From IMG/VR virus record IMGVR_UViG_3300029101_000001: a stretch of 64,000 nucleotides of DNA. One strand, written 5' to 3'. How positions within the stretch are numbered: the first letter of the stretch is position 1; the number at the start of each line of letters is the position of its first letter. This stretch comes from a virus. Positions 1 to 64,000 of the stretch are shown here, one piece after another. The position numbers were made by a program, and so were the translations under genes. Under the pieces are notes generated by a model. The model was given only the letters and a program-made list of their open reading frames with translations, was not told where the DNA came from and did not search any database.

Positions 1-126
1 TATATCCTATCCCTCTGTCTTCTCTATTTTTCGGCTTATGAAATCCTCAACCTCCATTCCAGAATGTCCATCCCATTCTGTTGCTAAATCTGTAATCTGA
101 TTAGGTAAATTTTCAAATTTTGCCAT
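1..126 (-). CDS. hypothetical protein, 5' part (ATG at 124-126, gene runs off the window start); in-frame TAG present
   Basis: Minus-strand translation MAKFENLPNQITDLATEWDGHSGMEVEDFISRKIEKTEGQ(TAG)... read by eye. Confidence 0.35.
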
Positions 127-354
127 TTTTTACAAATCAATTATTTTTCCATGAATCATCTTTTAACCAAGGTCTGTCTTGTAGCCAAGTTCCGCTACCA
201 AAACAGCTTCTAACAGCATCGTATACGGTAAGCCAGACTAACTACGACCCTTTATATATAGCTCCAATGTTCTTTTGTACTCTTTGCTAAACTTGTTCTA
301 CAAGTTCTAGAATATCTTTTTGGACCTGTAATATTAACTTACCATTTCTATATA

Positions 355-708
355 TCATATTTTAGCAAAATCTTCTTTGACTTTAGCTTTTATCTATTTT
401 AATATGTTAAGATATTCTTTATATTCGTTAATAACTTCAGAGTCAGAAATAAGATTTTCTGAATAACTATTATATGAATTGATTAAATCAAATTCTTCAT
501 CAACCGTAAGGAATCTTCTAACTATAGCTTTTACACAATCTTTATAATTAGGCTATCCGTTTATTAATACCTATATAAAACTATAGTAAGTTTTTTCTTT
601 TACGGTATTATCTAAATCAGATACTTTAACACTAATTTCTTTTATATCATAGTTATAGTAATAAGTACCGTTCCCAAGTTTTTGGATTGTCTAAGGATAA
701 ACGTCCAT
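355..708 (-). CDS. hypothetical acidic protein, 117 codons with 4 in-frame TAG codons; overlaps the RT 3' end by 56 nt
   Basis: Codon-by-codon minus-strand read, ATG at 706-708, TGA at 355-357. TAGs at 691, 571, 553 and 394. Frame differs from the RT frame. Confidence 0.4.
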
Positions 709-1927
709 TTGTATTCTATTCGGCTCTAACATAAGGTGTTATTTTAAAATTTATAGGAAATTTGTATCTAAGCAAAGAATAGTGTAATCTCCTATTCTTA
801 CTTTTAAAATAGTAGGGTTTATTGTTATACATGAAATGCACTCGAAAATGATTGTCATAATCAACAACCTCTACAATGTGAATATATTTATTATAAAACT
901 TAGATATGTTAACTTCTTTTCCATTCCAGTTAGAGAATTTCAATCCAGTTAACTCCTCTACCTTTCTCAGCAAGTTCTTAGAGTTGCAAAATTTCATCCA
1001 TCCAAAATAAGACCTCATTCTTCTATTCAATTCATCTTTATCAATCTTATTCTATTTATATAGATTTATAAGCCTAAACATCCTCATTTTTATAGATTTT
1101 CTCAGTAGAACATGAGTATGATAGAATTTATAGCCTACGAAATCAATACCTCTGCTTTCTACAGGGAATATTTGATAATTAGGCTTCAACTCTAGGTTAA
1201 GAACCTGTTTCAAATATAGTTTTATAGATACTAATACATTTCTCAAATAATTCTTGTCATTACCAAGAATCACAATATCGTCAGCATATCGAAAGTAGTA
1301 CTTACATTTTAACTCCTCTTTTACCCAGTGGTCAAAATATGTCAGATATAAATTTGCAAAGAATTGTGATAGATAATTTCCAATAGGAACTCCCTTCGCT
1401 GAATAAATTATTTCTTTCAACAGTTTTAATAGTTTTTTATCCTTTATCTTTCTCTATAACATTTCGTATAAAATGTCGTGAGTTATAGAAGGATAGAATT
1501 TTTTTATATCCATTTTCAAGCAATACTTTGTTTCTTCTGGATGTTTCTATAACACCTTAAACAAATCATACTCTACTTTATGAATACCTCTATTTCGTAT
1601 AGAGGAATATGTTTGGTCTATAAATATACTAGTCCAAATAGGCTCCATAATATTCATTATAGCATGGTGAGTTATTCTATCTGGATAGTATGGAAGTCTA
1701 AAGATTAATCTTTCTTTAGGTTCGTATATTATAAAGGTACTATATTCAGAGGTTTGATAAATCAAATCCCTTAACTTATCGGATAATTCCTTATTTTCTT
1801 TTAATCTATTCTTATCATGCTGCTTGATTCCACATCTAATAGACTTATTTCTTCTAGCTTTATCGTCAGCTAGTTCGATGTTATCTTCAGCGTATACTTT
1901 CTCGTGCAAATATCCTACACGTTTCAA
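653..1927 (-). CDS. DGR reverse transcriptase; gene contains at least 3 in-frame TAG codons read as sense
   Basis: Track ORFs 1547-1927, 1052-1420 and 716-1030 are all in one frame (coordinate mod 3 = 2). Each ends at CTA on plus strand (TAG on minus strand) and the frame continues to TAA at 653-655. Motifs RLIFRLPYYPDRITHHAIMNIMEP (RT fingers), GVPIGNYLSQFFANLYL (DGR-type IGxxxSQ signature), YADD catalytic motif. Cognate TR lies about 140 nt upstream. Confidence 0.8.
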
Positions 1928-2070
1928 TTTTTTATATATTTCATCGGAAGCGTTCGAGAATTAACCTACTAACACCCTTCATTCAACACTACGTTATCTT
2001 TTGCCTAGAGGCAAGGATATTACTTAGCAAACTAAAAAAAAATAATAAAATGTTTCTAAATATATAATAA

Positions 2071-2163
2071 CTCGACATTGGAATTGGCATTGCTGACGTC
2101 ATTGTTAGAATTGAAATAGCTGAGACCTGCATTGCTGCCATTATTCGCGTTGCTGCCTACTAG
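2071..2163 (-). repeat. DGR template repeat (TR), non-coding, adenine-rich at the variable positions
   Basis: Minus-strand sequence ctagtaggcagcaacgcgaataatggcagcaatgcaggtctcagctatttcaattctaacaatgacgtcagcaatgccaattccaatgtcgag. About 72% identical to VR1 and VR2. All mismatches sit at TR adenines, apart from one edge position in VR1. Confidence 0.85.
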
Positions 2164-2215
2164 CAGTACTTTTTTTGCCAATCAACGGTTTTTAGAAGTA
2201 ATATCCTACGATTTA

Positions 2216-4063
2216 TCATCTAAATCGATTTTTATATTGTATATCTTAAGATACTCTATTCAGAGTCCTGAACCCGACACCGGAACCGGCAACGCCGACG
2301 CCACCGTTAGAAAAGAAACAGCCGAGACCCGCATCGCCGCCATAATCCGCGCAGCTGCCCACCCGCAGCGTGCGAAGCGCTGTGCTGCTTGCGTTGCAGT
2401 AATGGTAATCGCAAATATAAGTAGTAGCACTTCCTCCAACAGCGGATGGAATTATTTCAGCGGTTTCACCTAAGTCAAATGCCTTAATATAACCATCAGA
2501 TGCTACTTCGTATCCTGCAACGGTTTTCTCTCCAACTACGTCGGTAAATTCCGATACGTTAGTAGTTGTATAGACAGTGCTAATCTCATTAGCAGCTGCT
2601 CTCACTATAACTACTCCGTCCAGGTTAGTCCAAATGTCTCCAAACGGATTATCGAACCCTCTCCAGCGAGGTACTTTAAATGTATGAGTTGCTACTGTAT
2701 TTGTGCCATCTTGAGCTGTACATTCTGGAATAACTAAATCTTTTACTCCAGTGAAGTTACCAAATTCATTGCAGTAACCACAAGGCGTAAGTGGATATGT
2801 TGCATTATATCCTGACCAACTTGTAGCTGCGTTAGCCCAATCTGTAACTCCAGGTCCCAAACCCCCTTGATGATATCCATCCGCAGTTAACTCTGCATTA
2901 TATGCAGCCTAAGAATTAAAATTAGCATATTCAATGACATAATTCCAGTAGAATATCCATTTGTAATATTCATAGCATAGCAATTCTGAACCAGCATTTG
3001 TTGCATATGTTCTCATAGTAGCTCTAGAAATATTAGTTCTAGGCTTTCCTAAATCACTTCTGAATATATCCTTAGTTTCTAATTCTGTAGTTAGATAATC
3101 ATCGTAGTTAGCTCTATTTCCTCCACCTCTAAATGCAGTAGTAGTATTAACTACTGATACAGCTTTTGGAGTTGCGGAGACTGTGGTATCAACTGTACTT
3201 CTGTATGCATCTATTAATAGTTCAGGAATTTCTACCCATGAATCATCAATTTTGACAGTAGAAGTTCTAACCCATCTTTTGTTTCCATCGCTGCCAGATT
3301 TTCCATAAAATTTAGGAGTATTAACTCTTACTGTTCCATCAGTTCCATCTAAGACAGATGGAGTTTCGCCGTCTTCTTTATAAGACCAGTCATCTGGAAA
3401 CAGATAGTAATTTACTACATCATTGTTTGCTACACAACCTCTATACGCTGACTGAATAGGAAGAGATTTATGCAACAAAGGATTACCTATTCTAGTAAGT
3501 TCCGGAGATGCTACTGTAACATCCCATTCTACTCCATAGGAATATAAATCCATATTACTATTTAGCTCAGTAACCTACTTATCAAGCTTTTGTTGTGCCT
3601 TCTACAATTCTTCCCAAGCCTCATTTAGCGCTGTAAATTGCTCTTCTAGCTTAGAACTTGAATCTGCCCATTCAGCAGTACCATCTGCTGAGAAAACTAG
3701 CATCTATCCAGACGCTCCTCCAGATGGAATATGTTTATTTCCAGAAGTAGTTGGGTGTACATAATTATTAGCATTATTAGCTATAGTACTTAACTTTTCC
3801 TTCTCAGTTTCAGTATAATTGGCTTCAGAAAGTCCCTTTCCTAACTCCTTATCTACTTTGCCTTCAAGCTCACCCTTAGTAGCTAATTCACTAATATCCT
3901 AATGCTCAGTTAAATATCCACTATCATTCTGTAACTAAGAAATTTTAGTTGGAATTGCATTAGCCTTGGCATATGTCGTATCTATAACATTTCCAGCACC
4001 ATCGTAAGTAGCTTTTAAATCATATGTGGTTTCCCCAACCTTTATAGATTTGATTGCTGCCAT
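2216..4063 (-). CDS. DGR target protein 1, tail-fibre / receptor-binding-like, about 615 codons with several in-frame TAG codons; VR near C-terminus
   Basis: ATG at 4061-4063 sits directly after an in-frame TAA at 4073-4075. Continuous reading frame verified through TAGs at 3899, 3935, 3704, 3602, 3575, 2909 and 2246, ending at TGA 2216-2218. Track ORFs 2909-3553 and 2246-2860 are in the same frame. Confidence 0.7.
2273..2367 (-). repeat. DGR variable repeat VR1 (3' end of target gene 1)
   Basis: Hand alignment to TR: 26 differences at TR adenines (mostly A to G or T) and 1 non-A mismatch near the 5' edge. GC-rich island in AT-rich DNA. Confidence 0.85.
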
Positions 4064-7000
4064 ATCATTGTATTATTAAAGTTTCATCAACTACATCGTG
4101 ATCTATTCCCTCTATGGAAGCAGTTAGGTCCTCAACAGCCTTCTACAATTCTGCTTTAGTAGCATAGTTCTTGAGAACTTCCTAGTCTACTCCAGAGCCT
4201 CCTCCTATACTTCCTCCAACAACTTTTACTGGTTTGGCAGAACTCTTAAACTGTCCTTCAATATAAATTGTTCCCATATTGTTTAAAATATTAATTGTTC
4301 ATTTTCTCCATCTACCTCTACACTAGAACCTGGCTATAAAGCGTCTATCTTTTTCTACAATTCGGCTACGGCCTAGCTAATTAGTTCTTCTACCTCAGCT
4401 TTGGTGTAGTATCTCTCTATAAGATATTCGCTTCTAACATATCCAGTATCTTGTAAATCTTTTTCTCCATAGGTGCAATAATAAGTATCTTCTTCAGTCT
4501 TACTATTCTCAACTAGGTCATCATAATCAGCTTGTGGTAAGCATACAAGTTTTGGTACTTCTTCAGTAATAGCAACTTGCTTACCTCCAGCAAATAGCCT
4601 GTTATCTTCTGTGGTAAGTTTAACAGAACTCTCAATAACTTGCTCAGTTCCTGTTTCCTCAGAAGGTTCTCCAGTTGTTCCCTATTGTACTTCTTTTTCT
4701 CCAATTTTCTAAATAGTAATATCAGAAGTTTCTACTGATGTAGATTTCAAAAGCTCAGTGCTAAATTCTTTAGCAGCAGCAGCCTAATCATCCTGATATT
4801 TTTTCTAGGTAACAAATATGAAATCATCATCTCCGGTTTCAGGAGAGTCTCCCCTTAAACTTTCTTTTGTTACGTAATCTTCGGCTATCTAATCTGATAA
4901 ATCAGATAATGACTATTGAGTAGCATAAGTAGACTGAGCATTTTCCTTAGTAAGAAATTTGTCATCAACCTGCTAAATAGTATAATAAGCCTTAATATCT
5001 TCTGTAGTAACGTAGTTTCCAAGTTTTTGCAAACCTTGAACTATTTCATCAATCTACTTCTTGGAGTAATAATTTGTAGCAACCCAGGACTGATATTGAT
5101 TAGTAGTATGATAATTCTAATCCAAATATTCCTTAGTAATATAAACCTTTGCATCATTTGTGACGTCATATACATAGTAATATGTATCAGGCTCTACCGT
5201 CCCTTCCTCTACTAACTTTAGATACTCTTCTTCAGTTAATGTTACTAAGTTCGGAATATCAGATTCAGTAGCAATCTAATCTTCACCTATAAATAATCCT
5301 TCAGACCTAACGTCTACTACTAGCTAGCTCTCTCCCTCTACTACAGGAGATTTTATCTATCCAACAGTGATGCTTTCTAAGGAACCATCTCCATCTACCT
5401 TAAGAGTTTTATCTAACTCGTCTTGGATGGCCTACTAATCTTCCTCATATTCTTTCTTTGTAACGAAGACAAAATCATCTCCTTCCATTCCCTCTCCTCT
5501 AAGGCTTTCTTTAGTAACGAAAATATCGTCTGTTTCTTCCTTAGTATAATACTTAGTCAGGGATAGAGCTAAAGAATCATTAGAGACATAATTAGTAGTT
5601 AATTCTTCCAGTGTAGCATAATCTGATAGGCTGGCAATAGTGTTATCTAAGTCTGTTCTAATCTATACTACAGTAGTATTAAGGGCCTTCTGTTTTAATT
5701 GCTCTTCTATCTTTTTTCCCCATTCTGCGGATAGGTAAAACTAGTCATCGTCTAAGCTATCCTCATATATATAATAATATGTCTCAGCATGAAGATACGT
5801 TTTACTTTCATCTATGGGCCTAAAATCGTCTGTAGTATTCTCAGACCATTCTTTATATTCAGCCTCTGTACAGGTGATTATCTAGATAGATTCATAGGAT
5901 GCTTTCCATCCTTCCTTGTATTTAATCTTAGACTTATCAATCAGCATATAAATATTTCCGTTATCTATGTTAGCAACGGTCATACCTTGATAAGCATACT
6001 TCTCTGGAATAGAATAAAGTTCGTCTAAGTTATTAACGACTGTTCTATTATCGAGAGGCTTCGGAGTTTCTACGGTTAAAGCGACACCTAAGGTAGCATC
6101 ACCTGTATATTTAAATGCCATTATTGTGATAGAATAAAGTTAATTTGATGTGGCAATGCTGAGGAGTAAGTATCTTTCTTAGTCCATACCTTGTAAGTAA
6201 ATCCATTTATCTACTCGGTAGACGTTTCCCAACCACTTAGGTCTACATTTAAATATCCAAGTCCTCCATCTACGGTAAATGAATTTAACTATGTGTTACT
6301 TCCTGGCAATTTTATAATAGCCTTACCACTTAGTGAAAATGTGATAGTTCCAGACGATTGTCCAAAAGGAACTAGCGCCTATTTAATCACACTATCAGTA
6401 TTACCAGAATACCAAGGATATGTGGCTACTACCTAAGCGGTAGCGGAAATAGAACCAGCTTCTACTCTCTTATCTGTAACTTCTCCTTTATTGTTTATCA
6501 AATATTCTCCAGCGGCATAACTCACTGTACCAGAGTGAGTATAAGTACCAATAGAATTATATGTATCAGACTCTACAGGAGAACTGTTATAAGTAATAGT
6601 TTCTTGTCTGTCAGTTTCTTCTCCAGCATCATTCTTTATAAATGTAAGTGTAGGAGTTAATAAAGCAGTTCCTACTTCTACTATTTGAGAAGTAAAACTA
6701 TAATAAAGCTATGGGTATACTAAATCTCTAACTACTGTTGGAAATAGTAAAGTATCAATAATCTCATTAAAGGGCTTGCCCTTAAGTTTCTCTACTGTAG
6801 TCCCTTCAATTACTGTTGAAGTAGTATCATCTGGGAGTTCTGTCTAATAAGTAGCTATAGTTTCTAAGTTAGTTTGTATATTAGTAATACTTTCAGTATT
6901 AGCTTCTACTTTAGTATTTGTCTCTTGTTGTGCTTCCTAAGTTTTCTATACTTCTTTCTTTGTTTCTTCTAGAGCAGGTTCAAGATTCTTAACATAGATA

Positions 7001-10000
7001 CCTGGAAGGATAATAGAAGAGGTTTCCTCTCCAATCTCCTATTCTATTAAATGAATAGCATTATCTTCCTAAGTAGATAAAATCACCTCTAAAGAATTAT
7101 CTTCCTTTAGTTCTATAGTTTTGGAATTTTGGAGACTATTCTTAATCCAATTAAGAATGTTTTTATCAACATCTATATTCTCAATAGCATTATTCAACTC
7201 AACTATAGCTTCATTGATTTTTACTATTTCTTCAGATAGATTATTAATCCCTTTTCTATTAGTATCAATTTCTCGTTGTAAATCCTCCTTCAATACAGAT
7301 ATAGAAGTTCTAATATTGCTTATATCGACTTTCAGTTCTTCTATTGCTTCTGTATTAGATTCATATTCACTAATAAAGTATAGGGCATAGTCTAGGGCAT
7401 CCTTCACAGTATTAATACCTTCTGCAACGTCACTAGTATAGGTCCATTTTTGTTCTATATACTATACTAGGTCTTTTTGCAGTTCTATGGTTCCACTAAT
7501 GTTTCCCCACAATAGACTCTACTCATCAGCAATACCTAAGTTCTTTCTTACTTTAGCTTTTTCTAGTTCTGTCCTATATTCTCCTAAATAGTTATTTCTT
7601 AAGAGAGGTATAGGCTCACATTTTATAGGCTTACCCTTTTTACCACAAGGCACTATATCTGCATTACTTACCGAAGTGTAAATAGACTGTATCATTCTAG
7701 TTTAATAATTGCTATTTAATAAATTCGTGATTATCTAGTCTTACAGGTAGGTTAATAAAACAAATTAGATTAAGAATATCTTGATAATCTGGTTTATATC
7801 CCTTTTTGAGTTTTCTTAGAAAATCCTCATACCTTTTAATAGCCTTTCTCTTAAGAGCATCCACAACCTATACGTTTATGTCCATGGTGGTGATTATCAC
7901 AGAATCCTCCACAGGTACGGAACATCGCTAGTAATCTCTCAGCCTCCATGAATTGTTTAAAGCATATTAAATAATCTATAATGTTAAGAGTCATCCATAT
8001 GAAATCTCGAGCAAATATATCTGCTTCCTAATCTCTAGTTAGACACTTATTTAGTAAAGCATCAAAGAGTTTCTTACAATAATTAATGTAGCACTACTAC
8101 AAGTTTCCTGTAAAGAAAACATCTACCTTACATTTTTTTATAGTAGTTCCTTCTATATTTCGTTCAAGAACTTCTTTAACTGTACACTCTTCTAGCTTAC
8201 CTTCTACTTCTTTATATAATTTTTCTCCATCAGTAACATAGATAGTCTCATAGTATTCCTTGTATTCGTCCGATGAATTTTCATACCATTTCATATTAGG
8301 AATAATGATATGGTCTACTACGTAATAACCATCATCCTTGACCTTAAACATACACGAGTCCAAGTCTTCTGTATGGTCATTAAGTAGGACATCTATCAGA
8401 GTAGCATCGCTTATACTAACTTTGATGATAGTATTCAAGGTAGCACTCTCACTATACTTATAGGAGTCGTAAGAAGTTACTACCTCTACATCTTCATCAA
8501 TATACTAGCCATATTCTTTTGAGAAATCTTCTATCAGTATTTCCCCATTAATTTGGGTATGTATATCAATACTAAATTCCATATTGTAATAATTAAGACT
8601 CAATAGGCCACTAACCATATTGAGCAGGGGTAGAAAAAGGTTTCCATTTACCTGCTTGTCTTATTCGTCTAGACATGAAGACGGAAGTAAATGATAAACT
8701 AATATCTTGAGGATAATCTGTCCAGATATAAGAATATCCATCTGGGGTAGGAGGTAGTTTATCTAGTCCAGAAGAAGGCTGACCATTCCAATAGTAGTTA
8801 TAGTCATATGCCTTTAGAGAAGTAACTTCTGTAGTTTCTTTCCCTTCAGCATCTATATACAGCGGATTTCCGTCCTCATCTGTTTTCTATTTATATTCTA
8901 TAACTGGTGTTATTCCCTCGGTTCTAGTATATATAGTCTATATAATAGTAGAGACATCACTCGCTACTATTTCATAGATAGTAGTTCCCTATGATTCATC
9001 AGCTCCCTAAAAAGTAAATTTAGTTCTTTTCCATATATATGGATTCTCTTCTGTTGGAAGCTCAAAAGTATCAGACCACTACTTACTTGATAGTTTTATT
9101 TCAGATTCATCGGCAGTATTAGCAGGGAGATAATGTATTTTAATAATAATACTATTAACTGCCTCACTTGAACCAGATAAATCTGATACCTACTTAAATA
9201 ATTTTTTTAAGTCGTCTTCTACATTTGATTTAGAACCGGAAGCATTACTTATAATTACTGTCCCATCAGAGATAGGATAAATCTACTGCTAATCTTTGTT
9301 GTATACAATTGTTCCAGTTGCCATATTAATGTATTTGTCTTATTTTGTCATTATATGGATTTCCATCATGAAGCTAAGCCAACTCTATTTCAGTTCTTTT
9401 TTCTTCAATATCCATTTGTCTATCTTTATAAGTAGAATCAGACTGAGCTTTAAGCCAGTTAACTTTATATTCTAACTGCATCTTCTACTATTCTAATCCT
9501 AGTCTCTATTCATCTAAGCTTTCAATCTTTTGCTGAGCTTTCTATAATTCTTGCTATAACTACTGAGCCTATTGAGAAGTTTCTTCTAATTTTTCTTGTA
9601 GTTGCTGAAGCTGATTATTTTCCTCTTTGCGAACTTGAACAGCTTTCTTAACCTTATATTTAAGGTCTGTCAGACTCTTAGATGTAAGAGCCTCAAAAAT
9701 AATATCTGGGTCCATCTGTTGACTTTTTACGAACTCTGGAATGATTGCTTTTATAGTCTATAGATCTTCCATCACTTCTGAACTAGCAGTAATATGAATA
9801 TCGTAGTCAGTAACAGTAAAATACTCAGGAAGTGCGGTGAATATCTGTTGATATTTATCCCCAAGTATAATAGTTCCAGTTAATCCTTTCTTATAAGTAA
9901 CTTTAGCCTAATTAAGACTATCTAGTAGTATCTCGCAGGTTATTAAATCCATCTGCTAAAAATAGTGCTTAGTTACTATATACGAGTTAGCTACTCCCTA

Positions 10001-11449
10001 CTTAATATTAGTAACTGCATCTCTAGTTTCTATACCGTTAAGTCGTTCCCTAAATACTCCAGTTATTGATGATGTAGTTTGTTCTACTGATTGAATAGCT
10101 AATTCAATAGCCTATACAGCCTATGCTTTTAAGGTATCATCAAATCCGTTATATATCTAGTTTGGAGCTTGCTGTCCATCATTCCTACCTTCTTGGCTTG
10201 AGTCTATCCACATGATACCACCTTTTTTATAGGCTAACCATTTTTGTACTCGTTCTGGCCATTTAACTCCTAAGTTGGTAGGCAACAGAGACATATCCAT
10301 AATAACTCCGGCAGTACCACTATTAGCTATTAGATTATCTCTATAATAGTTTAATAAGTCGTATCTATCCTACAGATGTGCACATTTTAATATAAGAGAA
10401 TAAGGCTACTAAGAGCGATTTAAGAAATATACTCCATTTACCGATAAAGAACAGAAGTTGGGATTATCTTTAGATCTCATAACAGTCTTGTCTAATCCTC
10501 TAAGAATATATATCTCTTCTCCTATTCTAATAGTATTGTATCTCTACATCACAAAATCATCATCTGTTTCAATCCATTCAACATCATAGACTGGGATTAA
10601 CTAGAACCTATGAGCACTATATTCATTGTCTGGATAGCCGGGAATGGTTTCATGATTCTAATCTTCATTTACTACTGTACAAGTATCTCCATATACTCTT
10701 CTATAAACAGCAGCTGAATCATCAGCTCGCCATTCATCTTTTAGTCTTCTTAAATCTTCTCTAGATATTTCTTTGCCATATTTAGCTAAAATCTAACTCT
10801 TACTCATCCACTTTCTTACTACAACTCTATATGAGTTCCTTACATATGGAGATTCTGGATTTCTATCAACAAATGTATTAAGTGGGTTTAATACCTCTAT
10901 TTCAATATTAGTTCCAGAAGCCGATGATTTCACTCTAAAGAATGTATAACCAGTAATTAATAAGTCTGTTAGTAACTAACGTAACTTAGTAATTAAATCG
11001 GTTTCTCTGGATTGCATAATATAATGTAATATATTCTAAGCTGCAATTTCATATTGAGAAATAAAGGATTGGTCAATATCCTATATAATTTTATCTAACT
11101 AAGTCTTTACAGCTTTATCAGTAATATCCTTGCCATCAATAAACTTAAGAATTGAATTACTTAAATGGTCTTTCAAAAACTTTACTATTCCCTTGGTTAT
11201 TTCTAGCTATTTTTCTCTTGTTATATTACTGATAGTATCTGAATCTTTGCAAGAAATTTTCGGAAGTATAGGAGTTCCTAAATATTCTCCAACTAGGGCA
11301 TCTACGTGTTTCTTTAATAAAGGCGTAAACTCTACCGAAGTGGGGCTACCTATTCCGAAGTTTTCTTCCAGATAACGGAACTATTCAGGATCTCTTTTAC
11401 CATTATAATAATTATAAGCTTTCTGTAACTCATACTTATCATATACAAG

Positions 11450-13900
11450 TTCCGCAATAGCCTCGTTTGTCTTGTCTATCAATTCCTTCTCTTTCATAAC
11501 ATAAATTATGTTGTTCTGGAGGAAGTTTAGTAGCGTTATAATACTTAACTCTTTGTAACTTCCTACTTCTTAATTCTTCCTTAATAAATGGCAGAAATTC
11601 TTCGTCTGGTAAATCTGCTATTATTACTAATGGCATTTCTGACCTATCAAAGTTAAAAGAGACTTTATACCCAACTGGGTCTAAACTCTCAATATCTAGT
11701 CCGCCTATATACTCCATTTTGTACAAGTCCCTCATATATTCTAGGATCACTTGTTTCAACTCTGTATGGGTCATCATATTCGTTTCTTTGCATATTAAGT
11801 TCAGGAGTTTTCTTAGTTGGAATAACTCCAAATCTTTTAATTCCTCTCTCGTCGTAATAGTAACCAAAATCTTGGAACTATTCAACTTCTTTCTCCACAA
11901 GTACGGGCTGTCTTCCTGATAGCTCTTGGTCTGCTAACTCAGTCATACCTACAGCGGCTACAATATCATACTTACCCTTATTTTCATCATTATATGCAGT
12001 GAACTATTCTAGCATTTCTTCGAACCATATAGTATGGCAATAGTCTTCTATAAAGGCGGCTGTTAAATCAGTATGCTATTCGATTATAGTTTTTGTAGCA
12101 GGAGTTCCATACTATTTAGTAGTTCCATTTCTAACGTCAGTTAGAGTAGCTCTTGGGCGCTTCATAAAATAGTTAAGGCATCCTTTTTCTCTAGCCCAAG
12201 TAACCATACCCATACGAGTAGCTTCTATATTTATTTTACAATTATAATAGCGAGCTAAACACATAGCTATTTTATAGGCTTCTCTGATGTCTCCAGGTCT
12301 ATCCTTGTACATAGCAACATACTGAGGGTCATTCATACCAAATGTACGTTTCTTAATCGTTATGCAGAAATCAGACGGGTCTCTGGTTTCCTTAGAAGTC
12401 TAATTCGCTCCAATATCAATACCGTCTATACCTGCTACGTATAAGTCTCGCATCTCTTTATAAACTGGAACTTCAAAATCCTAGCCATTATCTTCTGCCT
12501 CCTATCTAAGCTTTTCCATTTGTTCTTTATATAAGTCAGACCATATTGGATGCTCTAGAATTTTTACTTTACCATTGCTGTTAGGAATCCATTTAAAACC
12601 ATCAATGTTATCCTAAGTATGTTTATTATTTTTGTAAAAATAATCAATATAACCACATTCGGGTCTTGGACCAATTTGTTTAAGTCTTATATTAGCTATC
12701 TATTCGGCAACTAAAATTTTATTAAACTTATTAACACCTTCTAGATTAAATGCTTCTTCTGCATTCCAACAACGTTCAGCACATTTCTTTAGGTAGTCTT
12801 CTGGTACAGCTAATAGATTATCTCGCTCCTCCTATAAGAATTTCTTATATTCCACAGTATTACATACTCCTCTGTGGTCCATAAATTCTGGATTCAAAGA
12901 TTGTATAAAGTATGGAATAAAGAATCCACTCTCTATAGTAGTCCCATCCTAAGTCCAATTATGTCTAAATGGAAGAATCTTATATGCTCTTGGATTATAG
13001 TAAATCTTTTTTAAGCCCTCTAGAGGAGCACCCATATCACCGCCAGTACCTCCAAACAACATTGTTCCACGAGGCATACCTTGAACTTCACAAAGTTCTT
13101 GACCTTGTACTACAGCGGTATCAAGTCCAGGCCAGGAACCAGCTTCATCATATATTAATAAATCTACACGGTCTCCACGAATGTTAGATGGTTTAGCTCC
13201 GTTAATTGCTACAACCTCAGATTTAAATCCTACGTCTTCAAACTAACCATTTATTTTGATTTGTTTACCTGATTTCTTTCTCAAATCCTGGTCAATAAGT
13301 CGTAATTTAAAAAATCCTCCTCCAGTACAGGTATTTAAGAATGTAAGAGCATTATCAAACTTACTAAAGGTACCCTTAAGGAAGGTATCATTAAAGCAAG
13401 TAATCATAACCCTACTTCTTCTAATAACAGAGTACATACGAGCAGAAAGAGAGGCGTTTATTTCAGAGAATCCAATAGAACGAGCTTTCATTAAAGCTGC
13501 GTGCTTGTGTAGCACTCTAGCCATCTATAGATAATGAAAGAACATATAATGTGATGCAAAGAATATTGGGAAGTCATTATCAGTACCCTCACCAGAGGCT
13601 TTCTACTAGTCAATAGTAGGTAACTAATAGAAATTTAAGAAGAAGTAATTATCTCCAGTAATGGTGTACCCATTAACTGTCATTCCATACTTACATCTTC
13701 TATATTGCTCTTTCCAAAATTCGTTGTACCGCTTACTATCTCTAAGGTAGGGACAGTATTGACCAGTTCGTTTATATACTTCCCTAGTCTCGGTAAACCA
13801 ATCTGGATTAAAGTCCAATCCATGAGTTTCGTCAATAGGTCTGTATCCAGTTATTTCATAAGATAAGGTAGGGTCAAATACTTCTATTTTATCTCCTATT
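11450..13900 (-). CDS. putative terminase large subunit (approximate ends); in-frame TAG codons
   Basis: Track ORFs 13624-13818, 13243-13524 and 12112-12336 share one frame, and translation continues through TAGs. Contains hhhhDE-type Walker-B-like LLIYDEAGSW and later YVAGIDGIDIGAN (nuclease-like). Read by eye, the Walker A motif was not located. Confidence 0.35.
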
Positions 13901-15441
13901 TTAACATCCCAATAGTCAGAATTTCTGACCCTTTCCTCTCTTATTTTCTATACTAGTTCTCTAGCTTCTTTAGCATCCTCTTTCTATTCTTTTTCTCTTA
14001 CCTAATCTACAATATTCTATATTTCTTCAGGTAATATCTTTTTTCTTGGCATAATTAAAAGTCTCCTGGGTCAAAACCATCCACAGCTCCAGCTCTAACA
14101 GTAGATTGTTCAGTAAGTTCTTTCTTAACCTAGTCTTCTAGTGTTATGAGTTCTTCATGAACTTTGTGAAGGGTAGCCATTTCCTTCATTACTTTTTCAG
14201 CCTGGAATACTGGCTTGCCGTTATTATCACGCTCATTTAAATCTACAATAGTTTCGAAATAATCAATAAACTAGTCTGCAGCTCTTTTAGCTGCTTCTAG
14301 TAATTTTATTGACTTGTTTGAATCTTGTAACGCTCTGTATTTCCTACAAGCTTCTCTAAATATAGGGTCATTAAATTCTGACTCTGTCAATCCAGAATCA
14401 CTAATAGCTTCGTCATGTCGTTCATGTTCCGAATACTAACTGTACGGACTTTTCCAGTCTATAGCTAAATAAATGTAAGATAGTTCTCTAGTAGCTCTAT
14501 CCTTTTCTGCAGATTTATCCCTCTAGATTAAAGCCTTAAATTCCTTAACTAGCAATATCTCTGGTTCATTTATTTCTAGCTATTTAGTTAAAGTGTTATA
14601 GTTAAATACATTCATAATCATTAATCATTATCATACACATTAGATAATCTTATTATTTCTTTTTCATTTTGGAACCGCACTTATTGACTTTCATTTTTGA
14701 GCCACAAGCGTCTTTCTTAGCATATTGTTTTCTGTCAGGAACCCATTTTCCTCCCTGGAAATTACCCTTATGTCCTTTATTGGCCATAGTTTCCTAATCA
14801 TTGTATTTATTGATTGATATAGAATCTCTTGAGGCTTCGTCTCTAGCAGATTTCATATCTTTCTTATACTAAGCTCTTCCAGCCTTAAATTTATCAACTT
14901 CATTAGCTTTCTTAGTAACTTTAGTTCCTTTTTGTGCTTTCTGGCAAGCTTTACAGATTCTACCGCCTTGCTTAAAATATACAAGCTCTTCTCCTTCTGG
15001 ACATACTCCTTTTAGCTTCTTATAATACTCAAGCTTAGCTCCAAGCCTAGCCATTACTCCTCCTTGCATTTTCTGCATAAATTCCTGATACTTAGCTTTA
15101 ATGCCGTCTTCACCTAATTGTTCAGCATAAGCTTGTAAATCCTATTCAGATTGTACTTGTATTCCCTACGCAGCGGCATCTTGTATTAGATATGCCATAA
15201 ATGCTTTTTGTAATTCTTCCTAGTTAGCCATTACTCTTCTACTTTAATTAAATCCTTAGTATTAAACACTGCTTCCTACATAAGTCCGGAATCAGTAAAC
15301 CATCTACATCTTAATCCTCGTAATCCTTGGTTATCTTTAAATAAAGCTGCTTCTCTTCTTAGAACAAGCATAACTGGAGAATGCATTACTTTACACTACC
15401 GTAAAGTAACACAATCCCCAGGCTTAAAATAAACTTTTTCA

Positions 15442-16044
15442 TCAATTGTTTCCATACTTCAATTCGTTTCTTCTTTCAGTTAGCTTTTCGTTAACTACAG
15501 CCATAATTCTGTTCTCATTAACTACAACAAATCCAAACTTGTAGAACGGAACCATGCACTCGCTAGCTATTGTATAGAATACTATATCTCCAGGTTTTAG
15601 GAACTCACACTTGTGCCCAACCTCAATAACAGTACCCACTTTAATAAATTGTTGTTCTTCTTCTATTTCTCCTGTTTCATTAGATTTATATGTTGGAGCA
15701 AACCCACCTAAGTCTGTAATTAATCCACTCTTAGTAGTTTTAATTTTTTGAAACGGATTTTGTTCGAAAGGTTTAATTAATGCATACCCATACATAGGCA
15801 TAATTTCTACACCATTCATATCCTCAGATAATGATTTGGCGTAAGATTCTAAAGCTGCATTATGTTTAGAGAATTTATCTTCTAATTCATCTACTGCTGT
15901 ATTGAATCTTTCCTGTTTTTCTCTTAATAAAGTTTTATCTGCAGCTTCTCCATTTACTATAAGGTGCTGTCCTGTACCTTCCATACCAGTTATAGCTAGT
16001 GCTAGTTTCTCATTACTGTTTAATTCTGTTCTTAAAGTTTCCAT
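15442..16044 (-). CDS. protein with C-terminal GroES-like co-chaperonin domain
   Basis: C-terminal IKPFEQ...SGLITD...IKVGTVIEVGHKCEFLKPGDIVFY...NENRIMAV resembles GroES/gp31 mobile-loop and beta-barrel motifs. Confidence 0.35.
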   Translation of the reverse strand: METLRTELNSNEKLALAITGMEGTGQHLIVNGEAADKTLLREKQERFNTAVDELEDKFSKHNAALESYAKSLSEDMNGVEIMPMYGYALIKPFEQNPFQKIKTTKSGLITDLGGFAPTYKSNETGEIEEEQQFIKVGTVIEVGHKCEFLKPGDIVFYTIASECMVPFYKFGFVVVNENRIMAVVNEKLTERRNELKYGNN

Positions 16045-16052
16045 AATTCATT

Positions 16053-16391
16053 TTACCATTTACATAAATCACAATGTTCATCTTCTATTCTAGTTTTGTT
16101 CTCTAGTATACAACCACATTCCTCACATACTTCCCCAAATGAAGTCTGTAATTTATGAGGACAAGTATTACAAATATTTAATCTTGTGGTTGCTAAATCT
16201 TGATTAATTCCAAATATATGGAAATATATACTCTTCAATATTACTAAAGGTTTAGTAAATATTGCTTTAATCCATTTCTTTGGCATCTTTTCAGTAGGTT
16301 CTTGAGTCATAAGTATATAAGCCTTAGTAGGGTTAGCCATTACTGGAGTCCCATATAGTAATAAATTATTTACCATTTCTTCGCAGGACAA
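16053..16391 (-). CDS. Cys-rich zinc-ribbon protein
   Basis: Track ORF with multiple CxxC pairs. Confidence 0.4.
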   Translation of the reverse strand: MSCEEMVNNLLLYGTPVMANPTKAYILMTQEPTEKMPKKWIKAIFTKPLVILKSIYFHIFGINQDLATTRLNICNTCPHKLQTSFGEVCEECGCILENKTRIEDEHCDLCKW

Positions 16392-16585
16392 TGCTTCTTC
16401 TCATTAGGTATCTTTAATTCCAGTAGACATCCACATCCTTTTATATACCCTTCTTTTGGGCCAATACTTATGTCATTGTTTTCTGGATTTAAATACAACT
16501 GTCCATTACATATTGCATCTTCTTGATTACATATTGGACAGCGTCTACATATTTTCCATCTTTCTTCTATTTCCTCTAGTGTCAT
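16370..16585 (-). CDS. small zinc-ribbon protein
   Basis: CRRCPICNQ...CGC...HCP motifs. Confidence 0.4.
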   Translation of the reverse strand: MTLEEIEERWKICRRCPICNQEDAICNGQLYLNPENNDISIGPKEGYIKGCGCLLELKIPNEKKHCPAKKW

Positions 16586-16587
16586 AA

Positions 16588-17502
16588 TTAATATTCAATA
16601 CGTTGACGTTTCTTTTTATTTTCTGCCAATATAGATTCTTTCTTGTAAAAAGAAAGCATTCTTATTACTTCATCTTTTAAGTATGGTAAGTGATATACTG
16701 TCATGTTATCACTGTGGTCGAAGTGTACTAAAACTAAATCTTCAATTTCAAATTCTGGGTTTTTCTTCTGAATCATCCAGGCGTAAGTACTTAGCTGAAG
16801 GGCATAATGCCAATAATTAACATCATCTAAATTATTTAGAGGATACTTCATCTTAACTGATGTCTTAGTTTTAGAATTAAAGAAACTCTTTGTTTCTATT
16901 TTTTTATTAGTCTTCCAGTCACCAATAATTATCTTATTACCTCTTTTAACTAATAAGTCAATTTGTCCAGCTATTCTTAGTTTTCCGTCCTCAGATACTC
17001 TAGAGATTAGATACTCAGGATATACCCCATTCTCCAAATCTAGATTGTTATAGTCTTTTATACACTCAAACTTGCCACCTATTTGATATTTACTTAGGTC
17101 TATATCCTTCTTCTTTTTGTAAAAAGAGTTTTCCAAATCTGCATGGATTCTAGTTCCTCTCTCGCAAGAGTTTCTGTTCTCCATATCCCATGCATCTAAG
17201 ATAGCTTGTTGTTCTTTATTAAACTCGTCTTCTGTAATGTTATGAAGTTCAAGTAGAACTTTGTCAAATTTCTTAGTATTCAGCAGAGATTTTTTCTCGA
17301 TAGCCCAATCTTCTTTAGGTAGAAGTTTCTCTAGTGCTTTATAAGCTGACCAGAACTCTTTATCAAAGGGTTGGGTGAAAGAATGAATTAAAGTCGTTAC
17401 AGATATAAATTTCTGTTCTGGCTTTGTAACATCATAATAAATATGAGCTTCCTCTTCGAAAGCTATGTTCCCATTTTGTTTTGTAATTTTACTTTTGTCC
17501 AT
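16588..17502 (-). CDS. PD-(D/E)xK superfamily nuclease (YqaJ / lambda-exonuclease-like)
   Basis: 304 aa ORF without TAG. Motifs ERGTRIHADLE, GQIDLLVKRG, IIGDWKT, QLSTYAWM. Confidence 0.55.
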   Translation of the reverse strand: MDKSKITKQNGNIAFEEEAHIYYDVTKPEQKFISVTTLIHSFTQPFDKEFWSAYKALEKLLPKEDWAIEKKSLLNTKKFDKVLLELHNITEDEFNKEQQAILDAWDMENRNSCERGTRIHADLENSFYKKKKDIDLSKYQIGGKFECIKDYNNLDLENGVYPEYLISRVSEDGKLRIAGQIDLLVKRGNKIIIGDWKTNKKIETKSFFNSKTKTSVKMKYPLNNLDDVNYWHYALQLSTYAWMIQKKNPEFEIEDLVLVHFDHSDNMTVYHLPYLKDEVIRMLSFYKKESILAENKKKRQRIEY

Positions 17503-17616
17503 TAGTCATAATTCATTTAATCATTTATCACATTTATCTATATTTATTTGATACTTTTCAAGTATATTAATATTCTTTGTAAGATACAAATCAATAAATA
17601 ATACATTATATTAAAA

Positions 17617-17958
17617 ATGTCTAATATGACAAAAATGGTAACATTTGGATGTCCAATTTTTAAAAACGGGTCAGGCATTCATATTAAAGAGAAAAACAAA
17701 GGTAAATTTACTGCCTCTGCTAAGGCTGCAGGATAGTCTGTACAGGAACATGCTAAATCTGTACTAAACAATCCTAATGCTACTCCTCTTCAGAAGAAGC
17801 GTGCTAACTTTGCTAGAAACGCGGCTAAATGGAAACACGAAGATGGAGCTAAGATACATAAACCAAGTGGACATAGATCTATTCTAGATAATGGATGGAT
17901 TCCTACTACTAGATTAAAGAAAGGAAATTATGGATTAATTAAAACAAGAAAGCAATGA
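17617..17958 (+). CDS. hypothetical basic protein with in-frame TAG (plus-strand island inside the late block)
   Basis: ATG 17617 to TGA 17956. One TAG read as sense (AAGQSVQEHAK). Confidence 0.4.
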
Positions 17959-18032
17959 ACGCTGTAGTTAAATTAATTAAAGAATTTATACTTAAGATAT
18001 ATCTTTATTTACTATTTATATTTAATAAGTAA

Positions 18033-18227
18033 TATGGACTATAATAGAGCAACTCTTTATGCGGCTACTGGTCGTACTTTATTACTCCCTGGCTGGAAAG
18101 GGTATTTTTATTGGGACTATACTAAGAATGAATTAAATTTTAGAAATGGAGACTATCATTTAGATAACAAATAGCTCAAGGAGAAAGGAGTTATGGAACG
18201 TAATGATTGGTATTATATAATATGATA
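18033..18227 (+). CDS. hypothetical small protein with in-frame TAG
   Basis: MDYNRATLYAATGRT...DNKQ(TAG)LKEKGVMERNDWYYII by eye. Confidence 0.3.
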
Positions 18228-18614
18228 ATTAAAAATAATATTATACCGTTTGGAGGTTATAAAGTAATTAATCTGTTTGGATTAATATTTACTAAGTCGG
18301 ATTTGACTGATGAGGATAAGAATCACGAGAATATCCATTCAGTATAGATTTTAGAATGTGCAATAGCGTTTGCAATACTTATATCTATATTATTTGGATT
18401 AGAATGGGTATGGTTAGCTATTCCATCTTTCTATATCTGGTATGGATTAGAGTATTTAATTATACGACTATTAAGACTTAAAGATTCTCAAAATGATTGC
18501 TACAGAGATGTAAGCTTTGAAGAAGAAGCTTATATGAATGAAGACAATTTACAGTATCTAGAAGGATAGAGAAAGATGTTTTCATGGATAAAATATCTAA
18601 AAGTTAATGCATAA
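18222..18614 (+). CDS. hypothetical membrane protein with 2 in-frame TAG
   Basis: MIIKNNIIPFGGYK...hydrophobic AIAFAILISILFGLEWVWLAIPSFYIWYGL... ends with TAA. Confidence 0.35.
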
Positions 18615-18619
18615 CAAAA

Positions 18620-18660
18620 TAGGCGAACTTAGACAATTAAGTCTAGGCTCGCCTATTTTT
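18620..18660. terminator. bidirectional hairpin terminator between convergent genes
   Basis: Stem taggcga/tcgccta (7 bp), loop about 22 nt. T5 downstream on plus strand and T-run on the minus-strand side. Confidence 0.5.
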
Positions 18661-18871
18661 ATTTACTATTATACGTACAAGTGATTCTGTTTGGCTCTTC
18701 CCACCAAGGTTTATCTGAAAGTGGAGTTCTGATGCTATTGGGCCAATTTATAATTGGAGTAGTTTCCTCTACTATAGCCTCCATTATTTTAAATAATGTA
18801 TCCAAGTCTAGCTCTGGAAGCAGCTCATGAATATTAGTTATTGTTTTCTTATAATTTATCATACCCTTCAA
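18659..18871 (-). CDS. hypothetical protein
   Basis: Track ORF, ends at genuine TAA. Confidence 0.45.
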   Translation of the reverse strand: MKGMINYKKTITNIHELLPELDLDTLFKIMEAIVEETTPIINWPNSIRTPLSDKPWWEEPNRITCTYNSK

Positions 18872-19217
18872 AAGTGTCGTTAATAATTGCTTTCTCTATT
18901 GTAGTATCTTTATATAAACCATGTTGTAGTATATTTCTTACTTGATGGTCTATTTGATTCCATATATCTAATAATATAGAAGAATCATCTGAAAGACTAT
19001 ATTGTGGATAGCTAGCCCTTAAACTGCTAAGTACTTTGCCATTAATGTAAATGTCAAATACGAAATTTTTTATATCATCTGTAGTTTCTCCAGAAATTCC
19101 TGCAGCTCTTTGTAAAAGTTTAAGAGCCTTTTCATATACTTCTCTTTCTTCACGTTCTCTTCTTGAAGAATTAAACATCATCATATTTGCGGCTACTGAC
19201 ATATTAGTACGATACAC
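18849..19217 (-). CDS. hypothetical protein (N-terminus may extend through TAG)
   Basis: Track ORF, genuine TAA stop. Confidence 0.45.
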   Translation of the reverse strand: MYRTNMSVAANMMMFNSSRREREEREVYEKALKLLQRAAGISGETTDDIKNFVFDIYINGKVLSSLRASYPQYSLSDDSSILLDIWNQIDHQVRNILQHGLYKDTTIEKAIINDTFEGYDKL

Positions 19218-19366
19218 TTAGCTTATTTAAGTTGTCTAGATAATCTAAGAACCATTGTTCGTTTTGTTTTCCTTCTTCTACAATAGTATTAATTAAAGAT
19301 TCTGTAGCTAATAGTGTTATTTCTGCTAGTTCCTCTAATTCCGATTTAGTAAGTTCGTTATATTTT

Positions 19367-19681
19367 TCAATCAAGTTTAACATAATCCATCCAGTCTTTT
19401 ATATATGATTTACATTCTTCCAAATCTGGATAGATACTTGTTATAGAGCATCCAGTTTTCGGATTTTTAAAGTGGTGCATCTTAGCCTCTTCTTTTTTCT
19501 CCTCTTCTGTATTTCTATTTAATGTTCTATTCCAATAGTTGTACTTTTCATCTAACATTTCCATATCACATTCCTCTAATATTTTCATATTAGGGTTATT
19601 CATTATCTTGTCGTACTTTCTCTTTAAATTAGAGACTTTGACAACATCATTTCCATTTAATACAACTGCACACTGTTTCAT
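19367..19681 (-). CDS. hypothetical protein
   Basis: Track ORF, TAA stop. Confidence 0.45.
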   Translation of the reverse strand: MKQCAVVLNGNDVVKVSNLKRKYDKIMNNPNMKILEECDMEMLDEKYNYWNRTLNRNTEEEKKEEAKMHHFKNPKTGCSITSIYPDLEECKSYIKDWMDYVKLD

Positions 19682-19905
19682 TTCAATACCTTATAAGTAC
19701 ATATCTTGCCTATCTGTTTTCCTTGAATTGTTATTTGCGGAAGAAAATAGCAGGCTTGATTCTCAAATTCTTGAGGTACAAAGATATAATCAAACTTACT
19801 TCCAACTACCTTCTCACAAACTTTATTCCAATCGTCTCCCTCTTCTATAATAAGAGTTTTAGCTCCTGTTGGAGTTACTATATAATTCTCATTTAATTTT
19901 ATCAT
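19678..19905 (-). CDS. hypothetical small protein (start trimmed to MIKLNENY so it does not overlap the tRNA)
   Basis: Track ORF 19678-19980 overlaps the suppressor tRNA. An internal ATG at 19903-19905 gives a 75-aa product. Confidence 0.35.
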   Translation of the reverse strand: MIKLNENYIVTPTGAKTLIIEEGDDWNKVCEKVVGSKFDYIFVPQEFENQACYFLPQITIQGKQIGKICTYKVLK

Positions 19906-19922
19906 AACTATTAATTTTGGCG

Positions 19923-19994
19923 TTGCCCTACTAGGATTCGAACCCAGACTAAATGATTTAGAGTCATCTGTGCTGACCATTACACCATAGGGCA
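19923..19994 (-). tRNA. amber suppressor tRNA, anticodon CUA, probably charged with Gln
   Basis: Minus-strand cloverleaf: ugcccua ug gugu aauggucagcac a gauga cuCUAaa ucauu uagu cuggg uucgaau ccuag uagggca a. Acceptor, D-arm, variable loop and T-arm nearly identical to the phage tRNA-Gln(UUG) at 34204. Confidence 0.85.
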
Positions 19995-20534
19995 GTAACT
20001 TATTTCTCTTTTAGAGATTTATTTTCTGCTGCCAATTTCTCTAGTTCTTTTCTTAATTGTTCATTTTCGTGAAATAAAGCCTGCATAGTAGCGTTGATAC
20101 TAGCTAATAGTATTCTCATTTGAGCAACCTATTCATACATAAGCTTTCAGTTGTTCAATTCTCTTTTTAGCTATATCTGACAATGCCATTTTGAATTTAG
20201 CAATACCAGCTCTTACTGTTTCTAACTTGCCGCTTTCTAAGCATTCTTGTATTTTATGAACTTCAAGCTCTCCTAGATATTCGCATACATCTATAAATAA
20301 ATCATCATCTAGAGATTCTAAATATTTCTGGAATTGGTCTACCTCTTCATTAGCTAGACAGCTTTCTTCCTTCTATCTTTCATAAGATATTAATAAGAAC
20401 AAAGAATCGTCGGTAGATTCGGACTTAATAGTTAGCCCATTACCAGACATATAATATTCTTGATTCGTATTAATTGCCTCAACTAGCTATTTAAACTAGT
20501 CCTAATTTAACAATGTTTCTAAGTCTGTAATCAT

Positions 20535-20852
20535 AATTGTTTTCTTTTTAGTTATATACAACAATAACCTCCGAAAAGTTAAACGCAAAGTTAAAAAATT
20601 CTAATTCAAATATTATACATATTTTATATATTAAGGGGAAAGCCGGTACAGGTACTTTATATAAATAGCCCCCTGGGGTTATTATAAATTCCGACTTTTA
20701 TATTTGGAGGGCAATTACCTAGATTCCAAAAATTCATAGAGTGAGTGTAGTGGCGGTCCACAACCCCTTTAGTCCCCCCCTGTATATTGATATAAAACTA
20801 AAACAAAAACAAAAATCAATTTCCAGTATTAACATTTTAAAATTTTAAGATT
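20535..20852. promoter_or_regulatory. divergent intergenic control region between minus late block and plus early block
   Basis: 318 bp non-coding with C/G-rich motifs (ccccctggggtt, ccacaaccccttttagtccccccctg) in AT-rich context. Promoters not individually identified. Confidence 0.3.
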
Positions 20853-21299
20853 ATGACACTCGAAGAATTGAAAGACCAGAACGTAAGCGCAGTAGAAAGA
20901 GCTAAGGCAGTAGTATCAGCATTGGGACTGAAAGGTGACGAACGCTCAGTTGTTGTCGGCTTGTCAAAGGGCGATAAGTTTAAGTTGGTAGCAATGAACA
21001 AGGTAGATTTACCTGCAAATGCCAACCAACCAAACCAAAGCAACTTTACACCGATTACATTTAGCACTGACACAGGTGCAACCATTGGTGCAAAACACTT
21101 TGCGGGCGTAGAAATCGACGACGATGCTCCGGCAATCGGTTCAACTCCGTTGGAAAATGCCGCTTTCCTTGTTTATTGCATTGACCACAATGTAACATTT
21201 AAGGTAGACAAAAAGGTAACGGAAGACATCGAAGCTACCACCGACCGCCAAGCCTACAAGAAAAATACTTACAAGCTGGTAGTGGAAGACTATGATTAA
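20853..21299 (+). CDS. hypothetical protein, first plus-strand gene
   Basis: Track ORF 148 aa, TAA stop. Confidence 0.5.
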   Translation: MTLEELKDQNVSAVERAKAVVSALGLKGDERSVVVGLSKGDKFKLVAMNKVDLPANANQPNQSNFTPITFSTDTGATIGAKHFAGVEIDDDAPAIGSTPLENAAFLVYCIDHNVTFKVDKKVTEDIEATTDRQAYKKNTYKLVVEDYD

Positions 21300-21350
21300 A
21301 AGATTGGGGAGAAATCCCCTTTCTTTTACATACAAATAATCTTTGTAGAA

Positions 21351-21545
21351 ATGGACATAAGAAAAAAGTTTAAGACTATAAAGTGTTTGTATAATTGGGG
21401 CATAATCTATGACCCAAAGACTAATGAAAAGTTAAATTTCAAATCCAAACGTGTTTATTGCGTAACTTCTTGGGCTTGGATTATGACCTATCAAAAGTCA
21501 GAAGAAGATATTCCTGAGATAATTAGAATAGTCTTTGTAGATTAA
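21351..21545 (+). CDS. hypothetical small protein
   Basis: Track ORF. Confidence 0.3.
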   Translation: MDIRKKFKTIKCLYNWGIIYDPKTNEKLNFKSKRVYCVTSWAWIMTYQKSEEDIPEIIRIVFVD

Positions 21546-22278
21546 CTCTAAGGTACTATGAGTTTTAAATAAAGTGCCCACATGAACCCCATCATCGGAA
21601 CGTTGGTTAACGGGGAAAACAACATCACAACAAATCAAATCAAAGTTTTTGTTTAGTTTTAGGATTATATCTGGCAGCTTGGAAAGACAAGCAAAATCTT
21701 TATACCTATCTGCTAATAGGTTTAGTGTTCAACGCGAAAATTCGGTAAAGGAAGGAGAGAAATTGTCCACTAAAAAGACCCTCAATTTCCGGACTTTTTC
21801 CGATTTTCAAAAAATCCGCCAGAGTAGGAGTTATATAGCTCACACTCTCTATGGACATTATTTAGTATTTAGCCTATAAAAGGCAACAAAAAGCGAGGCT
21901 ACGCAGAAGAGCCTAACACCAAAAATAACTGCTACAAATTCTATGTGCATATTCGCAAACTTGAGCACTATAGGATTTAGGTTGAGCTATAAGGATTGGT
22001 CACTTATAGCAATATTATGAGTACTGCTGATATGTCAGTGACCGTACATATCACATATAAAATATGTTATACAATTATGTTAGAAGTTGCCAGGTCTAAG
22101 AAGCCTGATTAAAATCTCTAGATAGTAAGAGAGAACCTCATAAGGGTTCATTTTCCATCTCGAACCTATTCGCAAGTTTATAGACTAGCTATCTATAAAT
22201 TTAGTGAACGTTGATAACGTCCTCAGCATGGAAAACTGAGAAATAATCTCCTATCTTATTCTAGATATAGATAGGATT

Positions 22279-22345
22279 TCCCTACTGGTATAATGGATTG
22301 CGTCTCCCGCTGGAGAAGATTCTGGTTCAAGTCCAGAGTAGGGAA
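22279..22345 (+). ncRNA. tRNA-like element with a truncated anticodon arm (4-nt loop)
   Basis: Acceptor ucccuac/guaggga, D-arm gguauaaugg, T-arm ucugg uucaagu ccaga. Anticodon arm ucucc-cgcu-ggaga has no 7-nt loop. Confidence 0.35.
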
Positions 22346-22609
22346 CTACTAAGTTGCAATATTCATATTATTGTCGGACCATAATGGGTATGCCCTGAGA
22401 CTATGCAGTTGTTGTGAAATAACTCAAAGTATTGTGGCACAGGAAGGTCTAGTCGTTACCCTTTGCTTATTTTATTAATTTCCATTTTGACTAAAAGGCA
22501 CAGCGGTGCCTTTACTCTCAAGATAAGAACAACCTTTACGTGGTTTGAGAGATAAGTAAGCTGCTTTAGCTGAAACTAATAGTTCTAGTAACAATTAAAA
22601 ATATTTACC

Positions 22610-22759
22610 ATGAAAGAGAAAATGAAACGTATTGAGGAGTACACTAAAGCAATGAGAGAGCTACTAGATAGACTCTTGGAGCAAAACCCAGATTCAGAGA
22701 ATGAAATCTATGATGAAATATGGGGAGCTTATGTTGCAGGCATGAAGGTGTTCTTATAA
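22610..22759 (+). CDS. hypothetical small protein (49 aa)
   Basis: ATG to TAA, no TAG in frame, read by eye. Confidence 0.3.
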   Translation: MKEKMKRIEEYTKAMRELLDRLLEQNPDSENEIYDEIWGAYVAGMKVFL

Positions 22760-22898
22760 CTCCTATTCTAGCTGAGAATTAAAACTAGCTGGCTTTTATT
22801 ACTCTTTGTAAAAGCTCAAAAATTAAAAAGAGAAATCTAGAACGGTAAGCCCGGCTCTCTTCATCCTTTAACTGATTTAGAAGTAAAACAGAAATTAG

Positions 22899-23411
22899 TT
22901 GGCAGCCTGGAATAGACAGGCATTTTTAACTAAAAATTATAGAAAAAATGAACACGTAGAAATTAACAGCTTAAAGAAGTATTCAGAGTTTACAACAACA
23001 TTTCGTATTCCATTCAAAAAGGCAAATGATGTAGAAGCTAAATGCTATACGCCTATGGATGTAATTGACGCTTGGAAAGAAGTATGCATACAGGCGTTAG
23101 AAATGAGAATGGAGGCGTGTCTGTCAATGTTGCTCAAGAACAGAGATCGAGTGATAGAATCCGACGAAGAATGTGTTGTTTTCAGAAAGCCCAACGGACA
23201 TCTTCATTTCTTCAACCACTCCAGCTTTCAGGCTATGGAAGCTCTAGTAGAAGCTCTTAAAGAAGAGGGTCCAATAGTACTCGACTCCCTCCAAGTAGAC
23301 CAATTATTGAAGGCTTTGTACTGGATTCCAGAAAAGTTGAAAAAAGATCATCAAGAATTTGGATTTGGAGAATTAATAAGCTGTTTGACCTGCCTAGCCT
23401 ACAAAGCTTAG
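22899..23411 (+). CDS. hypothetical protein
   Basis: Track ORF 170 aa. Confidence 0.5.
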   Translation: MAAWNRQAFLTKNYRKNEHVEINSLKKYSEFTTTFRIPFKKANDVEAKCYTPMDVIDAWKEVCIQALEMRMEACLSMLLKNRDRVIESDEECVVFRKPNGHLHFFNHSSFQAMEALVEALKEEGPIVLDSLQVDQLLKALYWIPEKLKKDHQEFGFGELISCLTCLAYKA

Positions 23412-23576
23412 GCTGAATAAAAAACTCAATAACTTCCCAAGACATTGAGGGCACCAGTTTCTTATGAATAAATACTCTGAAAAGCCTATATATGGGCAGG
23501 ACAGAGCCTCGAAAGTCTTAGACCAGAGAGATAGTAAGTTTTAGGTGTAAAATGCGATTAATAAAAGAAAAAGATT

Positions 23577-24170
23577 ATGGAACAGTATTTAGATGCAAAA
23601 ATTAAGAGATTTACTCAAAAGCAATTATTCAAGAAAATAACTAAAGTTAAAACCATGCTAGGTTTGGGAGGATTACATCCTGAGAAATACCTAGAAGTTG
23701 TACCCGAACATAAAAATTGTGTCCTAGTTGACTTCAATCCAGCAGATGCATTAGTAAGAAGAAATTCTCTTATTGGAGAGTTTGATTTACTTACTAATTC
23801 TCCAGCGGAGAGAAGTCCGCTTAACTTCGTTGATTGTGATTTCTGCAAGTCCATTATAAATAATGGAGCAGATTTACTATATATTTATACGAAGATGCAG
23901 CTTTCTCCAATTAGAAACAAGTATATCACATTTACTTTTAGTTGTAGAACTGCGGGAGACGAGAGAACGATTGAGTGGTTGGCAAAGAATTTCCCAGAAC
24001 TTGATATTCCAAGAAATTACGTGTTTATAAATGATACAAGATGTAAGGAGATTGGATATCGTCAATATGTTAAACGTATGTATGATCCAACTAGAGACAG
24101 ATTCTTGGACATATACAAATACAGAGATTCTGGAGATAACATGATTACCGGACTAATTAAAATCCTCTGA
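23577..24170 (+). CDS. hypothetical protein
   Basis: Track ORF 197 aa. Confidence 0.5.
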   Translation: MEQYLDAKIKRFTQKQLFKKITKVKTMLGLGGLHPEKYLEVVPEHKNCVLVDFNPADALVRRNSLIGEFDLLTNSPAERSPLNFVDCDFCKSIINNGADLLYIYTKMQLSPIRNKYITFTFSCRTAGDERTIEWLAKNFPELDIPRNYVFINDTRCKEIGYRQYVKRMYDPTRDRFLDIYKYRDSGDNMITGLIKIL

Positions 24171-24235
24171 TGAGTCTTTGAAAATTAAGACGAAACTACC
24201 CATCTTTGGGTAGTCAGGATTAAAAAGAAAAAGAA

Positions 24236-24436
24236 ATGAGAAAGTACAACAGATTAAATTGCGATTCAACTGTTCGCGCAAGATTTATAGATACTTGGGG
24301 ACGAGTAATAACTTTAGTCGGAACCCATGCCTTCGAATATGCCATTCACATAGAAGGAGTAAGAACAGTTACTGAAACATTCGAGAATGGAACATTAGCA
24401 AGAAAAAGATTTAACGAATTAAAAAAGAAACCATGA
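24236..24436 (+). CDS. hypothetical small protein
   Basis: Track ORF, overlapping stop-start with next gene. Confidence 0.4.
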   Translation: MRKYNRLNCDSTVRARFIDTWGRVITLVGTHAFEYAIHIEGVRTVTETFENGTLARKRFNELKKKP

Positions 24437-24666
24437 GAAAGAGATTTAAGATGAGCAGAATTGCTTCATCAGACAACTATGAGTTGTCAAGAAAGATTCA
24501 CGCAATGTACCTCCAAAGATTTCACGAGGAGAACATAGAAGTGATTACAGAGATTTCATCTACATTAGTAATTAAAGAACAAAAGTATATTCGGGTATTT
24601 GGGAAGTTAATTCCTGTTTCCGAAGAAGAATTGAGAATACATAACACTTTAATATCTGTGAAATGA
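24433..24666 (+). CDS. hypothetical small protein
   Basis: Track ORF. Confidence 0.4.
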   Translation: MRKRFKMSRIASSDNYELSRKIHAMYLQRFHEENIEVITEISSTLVIKEQKYIRVFGKLIPVSEEELRIHNTLISVK

Positions 24667-24905
24667 TGGAAGATTTGTTAACAATAGTAAGATGGGCAAT
24701 AACATTGCCTGTTTGGTTGCTAGAACATATACTTAAGGCTATGACCTTAATAGTTCTGGTATTGGTAATCATCGTCATGGCGGTATTATATCCGCTATTT
24801 CGGTCTATCTGGCGTAAGACAGGACAGTCTGTGATTTTTAAGTATGCAACAAAATGGAGAGGAAACTATCCGCTAACCAAAAAAGTATTTGACTTATGGC
24901 AATGA
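24663..24905 (+). CDS. small membrane protein
   Basis: Track ORF with hydrophobic core LVLVIIVMAVLYPLF. Confidence 0.4.
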   Translation: MMEDLLTIVRWAITLPVWLLEHILKAMTLIVLVLVIIVMAVLYPLFRSIWRKTGQSVIFKYATKWRGNYPLTKKVFDLWQ

Positions 24906-25182
24906 TGAGAAGAATTACCGAAATAAACGGTGAGATAATTGTGGTAGAAACTATGATTATCGTAGGAGAGATAGTATTGATTACAGTACAAATAAATGGA
25001 GAACTAGTTCGCTATGAAATATTATCTGTTAGACAGTTATGGGAAGGTCGTTAGGGCCTTCTCAAGCTGGTCTGAGGCTAACAAATTTCGTATAACTAGA
25101 AATAGACCAGATTGGAGGATTGTATGACATACATCGTTGTATTTATAATATTAATCATCATGTGGAAAATGATTGAAGACGA

Positions 25183-26142
25183 ATGAAAACAGTATTAACC
25201 CATACAGGAAAAATCTATGTTGATACAGAACATAGACTAGAGTTCTTAACTGTAGGAGACTATGGTAAGGAGAACAACATCAAGGCTGATTTCTTAGGTC
25301 TAACTAAGGAAATCAATGGAGTAGAGAATACAGCAGTAGACCTAAGCAAGAAATGGGTAGCAACTATTTCAACTCAGAAAGGCTGTCCTATGCATTGTAA
25401 ATTCTGTGATGTTCCCAAGTTTGGATTCTATGGAAATGCTTCTATAGAAGATATGGATAGACAAATCCGAACTATTATAGAAGGCGAAAGTGTCAGAGAA
25501 ACAGACAGGTTTAATGTGCACTTTGCTAGAATGGGAGAACCAACATGGAATGATAATGTATTAGCATTTGGACTTGCTCTCAGAGGTGTGGTTAAGTCTG
25601 CAGGATTAACAGCTAAAACTGTTCATCCAGTAGTTTCCACGATGCTTCCGAAAGCAAATAATAAGCTTAGAAACTTCTTACAGGTTTGGTGTAGCATAAA
25701 AAATGAGTTCTACAATGGAGAAGCAGGCTTACAGTTTTCAATCAATTCTACAGACGATGAACAGAGAAACGAGCTGTTTGATTCTAAGAGTTTGTCACTA
25801 GCACAAATTTCTCAGTTGGCTAATGAGTTACCAATGCCAGTAGGCAGAAAGTATACTCTAAATTTTCCAGTAACCTCACAAACTATTCTCGATGCGAAGG
25901 AATTGTCAAAGCTATTTGATAGGGAGAAATTTATTGTTAAAATCACTCCTATACATGAAACGGCTTCTGCTATAGAGAATGGTTTCCAGGTAACTGGATA
26001 CTCTGATTATGACGTTTACCGTCGCTTTGAACAACCTTTATTGAAAGAAGGTTGGGATGTTATAGTGTTTGTTCCATCTAAGGAGGAAGATTCTGACCGA
26101 ATTACTTGTGGGAACGCACTAATCTCTGAAGAGAAGATTTAA
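25183..26142 (+). CDS. radical SAM enzyme (specific function unknown)
   Basis: CPMHCKFC matches the CxxxCxxC radical-SAM cluster motif. 319 aa. Confidence 0.55.
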   Translation: MKTVLTHTGKIYVDTEHRLEFLTVGDYGKENNIKADFLGLTKEINGVENTAVDLSKKWVATISTQKGCPMHCKFCDVPKFGFYGNASIEDMDRQIRTIIEGESVRETDRFNVHFARMGEPTWNDNVLAFGLALRGVVKSAGLTAKTVHPVVSTMLPKANNKLRNFLQVWCSIKNEFYNGEAGLQFSINSTDDEQRNELFDSKSLSLAQISQLANELPMPVGRKYTLNFPVTSQTILDAKELSKLFDREKFIVKITPIHETASAIENGFQVTGYSDYDVYRRFEQPLLKEGWDVIVFVPSKEEDSDRITCGNALISEEKI

Positions 26143-26194
26143 CAATTCTTAACTAAGGAGAACGTAGTTCGCTGTATATAATAGCGAACACGAT

Positions 26195-26268
26195 GTCCCG
26201 TTAGCTCAGTTGGATAGAGCAACAGCCTTCTAAGCTGTGGGTCGTAGGTTCGAATCCTACACGGGATA
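26195..26268 (+). tRNA. tRNA-Arg (UCU)
   Basis: Cloverleaf by eye: gucccgu ... acagc cuUCUaa gcugu ... guagg uucgaau ccuac acgggau a. Confidence 0.8.
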
Positions 26269-26290
26269 CTAACAATTAAAAAACAAAACT

Positions 26291-26503
26291 ATGATACTAT
26301 TTATTTATATCTTAGGAGTATTAATGGCATGGTTTCTAATGTATTTAGAAGAGAAATATCGTTATAAGAAGGAAAAGACCTATAAATTTACTTTAGGTAA
26401 TCTATTGTCAAGCATATTCTTTTCTTTATTTTCATGGATTGTAGTAGCAGCGTGCCTAATATCCTTGTCGGATAAAATAATCTTAGTAGATAAATCCGAC
26501 TAA
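26291..26503 (+). CDS. small membrane protein
   Basis: Track ORF, two hydrophobic segments. Confidence 0.35.
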   Translation: MILFIYILGVLMAWFLMYLEEKYRYKKEKTYKFTLGNLLSSIFFSLFSWIVVAACLISLSDKIILVDKSD

Positions 26504-26508
26504 TTAAT

Positions 26509-26582
26509 GACTCCGTAGCTCAGTTGGTTAGAGCACGATACTTTTAATATCGGGGTCCCGAGTTCGAATCTCGGCGGAGTCA
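26509..26582 (+). tRNA. tRNA-Lys (UUU)
   Basis: gacuccg ua gcuc aguugguua gagc a cgaua cuUUUaa uaucg ... ccgag uucgaau cucgg cggaguc a. Confidence 0.85.
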
Positions 26583-26636
26583 CTCTTTTTCTTTTATTCC
26601 GCTAGTAAACATTTGTTGTGAAACACGTGTTTGCAT

Positions 26637-26709
26637 CTGGGTATAGTCGAGTTGGTAAGATGCTACATTTGGGATGTAGAGACCGCAGGTTCGAGTCCTG
26701 CTATCCAGA
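26637..26709 (+). tRNA. tRNA-Pro (UGG)
   Basis: Acceptor cugggua/uauccag, anticodon arm cuaca uuUGGga uguag, T-arm gcagg uucgagu ccugc. Confidence 0.7.
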
Positions 26710-26914
26710 CAAGAAGTAATCAACATTCACTATTAGTACAGCAATTAGGACTGTAGGGTGCCTTTTAGATGAATCCCTGATTACTCCGATTAACAGAGGC
26801 AATGTCCTTAATATCGTTACCACGCACTGCGGCTATTAGCTGTTAGATGATTTGGGGTGCCAAATGGAAGAACGGTAACAGCTATGTTAATTAGAACGAA
26901 TCTGTTAATTGTAT

Positions 26915-26997
26915 GGGAGTGCGCCAACGTTGGAGAGTTGGGCTTGACTGTAAATCAAGTGCCTATGGCTTAGAAGGTTCGAATCCTTCCACTCCCA
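26915..26997 (+). tRNA. tRNA-Tyr (GUA), long variable arm
   Basis: gggagug/cacuccc acceptor, cuuga cuGUAaa ucaag, variable arm ugccuauggcuuagaagg. Confidence 0.8.
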
Positions 26998-27090
26998 CAA
27001 ATTTAATGAATATGTTAATAGGATTTTTAGTATTTATTACTCTAGAAATAGCTATAATAGCTACTATAGGGTTTACTTATTTTCACGAAG

Positions 27091-27462
27091 ATGATAAGAA
27101 TTTCAAGAATTATCGCAAAGGAAAGAATAGCTGATTTGTTAGACTTAAATTTCGTGTCTAAGATAGAATTAAGACAGGGAAAACAAGGATTTAATAATCC
27201 TGCTATTTGTAGAGTAGAAATCTATTTACTACTTGAAAACGACAAAGAGTACTTTAATTCCAAAATGGCTGATATTATGTCATGGGCACAAAAGAACAAA
27301 TGTAACATTGCTTTTACTACTGCTAGTATGGCTCTCAAAGACGGATTTATTAAAGAATCTGCTTTTGATGACTTTAACTATCCAGTTCCTAAAAAGTATA
27401 AAGCATTATGTGATATTTATTCAGCAAGTTACTTTAATCTATTTAATAGAAGAAAATTATGA
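27091..27462 (+). CDS. hypothetical protein
   Basis: Track ORF 123 aa. Confidence 0.45.
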   Translation: MIRISRIIAKERIADLLDLNFVSKIELRQGKQGFNNPAICRVEIYLLLENDKEYFNSKMADIMSWAQKNKCNIAFTTASMALKDGFIKESAFDDFNYPVPKKYKALCDIYSASYFNLFNRRKL

Positions 27463-27680
27463 AAGAATTAAATAATTATATTCTATATTGTTCTAACTTA
27501 GATGATAATGAGTATAATCTATTGTGGGAATACTATAATGAACAGTCCTTTCTTAATAAAATTAAAGAAGATTTTAGTTATTTATTTTTTACGTTATTTA
27601 TATGGAAGATAAGTACGAAGGATTATCTGACGAAGAGCTTAAAGAGATTTTCGAAGATATGGAAGCAGACTATTGGATAG
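27459..27680 (+). CDS. hypothetical small protein
   Basis: Track ORF. Confidence 0.3.
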   Translation: MKELNNYILYCSNLDDNEYNLLWEYYNEQSFLNKIKEDFSYLFFTLFIWKISTKDYLTKSLKRFSKIWKQTIG

Positions 27681-27759
27681 ACTACTATCAGTCTCTTTGC
27701 GAATGAAACGCAGCAGTTGGCTTTCGGAATCTCTGTCTTAACAAAATGAGTCCGTAATT

Positions 27760-27843
27760 GGGATTGTAACCGGTAATTGGTAGCCGCGCAGACTGTAAAT
27801 CTGCTCTCTTTTGAGACTGGAGGTTCGAGTCCTCCCAATCCCA
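27760..27843 (+). tRNA. second tRNA-Tyr-like (GUA), long variable arm, atypical D-arm
   Basis: gggauug/caauccc acceptor, gcaga cuGUAaa ucugc, T-arm ggagg uucgagu ccucc. Confidence 0.65.
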
Positions 27844-27864
27844 CACATTTTAATTAATTAGATT

Positions 27865-28056
27865 ATGACAGAAGAAGCAATTAGAGCTATGTCTGAAGGA
27901 AAGAAAGTAAGGCATAGATACTTTAGTAAAGACGAATGGGTAACTATAAATTCCAGCGGACTATATGAGTTCGAAGATGGTGTAAAAGTTGACTCATCGT
28001 TATTTTGGATGGACAGACAGGATTCCTACTGGAATGATGGATGGAGCTTAGTTTAA
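27865..28056 (+). CDS. hypothetical small protein
   Basis: Track ORF. Confidence 0.35.
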   Translation: MTEEAIRAMSEGKKVRHRYFSKDEWVTINSSGLYEFEDGVKVDSSLFWMDRQDSYWNDGWSLV

Positions 28057-28083
28057 CTTTAAATAAGAATAAAATGACAACGT

Positions 28084-28326
28084 ATGAGTACGGAAAAGGA
28101 TACTTGCCAGAAATCTGGTACTAGTGTAATATTCCAAAAAGAAATTACGCAGTGTAGGGAATGTCCTCATTGTAGAATCGCTCCTGACCCAGACCCTGAT
28201 GACTGGTTCAATGACGATGATGAAAAAGCGCTTTGTAAAGAAGCAGGAAATAAACTAATTGAGGGAATGTTAAGACCTTACGAAAGGGTATTAATTCCAG
28301 ATTGGTGTCCTTTAAAGACCAACTAG
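28084..28326 (+). CDS. small Cys-rich (zinc-ribbon-like) protein; ends at TAG
   Basis: CQKSG...CRECPHCR...CKEAG...WCPLK. Stop is TAG, so read-through would add 12 aa. Confidence 0.4.
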   Translation: MSTEKDTCQKSGTSVIFQKEITQCRECPHCRIAPDPDPDDWFNDDDEKALCKEAGNKLIEGMLRPYERVLIPDWCPLKTN

Positions 28327-28410
28327 ACTCAAGTACCCAATTCCATACACCGAAGAGGTTAAAATGGGGAAGTGGTTCTAAGTATGGATAGCTAGTAGTT
28401 GGTCTTATAT

Positions 28411-28484
28411 GGTGTTATTAGTTCAGTTGGCAGAACGCTACATTGTGACTGTAGAGGTCAGCGGTTCGAATCCGCTATAACACC
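28411..28484 (+). tRNA. tRNA-His (GUG) with encoded G-1
   Basis: G-1 pairs with C73. cuaca uuGUGac uguag, T-arm agcgg uucgaau ccgcu. Confidence 0.8.
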
Positions 28485-28696
28485 CATAGTATAATTCCCA
28501 GAACGATCAATAAATTGGCAGATGTACAGCGTTATCTCATAACAAGACATAGTGTAGAGTCTTAGGAAAGTCTGAATAAGTGAAGAATCGGAACTCTTAT
28601 TAATTATATTATGAAAGATAGAAAATTATTTTGGTTTTGTGTAATATCTATAATTTACATAATTACCTATTGGTGTTTTATTAAAAATTACAACGA

Positions 28697-29257
28697 ATGA
28701 AAAAGACAATTGAAATCGAATGTCCTGATGGTTACAAACCAGTTTACAATGCAGAGACTGGAAAAGTAGAAATTGTGTCTGAAGACATTACTGCAAGGGT
28801 ACAGACTTACGAAGATGCTTGTAAAATCATGAGTAGAGATGTCTATGGTAATGTTCCTGCAAATTTCTCTGTTGATGCTTTACGCAAATTGCACGTCATT
28901 CTCGATGCCTTAAACGAAGGACACAAGTTCAATCTTCTCACTGGAACAGTTTGGTATCCTTGGGTTCGGTTCTTTAGAATGAAATCAGTGCCGAAAGATG
29001 CAGAGGTTATTGGACATTTTAGCTATCAGGGCGAGAAATTCGCACTGGTGGGCAGCAGCGCGAATCTTGGCGGCTTTGCGGGTCTCGGCTGTTTCAATTC
29101 TAGCTCTGACGTCGGCCATGCCGATTCCGGTGTCGGGATGCTTGCGTGCAAATCTGAGGAGATTGCTGAATACGTATCAACTCAGTTTGGCAAACTCGTA
29201 TTCGAAGCTTGTTTTGCCAGACACTTCAATGTAGGAGAATTTAAATGGCTAGACTAA
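28697..29257 (+). CDS. DGR target protein 2 (remote, trans target), small cytoplasmic-type protein with VR2
   Basis: Track ORF 186 aa. Residues LVGSSANLGGFAGLGCFNSSSDVGHADSGVGM are encoded by VR2. Confidence 0.7.
   Translation: MKKTIEIECPDGYKPVYNAETGKVEIVSEDITARVQTYEDACKIMSRDVYGNVPANFSVDALRKLHVILDALNEGHKFNLLTGTVWYPWVRFFRMKSVPKDAEVIGHFSYQGEKFALVGSSANLGGFAGLGCFNSSSDVGHADSGVGMLACKSEEIAEYVSTQFGKLVFEACFARHFNVGEFKWLD
29045..29137 (+). repeat. DGR variable repeat VR2
   Basis: 93-nt alignment to TR: 25 differences, all at TR adenines, no non-A mismatch. All changes fall in codon positions 1-2 of TR AAY codons. Confidence 0.85.
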
Positions 29258-29505
29258 TTGTAATTCTACTATTGCTTGCCTCATGCACACACGATAAGGT
29301 AGTAAATCACAATCAAACTGATACCATAAAGTATGAAGAGATATATTGCCCAAATTGTGATGGAATTGGTCAAGTAAAGATGTCAGCTGGGTCTAGAGTT
29401 GTATTAGGCATCCTTACACTAGGTCCAGGTGCTCTTTGTGATACCGAATCGTGTAGTATGTGTAATGGAACAGGAGTAGTTAAAAGAAGAGTACTAAACA
29501 AATGA
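29245..29505 (+). CDS. lipoprotein with two DnaJ-type CxxCxGxG zinc-finger repeats
   Basis: Lipobox LLLLASC. CPNCDGIG and CSMCNGTG. Confidence 0.5.
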   Translation: MARLIVILLLLASCTHDKVVNHNQTDTIKYEEIYCPNCDGIGQVKMSAGSRVVLGILTLGPGALCDTESCSMCNGTGVVKRRVLNK

Positions 29506-29981
29506 AGAAATTTTTAATGCTTATTGTGGCTATGCTCTTTATGAGTGTAGCCTCATTCTCTCAAATAACCATATCTCAAGAAGATTATGATAGGTTGCCT
29601 GGAGAGACAAGAACCCAAATCGAGAAAATAACTACCGAGAAAGCTATAAAAGGAGAAATCAAAGAAGTATCTGAATATGCAAGTCTCGGAAAGGAGATTG
29701 GAGTTGCAGTAAATGAGACACTAAAAGCAGTTGAAGATTCGGCTATAAGAATATCTGAATCCAATCTAGGACAAACAGCGATAACTATTGTAGTATGGAA
29801 ATTACTATATAAAGAGATAGCTGGAGTCGTAATAGGTATACTACTGCTAGGAATATCTCTATTTTTACTAATAACTGGAAGAGGAAAACTATCTAAAGAC
29901 AATGAAGATGCTGGCGGATGGATAAGTGTAGTCGGTGGCGCAGTATTCTTTATTTCTTCTATGATTTGTGTATTTGGCTGA
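29502..29981 (+). CDS. secreted/membrane protein (signal peptide plus C-terminal TM)
   Basis: MKKFLMLIVAMLFMSVASFSQ signal. Hydrophobic C-terminal segment. Confidence 0.5.
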   Translation: MKKFLMLIVAMLFMSVASFSQITISQEDYDRLPGETRTQIEKITTEKAIKGEIKEVSEYASLGKEIGVAVNETLKAVEDSAIRISESNLGQTAITIVVWKLLYKEIAGVVIGILLLGISLFLLITGRGKLSKDNEDAGGWISVVGGAVFFISSMICVFG

Positions 29982-30077
29982 GGAGCAGTCCAGGCTATAG
30001 GCTGGTGTATTCTAGCTATATTCTGTGTATTATTGCTTCTTGGATGTATGTTAGGCTAACCAATTAGTTAGCCCTTT

Positions 30078-30166
30078 GGAAGGGTGGCAGAGTCAGGTTT
30101 AATGCAACGGTCTTGAAAACCGTCGGGCGGTAAAACGTCCCCAGGGTTCGAATCCCTGTCCTTCCG
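30078..30166 (+). tRNA. tRNA-Ser (UGA), class II
   Basis: acggu cuUGAaa accgu. Long variable arm cgggcgguaaaacgucccc. T-arm caggg uucgaau cccug. Confidence 0.8.
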
Positions 30167-30175
30167 CAATTAACT

Positions 30176-30248
30176 ATAGGATTGGTGTTAACGGTTAGCA
30201 CGTCGGTCTCCAAAACCGAAGGTAAGGGTTCGAATCCTTTATCCTATG
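30176..30248 (+). tRNA. tRNA-Trp (CCA)
   Basis: auaggau/auccuau acceptor, ucggu cuCCAaa accga. Confidence 0.8.
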
Positions 30249-30491
30249 CAAATATCAATAACTAAAAAACTTATGAAGAGAATTAGATTAATTTGTATGA
30301 TGGCTGTTGTAGCAATAGTTACGGCAGTCTGTTGTTCGTTTACTTCTAGGGAAGACCGAAATCATTTTTCGGTTGAAAAGGTATATACCGACCCTAATAG
30401 TCACATGAATGTCTATAGAGTCTCCGTTCCTGGGAGAATGTATTACGTACTTCATAATACGACTCAAGGAGGGTTATGTAAATTACAATGA
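30246..30491 (+). CDS. putative lipoprotein
   Basis: MMAVVAIVTAVCCSF lipobox-like. Confidence 0.4.
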   Translation: MQISITKKLMKRIRLICMMAVVAIVTAVCCSFTSREDRNHFSVEKVYTDPNSHMNVYRVSVPGRMYYVLHNTTQGGLCKLQ

Positions 30492-31015
30492 GCGAAACTT
30501 ATTATCTCTTAGCAGCCATTTCGTATGGCATTTTTATTGTTCAGTTCATACTCTCTTGGTTTGGTGGCGACACTGACTTGGATGTAGATTTAGATGGAGA
30601 ATTGGACATGGATGTGAGTGATATTGTCTCTTTTAAAGGACTAGTACATTTTGTAATGGGAGCAAGTGGATGGCTTTGTATTAAGCATTCAGTTTCCCAT
30701 TCTATAGAATGGTACGATTATTTAATCGCATTAATATGCGGTATTCTTTTTGTGGTTATACTTTACTACTTATATAAACTTTGTTTAAAACTCCAACATC
30801 AAGTTATTCCTGAAAAGGGTGAAGCCTTAATCGGGAGAATTGGAACAATCACTATCCCTAATGATATTTCTGGTGGTAGTTCTGTTATCTTAGTTGAGAT
30901 AAATGGAATGCTTCAAGAATTGTCAGCTTATGCTGAAGAAGAGCATAAGACGTATAAAAACGGGGACAAAGTGAGAATTTCAAAATTTGAGAATGGAAAG
31001 TATTATTTTAACTAA
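30488..31015 (+). CDS. NfeD-like membrane protein (partner of SPFH/flotillin)
   Basis: N-terminal TM segments plus C-terminal OB-fold-like GEALIGRIGTITIPNDISGGSSVILVEINGMLQELSAY...GDKVRISKFENG. Immediately upstream of the flotillin gene. Confidence 0.6.
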   Translation: MSETYYLLAAISYGIFIVQFILSWFGGDTDLDVDLDGELDMDVSDIVSFKGLVHFVMGASGWLCIKHSVSHSIEWYDYLIALICGILFVVILYYLYKLCLKLQHQVIPEKGEALIGRIGTITIPNDISGGSSVILVEINGMLQELSAYAEEEHKTYKNGDKVRISKFENGKYYFN

Positions 31016-31030
31016 AAAGAATTTTTAAAG

Positions 31031-40717: not shown

Positions 40718-40954
40718 CTCCACTATCAAAAGACGAGTTCTTAGGGAAGTGTCTAGAGAGTGCAGAAAGAGGAATATGATGGACAAGAAAGGTGAAATTC
40801 CAAATGATATTAAAGACATATGGGAAGCGATTAAAGTATTAACAAAGAGAAATAAACAATTTGCTGTTAGATATGCATCAATGTGATTATTGTTGTTGGT
40901 ATAATCCTGCCAGTGGGTGCTGTGATTGTCCATACGTAATGAGACGGAAAGCGT

Positions 40955-41152
40955 GTGAGAAGGCTCGTAAACAGAAAGAAGAAAATGAAAAGCCTAGAAA
41001 GTTATAGCATATTTACTAAGCCTAAACTATCTAATCCTGTATCATGGGAGGATATGAAAGAATTTAATACCCATATGAAGGAAGTAGTTAGAGACTATAA
41101 GATTAGGCAAGCTAAAGCTAGAGAAAGCGCTAAGAAAGTAATTATTAAGTAA
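40955..41152 (+). CDS. hypothetical small basic protein
   Basis: Track ORF. Confidence 0.35.
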   Translation: MRRLVNRKKKMKSLESYSIFTKPKLSNPVSWEDMKEFNTHMKEVVRDYKIRQAKARESAKKVIIK

Positions 41153-41406
41153 ATACTAACCTGGCAAGGTAAAAATCCAGTCGGGGTCTGTTAGCATTTA
41201 TGCTAATAAGTCGAAGCCAGTCCCTGCGTAGTTATAATAGGCAAGCTGAACTTGAGAATTGTTAAACGGATGGTTGCCGTTAAAAGATATATAGTTACAA
41301 ACTTATGTATCCAGAATATAACTAATTAAAGACTTATCTGGTGATGTTAGGTTATGGAATCCTAACAGTGGAAATTTATGAGTTATGTCACCAATTAAAA
41401 AGAAAA

Positions 41407-41479
41407 TCTCAAACATGGGCCGTTAGCTCAAATGGCTAGAGCGCTGGTTTTGCACACCGGAAGATAGGGTTCGAGTCCC
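41407..41479 (+). tRNA. tRNA-Ala (UGC) with G3:U70, imperfect base of acceptor stem
   Basis: cuggu uuUGCac accgg. G3-U70 present. Three mismatches at acceptor pairs 5-7. Confidence 0.55.
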
Positions 41480-41507
41480 TGCGTGTCCACAACAAAATTA
41501 AATAATT

Positions 41508-41693
41508 ATGAAAGTATACGTAGTCGTAGTGAACCATCATCCAGCTAATGCGCCTCAGAACTATAAAACTGAGTGTCAGATATTTCTGGATAAAAAGGAA
41601 GCCGAAGGCTATAAGAAAGCCAAGGAAGAAGAATATCCCATACGTTGGGGAGGTGAATACAATCATTGTGAAATATTTAAAAAGCATTTGTAA
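41508..41693 (+). CDS. hypothetical small protein
   Basis: Track ORF. Confidence 0.35.
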   Translation: MKVYVVVVNHHPANAPQNYKTECQIFLDKKEAEGYKKAKEEEYPIRWGGEYNHCEIFKKHL

Positions 41694-41696
41694 TAT

Positions 41697-41769
41697 CGCG
41701 GGGTGTTAGCAGAGGTAGCTAGTCAGGCTCATAACCTGAAGGTCGAGGGTTCGAGTCCCTCTCCCGCTA
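41697..41769 (+). tRNA. tRNA-Met/Ile2 (CAU), second copy, C1-U72 mismatch
   Basis: ucagg cuCAUaa ccuga. T-arm gaggg uucgagu cccuc. Confidence 0.65.
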
Positions 41770-41802
41770 CTAGTAATTAATTAGATACTTAATTTTTAGA
41801 TT

Positions 41803-42228
41803 ATGAATTACAAAAATCTTACTAAAGAAACTCTCCCCGTAGAGTTTCAAAACAGAATCGAACGATTTAATCGTCTATTCTCAGCTGCAACCGACCATTC
41901 CTTTGAAGAGGATGACTTGTTTGAGTATGAAATGTTATGTATAAAGCAGGCTCTTTCATTCTCGGAATTTTTCCAAGATTTCGGTGATGAACAGTATCAA
42001 GACTTCTTGAAGCAATATGAGAGCTTATACGACTTAGTTGATGCTATTAAGGACAAACTTCAGTTCTTTGATAACGGACATACTGGAAACTCTATGAGCA
42101 TGAGTTGGCTTTTATTCCGAACTTATCGAGAAAGACCGGAATTAGTTCCGTATATGCACGGATGCTTGGCTCAGCTCGTTGGGGATGAAGGCTATTATGA
42201 TGACCGTTCAGATGTTCCAGAACTATGA
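41803..42228 (+). CDS. hypothetical protein
   Basis: Track ORF 141 aa. Confidence 0.5.
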   Translation: MNYKNLTKETLPVEFQNRIERFNRLFSAATDHSFEEDDLFEYEMLCIKQALSFSEFFQDFGDEQYQDFLKQYESLYDLVDAIKDKLQFFDNGHTGNSMSMSWLLFRTYRERPELVPYMHGCLAQLVGDEGYYDDRSDVPEL

Positions 42229-42521
42229 GCGTAATACAACAGGTCTACTTAGCTGAATCAGGCAGTTCTATTTACATAAAGGGGATTAAACCTGATAAAG
42301 AGAATGAATATTCTGGTGAGATTACTCTAAACGGTAATCCCACTAGATTAGAGAGAAAAGAACGTTACCATATAAGTAACGGTATGCTTGTTACAGATAG
42401 TTATCATATCCCTATGGAGTTCATTATTAGCTTCTTGCAGGCTAACGGATGTGTTCAAGAAGGAGAAGATGGCAAGTCGTATGTTGTTTTAAGAGAAGTA
42501 GAATTTAAATTGAATAACTAA
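42225..42521 (+). CDS. hypothetical protein
   Basis: Track ORF. Confidence 0.45.
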   Translation: MSVIQQVYLAESGSSIYIKGIKPDKENEYSGEITLNGNPTRLERKERYHISNGMLVTDSYHIPMEFIISFLQANGCVQEGEDGKSYVVLREVEFKLNN

Positions 42522-43102
42522 TGTTATCAGTATTATATAGCGAATATGAGCTGTGGGGTTGTCCTAATTGTGGGTGCGATTCCGTTATAAGTAGTGGAGT
42601 TTCTGGAGGAGGTCTAACATCTGGAACTTGTAGACATTGCAAGTTAAAATTTGAAGTTAGAAGCGAAAATCCAATGGGAATAGTCAAATATGGCTGCCAT
42701 CCAGAAAATCCCTCAGACCCGAAATCTAAATGGGTTATGGAAAGCGCAATCAGAATTGAACATCCTAGAAAAGGTATTCCTGCATGGAATTGGGAACCAG
42801 TTGACGAACGTCCAGAAGAAGGAGAATATTGGAACTCTCGTGGTCCTGGCTATCCAGATGTTTCTGGCTTTGTAAAGACCAAAGCTGCTGGTGAGCGTAT
42901 TCTAGCTATGGTGCATGAAGTGTTAGGAACTGACAAGTGTAAGACTTATCTAGATTTCAGACCAAGTGAACCAACGTGGATTCAATTCAAATTTCATAAA
43001 GACGAGTTTGATATAGAGAAACTAGATTCTCTTACTCGTGATAGTGGAATAATTACTAAAGACATAATCAAACAATGTATTTATGGCAAAAGTAGTAAAT
43101 AG
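42521..43102 (+). CDS. hypothetical protein with N-terminal zinc ribbon
   Basis: CPNCGC...CRHC. Confidence 0.5.
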   Translation: MLSVLYSEYELWGCPNCGCDSVISSGVSGGGLTSGTCRHCKLKFEVRSENPMGIVKYGCHPENPSDPKSKWVMESAIRIEHPRKGIPAWNWEPVDERPEEGEYWNSRGPGYPDVSGFVKTKAAGERILAMVHEVLGTDKCKTYLDFRPSEPTWIQFKFHKDEFDIEKLDSLTRDSGIITKDIIKQCIYGKSSK

Positions 43103-43334
43103 GGCCTCTGATATAATCCAACTTAAAGACCTAAAGGATGGGGAATTTGCAGAAGTGATAGAATGGTTTGAGGATGGAACAGTATCTAACGGAGATATAA
43201 TTCAAAGATGTGGACTTGCACTATTTATATTAGGAAGTTGTTCTTACTATCCTGAGATATTTAGTAAGGGTGCTAGAGACTATACTAATACTAAGTTACG
43301 GACACTACCTGAGGGTACAACTATAATGTTATAA
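43083..43334 (+). CDS. hypothetical protein
   Basis: Track ORF. Confidence 0.4.
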   Translation: MAKVVNRASDIIQLKDLKDGEFAEVIEWFEDGTVSNGDIIQRCGLALFILGSCSYYPEIFSKGARDYTNTKLRTLPEGTTIML

Positions 43335-43374
43335 TTTCTTTTTCCAGTTTTCTAATTAAAGATAAACTGGGTAT

Positions 43375-43936
43375 GGGCCTACTTGGATTTGACAGGCGAT
43401 TACAAATTATAAGGACGTGTAGAGCGCAATCTCTTTAAACGAAGAAAAAACAATAAATGCTACTTATAGCGAAGTAAGAATGGCAGCCTAAGCTGCTGGC
43501 TTGTTGGTAAACACTATTAACTAAGTCGGGTTACGGGAGAGACCTAGAAACAGAAGAGGTTGAGTATATTGATATAATGGAGAGCTAGGCTCTAATCCTA
43601 GTAATATGCTCTTAATCAGAACACTCTAAGAGTTAGTAAGACTGAATCTCCTACGTCATAAAACAGATGGAAGATGTGTTCCGTGAGATGTGACGAATCT
43701 CTAAAGTATCATCCCGTTCTCCAACGTAAATGGAGTGGTGGAACGTTGACTTCGGTCAACCCTATAGTTTGGTAGCTTGTAGATAAGCATCTAGAGAAAT
43801 ACTTAGTATGGACTCTTGTAAGACTTATAAAACTACCTAAATGCTAGAACTCCCTAGCTGATATAATAAAAATGAGACGCACGTTATCCTTGTAACGAGG
43901 GTTGTTTGGACACGGGTTCGACTCCCGTTAGGTCCA
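43375..43936 (+). ncRNA. ssrA: tmRNA-like (ssrA-like) RNA, about 560 nt, with tag reading frame 43459-43491 encoding ATYSEVRMAA then TAA
   Basis: 5' GGGCCUACUUGGAUUUGACAGGCG matches the tmRNA 5' consensus GGGGCUGAUUCUGGAUUCGACGGG. 3' end CGAGGGUUGUUUGGACACGGGUUCGACUCCCGUUAGGUCCACA matches the tmRNA T-arm/acceptor, and 43375-81 pairs with 43929-35 over 7 bp. A-rich run precedes a GCU resume codon at nt 85. Confidence 0.6.
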
Positions 43937-43942
43937 CATAAT

Positions 43943-43974
43943 AGGGCTATAGCTCAACTGGTTAGAGCACCACA
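43943..43974 (+). pseudogene. 5' half of a tRNA (acceptor, D-arm, 5' anticodon stem)
   Basis: agggcua ua gcuc aacugguua gagc a ccaca. Complementary 3' half lies at 44623-44657. Confidence 0.4.
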
Positions 43975-43984
43975 TCAATAATAT

Positions 43985-44056
43985 TGGGATGTAGTTTAAC
44001 GGTTAGAACAAGAAACTGATAATTTCTAGACGGCAGTTCAACTCTGTCCTTCCCAA
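43985..44056 (+). tRNA. tRNA-Ile (GAU)
   Basis: ugggaug ua guuu aacgguua gaac a agaaa cuGAUaa uuucu agac ggcag uucaacu cuguc cuuccca a. Confidence 0.7.
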
Positions 44057-44073
44057 CTAATACTGTAAATAAT

Positions 44074-44622
44074 ATGTAGAAAATTTCTGAACAAATCAAA
44101 CAACAAGTAAAAGTTCTTAGAGAAAATGGATATTCTTATGATAAAATATCTGAAGAATTGTCTATTGGAAAAGGTTCTGTTTCTAATATCTGTAAAGAAT
44201 TTGGATTATGCCAAAAGATAGTTGAGCTAACTCCAGAGAAAATTATAGAAGTTTAGAAAATGTATGACGAAATAGGTAACATAAAAGAGGTTGCGAGACT
44301 CTCTGGAATATCCTATAATAGACTTCGAAACGTTATAGTAAGCAAAAAGATAACTCCTAAAACTGGCTACGACAACGTTAAAGAATATAGAAAGCGTACA
44401 AAATAGGAACTAGTCGAGTATAAAGGTGGAAAGTGTTAGATATGCGGCTATAATAGATGTAATGAAGCATTAGACTTTCATCACCTCGACCCAAGCGAGA
44501 AAGATTTCTCATTATCTGGGTAGCACAAACCTATAGAACTTTTAAAGAAAGAGGTAGATAAATGTATACTTCTCTGTTGTAGGTGTCACAGAGAAATTCA
44601 CGCAGGAGTAATTGCGCTATGA
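44074..44622 (+). CDS. HNH homing endonuclease with N-terminal HTH; 5 in-frame TAG codons read as sense
   Basis: By-eye translation ...YKGGKCQ(TAG)ICGYNRCNEALDFHHLDPSEKDFSLSGQ(TAG)HKPIELLKKEVDKCILLCCRCHREIHAG then TGA. Frame is consistent at both ends. Confidence 0.65.
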
Positions 44623-44657
44623 TGTGGAGGTTATCAGTTCAAGTCTGATTAGCCCTA
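44623..44657 (+). pseudogene. 3' half of a tRNA (3' anticodon stem, T-arm, acceptor), begins right after the HNH stop
   Basis: ugugg aggu uaucag uucaagu cugau uagcccu a. Pairs with the 5' half at 43943 in both acceptor and anticodon stems. Confidence 0.4.
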
Positions 44658-44734
44658 CAAAACCGCCAGCTCACGCGGTATATAAGAAAGGATTGCCGGA
44701 CTCGCAGGTGTAACGAGATAAATACCTGCATTTT

Positions 44735-44807
44735 CGAGGCTGTGGTGTAATGGCTTGCATATCACACTGTCACTGTGAAGGTTGGGGTTCGAATCCCCCA
44801 GTCTCGG
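44735..44807 (+). tRNA. tRNA-Asp (GUC), G73
   Basis: ucaca cuGUCac uguga. T-arm ugggg uucgaau ccccc. Exact acceptor/D boundary ambiguous by 1 nt. Confidence 0.65.
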
Positions 44808-44814
44808 CATTTAT

Positions 44815-44887
44815 TCCCCTGTAGTTTAGTTGGTTAGAACACGTGATTTGTAATCTCGAGACCTCGGTTCGAATCCGAGTGGGGGAT
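44815..44887 (+). tRNA. tRNA-Thr (UGU)
   Basis: ucccug/ugggga acceptor with two GU pairs. Loop uuUGUaa. T-arm cucgg uucgaau ccgag. Confidence 0.7.
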
Positions 44888-44914
44888 CTTAACCATTAAA
44901 TTAGATTAATTTTT

Positions 44915-45589
44915 ATGACTAGATTAGAAAAGTATTTAGTAGCAACTGCTACTGAGATTATCGAAGCGGAAACAACTGTTTCTCGCTACTTTGTCATTGG
45001 AAACGTCAAAGTTAGAGTATCAGACCATTTAAGTAAAATGAGTGATGCAGACTTACAAGTGATTATTCCATTGAACGGAGGGACTAAGTATATAGTTACT
45101 GTTAAGGATAGTCCTGGAAAATTTCTTGTATGGAATGCAACTCAAATAAAAGACTTTATTCCTTCATTGCAGATTATTAAGGGCTTGAAGGAAGGAGTAC
45201 AACTTAAGCCAAAACCTAAAGACTCTGCAGTTCAGAAGATTCAGCTAGCATTAAATAATAGTAATACCGATGGAGGTTCGTTAACGTTCGATGGTACTAT
45301 TATCGAGTCTAGATTGAAAGAAAAGCAACTTACCTCCAAACAGCGGGAAGTTTTCAGGAGAACTAAATCTACTTGGGATATTTCTCAGATTGGAACATTA
45401 CCCAGTATGATTAAAGTAGATTTGGGATTGTCAAATGGTTCTGTAAACGAAGATGTGCAGATATTTCTAACTTGTACATCTTTAACCTACAAAGAAATTC
45501 TGAACATTTATAAAATAATAGTTGTTGATAACCATATGGTTCCAACTATTAAACTGTTGCAAGAAGCTTATAGCTTAATTGTGCAGTAG
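44915..45589 (+). CDS. hypothetical protein
   Basis: Track ORF 224 aa. Confidence 0.5.
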   Translation: MTRLEKYLVATATEIIEAETTVSRYFVIGNVKVRVSDHLSKMSDADLQVIIPLNGGTKYIVTVKDSPGKFLVWNATQIKDFIPSLQIIKGLKEGVQLKPKPKDSAVQKIQLALNNSNTDGGSLTFDGTIIESRLKEKQLTSKQREVFRRTKSTWDISQIGTLPSMIKVDLGLSNGSVNEDVQIFLTCTSLTYKEILNIYKIIVVDNHMVPTIKLLQEAYSLIVQ

Positions 45590-45592
45590 GAT

Positions 45593-45664
45593 AGCGCCAT
45601 CATCTAATGGTTAGGATTCAGGCTTTTCACGCCTGCCATACGGGTTCGAATCCCGTTGGCGTTA
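45593..45664 (+). tRNA. tRNA-Glu (UUC)
   Basis: caggc uuUUCac gccug. T-arm acggg uucgaau cccgu. Confidence 0.75.
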
Positions 45665-45721
45665 CTATGTACCCCAGCAGCGGAAGTTGTTGGGGTATTT
45701 TTTGTTTAATATAATTAATAA

Positions 45722-46042
45722 TTGATGAGAAAAACATTTGAGTTTGTAAAGGTTGGAGGAGTCTGGTTCTATTGGTGGCCAGATTATGACGGAACACCAG
45801 AGGAACTAGCAATGGTTGGTGGTGCAGATGAACTTCTTGATTCTCTAGATAATAAGTTTGTTAGATTGCAGATGGTTGACCCAGCTGCAGCTAAGATAAC
45901 GTTGTCTAAAATTGAGGAGGATGAATGTGGAGCAACTTACTTATGCAAAAGTAAGAATTACAATGACAGGGTATGGATTTGTGCTGTAACTCTATCAGTA
46001 TTCGGGGAATATCCTCAAAATATTTACCTAAAAGATATGTAA
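45722..46042 (+). CDS. hypothetical protein
   Basis: Track ORF. Confidence 0.45.
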   Translation: MMRKTFEFVKVGGVWFYWWPDYDGTPEELAMVGGADELLDSLDNKFVRLQMVDPAAAKITLSKIEEDECGATYLCKSKNYNDRVWICAVTLSVFGEYPQNIYLKDM

Positions 46043-46045
46043 AAA

Positions 46046-46471
46046 ATGAAAACGTTAAATGAGATTTTAGACAATTACAAAGACTATGCCGTAGTTCTCG
46101 ATGACCGTTTCGGTTCTAGATTAGCAAAGTTTTTAACAGAAGAGCAGTTAGAAAAAATAGGCTTCAAGTACGATGGTGATGAGCCTTATCCAGAGCCTAA
46201 GGAATGGACTAGAGAGAATATCCTAGAGCAACTTAAGTCTGACGTGGAGTTTGGTTTTGAGAAGGCTCTAGACCAGAGAGGCATTTCAGCTAGCCTAATG
46301 TTCTACGTGGTACTAAGGTGGAATCAAGTTCTAGAAGAGGGCTTAGAGAATTATCCTGAAGAGAATTATGCTATGTATGGGTTGCCTTTGTTTAAGGCTA
46401 CTGCTGTAAAGTATGGATGGGAGAATCCTATAGGCGACGATAATGGGGACGAAGAGTTCTACAATGAGTAG
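46046..46471 (+). CDS. hypothetical acidic protein
   Basis: Track ORF. Confidence 0.5.
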   Translation: MKTLNEILDNYKDYAVVLDDRFGSRLAKFLTEEQLEKIGFKYDGDEPYPEPKEWTRENILEQLKSDVEFGFEKALDQRGISASLMFYVVLRWNQVLEEGLENYPEENYAMYGLPLFKATAVKYGWENPIGDDNGDEEFYNE

Positions 46472-46667
46472 CGCTATGAAGGAATCTTCTATACTTAAAG
46501 CAATTTCTGACGCTATTGAAGAATACGAGGAAAATCAACAAAGACGAATAGACCTGTTAGAGAGTAAAATTCTGCTATTTGAGAGAGAAAGGGAGGCTTT
46601 TATTCGGCATTTGAGAGAAGGAAACATTCAATTATTAAAGGATTATCTAGGAATTAAAGATGAGTAA
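46443..46667 (+). CDS. hypothetical small protein
   Basis: Track ORF. Confidence 0.35.
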   Translation: MGTKSSTMSSAMKESSILKAISDAIEEYEENQQRRIDLLESKILLFEREREAFIRHLREGNIQLLKDYLGIKDE

Positions 46668-46983
46668 GTACTATTTAATTAAGGAATGTAATAATATTCC
46701 TTTTATCTTAGGACAGTTCGATAGTATTGAAGAGGCTGAGGCCGCTCTTCCTTCTACAAATAAGAAGGGAGCTAAGCACTTTGTCGTTTGTTCTACGGAG
46801 CAATTAAAGTCAGCAAGGGCGGCTATATCCTACTTACAAGAAGAACTTAGAAAGAGTCGAGAGGAGGTACGGCAATGGAGGGATTTAGAACTTAAAACAA
46901 GGCTAGATTTCTCAAACCAAATCTGTGAATTATCGAAGATAGCTAATCTAACTGTAGAGGACCTAACTAAAGTATTGTTATGA
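46660..46983 (+). CDS. hypothetical protein
   Basis: Track ORF. Confidence 0.45.
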   Translation: MSKYYLIKECNNIPFILGQFDSIEEAEAALPSTNKKGAKHFVVCSTEQLKSARAAISYLQEELRKSREEVRQWRDLELKTRLDFSNQICELSKIANLTVEDLTKVLL

Positions 46984-47282
46984 TAGTAAGTTCTCCTTTT
47001 GATAAAGATTTGCTTGGACATGAGATAAGGGGTGTAAATACATCTTACTACGGACTTTCTGCATTGCAGGCTGTAATAAATCATGACGGAATCCGTCAAG
47101 ATATTGCAAAATATATGTATAGAGACTGCATTGTAGATGGAGGACGAAAAGGAGTAATCATAGGATTTGAGGATAATAATCAATTCTTTGATTACTACTA
47201 TATAGTCTATGTGCCAGAGCTAAATACTACTGTGTATCAATTAGCTAATGATGCGAGATTTATTAATTCAATTGAGATATGA
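46980..47282 (+). CDS. hypothetical protein
   Basis: Track ORF. Confidence 0.4.
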   Translation: MIVSSPFDKDLLGHEIRGVNTSYYGLSALQAVINHDGIRQDIAKYMYRDCIVDGGRKGVIIGFEDNNQFFDYYYIVYVPELNTTVYQLANDARFINSIEI

Positions 47283-47436
47283 AAGTATATTATATTTCAA
47301 TTCCCACGGCATATGACGGGCAAGTCCCTATAAACTATGAGAAGATCTCTCCTCTTTTTCTAGAGAAGAAAGACGCTATAGAATGGGCGGTAACTCAAAA
47401 TTACTGGGATATTAGATTAATAGAAGAAGAAGTTTT

Positions 47437-47931
47437 ATGAAAAAGAAAGTTTTAATTATCCTTATGATTAGTATTGTATTCGGATTTGCAACTGGTTATT
47501 CTTTGCATCATCTGATACATTTCAATCAGAAACAGGAGGAAATGGTATTGCTGCCAGAGCATCCATTCTACTTATTGGATGAAGTAAACGAAGAAGTATT
47601 GTACAATACTTTGAAGCATTACGATTTTCCAAATCCAGCAATTATAACAGCTCAGGCTGTTCTGGAATCTGGCAATTTTAAATCGAAACTTTGTAAGGAC
47701 AATAACAATCTGTTCGGATTGTATAATTCCAGAACAATGTCTTACTTCAAGTTCGATAGTTGGATAAGCTGTGTGTTAGCTTATAAACAATTTATCCTTA
47801 GTAAGTATAACCCAGAAGAGGATTACTACAAATTCCTAGACAGAATTGGCTACGCTGAGGATTCCTTGTATGAAAGTAAAGTTAAGGAATTGGAATTAGA
47901 TATACTTAATAAATATGGAAGCTCAAATTGA
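47437..47931 (+). CDS. membrane-anchored peptidoglycan hydrolase, glucosaminidase (FlgJ-like) domain
   Basis: N-terminal TM. AQAVLESGNF...NNLFGLYN resembles the N-acetylglucosaminidase domain motif. Confidence 0.5.
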   Translation: MKKKVLIILMISIVFGFATGYSLHHLIHFNQKQEEMVLLPEHPFYLLDEVNEEVLYNTLKHYDFPNPAIITAQAVLESGNFKSKLCKDNNNLFGLYNSRTMSYFKFDSWISCVLAYKQFILSKYNPEEDYYKFLDRIGYAEDSLYESKVKELELDILNKYGSSN

Positions 47932-48181
47932 AGAAGCTATCAAATTTAGAAAGAAAGCTAATTTCAAGATATTAACTAGATTAAGTCAAATCATTGACCA
48001 ATATCCTTATCTAAGATTTCACCAAATTCTTATGATATATAAGGTTAGTGAACTGGGAGTGGATAAGTTCAATGAGGAGAGTGTAGAAACTTTGAAGAAG
48101 CTAGAGCATGAAATGGTGGAAAAAGGAATTAGTAAGATTACTAGTAATAGTTCTGATGGGAACAATACTATTAGTAACTAG
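47915..48181 (+). CDS. hypothetical protein
   Basis: Track ORF. Confidence 0.4.
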   Translation: MEAQIEEAIKFRKKANFKILTRLSQIIDQYPYLRFHQILMIYKVSELGVDKFNEESVETLKKLEHEMVEKGISKITSNSSDGNNTISN

Positions 48182-48262
48182 GGAAGTAACGGGTTTTGAG
48201 ACCGCAGTTATGACTGGTCTAACTATTATATTATGCAATCAAATATTTAACGAATAAAGATT

Positions 48263-50287
48263 ATGAATTTTAAAGATTTTAAAGATTTCAAGAAAGATGT
48301 AGAGTCTGCTTTCAATGCTATGATTGCAGATAATTTATTTGTAGTTAATGTAGACAAAGACCTTTTGTGGATGAGTTATCTTCTCTCCTTTGAGGACGAA
48401 ACAATTCGGCAAGATCACAATTGTAATGCTTGTAAGTCTTTCATACGTCACTATGGTAAGGTAGTCGCTATAGACCCTCAAACCTACAAGGTGAAAACCT
48501 TCTGGGATGATGTTCACACTCCTGGCTATGAAAAGACCGCATCTGATTTAGCTAAGCTCGTTAAGGAAGCTGGAATAGGAGATATATTCATTCAGGATGT
48601 TAATGAGTTTCACGGTTGTGACCATAATGTGCAACTTCTTCCTGATGGAACTACTAGAACTTGGACTCACTTGTACGTGACTATTCCTAACAAGTTTAAA
48701 TTCAACAAGAGAGTACATCATTTCGATTCTGCCGCAGGTTATCGCGGAGATGTTAGAGCTAGAGCTGGTGTCTTTGAACGCTCTCTTTCCGAGCTTAAAC
48801 TAAGTGCGGTAGAAACCGTAATTGAGTTGATAGAGGATAATAATCTCTATCGCGGAGAAGAGTTCCTAAAGACTCTGCAAGAGTTCAGAAGAACTATGCT
48901 TGAGGCCGATAATCTCTCACCAGAGGTTCGCACTAACTATTGTTGGTTTAACTTCAAATCTCCAATAGCTAAAATTAGAAATACGGCTATGGGAACTCTA
49001 CTGATTGACTTAAGTAATGGTGTAGACCTGGAAAGAGCTGTTAAGTCTTATGAGAACATTATGGCTCCATCTAACTATAAGAGACCTACTGCTCTTATTA
49101 CTAAGAAACAAATTGAGGCTGCTCAGAAGAAGGTTGAAGAACTTGGGTTAACTGATGCCCTTCCTCGCCGTCATGCTCGTGTAGAAGATATTTCTGTAAA
49201 CGACGTTCTGTTCGTAAATAGAGACACTCGTGCACGTATGAAAGGAGGTATATTTGACTCTTTAAAAGAGACCTCAACGGTTAATCCTAAAGAGTATACC
49301 AAAGCTACTGAAATTTCAATTTCGGAGTTTGTAACTAATGTATTGCCACACTCTAAGGATGTGCAAATTCTTGTTGAGAATAAGCATATTCCTAATTTTG
49401 TTACCCTAACTGCTCCAGAGAACCCTGATGCAGGTCAGCTGTTCAAATGGAAGAATAACTTCGCTTGGGTGTATAATGGCTCTATGGCGGATTCATTCAA
49501 GGAGAAAGTAAAAGCAGCAGGTGGTAACGTAAATGGATTCCTAAGATGTTCTCTACACTGGTTTAACTATGATGACCTTGACCTCCATGTAACAGAACCT
49601 GGTGGTAATGAAATCTATTACGGGTATAAGAGAGGATTAACTGGTGGTACACTAGATGTAGATATGAACGCTGGTTCTGGTAAAACCAGAGATGCAGTCG
49701 AGAATATTATCTGGACTGACCAATCTAAACTCAGAGCAGGTCAATATGTAGTGAGAGTGCATAACTTCTGCAAAAGAGAGCATATAGACTTTGGATTCGA
49801 GGTAGAAATCGAAATCAATGGAGAGCTTCATAAGTTCAACTATGATAAGATGGTGCCAGACAGAGAATATATTACGGTAGCAACTATCAAGGTAGATTCT
49901 ATTGGTAATATAACCCTAAGTCCGGTAATTGCCGAAGGTGCAACCTCATATAAGTCTATGAACGAGTGGGGCATTGATACTATGCGTTTCCAAACTGTTT
50001 CTTGCATCATGTATTCTCCAAATTATTGGGAAGGTAATGAAATAGGAAACAAGCACCTATTCTTCATGATTGATGGATGTAAAAATCCTGACCCAGTTCG
50101 GGGATTCTTCAATGAATATCTGAGACCCGATCTCGAAAAAGATCATAAGAGAGTATTCGAAGCTATTGGCTCTAGAGCTAAAGCAGAATACAACGATAAC
50201 CAGTTGAGTGGACTAGGATTCTCTAGTACGTCTCACGACGAGGTTGTAGTTAAAGTCGATAATAAACCATTTAAAATTAAATTCTAA
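48263..50287 (+). CDS. large hypothetical protein (674 aa)
   Basis: Track ORF. No recognisable catalytic motifs by eye. Confidence 0.55.
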   Translation: MNFKDFKDFKKDVESAFNAMIADNLFVVNVDKDLLWMSYLLSFEDETIRQDHNCNACKSFIRHYGKVVAIDPQTYKVKTFWDDVHTPGYEKTASDLAKLVKEAGIGDIFIQDVNEFHGCDHNVQLLPDGTTRTWTHLYVTIPNKFKFNKRVHHFDSAAGYRGDVRARAGVFERSLSELKLSAVETVIELIEDNNLYRGEEFLKTLQEFRRTMLEADNLSPEVRTNYCWFNFKSPIAKIRNTAMGTLLIDLSNGVDLERAVKSYENIMAPSNYKRPTALITKKQIEAAQKKVEELGLTDALPRRHARVEDISVNDVLFVNRDTRARMKGGIFDSLKETSTVNPKEYTKATEISISEFVTNVLPHSKDVQILVENKHIPNFVTLTAPENPDAGQLFKWKNNFAWVYNGSMADSFKEKVKAAGGNVNGFLRCSLHWFNYDDLDLHVTEPGGNEIYYGYKRGLTGGTLDVDMNAGSGKTRDAVENIIWTDQSKLRAGQYVVRVHNFCKREHIDFGFEVEIEINGELHKFNYDKMVPDREYITVATIKVDSIGNITLSPVIAEGATSYKSMNEWGIDTMRFQTVSCIMYSPNYWEGNEIGNKHLFFMIDGCKNPDPVRGFFNEYLRPDLEKDHKRVFEAIGSRAKAEYNDNQLSGLGFSSTSHDEVVVKVDNKPFKIKF

Positions 50288-50289
50288 TT

Positions 50290-50664
50290 ATGTACAAACA
50301 AGCGTCTAAAATGAAGTTGCGCTTTGCAACTAGTAAAGGTAATTTGAGTGTGGAAGATTTGTGGGACTTAAGTCTGCCTGCATTGGACAGACTGGCAGTG
50401 TCCTATGACGAAGAATTAGCCAAGAGTCCTAGAAAATCTTTCATAACTAATGATACTCCTAGCAATAGCGAACTGGAGTTAAAGTTCAACATTGTGAAAG
50501 ATGTTATCACTGATAAGCTGAAAGACAAGGCCGCTAGAGAAGCAGCTAAAGATAAGGCAGCTGAGAAGGCACGCCTGACTGAACTGCTGGCTAAGAAACA
50601 GTCCGAGAAAATGGAAAGTATGTCCGAAGATGAAATCAGACAACGACTTGCAGAACTCGGATAA
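50290..50664 (+). CDS. hypothetical protein
   Basis: Track ORF. Confidence 0.5.
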   Translation: MYKQASKMKLRFATSKGNLSVEDLWDLSLPALDRLAVSYDEELAKSPRKSFITNDTPSNSELELKFNIVKDVITDKLKDKAAREAAKDKAAEKARLTELLAKKQSEKMESMSEDEIRQRLAELG

Positions 50665-50944
50665 TTGTGTCGTATTGAAAACAGTTAGTCCACAAATCTT
50701 AGATAAACTAAGAGAAAGTGGATTGACTGTTTGTACGTGTTGTGAATTTCCAGGTACAGCCTGGTTAGTATTCAGACCAAATATGCCTACATCGGATATT
50801 CACGGTGAGGGGTATGACTTTGAAGAGATAGGACTTTTTGGAACGGAGGCCGTTCTCAAATACTTCGAAGCTAACACTCCGAATTATGTAGATTGCGGAA
50901 CTGATGTTGATAAATTTATTAACATTTGTTTGCAGTTTAAATAA
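50630..50944 (+). CDS. hypothetical protein
   Basis: Track ORF. Confidence 0.4.
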   Translation: MKSDNDLQNSDNCVVLKTVSPQILDKLRESGLTVCTCCEFPGTAWLVFRPNMPTSDIHGEGYDFEEIGLFGTEAVLKYFEANTPNYVDCGTDVDKFINICLQFK

Positions 50945-51030
50945 GTTAACGGTTTTTAACTTTGAATTTAACACTTGTACTGTTATTATAGTAAGTTGGT
51001 TAGCGGTACGTGAGTATAGCTAATCACTAT

Positions 51031-51116
51031 GCCCGAATGGTGGAATTGGCAGACACGTCAGATTTAAGCTCTGATGCCCAGTAATGGGCGTGTGGGTTCG
51101 AGTCCCACTTCGGGTA
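51031..51116 (+). tRNA. tRNA-Leu (UAA), class II
   Basis: ucaga uuUAAgc ucuga. Long variable arm. T-arm guggg uucgagu cccac. Confidence 0.8.
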
Positions 51117-51307
51117 CTAATTTAATATCAATAATATGGAAAGATATATAGAAGAACTTATTGAAATATATAGAAAAAATACTCTAAAGTCAGATGAAGA
51201 ATTAGAATCTCTGAAGAGTTTACTTAGAAATGTTCATCGTGATGGATTTATAGCAGGAGAAGAATCAATAATTAATGTTGTGGATAAACTAACAAAACGT
51301 AACTAAT

Positions 51308-52219
51308 ATGAACAGTGTATTTTTTGGAAATGAAGGGTTGACTTCTACGTCAGCAAACTTCTATGCGAACATCGCACAAGAAATGATTCAAGCAGCACAG
51401 GAACGCTTGAATAATGTGAAATTCTTTCAAGTATCTGTAGCCTCTATCGGTGGAGGAGAAAAGCAGTTAATGACAGTAGGACAAAAGTCCCTTGACTTTA
51501 TAAAAGATGATTTGGAAAAGGTCGCTGCCATGAATAGTTTTTGTGCTTGGGTACGAGAAGCTATTAAAGAGAAAGAAGGAATGATTGGCAAAGTATCTGC
51601 TACTATGCTTGATGATTGGGCAGAAAGTCAGGGAATAGGACTGCCAGAGCAGCCTAAGTATCCAGAAGCTCTACCTTCTCCGACTGAAGAGACTATCATA
51701 AAGTCGTGGGATATTAACAAGAGAAATAAATTCCTAAGATTAGAGGCGTTTGCTTCTACCTATGGAAAGTATATTCATCCAAAAGGAGCCTTTAGTAAAG
51801 CACGAAAAGAAGTTCATGCAGCTGAGAATTGTCCTATCTATAAGGAAGGCTCTGGAAGAGATTTAATTCTCTACTACCAAGACCCTACCATCGAAGTAGA
51901 AAAAGTGGACAATATGTTCATGTCTCTTCAAGACACCTATCGTTCTTACGAGAAGGAGTTAAATGCTCTTAAAGCTGAGCTTAAGGAGGAGGTTAATAAA
52001 CTTTCTAACACTCAAGAACAAGAGTATCGTGAGAAAATGGCTGAATTTAAAGCAAAATACGACAAATATACCTCCGAATTAGGAGAGTTGAGAAGTCGTT
52101 TCAATAGTTGGAAAACTTCTGAAATGGAACGTATTTCCAAACTAAAAATCGCTTTGCCTAAGAATCTTTTAGATATTTTCGAAGAGATTAGGAGACAAGG
52201 CGACTCTTCCTCTAAGTAA
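51308..52219 (+). CDS. hypothetical protein with C-terminal coiled coil
   Basis: Track ORF 303 aa. Confidence 0.55.
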   Translation: MNSVFFGNEGLTSTSANFYANIAQEMIQAAQERLNNVKFFQVSVASIGGGEKQLMTVGQKSLDFIKDDLEKVAAMNSFCAWVREAIKEKEGMIGKVSATMLDDWAESQGIGLPEQPKYPEALPSPTEETIIKSWDINKRNKFLRLEAFASTYGKYIHPKGAFSKARKEVHAAENCPIYKEGSGRDLILYYQDPTIEVEKVDNMFMSLQDTYRSYEKELNALKAELKEEVNKLSNTQEQEYREKMAEFKAKYDKYTSELGELRSRFNSWKTSEMERISKLKIALPKNLLDIFEEIRRQGDSSSK

Positions 52220-52224
52220 TTAGA

Positions 52225-52653
52225 GGACTTCCGTAGGAAGCTAACATAACATACTTAACAGGAATAATTATGAACAGTATATTCTTAAATCCGCATGGAT
52301 TTAATCTTTATTCGCTGGCTACACAAAAATTTACAACCTACTCTCTAATTGAGAGTCTTTGTCTTAGTCTTTGTTAGTGTAGCTAGGTCTTTGACTACGG
52401 CTTCATCTTTGCCTGCGCGTTAGCTTCCTACATAGCTCGTCAACCACGTGTTGAAGGAGTTACGGAATCCCTTCGGGATTCTAGCCTTTTGCTTCAGTTA
52501 CAAGTAATCTTTAAACTTGGTGACTATTATCCCAAATTCTCAACAAGATGAAGAGGGAGGTTGACCAACCTAATAATGGTACAAGCTCTTCGGAGTGATA
52601 GGAGTGGGGAAAGTATCTGGTGAAGCACAGATACTGGAACCACTCTTTTTTTT
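52225..52653 (+). ncRNA. candidate structured non-coding RNA ending in an intrinsic terminator (52603-52653)
   Basis: About 430 nt without ORFs on either strand. Multiple local hairpins (gaaucccuucgggauuc). Terminal nested stem gagugg...ccacuc followed by T8. Confidence 0.35.
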
Positions 52654-52692
52654 GATAGATAAAATGATTATTAACTAATTTAAATTAAGAAA

Positions 52693-52867
52693 AATGAAGA
52701 AAGTACTATTGCTTTTCGGAATGGTTGCACTGATGTCTGCTTGTGCAGGTAATACAAAGACTCAGGCTCCAGAAAACGATTCTATCGCAATCGTTAAAGA
52801 AGTTGCTGACACAATGAGTGTAGACACTCTAGGTGTGGATAGTCTTGTAATTGATAGTATTCAGTAA
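52693..52867 (+). CDS. small lipoprotein (about 58 aa), coordinates about plus or minus 1 nt
   Basis: MKKVLLLFGMVALMSACAGN lipobox. Confidence 0.35.
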
Positions 52868-52868
52868 T

Positions 52869-53192
52869 ATGGATTTTATCGCAACCAGAGTCAATGAACT
52901 CTTAAGTAGGGTATCTCCTATTAAGCGATGGCTTATTTCTGATGTTGCGAATGAATACTATCGAGCAGGATATCAAGATGGTCAGAAACTAGTCTACAGA
53001 AATGTGTTAAAGGGAAGCGCATTGAGAGAGTTTATCGAAATTCTAAATCATTGCGGAATTAAACTTAGTTACAACTTACGTAAGGGTGGGCTACTGGTCA
53101 GTGTAAGAACTGATAAGTTGTCCAACTTACAGAATCTTGTTAATTGTTACAAAAATGAGCAAAACAAAGAGAACAGTCCTGACAAGGGATGA
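52869..53192 (+). CDS. hypothetical protein (start trimmed to MDFIATRV)
   Basis: Track ORF 52851-53192. Confidence 0.4.
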   Translation: MDFIATRVNELLSRVSPIKRWLISDVANEYYRAGYQDGQKLVYRNVLKGSALREFIEILNHCGIKLSYNLRKGGLLVSVRTDKLSNLQNLVNCYKNEQNKENSPDKG

Positions 53193-53535
53193 TTGTCCCC
53201 CATTGGAGGAACAATACAAAAGCATTATGGAGAACTTTGATTTTGATAAGGTTCTGGAGTATATGCAGTGGGACAAGAGTCATAGAGAATATGATGACGA
53301 GGGTCGCTGTATAGGCAAAAGTACATGGAAAATGTATGTAGGTCCGAACGAACACAGAGTTCCCACTCTTTACGAACTATCCAGAAATGCTAGCGTACTA
53401 CTAAGAGAAGTAATGAAGCTGTACAATGACAACAAAAGTCCTTATCTTTCTATAGCTACTGGACCATTCAAGGTTATTTGCAGATATGGGATGCTGGAAC
53501 TTATAGCTTGCCTAGAAACTTGGAGTTATGATTGA
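53137..53535 (+). CDS. hypothetical protein
   Basis: Track ORF. Confidence 0.5.
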   Translation: MLIVTKMSKTKRTVLTRDDCPPLEEQYKSIMENFDFDKVLEYMQWDKSHREYDDEGRCIGKSTWKMYVGPNEHRVPTLYELSRNASVLLREVMKLYNDNKSPYLSIATGPFKVICRYGMLELIACLETWSYD

Positions 53536-53941
53536 ATTTAATCAGATTTTTTGTGAGGATTTGAAAGATGATTTCGAGGAAGCTGGTAGGCATGAGAGAA
53601 ATTTCGAGTTAGACGAGTTTATTCAGAAGGATTTAAGTAGAGCATTTGCGTTTGGTTATTGTCATTTAGACTGGATAAAGGAGAAAATGTGGTTTCCTGT
53701 TCCTATTAGGAAGGCTTTACGGCATTTAGGAGACGACCTAGAAGATTTTGCTCCTCAGCTTAAATGGCTTAACGAAAAATATGGTGCTATAGGAAAGAGA
53801 GTTAGAATTGTTGATTATGCAAACTATATTTTAGATAATATATTTTGTGACAATCAAGACGATTTGCTAAAGATAGCAATATTACTCGGAACTAACATGA
53901 GAGTAAATACTGCTGATGAGCAGGCTAGAAGTGTTCACTGA
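53528..53941 (+). CDS. hypothetical protein
   Basis: Track ORF. Confidence 0.5.
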   Translation: MIEFNQIFCEDLKDDFEEAGRHERNFELDEFIQKDLSRAFAFGYCHLDWIKEKMWFPVPIRKALRHLGDDLEDFAPQLKWLNEKYGAIGKRVRIVDYANYILDNIFCDNQDDLLKIAILLGTNMRVNTADEQARSVH

Positions 53942-54359
53942 TGGAGCTTTTAGCTCGTCTAGAGACACAGGAGGAGTAGGAGTTGTATTCGTAATTGATG
54001 GGGAAAAAGCCTATGAATTTAGTAAGATGATTCCTAATACTACTAATAATAAATGTGAGTTGTTAGCAGTAATTTATGCTCTAAATGCAGTAAGTCGTAA
54101 AATCGAATCTCTGACTATTTACTCAGATTCTCAGTACGTCATAGGATGTGCTACTAAAGGATGGAAAAGAAAGAAGAATGTAGAGTTATGGAATTTATAC
54201 GACAAGGTCTTAAATAAGGCAAAGCAATTTTGTCCTAATATAGACTTTTGTTGGGTGAAAGGACATACTTCAAGTTCAGACTTCTTTTCTCAGATGAATA
54301 ATCTCGCAGATAAATTAGCAGTTGAAGCAAGTCAGGAATATGAAACTAAGAAAGAATAA
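53916..54359 (+). CDS. rnhA: ribonuclease H
   Basis: VFTDGA...GVGVV...CELLAVIYAL...IYSDSQYVI...WVKGH...ADKLA matches the RNase HI catalytic layout. Confidence 0.65.
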   Translation: MSRLEVFTDGAFSSSRDTGGVGVVFVIDGEKAYEFSKMIPNTTNNKCELLAVIYALNAVSRKIESLTIYSDSQYVIGCATKGWKRKKNVELWNLYDKVLNKAKQFCPNIDFCWVKGHTSSSDFFSQMNNLADKLAVEASQEYETKKE

Positions 54360-54756
54360 GAATAAGAAACTTATCAAAGAAGCTATGAAGTTTTATCCAT
54401 TCGATTATGGATTTGTTCTCTCTTTAGAGAAACAAGCCCTAATTAGAATGTATGAATACTTTAAGGTATCTAGAATTGCGGAAGGCAATGAACGTGTCGA
54501 AAAAGAGCTAAATCTAGCACTAAAGCTATTAGATATTGTGCTAGAAATAGATTCTGCGTATCACCATGACTTTAGACCTGGGTCAAAGGGATTTGTAGAT
54601 AGACACATAAATACTAAAAATTGGAATCGATTCCACTCTAAGGCTGCTGATCTCGATTGGAATACCCCAATCCTTAAAGATTATCTGAGAAGAGAAAAAG
54701 CCTGGTACTTATACAACAAACTAAAGTTTGAACGTATGAGGTCTTGGTGGGATTAA
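54322..54756 (+). CDS. hypothetical protein
   Basis: Track ORF. Confidence 0.45.
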   Translation: MKQVRNMKLRKNKNKKLIKEAMKFYPFDYGFVLSLEKQALIRMYEYFKVSRIAEGNERVEKELNLALKLLDIVLEIDSAYHHDFRPGSKGFVDRHINTKNWNRFHSKAADLDWNTPILKDYLRREKAWYLYNKLKFERMRSWWD

Positions 54757-54772
54757 TTTAATTAATAGAATT

Positions 54773-55789
54773 ATGAAGAAAATTTTTAGTATTATTTGTT
54801 TGTGTTTAATGTGCGTGTTTGCTAGCGCACAAGTTGTTGAAACTGGAAGTTTGAAAGATAACTGGTATGTTTCTGGTAATGTAGGTACTACAATTTGGGA
54901 CAACTCAAGAAGTTGGGCTGAACCTCGTGATGTATTAGTAAATATTGCGGTGGGTAAAGAAATTACTCCTATCTTTGGACTAGAGTTAGATATGATGGCA
55001 GGTATGAATCAAGGCAGTGAAACGTTCTTCGATTCCCATAACCTTACAGCTAATGTAACTACTAATCTAACTAATCTTATTTGTGGATACGAAGGCTCTA
55101 GACGTTTATTTGAGCCTGTATTACTGATAGGTGCTGGTTGGTATCATACTTATGGTGATGTTTATAATAATGTATCTGCAAGAGGTGCAATTAGATGCAA
55201 CTTTAATATTACTGATAGTTGGGCACTAAATGTTACTCCAGAGTATATGCTACTTCCAAAGACTACTCCTCTAAATCATGAAGTAAATGTTTATATAGGA
55301 GCCACTTACCGGTTTAAGTCTAATAAAGGAAACTTTCCTATGATGAAACTATATAGTGACGCTGAAGTAGAAAGTCTTAATGCTGCTATTAACGAGTTGA
55401 GGGTTAAGAATAGCGAATTGGAATCTCGTAAACCAGTAGAAATAATTAAGACTGATACTATAGTAGTTACTAAGGTAGAACTTCTTACACCTAAAATTCA
55501 GTTTTTACAGAACTCTTCTGAAATCTCTACAACTTCTAATGTTGCAGTATCGGAGTTAGCAGCTTATATTTCAAATAGTGGTAAGTCATATATGATTGAA
55601 GGATATGCTTCTGAAGAAGGTCCAGTAGATTTTAATGACAACTTAGCTGTAGCTAGAGCAGAATCTATGAAGAAGGCCCTTATCAGTTATGGCGCTCCAG
55701 AGGATAAGCTTATAGTTAAAGGCTGCGGAAGCACTACTGAGTTTGGAGATAGAGAATTTAACAGAATCGTAATCGTAACAGAACAATGA
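54773..55789 (+). CDS. OmpA-family outer-membrane protein (signal peptide, putative beta-barrel, C-terminal OmpA-like domain)
   Basis: Signal CLMCVFASAQ. C-terminal MIEGYASEEGPVDFNDNLAVARAESMKKALISYG OmpA-like peptidoglycan-binding motif. Confidence 0.55.
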   Translation: MKKIFSIICLCLMCVFASAQVVETGSLKDNWYVSGNVGTTIWDNSRSWAEPRDVLVNIAVGKEITPIFGLELDMMAGMNQGSETFFDSHNLTANVTTNLTNLICGYEGSRRLFEPVLLIGAGWYHTYGDVYNNVSARGAIRCNFNITDSWALNVTPEYMLLPKTTPLNHEVNVYIGATYRFKSNKGNFPMMKLYSDAEVESLNAAINELRVKNSELESRKPVEIIKTDTIVVTKVELLTPKIQFLQNSSEISTTSNVAVSELAAYISNSGKSYMIEGYASEEGPVDFNDNLAVARAESMKKALISYGAPEDKLIVKGCGSTTEFGDREFNRIVIVTEQ

Positions 55790-56054
55790 AATACAAGAAA
55801 AAAGTAAAATGGTTAAAGGATAAACAGGCATGGTGGGATAAGCAGGGAAAAGATTTCCAAGCTGCAACCACTAGACCTGGTTCCGTTAAAACTCGATAAT
55901 CTATGTTAGCTATTATACTAGCAATAGTCTTGATAATCGCCTTTATTTATTACGACCCATATGTAGATATTACAGAGGATAATGTCTTATTATGGTATAA
56001 TGGTAAGGGATATAGGGAATACATTATTCTGTGGTCCAGAAATACTAATTAAGT

Positions 56055-56369
56055 ATGGACGTAAAGATTATGTTGATAAGTGATTGTATAGGAGTTGTGC
56101 TCTATGCGCTCCTATACTATACACTTTATCATACCTATGAACTAGATTATTTAGGTTCTGGAAGGTGGAGAAGGTGGAGAAGAATATCTGTGCCTGGTTG
56201 GGCTGTAGTTATAGCCCTAGTGAGCCTATGTCTTCCTCCTGTAGCTGTCTCGCTTTCTATAGTAAGCTGGATTATATATATGCTTAAGTTTCTCGGCGAT
56301 AAATATTACGAGGTAGACGTTTCTTTTATTAAGTTTTTATCAAACTCAATACATGACACGAATATTTAA
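56055..56369 (+). CDS. small membrane protein
   Basis: Track ORF with multiple hydrophobic segments. Confidence 0.4.
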   Translation: MDVKIMLISDCIGVVLYALLYYTLYHTYELDYLGSGRWRRWRRISVPGWAVVIALVSLCLPPVAVSLSIVSWIIYMLKFLGDKYYEVDVSFIKFLSNSIHDTNI

Positions 56370-56865
56370 ACATCTAATTAGGATTATTAAGCATAAATAC
56401 TGGGTAGCACGCTATTGTTTCCAGTTAGGTCTTTATTGGCAGGGAATAGTACATGACTGGTCTAAGTTTAGCTATACTGAATTTAGTAGGTCAATAAAGT
56501 ATTGGGACGATACTATTAGTCCTCTAGCTAATGAGAAAAACATACACGGATATTCTGAAACCTTCCTACATCATCGAGGAAGAAATCCACATCACTATGA
56601 ATATTGGGTTCATAGTTTAGATGAAGGAGGAGTTCCAGCGAAAATGCCAAGAAAATATGCTTTGGAATTAGTCTGTGATTATCTGGCTGCTGGGAGAACC
56701 TATAATAAAGATTTTACCTATGGGAGTGAGTACAACTGGTGGATTAAATTTCTAAGTTCACCTAGAGCTATACATCCCGAAACCAAGGACTTCGTAACTA
56801 AATGCTTTAGGCATTTGAGTGCCGGAGGTAATATTAAATATTTATTGAAAATTGACTATGAGTAA
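56353..56865 (+). CDS. hypothetical protein
   Basis: Track ORF. Confidence 0.5.
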   Translation: MTRIFKHLIRIIKHKYWVARYCFQLGLYWQGIVHDWSKFSYTEFSRSIKYWDDTISPLANEKNIHGYSETFLHHRGRNPHHYEYWVHSLDEGGVPAKMPRKYALELVCDYLAAGRTYNKDFTYGSEYNWWIKFLSSPRAIHPETKDFVTKCFRHLSAGGNIKYLLKIDYE

Positions 56866-57676
56866 GATAATAGGGCAAGACAAGTTAATTAAGGAAGTTA
56901 ATAGAATATTTCAGGTATTTGTAAATAGTAATTGCAAGATAAGACCGCACTTTATTCTTACAGGTGAGAGCGGGTCTGGTAAGAGCTTTACTATTAAACA
57001 GTTATGTGATATGAATGAACTTAGCTTTCTAGAAGTTAATGCAGCTCAAATAACTAAAGAGGGTATTTCTGGAAATAGTTTAAGCAAAATTCTATCTCCA
57101 CTTGTTAACTATAGTCACACACCTATTGTAGTCTTCGTAGACGAGTTTGATAAACTTTTCATCAACGGAAACACTAATAGCCAACTGGCTAATGAATCTA
57201 CTGCCAGTGTACAGAACGAGTTTCTCAAACTTTTAGAGTCTGATACTACTAGTGTTTTTGGCGATTATGGGAAGTACATATCAGTCCCTATTGATAATGT
57301 ACTATTTGTGTTTGCTGGAGCATTCAATAATGAGCCTCACATTACATTAGATAGACTAAGAGACTTTGGAGTTAAAACAGAGTTTCTTGGAAGAGTAGGA
57401 TTAATCTACAATACTAAACCTCTCACTCTAGAGGATTTGTATTCTATCTTGGAGTGTTCAGACTTGTTGCAGAATTATCTTGACTTATTCTTTAATGTAA
57501 ATAGAGAACAAGTCATTAGTGATTTGAAAGGGTATCTCGAAAGTTCTTTTCGCAATAATACTCTTGGAGCAAGAACAATTAATACTCTTATTCACCAATA
57601 CTTTATCAAAGGTGGAAAACTCGAAACTGAAGAAGTAAAAGAAATAACTTTTAACAAAAAATTAGAATGGAAATAA
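56852..57676 (+). CDS. AAA-type ATPase
   Basis: Walker A GESGSGKS and Walker B VVFVDEFDK. Confidence 0.55.
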   Translation: MTMSKIIGQDKLIKEVNRIFQVFVNSNCKIRPHFILTGESGSGKSFTIKQLCDMNELSFLEVNAAQITKEGISGNSLSKILSPLVNYSHTPIVVFVDEFDKLFINGNTNSQLANESTASVQNEFLKLLESDTTSVFGDYGKYISVPIDNVLFVFAGAFNNEPHITLDRLRDFGVKTEFLGRVGLIYNTKPLTLEDLYSILECSDLLQNYLDLFFNVNREQVISDLKGYLESSFRNNTLGARTINTLIHQYFIKGGKLETEEVKEITFNKKLEWK

Positions 57677-59217
57677 TTAATGCTACAGATGGTTACAAGT
57701 TGGGCCATCACAGAATGTACCCCGAAGGTACTGAACAAGTTTATAGTAACTGGACTCCTAGAAGTAATAAATACTTCCCAGAAGCAACCGAAGGTTCAGT
57801 AGTATTTGGTATTCAATACCTAATCAAAGAATATCTCATTAAACAGTTTGAGAAAAACTTCTTTAATCTACCAAAGAAGGAAGCTGTGGAGATGTTCTAT
57901 CGTAGAGTAAACAACTTTGTTGGTATTGAATCCGTTGGGTACAGACATATTGAAGCTTTATATGACCTTGGGTATCTACCAATTCGCATAAAGGCTCTTC
58001 CTGAAGGTTCTGTGTGCCCTATTCGGGTTCCCATGATGACCATTACAAATACTCTACCCGAGTTCTTTTGGTTAACTAACTACTTAGAGACTATTATCAG
58101 CTGTACCTTGTGGATGCCATGCACATCTGCTACTAGAGCTAGGCTTTATAAGAAAGAGCTACATCGTCATGCTTGCAAGACTGGTTTTCCAACAGATGTA
58201 AATCTTGGTTTTTGTTGTCATGATTTCTCAATGCGAGGTATGGCGGGAATGGAAGCCGCAATTATATCTGGTATGGCGCATATGACTTCTTTTGTGGGAA
58301 GTGAAACTATTCCAGCTATTGCTGCTTTGGAAGAATATTATGGAGCTAATTCAGACGAGGAATTGATTGCTGCTACAGTTCCAGCAACAGAACACTCTGT
58401 AATGTGTGCTGGAGGGGAGGAAGATGAGCTGGGCACTTTCAAACGTCTAATTAATGATTTGTATCCTTCTGGGTTTGTTTCTATTGTATCTGATACTTGG
58501 GATTTCTGGAATGTAATTGAAAATTTCTTGCCCAAGCTGAAGAAAGACATTATGGCTCGTGATGGTAGAGTAGTAATCCGTCCTGATAGTGGAGACCCAG
58601 TAGATATAATCTGCGGGTTGAGAACTAATCCTCACTTCAATACCAGAATGAAAGAAGGTAAGTATTATTGCTGCTATGCTCCGTTTAACGACGATGCAGA
58701 GTATGTTGAAGTGTCCGAAGGTCAATATTATGGGGCATATTATATGCTTGGTAAAATCTTCGGATGGAATACTACTTCAAAGGATTACCGTTATCCTAGC
58801 ACTAAGGTTGGTCTGCTTTATGGAGATTCTATTACTCTGGAACGTCAAAAGCAAATCTACTTGAGATTAGAAAACGCTCATATGGCGGCTTGTAATCTCG
58901 TTCTGGGAGTAGGTTCATATTCCTATCAGTATGCAAGTAGAGATAGTCTTGGGTTTGCTATTAAGGCTACTGCTTGCGTAGTAAATGGCGAATTGAAAGA
59001 AATCTTCAAACATCCTAAAACTGATGATGGTACTAAGAACTCTTTGAAAGGTTTGATTGCTGTCTATAAATGTCTGGATGGGAAGTATACTGCTACCGAC
59101 CAGGTCTCAATCGAGGAGGAAAAAGAGGGATGCTTAGAGACTGTCTTTGAAGATGGTATCTTGAAGAAAGAATATTCTCTTGAAGAAATCAGACAAAGAA
59201 TTGACCATGGACTTTAA
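57667..59217 (+). CDS. nicotinamide phosphoribosyltransferase family protein (NadV/NAMPT-like or the NARP1 Namat-type homologue)
   Basis: TDGYKLGHHRMYPEGT, ALPEGSVCPIRVP, FFWLTNYLETI, VSDTWDFWN, VIRPDSGDPVD align by eye with NAMPT landmarks. Confidence 0.7.
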   Translation: MEIINATDGYKLGHHRMYPEGTEQVYSNWTPRSNKYFPEATEGSVVFGIQYLIKEYLIKQFEKNFFNLPKKEAVEMFYRRVNNFVGIESVGYRHIEALYDLGYLPIRIKALPEGSVCPIRVPMMTITNTLPEFFWLTNYLETIISCTLWMPCTSATRARLYKKELHRHACKTGFPTDVNLGFCCHDFSMRGMAGMEAAIISGMAHMTSFVGSETIPAIAALEEYYGANSDEELIAATVPATEHSVMCAGGEEDELGTFKRLINDLYPSGFVSIVSDTWDFWNVIENFLPKLKKDIMARDGRVVIRPDSGDPVDIICGLRTNPHFNTRMKEGKYYCCYAPFNDDAEYVEVSEGQYYGAYYMLGKIFGWNTTSKDYRYPSTKVGLLYGDSITLERQKQIYLRLENAHMAACNLVLGVGSYSYQYASRDSLGFAIKATACVVNGELKEIFKHPKTDDGTKNSLKGLIAVYKCLDGKYTATDQVSIEEEKEGCLETVFEDGILKKEYSLEEIRQRIDHGL

Positions 59218-59644
59218 TCATCCTTTTGGGAAAGAAGCTTGCAAGAAACGACTATTAGAAGAGTATCATAAATACGGAAAGCTAATAGTCGCTTTCGATT
59301 TTGATAATACTATTTTCGATTACCATAATACTGGCGGAGATTATAGTTGCGTTATAGAACTACTTAAAGAATGCTCACTTCTAGGTTTTGAAATGATTTT
59401 ATTCACCACTGATGAAGATGATTATAAAATTATGGCAAAGCAGACAATTTGTATGCGATTAGGAATAGCAAATATTACTTCTAATACTTTATCTGCTCCA
59501 AACATTAGTAGTTCTATATTCTCTAAATCTAAGAAACCTTATTACAATATCCTCCTAGATGATAGGGCAGGTCTGGAAGAAAGTTATGAAATCTTAAAAT
59601 ATGTAGTAGATGAAATTAAACTTAATCAACAAGGAAATCAGTGA
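59180..59644 (+). CDS. HAD-superfamily hydrolase-like protein
   Basis: IVAFDFDNTIFDYH matches HAD motif I (DxDxT). Real start may be the internal ATG at 59207. Confidence 0.45.
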   Translation: MKKSDKELTMDFNHPFGKEACKKRLLEEYHKYGKLIVAFDFDNTIFDYHNTGGDYSCVIELLKECSLLGFEMILFTTDEDDYKIMAKQTICMRLGIANITSNTLSAPNISSSIFSKSKKPYYNILLDDRAGLEESYEILKYVVDEIKLNQQGNQ

Positions 59645-60419
59645 AATTAAGTACGATGTTACTAGATTTCCTGATGGAGAGCCTCAGTTTTTCCTTACTG
59701 AGGAATTAAACAGAAAGGAATCTATTGATGTCATTTGTAGAATATCTAATACTGAGGATTTATTCCTCTTAGTGCAAGTAGGAGATATTTTAGATAGACA
59801 AGAAGTAGAATGGGATTTACACATTACTTATTTAATGTCTATGCGTATGGATAGAGTAATGAGTTTTAATCGTCCATTCTCCTTGAAAGTAGTATGTAAT
59901 ATGTTAAATAGCTTAGGCTATAGAAACATATATGTTCTTGAGGCACATTCTAGTAGAACTTTTCATCTTCTTGGTGACAGATGTTTACCTTGGGAATTTG
60001 GACACCACTCTTGGATTCCAGCCCAAAGTAATATCGTGTTCCCAGACCATGGGGCGAAGGACAGATATGGAAGTAACTATTCTCACTATGGTTATTTAGT
60101 CTTCAAAAAGGAAAGAAATCTAGAGACTGGAAGAATTGAGTCCTTTGAAATAGAGGAGTCTAAGAATTGCTACTATTCTACATTTGTGTTCATTGATGAC
60201 TTGTGTGATGCCGGAGGAACTTTCCTAGGAGAGCTTAAGGTTCTCAAAGAGAGATATCCAAATAGCAAGTTTATCATAATCGTATGTCACGCAGTTAATG
60301 ATAAAGGTCTGATTAATATGTGTAATAATTTTGACCAGGTTATTGTATCTAATTCTCATAGGGATATTAATTATCGTCCCAGCAACGAGAACTTAACTGT
60401 AATAGACGTTTGTAAATAA
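59610..60419 (+). CDS. ribose-phosphate pyrophosphokinase (Prs)-like phosphoribosyltransferase-fold protein (candidate ADPR-pyrophosphokinase Adps)
   Basis: RFPDGEPQ (compare Prs RFSDGE), IVFPDHGA, FVFIDDLCDAGGTF (PRPP-binding loop). Confidence 0.6.
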   Translation: MKLNLINKEISEIKYDVTRFPDGEPQFFLTEELNRKESIDVICRISNTEDLFLLVQVGDILDRQEVEWDLHITYLMSMRMDRVMSFNRPFSLKVVCNMLNSLGYRNIYVLEAHSSRTFHLLGDRCLPWEFGHHSWIPAQSNIVFPDHGAKDRYGSNYSHYGYLVFKKERNLETGRIESFEIEESKNCYYSTFVFIDDLCDAGGTFLGELKVLKERYPNSKFIIIVCHAVNDKGLINMCNNFDQVIVSNSHRDINYRPSNENLTVIDVCK

Positions 60420-60429
60420 CAAAATAAAA

Positions 60430-60732
60430 ATGGTAATTGAAGGTCCTTTTTACAGACTTACTCCCATTAGTGAATCTTCTCCGAGGTTTGACTTGGAATT
60501 GTTGTATGATATTGGTGGGAAAAATCCGAGAAAAGAATTTAAAGTGGAAGGCTATGGCTATCCCCTAGAAGCTGCTATAGAGCGATGTCGCCATTATGCA
60601 GTAAGAAAAAAGTTCGGAAAAGATGAAGTTATAACTTTAGGTAGGTACTTAGATGAGTTTAAAAAGGCAAAGGAGGAAATTAAACTCGAAGTCTCAGGAG
60701 ATTCAGGAGATTCTAGCGGAGAGGCTGAATAA
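60430..60732 (+). CDS. hypothetical protein
   Basis: Track ORF. Confidence 0.45.
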   Translation: MVIEGPFYRLTPISESSPRFDLELLYDIGGKNPRKEFKVEGYGYPLEAAIERCRHYAVRKKFGKDEVITLGRYLDEFKKAKEEIKLEVSGDSGDSSGEAE

Positions 60733-61126
60733 GCTTTGTAGATTCTTAGATGAGGAATATGACGTTAATTGTGGAGGGTGTTGCTATATAGCATACTGTC
60801 TAGCTAGGCTACTAAGTAGAGATAAATTCAAGTTCAAAGTCATTATTTACGAGGATTATGAACTAGAAGAAAAGTTTAGCGAAGTAGCGAGAAGTCATTA
60901 TCATTATGCGATTTCTATTGGAAAGTACACCATAAACGCAGCAGATTGTGATGATGACGATAGCTTTTGCAGAAATGTGTATACTGGCGTAAAAGCTTCC
61001 GAACTACTATCTCACTATCAGAAATGTAGCTGGAATGACTGTTATAATACTCAAAAGAATCAATTCATTTTTAAGACTATAAAGGTGTTTTATGACGACC
61101 TCACGGAGGACTTACGAGAAGGATAA
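60653..61126 (+). CDS. hypothetical Cys-rich protein
   Basis: Track ORF. Overlaps the previous ORF in another frame. Confidence 0.4.
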   Translation: MSLKRQRRKLNSKSQEIQEILAERLNKLCRFLDEEYDVNCGGCCYIAYCLARLLSRDKFKFKVIIYEDYELEEKFSEVARSHYHYAISIGKYTINAADCDDDDSFCRNVYTGVKASELLSHYQKCSWNDCYNTQKNQFIFKTIKVFYDDLTEDLREG

Positions 61127-61376
61127 ACAAATTGTGCATACGCACGATAAGTTTATCTACTGTAGTTCAGTATATCAAATATGGAGCTGGGGAGCTGCTC
61201 TAATGGAAGAAAAATACTACTCTTCTAATAAACCTATTGTATTGAAAAAGAATCAACTATGTTGTAAGAGGAAGAAGTACTCTTTGCATAGATTCTTTGA
61301 ATTACAATTTGCTCCCGAAGAATATTTAATTAATAACGGTTTTAAAATTGTAGAAAATGAAACAGGATGTGATTGA
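61092..61376 (+). CDS. hypothetical protein
   Basis: Track ORF. Confidence 0.35.
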   Translation: MTTSRRTYEKDKQIVHTHDKFIYCSSVYQIWSWGAALMEEKYYSSNKPIVLKKNQLCCKRKKYSLHRFFELQFAPEEYLINNGFKIVENETGCD

Positions 61377-61941
61377 GTACATGGTAGACTCATTTGTAGA
61401 CTTTAAGGGTGAAGAACGTAAAATTGTAGCTTGTGCTTTAAGTCAGGCTGCTGAAGTAAGTGAGGATGATTGTGTCTTAGCAGTAGGTTGGGTAGCTCCC
61501 GATGAATACATATGCACAAATGATCCGGACTATGCTAGAATCTGTAGAGTAGTAACCGTTGGTATTGCAGTATGTAATCCTAGTGATACCTTCGATTTGG
61601 CTAAGGGACAGAAGAAGGCTTACGATAAGGCTCTTCATGATCCAAAGTGTCCAGCTATTTATACTACATCTAGAGGTGTAGCAGGTAAAGTGCTGGTAAA
61701 AGCATTCTTGGAACAGGAGCTTACTTTCTTGAAAGAAAATCCAGAGCGTATCATTAAGGGGTATAACCAAATGAAAGCTCGATTCGAAAGAAAAGAAGCC
61801 CTCAAGAACGAAATCAAAAATCTCTCTGATAAAGAGAAGCAAGCTTTGAATCTAGCTAAAGAAGGTATAGATGTAGTTAAATGCGCTGAACTGGTAACTA
61901 AAGCCAAGGCAATAGGCGTTGAGCTAAATGAACAGGACTAA
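61357..61941 (+). CDS. hypothetical protein
   Basis: Track ORF 194 aa. Confidence 0.5.
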   Translation: MKQDVIEYMVDSFVDFKGEERKIVACALSQAAEVSEDDCVLAVGWVAPDEYICTNDPDYARICRVVTVGIAVCNPSDTFDLAKGQKKAYDKALHDPKCPAIYTTSRGVAGKVLVKAFLEQELTFLKENPERIIKGYNQMKARFERKEALKNEIKNLSDKEKQALNLAKEGIDVVKCAELVTKAKAIGVELNEQD

Positions 61942-62233
61942 GTTTTGCTATATCTTAATAGCCTTGATGGGATTGCTAATTATTTATTTGCTAATACCTA
62001 AGAAGGAAACCGCAGTTTCTCCGCCTAATGTGCAGGAAATAGTAAGGGATTCTATAATTAGAGATAGCATCTATATAGTTAACGATTCCATCGTGGAGAA
62101 AATTAAGTATATAGACAAAGAGTATGATGAGAAAGTATCTACTATTATGTCTAGTTCTGATAGCATCAATTTGTGCTTTTTCTCAGAATACATCGACCGT
62201 TACAATAACCAGCGAGCAACTAAAAACAACTAA
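61928..62233 (+). CDS. small membrane-anchored protein
   Basis: Track ORF. Confidence 0.35.
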   Translation: MNRTKFCYILIALMGLLIIYLLIPKKETAVSPPNVQEIVRDSIIRDSIYIVNDSIVEKIKYIDKEYDEKVSTIMSSSDSINLCFFSEYIDRYNNQRATKNN

Positions 62234-62498
62234 TCTGATATTTGCCGAGCATCAGAAGTTGTCTGAAACTGTTCCGTTATTGAATAAGCGAATAACTAAT
62301 CTAGAACTAATAAATAAGAGTTGGGAAAAAACGGATTCTCTTCGTAGAGTTCAGTTACTGTATTATGGAAACATAATTGAAGATAAAAATAGATCTATTG
62401 AAGGTCTTAATAAGTCTTTAAAAAAGAAGCAGAATGTCATTAAATATGGCGCTGCTGGTTCATGTGTATTAATATTATTATGCCTATTACTGAAGTAA
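62124..62498 (+). CDS. secreted protein (signal peptide)
   Basis: MMRKYLLLCLVLIASICAFSQ. Confidence 0.4.
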   Translation: MMRKYLLLCLVLIASICAFSQNTSTVTITSEQLKTTNLIFAEHQKLSETVPLLNKRITNLELINKSWEKTDSLRRVQLLYYGNIIEDKNRSIEGLNKSLKKKQNVIKYGAAGSCVLILLCLLLK

Positions 62499-62652
62499 TG
62501 TTTAAGGACAAAGATGGTTTTCACTACAAACATCCTGAACGTAGCTGCACTAGGTGTAAGAATTACCCTTGCTTGCCTAACATGGATAAGCTGCAAGGAG
62601 ACTTCGCTTCTTATGGTTGTAGGAAGTTCGAGGATATTAATACATTTGAAGT

Positions 62653-62976
62653 GTGGAAACCAAAGAAGTAACTTACCATGTCAAATTTGTTGCTGAATGT
62701 GAGGACGGGATGGGATACGCTAATTATGTCTTTGAAAGGCTAGAATATGATAATCTAGATTACAAGGATATAATGTGTGTTCGATTCCCGAATTGGAACC
62801 AGTGTTCTATGAAATTAGGAGATGTCGGCTATGTTTCACTAAGATACGTAGAAGAAGGCATCGATAGATGGTACGATGGTAAAGATTTTGTTCCATACAA
62901 GGATAGTAATATAATTTTCTTGAAATTTATTCATGAAAAGCCTATCATTGAAGATGGACAAATATTATTAGATTAA
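62653..62976 (+). CDS. hypothetical protein
   Basis: Track ORF. Confidence 0.45.
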   Translation: METKEVTYHVKFVAECEDGMGYANYVFERLEYDNLDYKDIMCVRFPNWNQCSMKLGDVGYVSLRYVEEGIDRWYDGKDFVPYKDSNIIFLKFIHEKPIIEDGQILLD

Positions 62977-63021
62977 CATTAAAAAGGAGATAAACTATGA
63001 AGTATTTTTAAAGAATAATTT

Positions 63022-63885
63022 ATGACTGTATTAGGAGATAAGCTGAGAGAGGCTTTGAGCGATAAAGCAAACGACGTTAATAGCTATGTATGGAAAGGAC
63101 CTAAGGTAAATGGGGTCCAGGAGGAAATTAAATTGGTAGACGCAGGTTATGACCAGCTGAGACGATTCTACAATCATTGTGAACAAATGTTGTACAACTC
63201 TGATACCAAGAATCCGGGTCGTGTAACATTACTCGGAATTGTGTCCGACCAAATACAAAGATGTCGTGCAGAGCTTCTTATTAGATGGCTTAGAGCTGAA
63301 AAGCAATACACAAACACACGTTGTTTGGAAGACTTGAAAGCTGTTATCAAAAACAATAAGGAAGTGTTAACTAATGAGGCTATTAAGGTCTATCCAATTG
63401 GAGAGATTCTTAATGGAATCCCTGTAGAGTTTAGAGAAGTACCAGTAAGTTTAGTTATGGATGCTTGTTTAGATTCCTTGGGATTGTTTGACAACTCTCA
63501 TTTGACGCTTAACTTCATTGTAAAAATGGGACTGTGGTTTACACAGCAAGAAATGCAGAAAGACTTGTATCGTAAAGACCCAGTGACAGGTAAAGCTGTT
63601 AACAGACTGTTAGTAGTAAGTAAGGAACTTCGTTTGAATCCTTCTATAGCTCTGAAAATCTGTGATACTGGATTAAGTTATGCTGAGTTTAGATCTATGT
63701 GTAGATTGAAACGAGATAAATATGCTAACTTAACTAGTGATCAGCTCAGACTGCTATCAAACAAAGTTCTTTATCGCTTCCAAAATCAATGCGAGAACCA
63801 GGCTAAACAATGGAAGGATAAGATGGAAGAAATCAAGAAAGTTGCAGAACTTAAAGGATGGGACATCACTAGGAATATAGATTGA
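63022..63885 (+). CDS. hypothetical protein
   Basis: Track ORF 287 aa. Confidence 0.55.
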   Translation: MTVLGDKLREALSDKANDVNSYVWKGPKVNGVQEEIKLVDAGYDQLRRFYNHCEQMLYNSDTKNPGRVTLLGIVSDQIQRCRAELLIRWLRAEKQYTNTRCLEDLKAVIKNNKEVLTNEAIKVYPIGEILNGIPVEFREVPVSLVMDACLDSLGLFDNSHLTLNFIVKMGLWFTQQEMQKDLYRKDPVTGKAVNRLLVVSKELRLNPSIALKICDTGLSYAEFRSMCRLKRDKYANLTSDQLRLLSNKVLYRFQNQCENQAKQWKDKMEEIKKVAELKGWDITRNID

Positions 63886-64000
63886 TGAAAGACCTCTTTA
63901 CTCCTGTTACTCGTGATGAGCGACAGGAGCAATGTAAGAGAGCCTGGTTATTACATAAAGGAAGAGGCACCATAGAAGCCTGTACAGGCTTTGGTAAAAC
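63885..64000 (+). CDS. hypothetical protein, 5' part (runs off window end)
   Basis: ATG at 63885 overlaps the previous TGA. Open to window end. Confidence 0.3.
   Translation, partial: MKDLFTPVTRDERQEQCKRAWLLHKGRGTIEACTGFGK

What the first reader, a model, noticed from the sequence alone, without database searches (positions are those of the whole stretch)
1..20534. Late block translated with TAG as a sense codon; suppressor tRNA(CUA) derived from the phage tRNA-Gln sits at the head of the block
Between 1 and 20.5 kb, ORFs of 60 aa or more are rare. No ORF of 60 aa or more is called between 8.6 and 11.1 kb on either strand, yet the minus strand reads as continuous protein when CTA on the plus strand (TAG on minus) is sense. 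Every checked ORF end is a TAG followed by same-frame continuation, and real stops are TAA or TGA. tRNA-Sup(CUA) at 19923-19994 shares its acceptor stem (U1-A72), D-arm, 4-nt variable loop, T-arm and A73 with tRNA-Gln(UUG) at 34204-34275. It differs mainly in the anticodon stem-loop, which argues for TAG to Gln. Plus-strand early genes use TAA/TGA almost exclusively.
Basis: seen in the sequence. Interest (0 to 1): 0.7.

Follow-up and report, generated by a model that had tools for sequence, protein, structure and literature searches.

The report
Phage late genes read TAG as glutamine

Summary
With the standard code, coding density in 1-20534 is 0.43. With TAG as sense it is 0.92, and with TGA as sense only 0.46. 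The restored minus-strand frames encode TerL (20 TAG), portal (28 TAG), tail proteins and a DGR reverse transcriptase. None has an in-frame TAA or TGA.

TAG means glutamine. Across 11 related contigs, TAG columns pair mainly with CAA (296) and CAG (134), and Gln is by far the best-fitting residue. In two relatives without in-frame TAG, 32-38% of the window's TAG columns hold CAA/CAG, against 5% background.

A tRNA(CUA) lies at 19922-19994(-). Its closest paralogue in the window is tRNA-Gln(UUG).

- The recoded block is not uniform. Minus-strand genes at 15442-17502 and 18849-19905 have no TAG.
- Three plus-strand genes at 17.6-18.6 kb do use TAG.
- The acceptor stems differ at two base pairs.
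- 7 of 67 early ORFs end in TAG.

[quoted passage not shown] Near-identical genomes are public. Novelty is low.

Side observations: a RAGATH-14 RNA joined to a second, decayed suppressor-type tRNA, and a phage tmRNA.

The parts
19922..19994 (-). Amber suppressor tRNA, anticodon CUA ('A-type'), of tRNA-Gln body type; co-oriented with the late genes
   Evidence: ARAGORN; Rfam tRNA 66.3 bits. 46/55 identity to tRNA-Gln(UUG) outside the anticodon arm. Conserved at the same position in relatives.
20133..20534 (-). First minus-strand ORF (133 aa), 4 in-frame TAG, upstream of the suppressor tRNA; function unknown
   Evidence: Homologues in L016, L025, L028, L037, L042 and L052. A 133-aa gene is called at the same place on the near-identical contig L003.
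18849..19905 (-). Three TAG-free minus-strand genes (75, 104 and 117 aa), function unknown
   Evidence: 0 TAG. Gene calls of the same lengths on L003.
17617..18614 (+). Plus-strand island of three small genes (about 110, 63 and 130 aa), each with 1-2 in-frame TAG; the last is a membrane-type protein matching phrog_15610
   Evidence: Genes of 130, 63 and 110 aa are called on the opposite strand of L003.
15442..17502 (-). TAG-free minus-strand genes: GroES-like (15442-16044), 107 aa, 71 aa, and a PD-(D/E)XK exonuclease (16588-17502)
   Evidence: 0 TAG; PHROG and Pfam matches.
14653..15231 (-). Late ORF, 192 aa, 5 TAG
14055..14621 (-). Late ORF, 188 aa, 5 TAG (phrog_16390); sits immediately upstream of TerL
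11689..14052 (-). Terminase large subunit, 787 aa, 20 in-frame TAG, TGA stop
   Evidence: phrog_6681 E=5e-60. 2,560 homologues. Codon alignments.
11439..11735 (-). Small ORF (about 98 aa, 0 TAG) overlapping the TerL end and the portal start
   Evidence: a 98-aa gene is called on L003.
9326..11497 (-). Portal protein, 723 aa, 28 in-frame TAG
   Evidence: phrog_6547. The only PDB match is crAss001 portal gp20, E=1.4e-12.
4283..9324 (-). Four late ORFs of mostly unknown function: 243 aa (9 TAG), 255 aa (4 TAG), 524 aa (12 TAG; weak tail-protein match) and 612 aa (20 TAG)
   Evidence: Homologues in relatives.
2246..4063 (-). Tail protein, 605 aa, 6 TAG; target of the diversity-generating retroelement (variable repeat at 2271-2368)
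   Evidence: phrog_5302 E=2e-80; TR/VR alignment.
2069..2166 (-). DGR template repeat, 73/98 identical to the variable repeat; nearly all mismatches fall at template A positions
653..1927 (-). DGR reverse transcriptase, 4 in-frame TAG
   Evidence: phrog_1423 E=3e-112; RVT_1.
355..732 (-). Late ORF, 125 aa, 4 TAG
34204..34276 (+). Phage tRNA-Gln(UUG), the closest paralogue of the suppressor in the window
22082..22346 (+). RAGATH-14 RNA (22082-22252) followed 26 nt later by a tRNA-like gene (22279-22346). The latter is homologous to the second ('B-type') suppressor tRNA of relatives, but its anticodon loop is cut down to 4 nt (CGCT)
44074..44622 (+). HTH plus HNH-like endonuclease ORF (182 aa) with 5 in-frame TAG, inside the tRNA array. 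It is the only convincing TAG-using gene in the 'early' region

Best explanation
The window is part of a crAss-like phage of about 186 kb, most probably of the Zeta group.

Shown here:
- The packaging, tail and DGR genes on the minus strand (355-15231), one ORF at 20133-20534, three small plus-strand genes at 17.6-18.6 kb and one HNH-like ORF use TAG as a sense codon.
- TAG stands for glutamine and supplies half of the Gln-type codons in these genes (121 TAG versus 120 CAA+CAG).
- The phage carries a tRNA with anticodon CUA and a tRNA-Gln-type body at 19922-19994(-).
- The remaining genes are readable with the standard code. These are the plus-strand block from 20.8 kb on, with its 26 tRNA genes, and two minus-strand clusters of non-structural genes.

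Inferred:
- The suppressor is charged with Gln by the host GlnRS. From established E. coli work (recalled, not tested here), GlnRS keys on U35 and the weak 1-72 pair, and CUA-anticodon tRNAs such as supE and su7 insert Gln.
- The suppressor competes with host RF1 at UAG.
- TAG-containing genes therefore yield full-length protein only once the suppressor has accumulated. This would delay virion and probably lysis proteins relative to the standard-code genes. It is the model proposed for recoded phages by Borges et al. and Yutin et al.
For: - Coding density 0.43 to 0.92 with TAG as sense, versus 0.46 with TGA as sense.
- Restored frames are recognised phage proteins: TerL, portal, tail protein, RT.
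- In 48 of 50 IMG/VR relatives TerL has 9-31 in-frame TAG, often at the same columns. In the 41 without an insertion in TerL there are no in-frame TAA or TGA.
- TAG columns exchange with CAA and CAG. Pooled partners are CAA 296, CAG 134, GAA 119. CAA is two substitutions away from TAG, so this is not mutational proximity. Gln fits best by about 1,200 log-likelihood units.
- In two TAG-free relatives, Gln codons sit at 32-38% of the window's TAG columns versus 5% background.
- The suppressor tRNA is conserved upstream of the structural block in relatives.
- Among hits with the same D-arm and T-loop, every U1/A73 tRNA was a Gln isoacceptor or a CUA suppressor.
- TAG-free versus TAG-rich genes on the same strand: P about 2e-11.
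- 7 early ORFs end in TAG.
- Published proteomics show TAG read as Gln in structural proteins of two crAss-like phages (PMC9523058). [quoted passage not shown]
Against: - Nothing here measures translation, charging or timing.
- The first TAG-containing ORF (20133-20534) lies upstream of the suppressor. TAG-using and TAG-free genes are interleaved on one strand, so a simple 'one late operon' picture is too neat.
- In relatives, a second suppressor tRNA sits on the early strand at the head of the early block. This fits early expression of suppression better than a late switch.
- At least one relative (L028/L185) has 24 TAG in TerL, but no CUA tRNA was found in the roughly 10 kb upstream of TerL.
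- No RF2, GlnRS or other code-change gene was seen among the window proteins scanned. Only 64 kb of about 186 kb is available.
- Alignments to distant standard-code Crassvirales TerL (22-28% identity) were uninformative about the residue.
Confidence: 0.9

Rival explanations
1. The decoding is the same (TAG read as Gln through the phage tRNA), but suppression is not a late-gene timer. It is switched on from the start and mainly harms the host by reading through host TAG stops. On this view early genes lack in-frame TAG simply because they must work before any phage tRNA exists.
For: Relatives carry a second CUA or UUA suppressor on the early strand, right at the start of the early block. Some Zeta crAss-like phages keep suppressor tRNAs without any recoding, and an anti-host role has been proposed (PMC12386605, PMC7886860). 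Readthrough of the 7 TAG-terminated early ORFs would add only 2-22 residues.
Against: In this window the early-strand copy has a 4-nt anticodon loop and cannot decode. The only intact suppressor is on the late strand. The sharp split between TAG-free non-structural genes and TAG-rich structural genes is what a timing device predicts. The two roles are not mutually exclusive.
Confidence: 0.2
2. TAG encodes an amino acid other than glutamine, for example pyrrolysine (ARAGORN's label for any CUA tRNA), Glu, Lys, Tyr, Trp, Leu or Ser.
For: ARAGORN prints 'tRNA-Pyl'. Glu is the second commonest partner of TAG columns. The D-arm motif is not specific to Gln, because it is also typical of Patescibacteria tRNA-His.
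Against: Gln codons are 39% of the non-TAG partners, and the likelihood gap to Glu is about 1,200 units. Columns with invariant Gln are encoded by a mix of TAG, CAA and CAG. The tRNA lacks the G-1/C73 of tRNA-His and has the U1-A72/A73 end seen in Gln isoacceptors. It is an ordinary cloverleaf scoring 66 bits on the tRNA model. Proteomics in related phages found Gln (PMC9523058).
Confidence: 0.03
3. The decoder is not the tRNA at 19922-19994. It would be another factor: a suppressor elsewhere in the genome, the B-type tRNA family, or a host or phage factor that weakens RF1.
For: Relative L028 has 24 TAG in TerL, yet only a UUA-anticodon B-type tRNA was found nearby. Published surveys find a suppressor in only about 40% of TAG-recoded phages (bioRxiv 10.1101/2021.08.26.457843).
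Against: In this window the A-type tRNA is intact, high-scoring and strictly conserved among close relatives (identical in L003, L009, L015, L022, L025, L046 and L049). The B-type copy is broken.
Confidence: 0.07
4. The region is a decayed or misassembled block of pseudogenes, and the TAGs are real stops.
For: None beyond the fragmented appearance under code 11.
Against: There is no TAA or TGA in about 4,800 codons. The same TAG-containing genes occur in 50 independent contigs, and the TerL cluster has 2,365 member sequences. TAG positions are conserved and interchange with Gln codons.
Confidence: 0.01

Closest known systems
TAG-to-Gln ('code 15') recoding of late genes in crAss-like phages (Yutin et al. 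2021, PMC7886860; Borges et al., bioRxiv 10.1101/2021.08.26.457843; Peters et al. 2022, PMC9523058)
   Same: In-frame TAG is confined mostly to structural and packaging genes. TAG aligns with Gln. The phage encodes a tRNA(CUA). The other genes are compatible with the standard code. The source is the gut. A homing-endonuclease ORF in the early region is also recoded, as Borges et al. describe for another phage clade.
   Different: Nothing of substance. Here TAG-free non-structural genes are interleaved with TAG-using genes on the 'late' strand. No release-factor or synthetase gene was seen in the 64 kb available.
Zeta-group crAss-like phages with amber suppression (PMC12386605, Table 1: e.g. 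cthgQ11, 188,977 bp, 27 tRNAs, polA, 34.7% GC, CTA suppressor, amber suppression, DGR present)
   Same: Relatives' contigs are 178-194 kb. The window has 28 tRNA-type genes, 35.9% GC, a CTA suppressor, amber recoding that includes the DGR RT gene, and a DGR aimed at a tail protein. TerL is only 22-28% identical to classified Crassvirales, as expected for a deep branch.
   Different: Membership was not tested by phylogeny against named Zeta genomes. That paper does not mention a tmRNA. This search did not show whether it mentions a second suppressor-type tRNA next to a structured RNA.
E. coli supE (glnV) amber suppressor, tRNA-Gln with anticodon CUA
   Same: A Gln-type tRNA body with a CUA anticodon inserts Gln at UAG in competition with RF1 (established knowledge, not tested here).
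   Different: supE is a single-base anticodon mutant of a cellular tRNA-Gln. This tRNA differs from the phage's tRNA-Gln(UUG) at 18 of 72 positions, including the whole anticodon stem. In the B-type family of relatives the CUG, CUA and UUA forms do differ by single anticodon bases.
Other stop-codon-recoded phages: Lak, Agate, Jade, phAss-1 (bioRxiv 10.1101/2021.08.26.457843; PMC10607447)
   Same: Stop-codon reassignment concentrated in late genes, with phage suppressor tRNAs.
   Different: Some of those carry RF1, RF2 or tRNA synthetase 'code-change modules'. None was seen in this window. They belong to different phage lineages.

Membership tests
Stop-codon-recoded phage genome, TAG to Gln (genetic code 15) | Conserved genes are interrupted by in-frame TAG only, and the frames are restored when TAG is read as sense | tested here: met
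   density 0.43 to 0.92. 121 TAG and no TAA or TGA in about 4,800 late-gene codons.
Stop-codon-recoded phage genome, TAG to Gln (genetic code 15) | TAG positions align with Gln in homologues | tested here: met
   The test with TAG-free relatives L053 and L055 is free of gene-caller bias.
Stop-codon-recoded phage genome, TAG to Gln (genetic code 15) | Phage-encoded suppressor tRNA with anticodon CUA | tested here: met
Stop-codon-recoded phage genome, TAG to Gln (genetic code 15) | Recoding concentrated in structural, packaging and lysis genes; replication and early genes compatible with the standard code | tested here: met
   'Late' and 'early' are inferred from gene content, not measured.
Stop-codon-recoded phage genome, TAG to Gln (genetic code 15) | TAG is actually translated as Gln in infected cells | not testable with these tools
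   Needs proteomics. This has been done for two other crAss-like phages (PMC9523058).
Crassvirales / crAss-like phages, Zeta group | TerL and portal related to crAss-like phages | tested here: met
   tblastn of TerL hits Crassvirales TerL at 22-28% identity. The only PDB match of the portal is crAss001 gp20.
Crassvirales / crAss-like phages, Zeta group | Placement inside the Zeta clade of the TerL tree | not tested
   No named Zeta reference sequences were available in the collections searched.
Crassvirales / crAss-like phages, Zeta group | Genome of 145-192 kb | tested here: met
   Contigs carrying near-identical TerL are 178-194 kb. DXLM01000001.1, 186,052 bp, carries identical Sup and Gln tRNAs.
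tRNA-Gln-derived suppressor | tRNA body closest to Gln isoacceptors | tested here: met
   The best match among the window's tRNAs is Gln(UUG), 47/56 outside the anticodon arm; the next best are 42-43. The U1-A72/G2-C71/C3-G70/A73 end is shared with Prevotella-type tRNA-Gln(CUG). The margin is modest.
tRNA-Gln-derived suppressor | Descent specifically from the phage's own tRNA-Gln(UUG) gene | tested here: inconclusive
   18 differences in 72 nt, including the whole anticodon stem and two flipped acceptor pairs. Cellular Gln tRNAs are almost as close (42-44/55).
tRNA-Gln-derived suppressor | Aminoacylation with Gln | not testable with these tools
   Needs a charging assay or tRNA-seq of acylated tRNA.

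The most novel reading that the evidence does not exclude
The most novel reading concerns the second tRNA locus, not the TAG recoding itself. In this phage clade a RAGATH-14 structured RNA is always followed, about 30 nt later, by a Gln/suppressor-type tRNA on the early strand. The anticodon loop of that tRNA differs among closely related genomes, some of them near-identical: CUA (amber), UUA (ochre-type), CUG (Gln), a 6-nt loop, and a 4-nt loop in this window. The rest of the tRNA stays intact. This could be a unit in which RAGATH-14 controls or processes a suppressor tRNA whose decoding capacity is switched on, off or retargeted by anticodon-loop mutation. Alternatively, the tRNA-like part may serve as a processing handle for RAGATH-14. 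It would also give RAGATH-14, an orphan RNA motif, a genomic partner.
Probability: 0.15. Interest if true: 0.55.

Novelty: already known. Interest (0 to 1): 0.2.

Why it matters
For annotation it matters a great deal. With the standard code, the terminase, portal, tail and DGR genes of this abundant gut phage break into fragments and would be missed. The region should be translated with table 15, while the rest of the genome fits table 11. For biology it is one more example of phage stop-codon reassignment confined mainly to late genes, which is already well documented. The patchwork of TAG-free and TAG-rich genes on one strand, and the decayed second suppressor, add small details on how the code switch is organised and how it evolves.

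Tried and rejected
- Alignment of TerL with distant standard-code Crassvirales and Flavobacterium-phage TerL (22-28% identity). TAG columns fell on assorted residues (E, N, V, P, K), so the alignment is too diverged to read the residue. I replaced it with codon-level comparison inside the family and with two TAG-free relatives at about 50% identity.
- Homologue proteins from the big protein database show Q at TAG columns. These were called with code 15 ('translates_to_query: no'), so that count is circular. I did not use it as evidence for Gln.
- U1-A72 as a Gln signature: four other tRNA genes in the window (three standard ones plus the decayed B-type copy) also have U1-A72, so it is weak evidence on its own.
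- The shared D-arm as a Gln signature: a genome-wide pattern scan returned mostly Patescibacteria tRNA-His (109 of 120). Only the combination with U1/A73 points to Gln.
- 'Backup stops' after TAG-terminated early ORFs: extensions of 2-22 codons do not differ from the control (median 5 versus 9).
- Sigma-70 promoter and terminator scan of 14-22.5 kb: fewer promoter-like sites than in shuffles and nothing usable.
- The repeat finder missed the DGR repeats; blastn with short words found them.
- Code-15 ORFs gained in the early region were inspected one by one. All but the HNH-like ORF are N-terminal extensions, short readthrough tails, or antisense ORFs over tRNA genes.
- The cluster look-up gave no source names for TerL.
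- The literature search for 'RAGATH-14' found nothing.

Full report
**1. The observation**

ARAGORN finds 28 tRNA-type genes in the window. Only the tRNA with anticodon CUA at 19922-19994 lies on the minus strand. Rfam's tRNA model scores it 66.3 bits, the same as the phage's tRNA-Gln(UUG) at 34204-34275.

Under the standard code, ORFs of 60 aa or more are sparse and short in 1-20.5 kb. None lies between 8438 and 11130 on either strand.

| Region | Code 11 | TAG as sense | TGA as sense |
|---|---|---|---|
| 1-20534 | 0.429 | 0.921 | 0.461 |
| 1-15300 | 0.365 | 0.937 | 0.376 |
| 20535-64000 | 0.756 | 0.827 | 0.761 |

These are coverages of a greedy non-overlapping ORF set. Stop-to-stop frames of 100 aa or more on the minus strand go from 35.5% to 86.0% coverage. 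The effect is therefore specific to TAG and to this part of the window.

The restored frames end in TAA or TGA and hold up to 28 in-frame TAG.

**2. What the restored genes are**

PHROG, Pfam and PDB searches identify the following:
- terminase large subunit, 11689-14052, 787 aa, 20 TAG;
- portal, 9326-11497, 723 aa, 28 TAG; its only PDB match is the crAss001 portal gp20, E=1.4e-12;
- tail protein, 2246-4063, 6 TAG;
- reverse transcriptase, 653-1927, 4 TAG;
- several ORFs with little or no functional match.

The RT, a template repeat (2069-2166) and a variable repeat at the 3' end of the tail gene (2271-2368) form a diversity-generating retroelement. The repeats are 73/98 identical, with mismatches almost all at template A positions. 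The 'ORF' at 1983-2231 is the template repeat region, not a gene.

**3. Which amino acid**

The protein database holds 2,560 TerL relatives. The best one is identical to the window's protein with Q at every TAG. Those proteins were called with code 15, because their genes do not translate under table 11. The Q at TAG columns is therefore circular, and I set it aside.

I worked at the codon level instead.
- Of 50 IMG/VR loci with a TerL relative, 48 have 9-31 in-frame TAG. Two (L053, L055; about 50% identity) have none.
- Inside the family, conserved columns are encoded by a mix of TAG, CAA and CAG.
- I pooled 12 late genes against 11 representative loci. The non-TAG partners of TAG are CAA 296, CAG 134, GAA 119, AAA 56 and so on.
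- Scoring this spectrum against the empirical substitution profile of each amino acid from the same alignments gives Gln -2427, Glu -3624 and Lys -3692.
- CAA, the commonest partner, is two substitutions away from TAG, so the pattern is not mutational neighbourhood.
- In the two TAG-free relatives, the window's TAG columns hold CAA/CAG in 18/57 and 15/40 cases. Background Gln is 5% (binomial p about 2e-10 and 8e-10).
- Alignments to distant standard-code Crassvirales TerL were too diverged to help.

TAG supplies 121 of 241 Gln-type codons in the late genes. Counting it raises their Gln content from 2.5% to 5.0%.

**4. The tRNA**

The suppressor and tRNA-Gln(UUG) are both 72 nt and have the same architecture.
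- They are identical at 54/72 positions overall and at 46/55 outside the anticodon arm.
- The D-stem is identical, with one difference in the D-loop.
- The variable loop matches at 3/4 positions and the T-arm at 15/17. Both have A73.
- Acceptor pairs 3-70 and 4-69 are C-G in the suppressor and G-C in tRNA-Gln. The anticodon stem is unrelated.

Gln(UUG) is the best match among the window's tRNAs (47/56 against 42-43 for the next), which is a modest margin. U1-A72 also occurs in four other tRNA genes here (three standard ones plus the decayed B-type copy).

I scanned one genome per species for the shared D-arm plus T-loop.
- 109 of 120 hits were Patescibacteria tRNA-His, which has G-1 and C73.
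- Every hit with U1 and A73 was either tRNA-Gln (UUG x4, CUG x3, the latter in Prevotella MAGs with the same U1-A72/G2-C71/C3-G70/A73 end) or the CUA suppressor itself.
- One 186,052-bp contig filed as a 'Bacteroides sp.' MAG (DXLM01000001.1) carries identical copies of both phage tRNAs. It is evidently this phage.

The body is therefore of the Gln type. Whether it arose from the phage's own tRNA-Gln or from a host gene cannot be settled here.

**5. Anatomy of the recoded region**

Reading the minus strand from 20534 downwards:

| Coordinates | Strand | Content | TAG use |
|---|---|---|---|
| 20133-20534 | - | 133-aa ORF | 4 TAG |
| 19922-19994 | - | suppressor tRNA | - |
| 18849-19905 | - | three genes, function unknown | none |
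| 17617-18614 | + | three small genes | 1-2 TAG each |
| 15442-17502 | - | PD-(D/E)XK exonuclease, two small ORFs, GroES-like protein | none |
| 355-15231 | - | packaging, tail and DGR genes | TAG-rich |

Zero TAG in the 978 codons of the TAG-free minus-strand genes has P about 2e-11 at the late-gene rate.

Gene calls on a near-identical public contig (L003) have the same lengths.

In the plus-strand region beyond 20.8 kb, reading TAG as sense adds only N-terminal extensions, short readthrough tails and antisense ORFs over tRNA genes. The one exception is an HTH plus HNH-like endonuclease ORF at 44074-44622 with 5 in-frame TAG, which sits in the tRNA array.

Of 67 plus-strand ORFs, 38 end in TAA, 22 in TGA and 7 in TAG. 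Readthrough of those seven would add 2-22 residues, which does not differ from a control.

**6. What phage this is**

TerL is 22-28% identical to TerL of classified Crassvirales, and the portal matches only the crAss001 portal among solved structures. Contigs with near-identical TerL are 178-194 kb, and the TerL cluster has 2,365 member sequences.

Yutin et al. (PMC7886860) define the Zeta group of crAss-like phages. Its genomes are 145-192 kb with many tRNAs including suppressors. [quoted passage not shown]

A 2025 survey (PMC12386605) lists Zeta genomes of 182-189 kb with 24-27 tRNAs, about 34.5% GC, a CTA suppressor, amber suppression and DGRs. It also notes amber codons in seven DGR RT genes. 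The window fits this description. I did not test clade membership with a tree.

**7. Mechanism**

Shown:
- TAG is a Gln codon in a defined set of genes.
- A Gln-type tRNA(CUA) is encoded next to them.
- The other genes do not need it.

Inferred:
- Host GlnRS charges the tRNA. This draws on E. coli work on GlnRS identity elements and the supE and su7 suppressors, recalled rather than tested.
- The tRNA competes with RF1.
- Full-length virion proteins appear only after it accumulates. This is the timer model of Borges et al. (bioRxiv 10.1101/2021.08.26.457843).

Peters et al. (PMC9523058) showed by proteomics that TAG is read as Gln in structural proteins of two crAss-like phages.

Points that do not fit a simple late operon:
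- A TAG-containing ORF lies upstream of the tRNA.
- Relatives have a second suppressor on the early strand. This keeps the 'anti-host readthrough' idea (PMC7886860, PMC12386605) alive as a partial rival.

**8. The second tRNA locus (outside the finding's coordinates)**

Relatives carry a second, 'B-type' tRNA about 2.3-3.4 kb beyond the first, on the opposite strand. Its anticodon is CUA in most, UUA in at least seven, and CUG (Gln) in one. Two have a 6-nt loop.

The window's homologue at 22279-22346(+) keeps the acceptor, D and T arms, but its anticodon loop is reduced to CGCT. ARAGORN reports 'tRNA-???', and Rfam's tRNA model does not reach threshold.

In the window and in three of the four relatives checked with Rfam, the tRNA is preceded by a full-length RAGATH-14 RNA (166-174 bits) 26-55 nt upstream. 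L049, the relative whose tRNA has anticodon CUG, gave no RAGATH-14 match. An exact-motif scan found this RNA only in this phage clade.

Genomes whose TerL is 97% identical to the window's differ in this anticodon loop (CUA, UUA, truncated). TerL of the genomes with UUA has no in-frame TAA.

One relative (L028/L185) has 24 TAG in TerL, but only the UUA tRNA was found nearby.

I did not find this arrangement described in the literature. A search for the motif name returned nothing.

**9. Verdict**

It is an instance of a published phenomenon in a published phage group, and near-identical genomes already in public collections are translated with code 15. Novelty: already known. Interest is low (0.2). 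The modest residual interest lies in the RAGATH-14/tRNA unit, the ochre-type anticodon variants and the phage tmRNA.

Noticed in passing
window 22082-22346 (+): A RAGATH-14 RNA (174 bits, full length) is followed 26 nt later by a tRNA-like gene whose anticodon loop is only 4 nt (CGCT). Relatives L009, L016 and L025 have the same RAGATH-14 followed by a tRNA(CUA). L049, whose copy has anticodon CUG, gave no RAGATH-14 match. RAGATH-14 has no known function.
   Followed up: partly
L009-L054 and L179-L191 (B-type tRNA, about 2.3-3.4 kb from the A-type suppressor, opposite strand): The anticodon of this second tRNA varies between closely related phage genomes: CUA in most, UUA (ochre-type) in at least 7, CUG (Gln) in L049, and a 6-nt loop in L023 and L024. 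The genomes with UUA show no in-frame TAA in TerL.
   Followed up: partly
L028 / L185 (IMGVR_UViG_3300045988_113697, 282 kb): TerL has 24 in-frame TAG, but no CUA tRNA was found within 10 kb upstream. Only the RAGATH-14-linked tRNA with anticodon UUA was seen. Either a UUA tRNA reads UAG there or the suppressor lies elsewhere.
   Followed up: no
window 43375-43939 (+): A phage-encoded tmRNA (Rfam 62.2 bits, gathering 47) that ARAGORN missed. It has a G3-U70 acceptor pair, a canonical T-arm, the tag reading frame ATYSEVRMAA ending in TAA, and a 213-nt insertion in the pseudoknot region. The Zeta crAss-like survey (PMC12386605) does not mention it.
   Followed up: partly
window 653-4063 (-): A complete diversity-generating retroelement: RT (653-1927), template repeat (2069-2166), and variable repeat (2271-2368) at the C-terminus of a tail protein. 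One mismatch (T to G) is not at a template A.
   Followed up: yes
window 44074-44622 (+): An HTH plus HNH-like endonuclease ORF (182 aa) with 5 in-frame TAG lies between tRNA-Ile and tRNA-Asp. It is a TAG-recoded mobile-element-type gene inside the otherwise standard-code region. The Pfam HNH match is below threshold (E=0.009); HTH_23 is above it.
   Followed up: partly
window 17617-18614 (+): Three small genes on the strand opposite to the late block each contain 1-2 TAG. The 130-aa one looks like a membrane protein (hydrophobic stretches seen by eye; not predicted with any tool) and matches phrog_15610 ('protease'). They may belong to a lysis cassette, but this was not tested.
   Followed up: partly
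P0003; L036, L049, L054, L056 (TerL genes): Some relatives have TerL genes 0.3-1.2 kb longer. P0003 carries intein and homing-endonuclease Pfam domains (PF05204, PF05203, PF14528). These are inteins or introns inside a TAG-recoded gene, as reported for crAss-like phages, where Zeta genomes carry the most introns and inteins.
   Followed up: no
L099, L115 (DXLM01000001.1, 186,052 bp); L120; L133: Contigs filed under bacterial MAGs ('Bacteroides sp.', 'Clostridium sp.', 'Acholeplasmataceae') carry the phage's suppressor tRNA. It is identical in DXLM01000001.1 and L120 and differs at two bases in L133. DXLM01000001.1 also carries an identical tRNA-Gln. These look like phage genomes binned as bacteria.
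   Followed up: partly
Genome-contig scan, L059-L178: The D-arm GGUGUAAUGGUYAGCAC with a GGUUCGARUCC T-loop is the standard form of tRNA-His(GUG) in Patescibacteria (109 of 120 hits). D-arm identity alone therefore does not indicate Gln.
   Followed up: yes
window 26.2-51.1 kb (+): The array of 26 tRNA genes includes unusually long or odd ones: Tyr(AUA) 83 nt, Asn 87 nt, Met 81 nt, Phe 78 nt. There is also an extra tRNA hit seen only by Rfam at 41417-41489. Introns or non-canonical structures were not examined.
   Followed up: no
window 25183-60419 (+): Auxiliary genes in the standard-code region: radical-SAM-like, SPFH/Band 7 (31031-32989), two AAA ATPases, an OmpA-like outer-membrane protein (54773-55789), nicotinamide phosphoribosyltransferase (57667-59217) and a PRTase (59610-60419).
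   Followed up: no
L007 (NC_055898.1, cr115_1): The annotated TerL CDS of this classified Crassvirales phage (Suoliviridae) contains 7 in-frame TAG. This is an independent example of code-15 use in another crAss-like family.
   Followed up: no

Follow-up and report, generated by a model that had tools for sequence, protein, structure and literature searches.

An Avd-less diversity-generating retroelement of a crAss-like phage with variable repeats in a tail protein and in a remote small protein

Do the reverse transcriptase (RT) gene and the three copies of a short repeat found in a phage genome fragment constitute a diversity-generating retroelement (DGR) at work, and what does a repeat copy in a remote small gene have to do with it? 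The fragment, referred to as the window, is the complete stretch of 64,000 nucleotides analysed from the IMG/VR virus record IMGVR_UViG_3300029101_000001. An earlier note, made from the sequence alone, had described a complete DGR, and an RT, an A-rich non-coding template repeat (TR) and variable repeats (VRs) are indeed all present and mutually consistent. We interpret the locus as an active DGR of the Avd-less "target-TR-RT" type in a Zeta-type crAss-like phage that reads TAG as sense, and assign a probability of roughly 0.93 to this reading. The phage, which has a size of about 190 kb, was assigned by means of its proteins (100% match to virus sp. ctML55); a megablast comparison of the first 20 kb with GenBank phages gave no match. 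The relevant features are as follows.

653–1927, minus strand: DGR RT, 424 residues, TTG start at 1927–1925, TAA stop at 655–653
1928–2068, minus strand: TR-RT spacer, 141 nt, presumed non-coding RNA
2069–2166, minus strand: TR, non-coding, A-rich, adenines mostly in AAY triplets
2246–4063, minus strand: target 1, tail (fibre) protein of 605 residues, TAA stop at 2248–2246, six in-frame TAG codons
2271–2368, minus strand: VR1, coding for about 35 final residues of target 1
19922–19994, minus strand: suppressor tRNA with anticodon CTA, found by ARAGORN
28697–29257, plus strand: target 2, 186 residues, phrog_11581 family, no TAG codon
29042–29139, plus strand: VR2, inside target 2 (residues ~116–148), codon register as in VR1

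An ungapped alignment of TR (2163..2069, minus), VR1 (2365..2271, minus) and VR2 (29045..29139, plus) corroborated the three repeat copies listed previously, with a length of 95–98 nt. An independent repeat search came upon these TR/VR pairs as well. The 95-nt TR core (2069–2163) contains 30 adenines. VR1 deviates from it at 25 positions, 24 of which are TR adenines (19 A>G, 5 A>T); the sole other mismatch is a T>G exchange at the 5' edge (2162). For VR2, 21 mismatches were counted in the core (21–24 overall), and 20 of the core 21 are at adenines (13 A>G, 4 A>T, 3 A>C); the remaining one is located at the 3' edge (2070). The 25–26 differences per VR given in the earlier note are therefore too many for VR2. 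Within the inner 87 nt, all VR/TR mismatches are at TR adenines; so are the 15 differences between VR1 and VR2, as had been claimed. The tabulation of substitutions by TR base proposed in the note thus gave an adenine-specific pattern with few non-A mismatches, and the hypergeometric probability that mismatches gather on A to this degree is 7e-16 (VR1) and 3e-12 (VR2).

Both VRs are in frame with the AAY codons, as noted before, but variation is not limited to codon positions 1 and 2. The supposed invariance of the third position is contradicted by the synonymous A>G exchanges CTA>CTG, GTA>GTG and GCA>GCG, which occur in both VRs. TR adenines followed by a 3' G are almost always converted to G. 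This RT lineage may turn a template A before G into G in an almost deterministic manner, and the AGY triplets of the TR may thus be disguised glycine codons. At the 3' end of the homology, both VRs read GTCGGG and the TR reads GTCGAG; this one fixed A/G difference is kept in kind among relatives, and the candidate IMH/IMH* comprises only about 6–8 nt. A search for a long GC tract at the VR 3' ends found none. Similarly, a BPP-1-like GC hairpin 3' of either VR was not detected; the sole candidate is a weak hairpin of 5 bp that is not conserved, and it was rejected.

The RT matches Pfam RVT_1 (1e-19) and phrog_1423 (6.9e-113), and it shares 52–58% identity with RTs from crAss DGRs described before. 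Its gene begins 141 nt downstream of the TR, in agreement with the previous estimate of about 140 nt, and the two motifs reported there are found in the ORF read with TAG as sense: motif 4 in its SQ variant, IGNYLSQ, begins at residue 182, and YADD follows at residue 214. The four in-frame TAG codons (1549–1547, 1456–1454, 1054–1052 and 718–716) align with R, Q, K or N residues of other crAss RTs. The N-terminus contains no ATG. Homology begins at the TTG codon, which is kept as the start in 42 distinct relatives. A programmed -1 frameshift into the RT frame at A_AAA_AAT, starting from an upstream ATG (1944), was considered and rejected, because the A-run has 5, 6 or 7 nt in close relatives and because the ATG, unlike the conserved TTG, is missing in the 70%-identity group. 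The RT ORF is whole, and its conservation extends from end to end in more than 80 relatives. Recoding of TAG is widespread in the window: the minus-strand ORFs contain 120 in-frame TAG per 5249 codons, and ORF coverage rises from 50% to 74% once TAG is taken as sense. Among the 28 tRNAs of the window, the suppressor tRNA is 77% similar to the phage tRNA-Gln(TTG) at 34204–34276. It is needed for translation of both the RT and target 1 through TAG.

The spacer between TR and RT resembles the RNA motifs RT-17 and RT-18 (Weinberg et al. 2017, PMC5737381). Positions 1930–2018 align with the full RT-17 model (1–95) at 28.7 bits, which is below the gathering threshold of 40.4, with E = 8e-4 in a 221-nt search; the score for RT-18 is 23.9 bits. 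Judged by this RT-17 score, the spacer is a diverged relative, and not a member according to the Rfam criterion. Common to both are a CCUUGCC-loop-GGCAAAA hairpin, the elements UAGUAG and CGAA, and the location directly 5' of the RT gene. The hairpin UUGCC-UCUA-GGCAA (2001–2014) covaries across crAss DGRs, with GC/AU in four sequences and CG/GC in one. A possible closing helix is formed by 2058–2067 and 1932–1941; helices of 7–11 bp with differing sequences were found in five of seven lineages, each of them weak compared to shuffled sequences. A consensus fold of the entire spacer revealed no covariation in the close set, and in the wider set only that of the hairpin. In all relatives, the TR is located upstream of the RT at a fixed distance.

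The fibre-like character ascribed to target 1 is borne out by its match to phrog_5302 "tail protein" (1.5e-81); more than 6800 homologues exist. Its gene had been assigned to 2216–4063 with 615 codons; it actually ends at 2246 and has 605 codons. The C-terminus, ending ...LRVGSCADYGGDAGLGCFFSNGGVGVAGSGVGFRTLNRVS, fits the pattern ...GG..A..G..AGLG.F.S..GVG.....VGFR. Between the end of VR1 and the stop codon there are 22 nt. The gap from the stop codon to the TR is 79 nt and not 50 nt as noted before, yet it is too short for an avd gene, as the note had concluded. Pfam searches of selected small ORFs of the window identified neither Avd nor another accessory gene. Since DGRs of lineage 3 generally lack Avd (PMC7290462), its absence is compatible with membership among the DGRs, and it is typical of the DGRs of crAss-like phages (PMC7290462, PMC12386605). 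The ORF 355–732 downstream of the RT was tested as an Avd substitute and rejected: it has no Pfam match and no consistent linkage to the RT, as its homologues lie beside the RT in cr7_1 and 3 kb from it in cr50_1, and occur in IAS virus. It is probably a neighbouring gene of the tail module. A sequence search of the PDB with target 1 gave no meaningful match, and no Pfam or PDB sequence match indicated a C-type-lectin or Ig fold in either target.

Target 2 lies 27 kb from the cassette on the strand opposite to target 1, next to tRNA genes and auxiliary or membrane-protein genes. It matches phrog_11581 (3e-17), and virus sp. ctML55 encodes a protein of 100% identity. Its family comprises 456 clusters at 50% identity, consisting of uncharacterised proteins of about 200 residues; distant members have no RT or TR nearby. 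VR2 is internal and ends 38 residues before the C-terminus. In a profile comparison, the similarity of targets 1 and 2 was confined to the 37-residue VR segment. Profile searches with target 2 in PDB and Pfam found no relative, and the fold prediction that the note had suggested, performed with AlphaFold2, reached a pLDDT of 46 with 45 sequences and 44 with 75 sequences.

Relatives from public data were used to compare the variation of the three repeats. In 18 of 24 close relatives, no base of the 98-nt TR differs, not even where the RT identity is down to 87–92%. Of the alleles found in public relatives that share this TR, 25 of 25 are distinct for VR1 and 32 of 33 for VR2. Across these alleles, 538 substitutions of VR1 are at A and 28 elsewhere; for VR2, the numbers are 744 and 68, and 37 of the 68 fall into one column at the 5' edge. 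Non-adenine positions of the VRs are 98–99% conserved. An alignment of 45 target 2 proteins varies only at about 14 VR positions, the rest being almost invariant. In IMG/VR contigs, never more than three copies of the motif occur, which correspond to the TR and the two VRs. Such a variety of alleles, with changes almost confined to adenine sites, means that both targets are currently undergoing diversification, and VR1 and VR2 have diversified independently in natural populations. What these differences between metagenomes document is recent activity of the lineage and not of this particular genome.

Activity cannot be read from one genome, and RT, TR and VRs might be left from a DGR that was active in the past, the VR/TR differences being historical. 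A relic would gather non-A changes, however, whereas the non-A positions remain 98–99% conserved here; in phage Lera, accumulated non-A changes have been described for the pairs of TR2 and TR3 (PMC12386605). Given in addition an intact RT ORF that is conserved at full length in over 80 relatives, an invariant TR, and VR alleles that are unique in every case for VR1 and in nearly every case for VR2, we consider a relic very unlikely. It is hardly credible that we are dealing with an RT of a different class (group II intron, retron or defence-associated) to which the repeats bear no relation. NCBIfam and PADLOC models for group II intron, retron and Drt proteins do match, and GenBank labels some relatives as "retron-type" or "intron" RT, but all the matches are far below threshold: compared to the curated cut-offs, the scores are 113 of 300 bits for group II, 70 of 235 for retron St85 and 61 of 200 for Drt3a. 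Moreover, Rfam identified no intron or retron RNA, motif 4 is of the SQ variant, and a TR precedes the RT at a constant distance in all relatives.

A further alternative concerns only VR2: rather than a true DGR target, it could be a homologous copy that stays passive, such as a piece captured from the 3' end of the tail-fibre gene. Its internal position 27 kb from the RT, the restriction of the similarity between the targets to 37 residues, and the existence of distant family members without RT or TR in their neighbourhood are in line with this idea. In contrast, the changes among its alleles, of which 32 of 33 are distinct, fall on TR adenines, and the 15 A-site differences from VR1 of the same genome argue for independent rewriting. 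Codon register and the 3' GTCGGG end are the same as in VR1, and the remainder of target 2 is almost invariant. A passive copy is thus even less probable than a relic, and an active DGR with two targets is the reading that we adopt.

For Zeta crAss-like phages, publications of 2020–2025 already report Avd-less DGRs whose RT carries amber codons and whose target is a tail fibre, and PMC12386605 and PMC7290462 describe this architecture in crAss-like phages. The architecture of the cassette is thus already known, including the amber-recoded RT. The gene order target-TR-RT is common to cr7_1, LMMB and cr52_1, and there is also synteny with cr55_1. Shared with the Zeta systems (PMC12386605) are a phage size of about 190 kb, the CTA suppressor tRNA, TAG recoding of late genes, the order tail-fibre target, TR and RT with amber codons in the latter, the GxxxSQ motif, the lack of Avd, and a VR at the C-terminus of the tail fibre. 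Those cassettes are reported to have a single target each, compared to two here; the exceptions are Lera and ct1yV3, which possess three TR-VR pairs plus Avd (PMC12386605). A second VR at a remote site, in a small non-structural protein, is absent from that publication, as is the name ctML55. The cassette itself is therefore ordinary; the second target among non-structural genes is its unusual part, and the conversion of A before G and the likeness of the spacer to RT-17 are less ordinary as well. The DGR of crAssphage LMMB (PMC7290462; lineage 3 of Wu et al. 2018) likewise has the order TG-VR-TR-RT without avd, a conserved spacer hairpin plus a possible closing helix, and conversion of A before G to G; its RT is 56% identical over 94% of the length. 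In contrast, LMMB is a 98-kb Intestiviridae phage that uses the standard code, starts its RT from ATG, and has one target and another downstream neighbour gene. With the DGR of Bordetella phage BPP-1 (mtd-avd-TR-brt), the prototype that has been studied experimentally, the locus has in common a presumed adenine-specific mutagenic retrohoming, a putative receptor-binding tail protein as target, a TR-RT spacer of about 140 nt and an AAY-rich TR. The error spectrum of bRT depends on the base 3' of the adenine (PMC12875486), as it does here, although in the AC context A>C is almost missing in this lineage, whereas bRT favours dG misincorporation. Unlike BPP-1, there are two targets, one of them remote, and neither Avd, nor a GC-rich 14-bp IMH, nor a downstream stem-loop was seen. 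Without Avd and the hairpin, mechanistic parts borrowed from BPP-1 may not transfer.

With this reservation, the following course of events is plausible. TR and the 141-nt spacer would be transcribed with the RT gene or just upstream of it. As the RT contains four TAG codons, it would be made only after the phage suppressor tRNA works, which is probably late in infection. The RT would bind the structured spacer, which might also provide priming, and would copy the TR to cDNA independently of Avd, with misincorporation opposite adenines. The cDNA would then replace the homologous VR in two genes: in that of the tail protein at the receptor-binding tip of the C-terminus, and in that of the small non-structural protein, 27 kb off on the other strand, in an internal segment of 33 codons. 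With its hairpin and a possible closing helix, the conserved spacer RNA may be what substitutes for Avd-dependent RNA handling.

Gene callers and DGR finders that use the standard code would miss the cassette, as its RT is broken up by TAG codons. A very abundant lineage of gut phages keeps a DGR running, and thousands of variants of the tail protein and of target 2 are present in public data. The natural alleles provide the context-dependent mutation spectrum of an Avd-less RT lineage, which is relevant for the engineering of DGRs for directed evolution. Furthermore, the use of one template in two unrelated scaffolds offers a handle on the function of the uncharacterised target 2 family. Tentatively, and with the odds against it, target 2 may be a non-virion protein that the auxiliary-gene block supplies inside infected cells and that has a binding surface which the phage diversifies with the tail-fibre template. 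If it were true, the DGR would serve an intracellular or envelope-associated task, for example the binding of variable host defence or surface-biogenesis proteins, and the use of DGRs would not be restricted to receptor recognition.

The repeats and genes on which the analysis rests are the following:

2166..2069, minus strand: template repeat (TR), aligned without gaps to both variable copies
2368..2271, minus strand: variable copy VR1, a gapless match to the TR
29042..29139, plus strand: variable copy VR2, a gapless match to the TR
2246-4063, minus strand: target 1, the gene holding VR1, coding for a tail protein (phrog_5302, 1.5e-81)
28697-29257, plus strand: target 2, the gene holding VR2, 186 aa, without a TAG codon (phrog_11581)

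The 95-nt core of the TR contains 30 adenines. VR1 deviates from this core at 25 positions, 24 of which are adenines (19 A>G, 5 A>T), the remaining one being a T>G at the 5' edge. VR2 shows 21 mismatches, 20 at adenines and one at the 3' edge. Within the inner 87 nt, all VR/TR mismatches are at TR adenines, and VR1 and VR2 differ from each other at 15 adenine columns only. A bias towards A of this size would arise by chance with a probability of 7e-16 (VR1) and 3e-12 (VR2). The tally per TR base thus bears out the adenine-specific differences, both from the TR and between the VRs, that had been claimed in an earlier note made by a model from the sequence alone. Five small errors of that note were corrected: the differences in VR2 number 21-24 instead of 25-26; target 1 has 605 codons, with its end at 2246; its stop codon is 79 nt away from the TR; the third codon position, described as invariant, carries three synonymous A>G changes; and the reverse transcriptase (RT) has no ATG start. 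The codon register of VR1 and VR2 is that of the TR AAY triplets. The sole IMH-like feature is GTCGGG in the VRs versus GTCGAG in the TR. In contrast to the Bordetella phage prototype BPP-1, no downstream GC hairpin was found 3' of VR1 or VR2.

Translated with TAG as Gln, the RT ORF (1927..653, minus strand) encodes 424 aa and retains the DGR-type motifs IGNYLSQ and YADD noticed earlier. It matches RVT_1 (1e-19) and PHROG 1423 (7e-113); with the group II intron, retron and Drt models it stays far under their cut-offs. The identity to RTs of crAss-like phages with described diversity-generating retroelements (DGRs), including cr7_1 and LMMB, is 52-58%. Homology begins exactly at a TTG codon, which is kept in 41 of 42 distinct upstream sequences, among them cr7_1; the related locus L043 has TTA. 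A -1 frameshift from an upstream ATG into the RT frame was rejected by comparison of the upstream sequences.

In natural populations, 80 IMG/VR loci encode an RT of 70-99% identity. Of the loci with an upstream VR, the 24 closest were compared with the window: in 18 of them the 98-nt TR is identical, and this persists even at RT identities of only 87-92%. No two of the 25 VR1 alleles, the window counted in, are alike; 538 of their substitutions are at TR adenines versus 28 elsewhere. As judged from these sequences, the constant TR, the distinct VR alleles and the changes at A sites rule out a relic cassette. That VR2 is a passive second copy is likewise ruled out, by its own allele diversity (32 of 33 distinct, with changes almost all at adenines) and by its differences from VR1, since the 15 adenine-site differences in the window imply that both copies were rewritten independently. 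An adenine-masked pattern of the TR core occurs in at most three copies per contig, namely TR, VR1 and VR2. The element is a complete DGR, currently active as judged from the variation between metagenomes, and its identification in the earlier note is correct.

The mutation spectrum depends on the base following the adenine. Eight TR adenines precede a G:

2161, 2158, 2154, 2136, 2128, 2121, 2094 and 2072, minus strand: A-before-G sites within TR 2069-2166

Across the related loci L002-L081, L001 and L114-L118, TR adenines before G read G in about 93% of the VR alleles, and C or T hardly ever occurs there; adenines before A are spread over all four bases. The same conversion to G is seen in the close relatives, and again in the 70%-identity group, whose TRs are different. 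At synonymous third positions in mid-VR (GCA|G, GGA|G), 52 of 56 bases are G, four are A and none is C or T, which protein-level selection cannot account for. At A|G sites, six further crAss DGRs show G 32 times, A four times and C or T never; the counts for their A|A sites are 18 C, 14 T, 14 G and 9 A. These data suggest a context-determined incorporation of dC by the RT lineage of the window. Context dependence as such is already known, since recent work on the Bordetella RT demonstrated that the base 3' of the adenine has a dominant influence (PMC12875486). No description of a near-deterministic A>G in the crAss RT lineage, which would turn TR AGY triplets into effective glycine codons, was found in the literature.

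The spacer between TR and RT comprises 141 nt and is highly conserved. Its segment 1930-2018 (minus strand) matches Rfam RT-17 over the full model length with 28.7 bits, which does not reach the gathering score (40.4), and RT-18 with 23.9 bits. Both motifs are known from positions upstream of RT genes and have been proposed to act in retroelements (PMC5737381). Across crAss DGRs, the spacer hairpin UUGCC-UCUA-GGCAA (2001-2014) shows covariation: its stem also occurs as UUACC/GGUAA and as UUGGC/GCCAA. A closing helix may bracket the spacer by pairing 2058-2067, just 3' of the TR, with 1932-1941, just 5' of the start codon; it recurs with other sequences in LMMB, MT835473, cr55_1 and cr50_1, each time weak compared to shuffled sequences of this AT-rich DNA. 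No Avd was found among the selected small ORFs of the window that were scanned, and its absence is the rule for crAss-like, lineage-3 DGRs (PMC7290462, PMC12386605). ORF 355-732 (minus strand, 125 aa, phrog_11557) overlaps the 3' end of the RT gene. It is 43% identical to the cr7_1 gene at the same position (L001 7187-7552) and also occurs in IAS virus and cr50_1; its homologues have no consistent linkage to RTs. It is probably a neighbour from the tail module and not a DGR accessory.

The VR of target 1 encodes the pattern xLVGGxAxxGGxAGLGxFxSxxGVGxxxxxVGFR. Target 2 is flanked by tRNA genes and adjoins genes for a lipoprotein, membrane proteins and an NfeD-like/SPFH pair. Its product has a 100% identical counterpart in 'virus sp. 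ctML55' (192-kb contig), and when 45 target-2 proteins are aligned, they vary at about 14 VR positions, the remainder being nearly invariant. A profile search for its family yielded 456 clusters (50% identity); most of these proteins are about 200 aa long and are laid out like target 2. No Pfam or PDB relatives of the family were found, and two AlphaFold2 runs for target 2 gave pLDDT values of 46 and 44. In a profile-profile comparison of the two target families, only the 37 VR-encoded residues align (95% probability). No RT or TR occurs within 8 kb of 40 distant family members, some of which are tandem paralogues; thus, in the clade of the window, one member of a general phage family became a DGR target. 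In another phage, L201 (IMGVR_UViG_3300045988_171333, ~3790-7307), four distant members of the family are tandem paralogues of 67-71% nucleotide identity, with no RT nearby.

With TAG read as sense, ORFs cover 74% of the window instead of 50%. In-frame TAGs make up 120 of 5249 codons in the minus-strand block at 1-20 kb, which contains late genes (portal, large terminase, tail genes), versus 24 of 8588 in plus-strand ORFs. The matching suppressor is

19922-19994, minus strand: suppressor tRNA with anticodon CTA, 77% similar to the phage tRNA-Gln(TTG) at 34204-34276 (plus strand).

ARAGORN predicted 28 tRNA genes between 19922 and 51117, 26 of them in the plus-strand block, mostly as an array interleaved with small ORFs; the call at 22279-22346, with a two-base anticodon, is probably not a normal tRNA. 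At the start of the array lies the gene of a 319-aa protein (25183-26142, plus strand) that has a CxxxCxxC radical-SAM signature, a weak Pfam match under the cut-off and a strong match to phrog_24834. Plus-strand auxiliary genes also code for ATPases and, at 30488-32989, for a membrane protein and, after it, a 652-aa SPFH/Band-7 protein; a long repeat region rich in Ala, Glu and Lys, with a periodicity of ~33 nt (repeat families D1, D2, D6), makes up the centre of the latter. Nicotinamide phosphoribosyltransferase (NAMPT; 57667-59217, plus strand, phrog_448, 1e-182) and the adjoining ribose-phosphate pyrophosphokinase-like (PRPP-synthetase-like) protein (59601-60419, plus strand, phrog_619, 2e-51) form an NAD+ salvage pair; such pairs have been proposed to counter NAD-depleting host defences. 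The large terminase is 43-44% identical to those of unclassified human-gut phages and 25-28% to those of Crassvirales. These genome features fit the Zeta crAss-like phages, which have 175-190 kb, ~25 tRNAs, a CTA suppressor and amber recoding (PMC12386605).

The order target 1-TR-RT is the same as in cr7_1, LMMB, cr52_1 and cr55_1, and the DGR is of a kind already described, namely the Avd-less target-TR-RT systems of crAss-like phages, including amber-recoded Zeta phages. Worth following up are the second target, which lies far from the cassette and belongs to an uncharacterised family of non-structural proteins, the A-before-G rule and the RT-17-like spacer.

Follow-up and report, generated by a model that had tools for sequence, protein, structure and literature searches.

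A DGR reverse transcriptase with in-frame amber codons, very probably a passenger of arm-wide code 15 in a likely Zeta crAss-like phage

How can a reverse transcriptase (RT) gene that is interrupted by several amber codons be expressed, and does its recoding place mutagenic homing under a control of its own? These questions are raised by a DGR cassette at one end of a stretch of 64,000 nucleotides from the IMG/VR virus record IMGVR_UViG_3300029101_000001, which as a whole is called the window here. A sequence-only reading of the window had proposed that full-length RT depends on amber suppression and that mutagenic homing should therefore be gated by the amber suppressor and coupled to the late programme. 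The gene and its TAG codons are located as follows:

653-1927, minus strand: DGR reverse transcriptase gene, from TTG at 1925-1927 over 424 codons under code 15 to TAA at 653-655
1547-1549, minus strand: first RT TAG, codon 127, between RT motifs 2 and 3; Q, K or R in relatives
1454-1456, minus strand: second RT TAG, codon 158, between motif 3 and motif 4; R, K or Q in relatives
1052-1054, minus strand: third RT TAG, codon 292, in the thumb region
716-718, minus strand: fourth RT TAG, codon 404, with the TAA 20 codons further on

Translation of the minus strand between 653 and 1927 yields a frame free of internal TAA and TGA codons; the remaining five frames of this interval carry 16-42 of them each. 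Among 20,000 shuffled versions of the ORF, none was without in-frame TAA or TGA (mean 29.4), and thus the open RT frame is far beyond chance. This translation also bears out the stop codon that had been assigned beforehand, TAA 653-655, with 424 sense codons before it. Three in-frame TAGs had been listed for the gene. All three are indeed in frame, but the one at 1454-1456 had been overlooked, so that the total is four. The C-terminal tail past codon 404 overlaps the ATG (706-708) of the adjoining recoded gene at 355-708. In standard-code relatives, codon 404 encodes K and is followed by 7-14 residues. The TTG start, together with AAACG, is kept in recoded as well as in standard-code relatives. 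An ATG at 1942-1944, located 15 nt upstream of the TTG, was considered as an alternative start and rejected, since neither in the window nor in 14 close relatives is it in frame with the RT. The ATG start is used in one database protein, P0001 ('MKYIKKLKR...').

The region 653-1927 encodes a genuine DGR-type reverse transcriptase. Profile searches with the code-15 translation, which had been put forward as a check on the gene, returned contiguous matches to Pfam RVT_1 (aa 76-267, profile positions 12-204 of 205, E=1e-19) and to PHROG 1423, 'Reverse transcriptase' (aa 1-339, E=2e-113). The code-15 product is contiguous, with the RT motifs in order, so that the outcome named beforehand as a refutation did not occur. 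Motif 3 reads MDIKKFYPS and lies downstream of codon 127. Motif 4, GxxxSQ, is found at aa 183-188 within PIGNYLSQ (aa 181-188) and is invariant across 31 homologues, and the catalytic YADD occupies aa 214-217. More than 7,900 database proteins match the RT; the best matches run end-to-end and are ungapped at the TAG sites, and the code-15 product aligns without gaps with hundreds of homologues. The closest solved structure is 8ub7_A, an RT of 328 aa (E=4.7e-45 over aa 43-329), whose IGSLTSQ and YMDD are aligned with PIGNYLSQ and YADD, whereas retron and group II intron RT structures reach only about 1e-15. The depositor's name for 8ub7_A is just 'Reverse transcriptase'; we take it to be bRT, the DGR enzyme of a Bordetella phage. 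Codons 127 and 158 both precede motif 4 and YADD. The first half of the earlier proposal, that amber suppression is needed for full-length RT, is therefore supported: the standard code would give only an inactive fragment of 126 aa.

The meaning of TAG in this phage was assessed from protein alignments and from two tRNA genes:

19922-19994, minus strand: amber suppressor tRNA with anticodon CUA, 66 bits against the Rfam tRNA model; the only minus-strand tRNA
34204-34276, plus strand: phage tRNA-Gln(UUG), the nearest paralogue of the suppressor tRNA

In relatives of the RT, TAG is found in place of invariant Gln residues, namely of Q188 (motif GxxxSQ; 8 sequences) and of Q252 (5 sequences). The portal, the DGR target and a 243-aa protein of the window were aligned with their homologues in relatives that have standard-code late genes. 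Window TAGs faced a Gln in 84 out of 176 cases (48%), compared to a Gln background of 4.7%, i.e., an approximately ten-fold enrichment. The suppressor and tRNA-Gln(UUG) are identical at 57 of 73 positions; their D and T arms are one base apart each, and the changes in the acceptor stem are compensatory. As judged from these three independent comparisons, TAG is glutamine in the recoded arm, because it replaces invariant Gln, because Gln is enriched opposite to it, and because the suppressor derives from a tRNA-Gln. The phage tRNA(CUA) at 19922-19994 presumably is the decoder of TAG. The same suppressor tRNA is present on 29 IMG/VR contigs, among them 12 of those with a recoded RT.

The RT is one of many recoded genes, as can be seen from the layout of the minus strand:

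355-15231, minus strand: block of eleven TAG-recoded genes, each with 4-28 in-frame TAGs, including TerL, portal, tail genes, DGR target and RT
11689-14052, minus strand: TerL (PHROG 6681, E=7e-63)
9326-11497, minus strand: portal (Pfam P22_portal)
355-708, minus strand: gene of 117 aa (PHROG 11557), recoded, downstream of the RT
15442-19900, minus strand: TAG-free genes (GroES-like, exonuclease, small ORFs) separating the suppressor tRNA from the recoded block
20133-20534, minus strand: plausible ORF of 133 aa with 4 TAGs, upstream of the suppressor tRNA

In the window, ORFs of 100 aa or more reach a coverage of 43.9 kb under code 11 and of 74.4 kb once TAG counts as sense; for related loci the respective coverage is 0.08-0.20 and 0.90-0.95. 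The minus-strand genes at 15442-19681 are TAG-free. So are seven large genes examined on the plus strand, among them a NAMPT-family enzyme, AAA ATPases and an OmpA-like protein, and the plus-strand genes are interspersed with 26 plus-strand tRNA genes. The suppressor tRNA is located on the same strand as the recoded block, about 4.7 kb upstream of it. Since the TAG-containing ORF 20133-20534 lies upstream of this tRNA, recoding is not cleanly limited to the region downstream of it. The order of suppressor tRNA, approximately 4.5 kb of TAG-free genes, and TAG-rich TerL and portal is conserved in relatives. There, the RT is followed by an ORF of 2,170 aa with about 40 TAGs, which places the RT in the middle of the recoded arm and not at its edge. 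Counts of sigma-70 promoters and intrinsic terminators around the RT and the suppressor were close to the shuffled expectation; Bacteroidota promoters were not modelled in this search. No release-factor gene was seen among the largest plus-strand ORFs. The base following the 117 TAGs of the block is distributed as it is after CAA and CAG (p=0.69). On this comparison we rejected a special 3' context for TAG, although all four RT TAGs precede A.

Does the RT stand out from its neighbours in this block? All eleven genes are recoded, and the TAG share of their Gln codons ranges from 26 to 80% per gene, with 4 out of 10 in the RT. Its low TAG density per 100 codons results from the RT protein being poor in Gln. 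The TAG share of 0.40 in the RT compares with 0.48 in the flanking genes (Fisher p=0.75). Across 80 related loci from IMG/VR, the number of RT TAGs goes with the coding of the surrounding genes. Strongly recoded flanks (code-11 ORF coverage 0.08-0.46 versus 0.67-0.95 with TAG as sense) accompany an RT with 3-9 TAGs, standard-code flanks (coverage of about 0.9) an RT with none, and a partly recoded locus (L036) has one TAG in its RT. RT and flanks show no significant difference in TAG share in 12 of 13 loci, the exception being L044 with an uncorrected p=0.036, although with about ten Gln codons per RT these Fisher tests have little power either way. Number and positions of the RT TAGs vary among sub-lineages, from 0 to 9. 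The RT of locus L049 is TAG-free despite recoded flanks, and thus recoding of the RT is not obligatory. In standard-code relatives, portal, tail-fibre target and RT share a strand and stand together in the late structural module, and so coupling to late expression does not need recoding. Whether recoded or not, the RT is tied to the late programme by its late placement alone.

Whether the RT is functional in this lineage can be judged from the cassette to which it belongs:

2246-4063, minus strand: DGR target gene, a tail protein of 605 aa with 6 in-frame TAGs (PHROG 5302, E=1.5e-81)
2271-2368, minus strand: variable repeat VR1, in the 3'-terminal part of the target gene
2069-2166, minus strand: template repeat TR, 98 nt
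1928-2068, minus strand: non-coding spacer between TR and RT, with a hairpin at 1999-2016
29042-29139, plus strand: second, remote variable repeat VR2, within a TAG-free ORF of 186 aa (28697-29257, plus strand)

The tail-protein target with VR1, the TR and the RT follow one another in this order on the same strand. TR and VR1 differ by 25 mismatches, 24 of which fall on TR adenines, and 24 of the 30 TR adenines are altered. A distance of 25 nt separates the end of VR1 from the target's stop codon. VR2 shows 24 mismatches to TR, of which 20 are at TR adenines. C-type lectin domains were described for the tail-fibre DGR targets of Zeta phages (PMC12386605). The spacer (1928-2068) contains a block, GTGTTAGTAGG...CTCGAACGCTTCC, which is kept in relatives with approximately 70% RT identity and, together with the hairpin, may play a role in the DGR RNA. 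An Avd gene was not found, and target, TR and RT have no ORF between them. Downstream of the RT, the gene of 117 aa was inspected as an Avd candidate in Pfam and PHROGs; it has no Pfam match and hits only PHROG 11557, a family without assigned function. Avd is common in DGRs, though not universal.

Among genomes with 97-99% identical RTs, the TR is almost invariant, whereas VR1 differs from that of the window at 13-16 TR-adenine sites and at 0-3 other positions. VR2, compared among five relatives, likewise varies mainly at TR-adenine sites. By these population data, the DGR is active in this lineage. Since VR1 and VR2 are diversified by a DGR which needs the TAG-containing RT, this activity indirectly indicates read-through of all four TAGs in vivo.

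Diversification also speaks to the simplest alternative, namely that the RT is a decayed pseudogene broken by nonsense mutations and the DGR a fossil. Under the standard code the RT gene splits into pieces of 126, 30, 133, 111 and 20 codons, which, like the missing Avd, would fit such a decay. However, its interruptions are TAG only, never TAA or TGA, as in none of the 20,000 shuffles, and interruptions of this kind are seen in essential genes such as TerL and portal, too. Taken with the gapless code-15 alignment to hundreds of homologues, and with VR1 and VR2 diversified at TR adenines in near-identical genomes, we see next to no chance for this reading. It is also very improbable that TAG stands for an amino acid other than Gln (pyrrolysine, Lys or Tyr), or that its read-through is independent of the phage tRNA and owed to a host suppressor or to leaky termination. 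In favour of such a reading, ARAGORN labels the tRNA at 19922-19994 as 'Pyl', K or R is commoner than Q at the four RT sites in relatives, and the co-occurrence of codon reassignment and detectable suppressor tRNAs is not universal (PMC7886860). We rejected the 'Pyl' label, as it is derived from the anticodon only and disagrees with the tRNA-Gln(UUG) paralogue and with TAG standing opposite Gln, invariant Gln included. The ten-fold excess of Gln opposite TAG and the co-occurrence of the suppressor with the recoded lineage point in the same direction, and so does proteomics of other crAss-like phages, by which code 15, with TAG as Gln, was confirmed (PMC9523058).

The second half of the earlier proposal, taken as a gate specific to mutagenic homing, is not supported. 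In its adaptive form it states that the RT TAGs are kept by selection, such that homing starts only after the code switch, late in infection. Some observations are in agreement with this. In every recoded lineage with at least one RT TAG, the first of them lies upstream of YADD (aa 13-157), and therefore an active RT is impossible without suppression. The weak TTG start suggests a tight limit on RT dosage. In some lineages the TAG share of the RT is 0.82 versus 0.52-0.58 in the flanks (p=0.065-0.13), and L044 reaches the uncorrected value given above. On the other hand, the lineage of the window shows no such excess (0.40 versus 0.48, p=0.75). TAG positions in the RT drift and are not conserved across sub-lineages, L049 does without any RT TAG in spite of its recoded flanks, and standard-code relatives hold a TAG-free RT in the same late module. 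Together with the recoding of all eleven block genes, in which the RT resembles its neighbours, this makes RT-specific adaptive gating unlikely. Equally unlikely is the related idea that the RT TAGs and the weak TTG form a selected safety device, which keeps the error-prone RT off until the code switch. If this were true, retro-mutagenesis would act on the pool of replicated genomes only, shortly before packaging, and would be absent from infections that stall before the switch. As the best explanation overall, we consider it very probable that the RT is a passenger of the arm-wide code 15, and that its dependence on suppression is generic to the arm rather than an RT-specific control.

With the RT as such a passenger, the following course of events can be proposed. 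The arm that holds the packaging, virion and tail genes of this large, probably Zeta-type crAss-like gut phage of approximately 185 kb is written in code 15. In this arm the RT gene has acquired TAG at the same pace as the genes around it, TAG being one of the three codons for Gln, and at variable positions that are Q, K or R in relatives. In a host with the standard code, RF1 would stop the RT at codon 127, ahead of motif 3, motif 4 and YADD. The tRNA(CUA) derived from a tRNA-Gln would outcompete RF1 and thereby allow synthesis of full-length RT and the remaining arm proteins, so that suppressor accumulation would have to precede all of them. The RT would then make an error-prone copy of TR RNA, with the errors at adenines, and this cDNA would take the place of VR1 and the remote VR2. 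As the suppressor is the only minus-strand tRNA and located at the head of the arm, its expression may coincide with transcription of the arm. The suppressor would presumably act at a particular time of infection.

The phage of the window is likely a member of the Zeta crAss-like clade, as judged from genome size, from features in common with the published genomes and from distant TerL and RT matches. Near-identical relatives are contigs of 185-193 kb, and 28 tRNAs are predicted in the window. The best named TerL matches are crAss-like phages with 25-28% identity, and the best RT matches, again crAss-like, reach 52-58%; a megablast search of window positions 1-20000 against the INPHARED phage records gave no match. 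The Zeta crAss-like group is described with genomes of 145-192 kb, many tRNAs, and reassignment of TAG or TGA mostly in late genes (PMC7886860, Yutin 2021), and code switching occurs in it at short phylogenetic distance (PMC7886860). For DGR RT genes of Zeta crAss-like phages, amber codons are nothing new: amber suppression in seven such genes was published in 2025 (PMC12386605). The amber-recoded, DGR-positive genomes tabulated there are of approximately 176-189 kb, with roughly 23-27 tRNAs and a CTA suppressor (PMC12386605), and the window with its relatives of 185-193 kb fits this profile. Our locus shares amber recoding, a CTA suppressor and the layout of target with VR, TR and RT with the Zeta phages ctoVY1, cthgQ11, 3717_85572 and ctHMy13 of that study. 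The Zeta RTs were reported to have GxxxSQ and long C-termini, and Avd was found in two phages only (PMC12386605). The RT described here agrees in its GxxxSQ motif, the absence of Avd and a long C-terminal extension. The RTs differ in length, with 414 aa given for the published Zeta phages and 424 aa here. Multiple TR-VR pairs were found in Lera and ct1yV3 only (PMC12386605), whereas here a single TR serves the remote VR2 as well.

With regard to recoding, the window resembles known code-15 crAss-like and other gut phages in that recoding is largely found in the structural and packaging arm, that the suppressor tRNA lies in standard-code territory, and that standard-code and recoded relatives are phylogenetically close. 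It differs from them in that the suppressor shares the strand of the recoded arm and stands at the head of this arm, with one TAG-containing ORF upstream of the tRNA. Code-15 recoding (TAG to Gln) of late genes in crAss-like and other gut phages was reportedly described by Ivanova in 2014. The Borges preprint (10.1101/2021.08.26.457843) proposed that in-frame stops keep proteins of the late phase and of lysis from being produced before the suppressor tRNAs appear; the terms 'reverse transcriptase' and 'diversity-generating' do not occur in its text. DGR RTs are not discussed in the code-15 papers PMC7886860 and PMC9523058, nor in this preprint.

Compared to the DGR of Bordetella phage BPP-1, the I/LGxxxSQ and YxDD motifs, the adenine-specific mutagenesis from TR to VR and the position of VR at the C-terminal end of a receptor-binding tail-fibre protein are the same. 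In contrast to BPP-1, no Avd was found, the RT has approximately 100 aa of extra C-terminal region and a TTG start, code 15 is used, and a second, remote target is present. Moreover, BPP-1 is temperate, whereas the phage studied here is apparently virulent and crAss-like.

The locus opens no new question: the standard, still hypothetical model of late-gene gating in recoded phages already makes late functions depend on the suppressor, and amber codons in the RT were published before this analysis. Its value lies in the two following aspects. Gene prediction with code 11 misses DGRs in code-15 phages or calls them broken, and the present locus shows such a code-15 RT to be intact and, as judged from VR diversification, active. 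With an enzyme that takes four read-through events and two diversified targets, it adds a natural, if indirect, demonstration of amber suppression in vivo in an uncultured lineage.

Besides the variable repeat in the tail-protein gene, the window carries, at a remote site in the tRNA-rich, standard-code arm, a second variable repeat of the DGR (VR2):

29042-29139, plus strand: VR2, inside the ORF 28697-29257 (+)

This ORF encodes 186 aa, contains no TAG and belongs to PHROG 11581 (function unknown). VR2 shows 24 mismatches to the single template repeat (TR), 20 of them at TR adenines, and in a comparison of five relatives its variation is mostly confined to TR-adenine sites. As multiple TR-VR pairs are given for Lera and ct1yV3 only (PMC12386605), the target protein of VR2 may be undescribed.

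The spacer between TR and the reverse transcriptase (RT) gene, 1928-2068 (-), comprises a conserved block, GTGTTAGTAGG...CTCGAACGCTTCC, which is kept in relatives at only ~70% RT identity, and a hairpin:

1999-2016, minus strand: hairpin in the TR-RT spacer

The spacer may belong to the DGR RNA that serves for priming. Throughout the entire group, the TTG start of the RT is conserved. A database protein, P0024, matches the RT with 99% identity across the C-terminal 68%, while its N-terminus is unrelated and bears PRD/CAT-type Pfam domains; this protein from a 3-kb contig is probably a chimeric assembly or a chimeric gene call.

One related locus (L049) has an RT without TAG:

6121-7335: RT of L049 (IMGVR_UViG_3300035497_000038)

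Its flanking genes are clearly TAG-recoded, with an ORF coverage of 0.45 under code 11 and of 0.92 with TAG as sense. TAG accounts for 0 of 9 Gln codons in the RT, compared to 0.30 in the flanks (p = 0.06).

Approximately 26 tRNA genes, including three calls each for tRNA-Tyr and tRNA-Met, form a plus-strand array at 26195-51117, and the minus strand has a single tRNA, the amber suppressor. The following features were found within or outside this array:

20133-20534, minus strand: putative acidic ORF of 133 aa with four in-frame TAGs, located on the strand of the suppressor tRNA and upstream of it
22082-22252, plus strand: RAGATH-14 RNA (Rfam RF03145), full-length match scoring 174 bits (gathering score 149)
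22279-22346, plus strand: odd prediction "tRNA-???" by ARAGORN, with an anticodon of two bases, directly downstream of RAGATH-14
39406-39488, plus strand: one of the tRNA-Tyr calls, with the unusual anticodon ATA

The 133-aa ORF has no match among the PHROGs. Given its position, recoded genes are not strictly downstream of the suppressor tRNA.

Several standard-code genes on the plus strand end in an apparent TAG stop, with TAA or TGA as a back-up 2-11 codons further on, e.g.:

22887-23420, plus strand
28078-28362, plus strand
42518-43111, plus strand
44900-45607, plus strand
46043-46498, plus strand

By this arrangement, early genes appear to be buffered against the suppressor that the phage itself encodes, as described for other phages of the crAss-like group Zeta (PMC12386605).

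Follow-up and report, generated by a model that had tools for sequence, protein, structure and literature searches.

The temperate phages Quimbyvirus and LoVEphage, of one lineage ('Quimbyviridae') and about 71-75 kb in size, carry the closest described counterparts of the DGR analysed here. In Quimbyvirus, a second, distal target on the opposite strand lies in a defence-related island (Benler 2021, PMC8008677). Another study, which cites Benler 2021 for LoVEphage, reported four inducible gut prophage species in which a distal second VR is found near counter-defence genes (PMC12629997, Nature 2025). These four species are temperate Bacteroidota prophages, and homology to the target family described below is established for LoVEphage only. 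Distal DGR targets next to counter-defence genes are thus already known from these two studies, and many phage-associated non-adjacent targets within 50 kb have been recorded (Wu 2018, PMC5758913). In zeta crAss-like phages, DGRs have amber codons in the RT and a tail-fibre target with a C-terminal C-type lectin, and most of them have no Avd; only in-cassette tail-fibre targets, and no distal non-structural target, were described in that study (PMC12386605). A global survey, in which remote targets were undetectable, put all annotated VRs in C-type lectin folds (PMC8144416).

We analysed a 64-kb stretch of the virus record IMGVR_UViG_3300029101_000001 (hereafter the window, 64,000 nucleotides). 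With the GC-rich core as a probe, an adenine-tolerant search of the two strands detected three repeat copies in the window (TR, VR1 and VR2) and no third VR. This search placed the minus-strand copies at 2078..2168 and 2280..2370, and base-by-base alignment then gave the boundaries used here. The TR (2071..2163, minus strand) is non-coding and A-rich, with target 1 on one side and the RT on the other. VR1 (2271..2362, minus strand) forms the C-terminus of target 1 (2246..4063, minus strand), a 605-aa tail protein with six in-frame TAG codons and a C-type-lectin-like C-terminal domain, which matches PHROG 5302 'tail protein'; VR1 was hypervariable in 20 genomes. The DGR reverse transcriptase (653..1927, minus strand; 424 aa, four in-frame TAG codons) matched RVT_1 (1e-19) and contains the motifs IGNYLSQ (GxxxSQ-type) and YADD. 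VR2 (29045..29137, plus strand) was located by the repeat scan and by alignment to the TR, and corresponds to codons 117-147 of a plus-strand ORF (28697..29257; hereafter the VR2 gene). It is about 27 kb from the RT and on the opposite strand, as the original prediction, made from the letters alone, had proposed.

Alignment of the TR with VR2 over 93 nt showed substitutions at 20 of the 30 TR adenines and no mismatch elsewhere. The prediction had the length and the adenine-only pattern right and put the number of substitutions too high, at 25. The probability that 20 random mismatches all land on 30 adenine sites out of 93 is 2.8e-13, and a 40-nt VR2 probe gave no chance match to shuffled sequence. 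Between the TR and VR1, 23 of 29 TR adenines were substituted over 92 nt, again with no other mismatch. A search for the degenerate VR/TR pattern in related contigs recovered at most three copies in each (TR, VR1 and VR2) and no third target. The system shares with BPP-1 the TR-to-VR adenine mutagenesis, a GxxxSQ-type RT, AAY codons and a fixed 3' difference between TR and VR. Unlike BPP-1, which has Mtd, TR, bRT, Avd and an IMH with a hairpin, it has two targets, one of them 27 kb off, and neither Avd nor the hairpin was found. No ORF is present between target 1, the TR and the RT, and the ORFs downstream of the RT had no Avd-like Pfam match. Avd is a non-universal feature, since most zeta crAss-like DGRs do without it (PMC12386605); the amber-containing RT and the lectin-bearing tail target also agree with those systems.

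The VR2 gene encodes a protein of 186 aa with no in-frame TAG codon. About 12 hypervariable codons of VR2 (residues 120-145) go back to AAY codons of the TR. In a Kyte-Doolittle hydropathy scan, the N-terminus averaged a hydrophilic -0.84 and the highest 19-aa window reached 1.3; neither a signal peptide nor a membrane segment was revealed, and the protein is predicted to be soluble. It matched phrog_11581 (3e-17), a PHROG of unknown function. Searches of Pfam, NCBIfam, PADLOC and PDB sequences with the protein and its family profile gave no usable match. Residues 28-66 (28778..28894) form a second divergent stretch that is not DGR-related and reduces orthologue identity to some 74%, compared with 86-100% for the flanking genes. 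One database protein, P0002 (98% identical), differs from the window protein solely by S120G, N123L and L124I, which all fall within the first third of the VR at its 5' side (region 29054..29068); all variable residues downstream are equal. This pattern suggests that the conversion tract was partial or that variants have recombined.

Orthologues of the VR2 gene were found in 32 viral contigs, mostly of 105-193 kb, making 33 genomes with the window. The mean entropy across the 33 genomes was 1.32 bits in columns corresponding to TR adenines (n = 30), 0.07 in other VR columns (n = 63) and 0.31 in the rest of the gene. At the protein level, the orthologues vary at about 12 positions of the VR and are near-identical over the rest, and the VR2 reading frame is intact in every copy. 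The TR itself is conserved: 24 related contigs share one and the same 46-nt core, and the 113-nt TR exists in only four variants, which differ at the 5' end. When the VR2 of each of 22 relatives was compared with the TR of the same genome (three copies with indels were set apart), 15-25 differences fell on adenines and at most one on another base. The same picture emerged from a large protein database, where the VR2 protein had 837 matches (clusters at 90% identity) and the best 120 of the 837 were 89-100% identical to it; in 32 aligned proteins from these best 120 (89-98% identical overall), variation was almost confined to the VR codons. Because entropy is concentrated in the TR-adenine columns, the TR is conserved and the differences from the own TR are almost only adenines, VR2 is judged active and not a relic. 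The adenine-site hypervariability that had been proposed for comparison across relatives is thus present in the 33 genomes and in the 120 near-identical database proteins, and the opposite outcome, an invariant VR2 with only VR1 varying, was not observed.

VR1 and VR2 are equally saturated, and their base spectra at the hypervariable sites are alike (A 0.32-0.34, G 0.30-0.32, T 0.22-0.26, C 0.11-0.12). In 17 genomes, VR1 and VR2 agreed at 32.8% of the hypervariable sites within the same genome and at 34.4% between genomes. A single cDNA seeding both VRs was rejected, given that the same-genome similarity (0.328) was not above the cross-genome similarity (0.344). Since likeness within a genome is no higher than between genomes, the two VRs are rewritten independently. 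To judge from these alignments, VR2 is a functional second target, as diversified as VR1 and varying independently of it.

The candidate IMH-like 3' end of VR2 (29131..29139, plus strand) reads TGTCGGGAT, compared with TGTCGGGTT in VR1 and TGTCGAGTT in the TR. The final hypervariable pair is 29129/29130; it is followed by TGTCGGG in both VRs and by TGTCGAG in every TR, and position 29136 is G in all 33 VR2 and all 20 VR1 copies and A in every TR. TGTCGGG/TGTCGAG is a plausible, very short (7-9 nt) candidate for an IMH/IMH* distinction. No significant hairpin was found 3' of VR2 (z = -0.31) or VR1 (z = -0.22), and the same was true of LoVEphage. The 3' IMH-like element and hairpin that had been put forward for checking are thus represented by the short TGTCGGG end alone. 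Because this element is very short and the hairpin was not found, target recognition cannot be mapped on the BPP-1 model. LoVEphage has a clearer IMH, the GC-rich GGCTCTCGCCTTGC in both VRs against ...CCATAC in the TR, and the window element is much shorter than that.

The bases seen in the VR copies vary with the base that follows the TR adenine. Adenines before G appear as G in about 80-100% of the VR2 (33 genomes) and VR1 (20 genomes) copies, while the TRs keep A; in VR2 these sites are 29047, 29050, 29054, 29072, 29080, 29087, 29114 and 29136, and VR1 shows the same at the matching positions. Adenines before C become A or G only, and those before A or T become any of the four bases. Three of the adenine-before-G sites are synonymous third-codon positions (L117, V118 and A128). 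Therefore, selection for glycine codons is insufficient to account for all such sites. In BPP-1, the 3' neighbour is known to influence the errors of the DGR RT (PMC12875486); the error rate of about 30% reported for that system would not yield >90% G.

The window is divided into two blocks that differ in their use of TAG. Genes on the minus strand (1..15231) contain 4-28 in-frame TAG codons each, including the RT (four) and target 1 (six). In the plus-strand block (20853..64000), the VR2 gene and almost all the larger ORFs have none. A suppressor tRNA gene with anticodon CTA (19922..19994, minus strand; ARAGORN) lies between the TAG-recoded and the standard-code blocks. TAG recoding of late genes is a pattern described in crAss-like phages (PMC7886860). 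The RT would be translatable solely once TAG recoding is in force and, because its translation needs the CTA suppressor tRNA reading TAG, it would act late. Genomic position and codon usage point indirectly to an early, non-virion expression of the VR2 gene; the label 'early' in the original prediction is backed by the TAG split, and its description of a 186-aa protein without signal peptide or TAG codons agrees with the ORF, the hydropathy scan and the TAG count. Concerning the identity of the phage, TerL showed 43-44% identity to 'Bacteriophage sp.' records from the human gut that carry no annotation, and 25-28% to Crassvirales terminases, and the exact VR2 protein is also encoded by the 192-kb virus sp. 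ctML55. From TerL, genome size, the tRNA block and the amber recoding, we infer a zeta-like crAss-like phage of about 190 kb.

The genes following the VR2 gene form a conserved arrangement among close relatives. In the window, the end of the VR2 gene is overlapped by a gene for a putative lipoprotein of 86 aa (29245..29505, plus strand), whose lipobox-like N-terminus was recognised by inspection only; it contains two CxxC knuckles and shows weak matches to DnaJ-type and anti-TRAP zinc fingers. This gene is present in 4 of the 33 genomes, the window counted; elsewhere the membrane-protein gene directly follows the VR2 gene. The lipoprotein gene thus looks like a recent insertion. The predicted membrane protein (29502..29981, plus strand), with a signal-like N-terminus and a hydrophobic segment seen by inspection only, has a gene whose start adjoins the VR2 stop codon in some 30 of the 32 close relatives (tblastn synteny). 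Next in order, in 27-28 of the 32, are the genes for a protein labelled NfeD-like (30488..31015, plus strand) and an SPFH/flotillin protein (31031..32989, plus strand; Band_7 2e-17, and 7.7e-41 to the FloT model, under the FloT cutoff). tRNA genes sit between the membrane-protein gene and this pair. Of the neighbours named in the original prediction, the flotillin was confirmed by its Band_7 match, the lipoprotein and the membrane protein were recognised by inspection only, and no database support was found for 'NfeD'.

Homologues of the VR2 protein in three other phage lineages occupy replication, nucleotide-metabolism or counter-defence blocks and never structural modules. One of them (L058, 42% identity) lies among genes for NUDIX, PNKP, RNA ligase and NAMPT, and another (L059, 29% identity) among those for PIF1 helicase, NrdD, dUTPase and ligase. 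The LoVEphage (OY725593) homologue adjoins four methyltransferases, a Lar-like protein and a tRNA ligase. No membrane-protein, NfeD-like or flotillin neighbours were found around the L058, L059 and LoVEphage homologues. Judged by gene order, the tie of the VR2 gene to the membrane/flotillin cluster is clade-specific, and the proposed link to the lipoprotein and flotillin genes holds within the clade of the window and fails around the distant homologues.

The relationship to LoVEphage extends over most of the protein. Its homologue aligned with the window family over 142 columns that reach beyond the VR in either direction (hhalign 99.2%, E = 2.8e-19; tblastn 7e-7). Over 112 nt, the LoVEphage TR (about 41085..41196) and the homologue differ at 11 adenines and nowhere else; between this TR and the tail protein there are 14 differences, again all at adenines. 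The RT (41477..42292) is downstream of the tail protein, and some 15.5 kb separate it from the homologue, which is encoded on the other strand. As annotated, the LoVEphage RT has only 272 aa, and two short ORFs that overlap come after it (41477..43020), an arrangement that fits the frameshifted three-ORF RT of Quimbyvirus (Benler 2021, PMC8008677). As in Quimbyvirus and LoVEphage, a single RT and TR of the window phage serve a target in the tail module and a distal target on the opposite strand, the distal target is among counter-defence-type genes and the TR/VR differences are adenine-only. The window phage is distinct in its size (about 190 kb) and split genetic code, and its RT is one TAG-recoded ORF in place of three frameshifted ORFs. 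Its VR2 neighbours are tRNAs and membrane/flotillin genes, compared with methyltransferases in LoVEphage. With these precedents (PMC5758913, PMC8008677 and PMC12629997) and the LoVEphage homologue, the description of a two-target DGR as unusual was overstated. What the present locus would add is a distal target in a large crAss-like phage, in which the late mutagenic machinery is recoded and the second target is written in the standard code. The distal non-structural target first seen in Quimbyvirus is thus not a one-off, as the same family is hypermutated in an unrelated crAss-like phage. Such distal targets are overlooked by cassette-centred DGR surveys, for example those of zeta crAss-like phages.

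An exhaustive search gathered 249 family clusters at 50% identity, nearly all of them stand-alone proteins of 170-215 aa. The family-wide consensus is LVGGxAxxGxxxGLGxFxxxxxVGxxxxxxGxLxCKSxEIAxHxSKxFGKLIF. Two alternative N-terminal modules, one of a beta-hairpin type and the other of a helical type, occur in the wider family. The multi-repeat relatives P0266 (ankyrin repeats) and P0226 (repetitive, eukaryote-like) were rejected as spurious low-complexity matches. A local rise of GC content over the VR-equivalent region was seen in the L058 and LoVEphage homologues and not in L059; DGR targeting thus seems to be limited to some family members. What is newly delineated here is a sizeable protein family that would be a recurrent target in unrelated phages. 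It is also tractable, with about 250 clusters, some of them apparently DGR-targeted, and with LoVEphage representatives in culture.

The likeness of the VR2 protein to target 1 is confined to the VR module according to BLASTP, and only the 39-residue VR module aligned when the two target families were compared by profile-profile alignment (hhalign 96.4%), in agreement with the earlier claim that the gene is unrelated to target 1 outside the VR. The structural model of the VR2 protein (pLDDT 89.1, pTM 0.82) had no C-type lectin match, while the model of target 1 did match a C-type lectin. Taken together, the alignments and models indicate a VR module common to both targets, with no recognisable C-type lectin in the remainder of the VR2 protein. 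The elements of the model follow the order three strands, VR, two helices and strand, which would be compatible with a permuted lectin. The predicted structure would set the VR2 protein apart from variable proteins with a C-type-lectin fold (Mtd, TvpA, TaqVP and AvpA), as well as from the distal target of Benler et al. (PMC8008677), described as a C-type lectin. A predicted fold that does not fit the C-type-lectin rule would be new. It is conceivable, if doubtful, that this family of about 190 aa represents a third DGR scaffold, in which a lectin-derived 39-aa module is set in a non-lectin or permuted fold and serves phages of very different lineages, inside the cell, as a programmable 'antibody' to host defence proteins that vary, the scaffold being expressed early in the standard code and the mutagenic machinery late.

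The evidence would fit the following order of events. The TR would be transcribed, and the RT would be translated when the CTA suppressor tRNA reads TAG, which would place its action late. The RT would copy the TR RNA into cDNA with errors opposite adenines, and the cDNA would replace VR1 or VR2, homologous sites with the common 3' end TGTCGGG, each independently of the other. Each event at VR2 would randomise about 12 codons (residues 120-145) of the 186-aa protein, whose gene, lying in the standard-code block, is probably expressed early.

A short IMH-like element, the missing hairpin and a remote site might also be expected of a decayed target that was diversified once and in which conversion has since ceased. 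Against this, VR2 has no differences from the TR outside the adenine sites over 93 nt in the window and at most one in each of about 25 relatives. Moreover, among 29 VR2 sequences on backbones that are nearly identical, 28 occur only once, saturation is the same as in VR1 and the frame is intact in all copies. This explanation is already contradicted by the present data and we regard it as extremely improbable. For an active VR2, three roles of the protein were considered, among which an intracellular binder in phage-host conflict ranks as the most likely, a virion-associated binder next and a function tied to the membrane/flotillin genes third. The encoded protein could be an accessory receptor-binding or decoration protein of the virion, so that VR1 and VR2 would both tune adsorption. 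In phages, the great majority of DGR targets are tail or receptor-binding proteins (PMC8144416), cassettes with two targets that are both putative receptor binders are known (PMC10743442), and the VR module of the protein is homologous to that of the tail protein and is written from the same TR. However, the VR2 gene and the structural genes are 27 kb apart and on different strands, and the VR2 gene has no in-frame TAG codon where every structural gene nearby has 4-28. Its homologues in the three other lineages are never found in structural modules, and Pfam-type searches recognised no virion-attachment domain. A role in the virion is therefore unlikely.

The conserved gene order raises a further possibility, namely that the VR2 protein, the membrane protein, the NfeD-like protein and the flotillin constitute a membrane-associated module for superinfection exclusion or membrane remodelling, in which the variable face would read a variable component of the envelope or of an incoming phage from the cytoplasmic side. 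The VR2 gene abuts the membrane-protein gene in nearly all the close relatives, the NfeD-like and flotillin genes come next in most of them, and the flotillin is an SPFH-domain protein. Against such a module, these neighbours are absent beside the L058, L059 and LoVEphage homologues, tRNA genes part the membrane protein from the NfeD-like/flotillin pair, and the VR2 protein has no membrane anchor and no PADLOC match. We consider this possibility less likely again than a role in the virion.

On balance, VR2 is a working second target, and the most likely role of its protein is that of a hypervariable binder which acts inside the cell in the conflict between phage and host, for example by recognising or blocking variable host defence or other host proteins; it is probably not a receptor-binding protein of the virion. 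The data show the repeat anatomy, the hypervariability at adenine sites across genomes, the independence of the two VRs, the family membership and the genomic context, from which the expression timing, cytoplasmic location, binding function and ligand of the protein are inferred. The gene neighbourhoods of the family are non-structural and rich in counter-defence genes, and the protein has no hydrophobic segment. The binding of host or defence factors, suggested in the original prediction and already a published hypothesis, may be the function of the VR2 protein; published parallels to the system are PMC8008677 and PMC12629997. STAND NTPase 'antigen sensors' (PMC10907252) and cyanobacterial regulators (PMC7517822) offer an analogy, as the diversified proteins there are intracellular conflict or signalling proteins and not surface adhesins; those targets are cellular proteins of large size and several domains, the VR domain being a C-type lectin, whereas the VR2 protein is a single-domain phage protein of 186 aa. 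Two points argue against an intracellular binder. The same TR programmes a tail protein, so that the chemistry of the VR suits surface receptor binding, and the membrane-protein genes directly after the VR2 gene could indicate an envelope-related role. What a phage gains by hypermutating a protein that probably never enters the virion is a question that thereby becomes testable.

The window encodes 28 tRNA genes according to ARAGORN, including one with a two-base anticodon call (22279..22346, plus strand) and a tRNA-Tyr with anticodon ATA (39406..39488, plus strand). The standard-code block also encodes a radical-SAM protein with weak RlmN/Cfr-like matches (25183..26142, plus strand) and a nicotinamide phosphoribosyltransferase (57667..59217, plus strand; NAPRTase 3e-32 and NAMPT_N). 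A NAMPT gene is likewise located near the L058 homologue.

Follow-up and report, generated by a model that had tools for sequence, protein, structure and literature searches.

The window analysed here, a stretch of 64,000 nucleotides of viral DNA (IMG/VR record IMGVR_UViG_3300029101_000001), contains on its plus strand a tRNA gene that is divided into two halves, with a second tRNA gene and an endonuclease ORF lying between them. The 5′ half (43,943–43,974; tRNA positions 1–31) reads AGGGCTA TA GCTC AACTGGTTA GAGC A CCACA, and the 3′ half (44,623–44,657; positions 39–73) reads TGTGG AGGTT ATCAG TTCAAGT CTGAT TAGCCCT A and gives a partial tRNA match in Rfam (16.9 bits). The two halves are complementary over the whole acceptor stem (7/7) and the whole anticodon stem (5/5), as had been seen in a preliminary description made from the letters of the window, and they are the relics of a resident tRNA-Ile(GAU) gene, hereafter allele A. 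A tmRNA gene (43,375–43,939, plus strand; Rfam RF00023, 62.2 bits) is located directly upstream of the split tRNA.

Comparison of empty and occupied sites revealed that a cassette of 648 nt (43,975–44,622, plus strand) stands in place of the 7-nt anticodon loop CTGATAA of allele A. The cassette is made up of a 10-nt leader, a 73-nt tRNA, a 16-nt spacer and a 549-nt ORF, so the sequence outside the inner tRNA and the ORF amounts to 26 nt (10 + 16). The inner tRNA, a complete tRNA-Ile(GAU) detected by ARAGORN (43,985–44,057, plus strand; Rfam tRNA, 64.2 bits), is the replacement copy, hereafter allele B, and the sole tRNA-Ile(GAU) within the window. The ORF (44,074–44,622, plus strand) comprises 182 codons and ends with a TGA stop at 44,620–44,622 that directly adjoins the 3′ half at 44,623. 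The junctions read CCACA/TCAATAAT... at the 5′ side and ...CTATGA/TGTGG at the 3′ side; the anticodon GAT is missing from both, and no combination of junction nucleotides can yield a loop with U33 and GAU. The anticodon loop has been replaced, not merely interrupted, when compared with the CTGATAA of the relatives. In these respects the preliminary description was accurate: ARAGORN, Rfam and translation confirm the tRNA-Ile(GAU) and the 182-codon HNH ORF with five TAGs between the halves, the 3′ half does begin 1 nt after the stop of the ORF, and a sensible 7-nt loop indeed cannot be built from the junctions.

The ORF encodes two N-terminal HTH DNA-binding modules followed by a C-terminal HNH nuclease, according to its translation and to searches of PHROG and Pfam. 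It matches PHROG 2255, an HNH endonuclease family (E = 5e-25), and Pfam HTH_23 (27.5 bits), while its score for Pfam HNH lies under the cut-off (16.6 vs 21.4). The invariant motifs CxxCGY...FHH...KDF...KKEVDKCIL.C..CH.E.H are intact, with CxxC...HH...CxxCH common to six homologues. Five in-frame TAG codons (codons 2, 61, 110, 121 and 149) are read as sense, and the alignment with the homologues continues through the TAG positions. Their translation needs a suppressor tRNA(CUA), which ARAGORN located at 19,922–19,994 on the minus strand; it is Gln-derived, being identical to the tRNA-Gln(UUG) of the phage at 55 of 73 positions. The HNH family to which the ORF belongs resides in phage tRNA arrays, including those of T5-like phages, and a sequence search of the PDB with the family profile returned no informative relative. 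An integrase or IS island inserted in a tRNA gene was also considered and rejected, the only ORF being the HTH and HNH protein and no duplicated tRNA 3′ segment being present.

Three states of this one precise site were observed among related phages, with totals of 15 empty, six occupied and 15 degenerate sites. The preliminary description had pointed to relatives as the place to look for an uninterrupted tRNA, and an uninterrupted tRNA-Ile(GAT) was found in 15 related gut-phage contigs (MT836666.1 and 14 IMG/VR contigs), in which the same two halves, 100% identical to those of the window, are joined by CTGATAA into a canonical tRNA-Ile(GAT) scoring 74.3 bits. Both halves therefore match one and the same tRNA and do not come from different ones. 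The occupied state was found in the window and in at least five other independent assemblies (L007/L029, L015/L030, L058, L060 and L061), with the 648-nt insert at the same position in all six, and because of this recurrence the split arrangement is not an assembly artefact, an explanation that we had considered and ruled out. In every case with an intact HNH gene, the two halves show 100% conservation. The degenerate state was found in 11 viral and four metagenome contigs, in which 16 nt from the start of the 5′ half are followed by allele B and by ~45 nt from the start of the HNH ORF, while the 3′ half and all of the 5′ half beyond 16 nt are gone. This state can be derived from the occupied one by a 22-nt deletion and a deletion at a microhomology (AGAGAAA). 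In all 13 degenerate loci scanned (3–15 kb each), allele B was the only tRNA-Ile(gat) found. Neither IMG/VR nor the metagenome collection yielded an ancestral context in which allele B and the HNH gene lie outside a split gene, a point that counts against the homing reading given below.

Group I introns of bacterial tRNAs classically lie in the anticodon loop, and an intron of 648 nt, self-splicing or protein-assisted, that is excised to restore a functional outer tRNA would fit the seat of the insertion in that loop as well as the endonuclease ORF ending exactly at the 3′ junction. Two sister elements, which are described below, also speak for it: the one in contig L076 is a true group I intron in the anticodon loop of a tRNA-Ser, and the cassette in tRNA-Asp is a clean insertion at 37/38. 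However, the group I model RF00028 (Intron_gpI), the search for which had been put forward as a check in the preliminary description, has no match at E ≤ 10 in 43,300–44,900, whereas the L076 insertion, which served as the positive control, reached 61.1 bits (gathering score 50), which shows that the search can pick up such cores in loci of this kind. The Asp and Cys cassettes and L044 were likewise free of any group I core in Rfam, as was the Ile cassette; that search covered L030, which is another stretch of the L015 contig, and none of the copies of the Ser cassette (L015, L063–L067 and L077). A ribozyme needs ~200 nt or more, and with only 26 nt beyond the tRNA and the ORF there is no room for one. 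The replaced loop, from whose junctions U33 and GAU cannot be recovered, would not be repaired by excision, and the halves are deleted in the 15 relatives that retain only the inner tRNA. The intron-like insertion proposed in the preliminary description is accordingly very improbable.

The same set of relatives bears on the proposal that this is a genuinely split tRNA, in which processing of the inner tRNA by RNase P and RNase Z would free the halves for assembly in trans into a functional tRNA or a tRNA-like particle. The perfect complementarity of the acceptor and anticodon stems, the latter with a 3-bp extension, and the unbroken conservation of the halves beside every intact HNH gene would agree with such a product, though the conservation is to be expected anyway, because each homing event regenerates the halves from a selected intact gene. 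Such a product would lack an anticodon loop and an anticodon, and its 3′ half would remain joined to the HNH mRNA. Cofold and fold predictions at the junctions show an unbroken helix of 8 bp, CCACAUCA/UGAUGUGG; it contains no bulge, and hence there is no bulge-helix-bulge. In addition, the degenerate lineages lost the halves together with the HNH gene; because eleven viral relatives dropped most of the halves and the HNH gene and kept the inner tRNA, the halves do not form a functional split tRNA. This second proposal of the preliminary description therefore has hardly any probability. For the three extra pairs of the CCACAUCA/UGAUGUGG helix, no explanation beyond chance was found.

The cassette has spread horizontally, because its identity between genomes is far above that of the flanks. 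It is identical at 648 of 648 positions in the window, L029 and L030, while the flanks are 76–81% identical; between the window and L030, the run 43,940–44,658 is identical at all 719 positions, and the tmRNA immediately upstream is 81% identical where the cassette is 100% identical. Two different upstream spacers, of 5 nt and 87 nt, precede the cassette, and all four combinations of presence and absence of the Ile cassette and the Asp cassette exist.

The design recurs at other tRNA genes that are intact in the window. The tRNA-Asp(GUC) gene (44,735–44,808, plus strand; ARAGORN) is the empty target of an HNH and tRNA-Asp cassette, and in most relatives it is split at 37/38 by a 659-nt insert with an HNH ORF and an inner tRNA-Asp(gtc). 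The tRNA-Ser(UGA) gene (30,078–30,167, plus strand; ARAGORN) is the empty target of a PD-(D/E)XK nuclease and tRNA-Ser cassette and is split in L015 and L063–L067; in L076, the tRNA-Ser(UGA) carries a group I intron form, in which a related PD-(D/E)XK nuclease lies inside the intron in the anticodon loop. The tRNA-Cys(GCA) gene (37,863–37,937, plus strand) is the empty target of a further HNH insertion seen in L016. The inner and outer tRNAs are 65% identical in the Asp cassette and 60% identical in the Ser cassette, with the anticodon shared in both. With ~24 different anticodons in the array, we estimate the chance of three nestings of the same anticodon at ~7e-5. The nuclease of the Ser cassette belongs to the Pfam PDDEXK_5 family, and its sole match in a PDB search was 2OST, which is weak (E = 0.087). 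In unrelated phages, tRNA-Ser(UGA) still comes directly after the PD-(D/E)XK nuclease where protein identity is as low as ~42%. It should be mentioned that the intron mode of ARAGORN gives many chimeric false positives, in which the 5′ half of one tRNA is joined to the 3′ half of its neighbour, and its cases were retained solely where neither end coincides with an intact tRNA; a strict regex scan for split tRNAs missed the Asp case.

These recurrences weigh against a passive origin, by which illegitimate recombination placed a tRNA and an HNH gene in allele A and ordinary homologous recombination spread them, with the HNH protein inactive or in an unrelated role. The junctions, which are not clean and have the loop replaced, would be in keeping with such an origin, a possible 5-nt repeat (ATAAT/ATGAT) at the junctions fits microhomology-mediated capture, and the cleavage of allele A by the HNH protein is something that we infer. 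However, a nuclease and a same-anticodon tRNA have come to lie within a split tRNA on at least three occasions, and the nucleases involved are of two unrelated folds; the pairing of PD-(D/E)XK with tRNA-Ser(UGA) holds across the distances given above. The cassette is also identical among genomes that are only ~80% identical, the catalytic motifs of the HNH protein are intact, and the full cycle of invasion, fixation and decay that is typical of homing endonuclease genes is present. A passive rearrangement is thus unlikely, though less remote than the two preceding explanations.

We consider it very probable that a mobile cassette has invaded a tRNA-Ile(GAU) gene at this locus, the two components of the cassette being an HNH homing endonuclease gene of the free-standing kind and a tRNA-Ile(GAU) of foreign origin. 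The third suggestion of the preliminary description, the footprint of a homing endonuclease, holds as far as the invasion is concerned; what it had missed is that the interrupted gene is tRNA-Ile(GAU) itself, replaced by the embedded foreign copy. With its anticodon loop replaced, the resident gene no longer works, and the tRNA function is swapped and not lost, because the foreign tRNA-Ile(GAU) travels with the nuclease and replaces the destroyed gene. Alleles A and B have the same anticodon and are 66% identical; six of the 10 anticodon-stem positions differ, while the loop CTGATAA is identical in both. On account of the differences in the stem, allele B is presumed to be resistant to cleavage, and any such resistance would have to lie in the stems or at other positions, because the loops are the same. 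Allele B is probably charged with isoleucine. The genetics-like pattern points to cleavage of allele A by the HNH protein, the putative site being in or near the anticodon stem-loop.

Based on this reading of an invading cassette, the following course may be proposed. During co-infection, the HNH enzyme would cut or nick allele A where a related phage carries it uninterrupted, at a site in or close to the anticodon stem-loop, and the break would be repaired by recombination with the cassette-bearing genome, by which the 648-nt cassette would be copied in. The tRNA halves, 32 and 35 nt long, would act as the left and right homology arms. Arms of 32–35 nt are short for recombination-dependent homing, and this counts against the proposed mechanism. 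The cassette would supply allele B, with which the phage would retain the decoding function, and it would thus behave as a selfish element without fitness cost and with no self-splicing intron required. The five TAGs, including that at codon 2, may tie the synthesis of the enzyme to the Gln-type suppressor tRNA(CUA) of the phage. After fixation, the nuclease gene and the relic halves would decay, and allele B would become the new resident tRNA.

In the literature searched, the coverage of which is incomplete, no description was found of a split tRNA gene that encloses a nuclease and a tRNA of the same anticodon, the nearest matters being SegB, the fungal mORF elements and the tRNA group I introns. 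SegB, a GIY-YIG homing endonuclease whose free-standing gene belongs to the tRNA gene cluster of phage T4, recognises the T-psi-C stem-loop region, sits between genes and replaces the region of the recipient by co-conversion (PMC2330249). It is similar to the element of the window in being a free-standing nuclease gene in a phage tRNA array; its target is a conserved sequence of a tRNA gene, and SegB and its neighbouring tRNA genes are preferentially inherited in co-infection. However, SegB leaves no split tRNA, while the enzyme of the window is an HNH protein seated inside an anticodon loop with relic halves at both sides.

The fungal mitochondrial mORFs occur with a foreign C-terminal segment in Allomyces atp6 and in Glomus atp6, atp9, cox2 and nad3 (PMC3630166). 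There, as at the present locus, an endonuclease gene enters an essential gene and brings a foreign, much more divergent copy of the displaced part, and the native part that was displaced survives as a relic, which lies downstream in the mORF case and has the same sequence as the gene in close relatives. The corresponding figures here are 66% identity between the inner and outer tRNAs and 100% between the outer halves and the intact gene. The mORFs differ in that their targets are protein-coding and are joined in frame with only the 3′ portion being supplied, while the target here is an RNA gene, of which a whole copy is brought and relics are left at two sides. No in-frame fusion with a protein-coding host gene is therefore found at this locus, its target being a tRNA gene.

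Among the tRNA group I introns, the one in a cyanobacterial tRNA-fMet reportedly carries I-Ssp6803I, a PD-(D/E)XK homing endonuclease. The I-Ssp6803I family is discussed in PMC3384342. It has in common with the present elements a nuclease element in a tRNA anticodon loop, and the Ser-cassette nuclease of the relatives falls in the same Pfam family, PDDEXK_5. In I-Ssp6803I and in L076, however, a self-splicing intron neutralises the insertion, whereas the cassette of the window has no ribozyme and has instead a replacement tRNA and an HNH nuclease. The nrdA gene of Aeromonas phage Aeh1 is reported to be split by mobE, and T4 genes 39/60 are likewise said to be 'genes in pieces'; in both, as here, a free-standing homing endonuclease gene splits a phage gene in two. 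The protein fragments reassemble there and are functional, whereas the pieces in the window appear non-functional and the function is supplied by the replacement that is carried.

The cassette resembles a natural "cut, insert and rescue" gene drive on tRNA genes. The synthetic drives HomeR and ClvR are said to be engineered Cas9 systems in insects, in which, similarly, a nuclease directed against a needed gene is driven along with a cleavage-resistant rescue copy; the version in the window would be a natural counterpart of such cleave- or home-and-rescue drives, guided by protein and acting in phages. Homing endonucleases are usually said to spare their host in one of two ways, by residing in self-splicing introns or inteins or by an intergenic seat, and the locus suggests a third solution for RNA genes, in which the target is destroyed and a substitute is brought.

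With moderate confidence, we propose that phage tRNA arrays host a natural 'home-and-rescue' class, in which nucleases of at least two unrelated folds (HNH and PD-(D/E)XK) are seated in anticodon loops together with a same-anticodon, presumably resistant tRNA that is the functional equivalent of a self-splicing intron; the class would interconvert with group I forms, as in L076, and would drive continual replacement of tRNA alleles. Such nuclease-driven replacement may be how phage tRNA arrays turn over rapidly and become mosaic. It would also account for "split tRNA" signatures in phage genomes, which might otherwise be misread as introns or as split genes of the archaeal kind, and it would provide a source of natural enzymes that probably recognise the anticodon regions of tRNA genes. 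Because one phage population contains empty, occupied and degenerate sites and also a sibling nuclease within a group I intron, it makes a good system for studying how introns and endonucleases associate and dissociate.

The window derives from an uncultivated phage of the human gut, whose relatives comprise IMG/VR contigs of ~105-193 kb and GenBank MT836666.1 (human faeces), and it carries a large array of 28 tRNAs (ARAGORN) and a tmRNA at 43375-43939 (Rfam). The preliminary description had recognized a tRNA 5' half at 43943-43974 (AGGGCTA-TA-GCTC-AACTGGTTA-GAGC-A-CCACA) and a 3' half at 44623-44657 (TGTGG-AGGTT-ATCAG-TTCAAGT-CTGAT-TAGCCCT-A), and both were confirmed in the sequence and in the intact gene of relatives. 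A search of IMG/VR with the exact 32-nt 5' half yielded 16 contigs. Fourteen of them, as well as MT836666.1, continue with CTGATAA and a perfect copy of the 35-nt 3' half; joined by this loop, the two halves form a canonical tRNA-Ile(GAT) of 74.3 bits. Because relatives hold the same halves joined in this form, the gene interrupted in the window is itself a tRNA-Ile(GAU), and the intact gene in the 14 IMG/VR contigs and MT836666.1 rules out a chance resemblance of the halves to a tRNA. The comparison with related phages lacking the insert, proposed in that description, thus yielded the uninterrupted tRNA, and its remark that the junctions give no sensible 7-nt anticodon loop was correct, as no seven junction nucleotides provide U33 and GAU.

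Comparison of empty and occupied sites revealed 648 nt (43975-44622) in place of the 7-nt anticodon loop, with the junctions CCACA/TCAATAATATTGGG... and ...GCGCTATGA/TGTGG. This Ile cassette consists of a 10-nt leader, an inner tRNA-Ile(GAT) at 43985-44057 (ARAGORN; Rfam 64.2 bits), a 16-nt spacer and an HNH ORF at 44074-44622, the TGA stop of which directly abuts the 3' half. The reported content, a tRNA-Ile and a 182-codon ORF with five in-frame TAGs, was upheld by ARAGORN, Rfam and translation. The inner and the split tRNA-Ile(GAU) are only 66% identical and differ at 6 of 10 anticodon-stem positions. Three more complementary bases extend the anticodon-stem strands into the insert at 43970-43977 / 44620-44627 (CCACATCA ... 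TGATGTGG), where the TGA is the HNH stop codon, and a 5-nt near-repeat (ATAAT/ATGAT) occurs at the two junctions; chance or microhomology was the only explanation found for these features.

The ORF encodes two helix-turn-helix modules at the N-terminus (Pfam HTH_23, 27.5 bits) and, at the C-terminus, an HNH nuclease (PHROG 2255, E=5e-25; the Pfam HNH score lies under its cut-off). When aligned with six homologues of unrelated phages, the protein has the invariant motifs (CxxCGY...FHH...KDF...KKEVDKCIL.C..CH.E.H) intact, and the homology runs on at either side of the TAG codons; the TAGs are therefore sense codons, and a pseudogene is ruled out. TAG is most likely read as Gln in this phage, since its suppressor tRNA(CUA) (19922-19994, minus strand) is identical to its own tRNA-Gln(UUG) at 55/73 positions. 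Homologues of the nuclease are almost always located within phage tRNA arrays, often adjoining tRNA-Asn(GTT), and T5-like phages also have them, abutting tRNA genes. Among various unrelated IMG/VR phages (L031-L042), homologues in tRNA arrays lie strikingly often beside tRNA-Asn(GTT), one of them (L032) between two Asn(gtt) genes, and in the T5-like Salmonella phage S124 (L054) annotated HNH ORFs overlap tRNA-Phe and tRNA-Asp.

Two of the earlier readings, an intron-like insertion with non-canonical processing and a split or trans-assembled tRNA, were not borne out. The suggested Infernal-type check for a group I core was run as an Rfam search (E<=10) over 43300-44900, and no group I or other ribozyme was found there; this negative is meaningful because the same search detects a group I intron in the relative L076 (61.1 bits against a gathering score of 50, E=6e-14). 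Moreover, just 26 nt of the insert lie outside the tRNA and the ORF, leaving no room for a ribozyme, and the anticodon of the split tRNA-Ile is lost in the window. A functional split tRNA is likewise opposed by the missing anticodon, by the absence of a bulge-helix-bulge at the junction, where folding predicts a plain continuous 8-bp helix (CCACAUCA/UGAUGUGG), and by the outer halves, which are dispensable because contigs in a third, degenerate state keep the inner tRNA without most of them. Eleven viral and four metagenome contigs, gathered by an inner-tRNA search pattern, a metagenome scan and, for L047, a protein search, show this state: the first 16 nt of the 5' half, CGA or TGA, the inner tRNA and the first ~45 nt of the HNH ORF, which pass directly into the spacer tail preceding tRNA-Asp. 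The contigs L047 and L010 show that it derives from the occupied state via two deletions, one of 22 nt (GTTAGAGCACCACATCAATAAT) and a larger one between AGAGAAA microhomologies. A scan of the 13 third-state loci covered (3-15 kb each) found no tRNA-Ile(gat) other than the inner one.

The remaining reading, the footprint of homing-endonuclease invasion, was supported by the empty, occupied and degenerate sites and by the horizontal identity pattern, with cleavage presumed. The window and contigs 056908 (L029) and 061465 (L030) share the cassette at 648/648 identity. Between the window and L030 the flanks are only 76-81% identical and the tmRNA 81%, while 43940-44658 is 719/719 identical; because this tract ends where the tRNA halves end, the crossovers must, on this pattern, have fallen within or at the halves, which fits a role for them as homology arms. 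Two kinds of upstream spacer (5 nt and 87 nt) precede the cassette, and all four combinations of presence and absence exist for it and the sister cassette in tRNA-Asp; no retrieved IMG/VR contig showed the combination in the window (Ile occupied, Asp intact). The Ile cassette is thus mobile, and the three site states in one population represent the classical cycle of homing endonuclease genes: invasion, fixation and decay.

The spacer 3' of tRNA-Ile is an indel hotspot with at least four variants. In the window, the part between the outer 3' half and tRNA-Asp (44661-44734) is 97% identical to the Crassvirales phage cr115_1 (NC_055898, 39049-39122), where it lies upstream of the phage's tRNA-Leu, so that the segment is common to otherwise unrelated gut phages; it holds a hairpin (CAGGT...ACCTG), and L001 lacks 22 nt of the segment. 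Two occupied ENA metagenome contigs (L058:2717-3375 and L061) have ~660 additional nt, including a small Cys-rich ORF, directly 3' of the outer 3' half.

Similar insertions were sought using ARAGORN in intron mode, keeping only halves that belong to no intact tRNA. In most relatives, a clean 659-nt insertion at 37/38 (2-nt CA ambiguity) interrupts the tRNA-Asp(GUC) that the window has intact (44735-44808); it carries a different zinc-ribbon and HNH ORF, then a tRNA-Asp(GUC) 65% identical to the split one. In L119, a 72%-identical cassette occupies this position of a diverged tRNA-Asp, the halves of which differ by compensatory pairs. In L015 and L063-L067, a Pfam PDDEXK_5 nuclease gene (36.6 bits) followed by another tRNA-Ser(UGA) splits the tRNA-Ser(UGA) that is intact in the window at 30078-30167. 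The sole PDB match of this nuclease is weak (2OST, E=0.087), which we take to be I-Ssp6803I, and its relatives in unrelated phages (to ~42% identity) almost always have a tRNA-Ser(UGA) or a long tRNA(CUA) ~5-40 nt downstream. Among the further forms are a group I intron (L076), an ORF-only insertion (L078) and degenerate copies (L069-L075). In L076:1941-2644 (IMG/VR 3300045988_054096), a 613-nt insertion in the anticodon loop of tRNA-Ser(UGA) contains a PD-(D/E)XK (PDDEXK_5-like) nuclease ORF and a bona fide group I core (RF00028, 61.1 bits, at 2382-2585). This insertion is a tRNA group I intron of a phage, equipped with a homing endonuclease, and is sibling to the nuclease and tRNA cassettes that have no ribozyme. 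L078:1953-2426 (IMG/VR 3300010356_000728) has a clean 385-nt insertion at 37/38 of tRNA-Ser(UGA) comprising the nuclease ORF alone, with no ribozyme match and no inner tRNA; the ORF opens ATG TGA..., and this phage is apparently TGA-recoded, with TGA read as Trp. The tRNA-Cys(GCA) at 37863-37937, intact in the window and followed 1.7 kb downstream by a second one (39574-39649), is split in its anticodon loop in L016 (minus strand, 8897..8334) by an HNH ORF that contains ~9 in-frame TAGs and lacks an accompanying inner tRNA. Same-anticodon nestings number three, against a chance expectation of ~7e-5 with ~24 anticodons in the array by our own estimate. An initiator-like tRNA-Met(CAT) in L044:1414-2168 (IMG/VR 3300025689_000001) bears a 678-nt insertion at 36/37 without a group I match in Rfam, and its halves spliced in silico give a perfect tRNA.

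We propose that the HNH homing endonuclease would target the intact tRNA-Ile gene (a predicted specificity), that the two halves would serve as homology arms for transfer, and that the cassette would bring a substitute tRNA-Ile, presumably resistant to cleavage; the replacement tRNA would do for this nuclease what a self-splicing intron does for its sibling in L076. Since the promoter scan gave no evident dedicated promoter, transcription of the ORF probably takes place together with that of the tRNA array, and the 5' end of its mRNA would then be set when RNase P and RNase Z process the inner tRNA. The TAG codons, including codon 2, would hold back enzyme synthesis until the suppressor tRNA is present. 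Intron-borne nucleases like I-Ssp6803I reside in tRNA anticodon loops, and phage "genes in pieces" are among the closest systems to the Ile cassette. The others are I-Ssp6803I and similar intron-borne nucleases (PMC3384342), T4 SegB, a free-standing homing endonuclease of the tRNA cluster that recognizes tRNA-gene sequence (PMC2330249), and fungal mitochondrial mobile endonuclease ORFs, which bring in a foreign C-terminal gene segment, the native one being left behind as a relic (PMC3630166). The TAG-dependent delay parallels the delay by recoding proposed for a recoded intron endonuclease of other gut phages (bioRxiv 10.1101/2021.08.26.457843). In the literature searched, the coverage of which was incomplete, no description was found of a split tRNA gene that encloses a nuclease together with a same-anticodon tRNA.

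Other tRNA-like elements were also observed in the window. Directly after tRNA-Met (34989-35064), an element without a D-arm (35070-35136), with the acceptor stem GAGCCTA/TAGGTTC, a stem with a 9-nt loop and the T-arm TGGGTTCAAGTCCCAA, is conserved in L004 and L012, and may be either what is left of a displaced tRNA or a functional mini-tRNA. A RAGATH-14 RNA (22082-22252, 174 bits) is immediately followed by an odd tRNA-like gene (22279-22346), to which ARAGORN assigns a 2-nt 'anticodon'.
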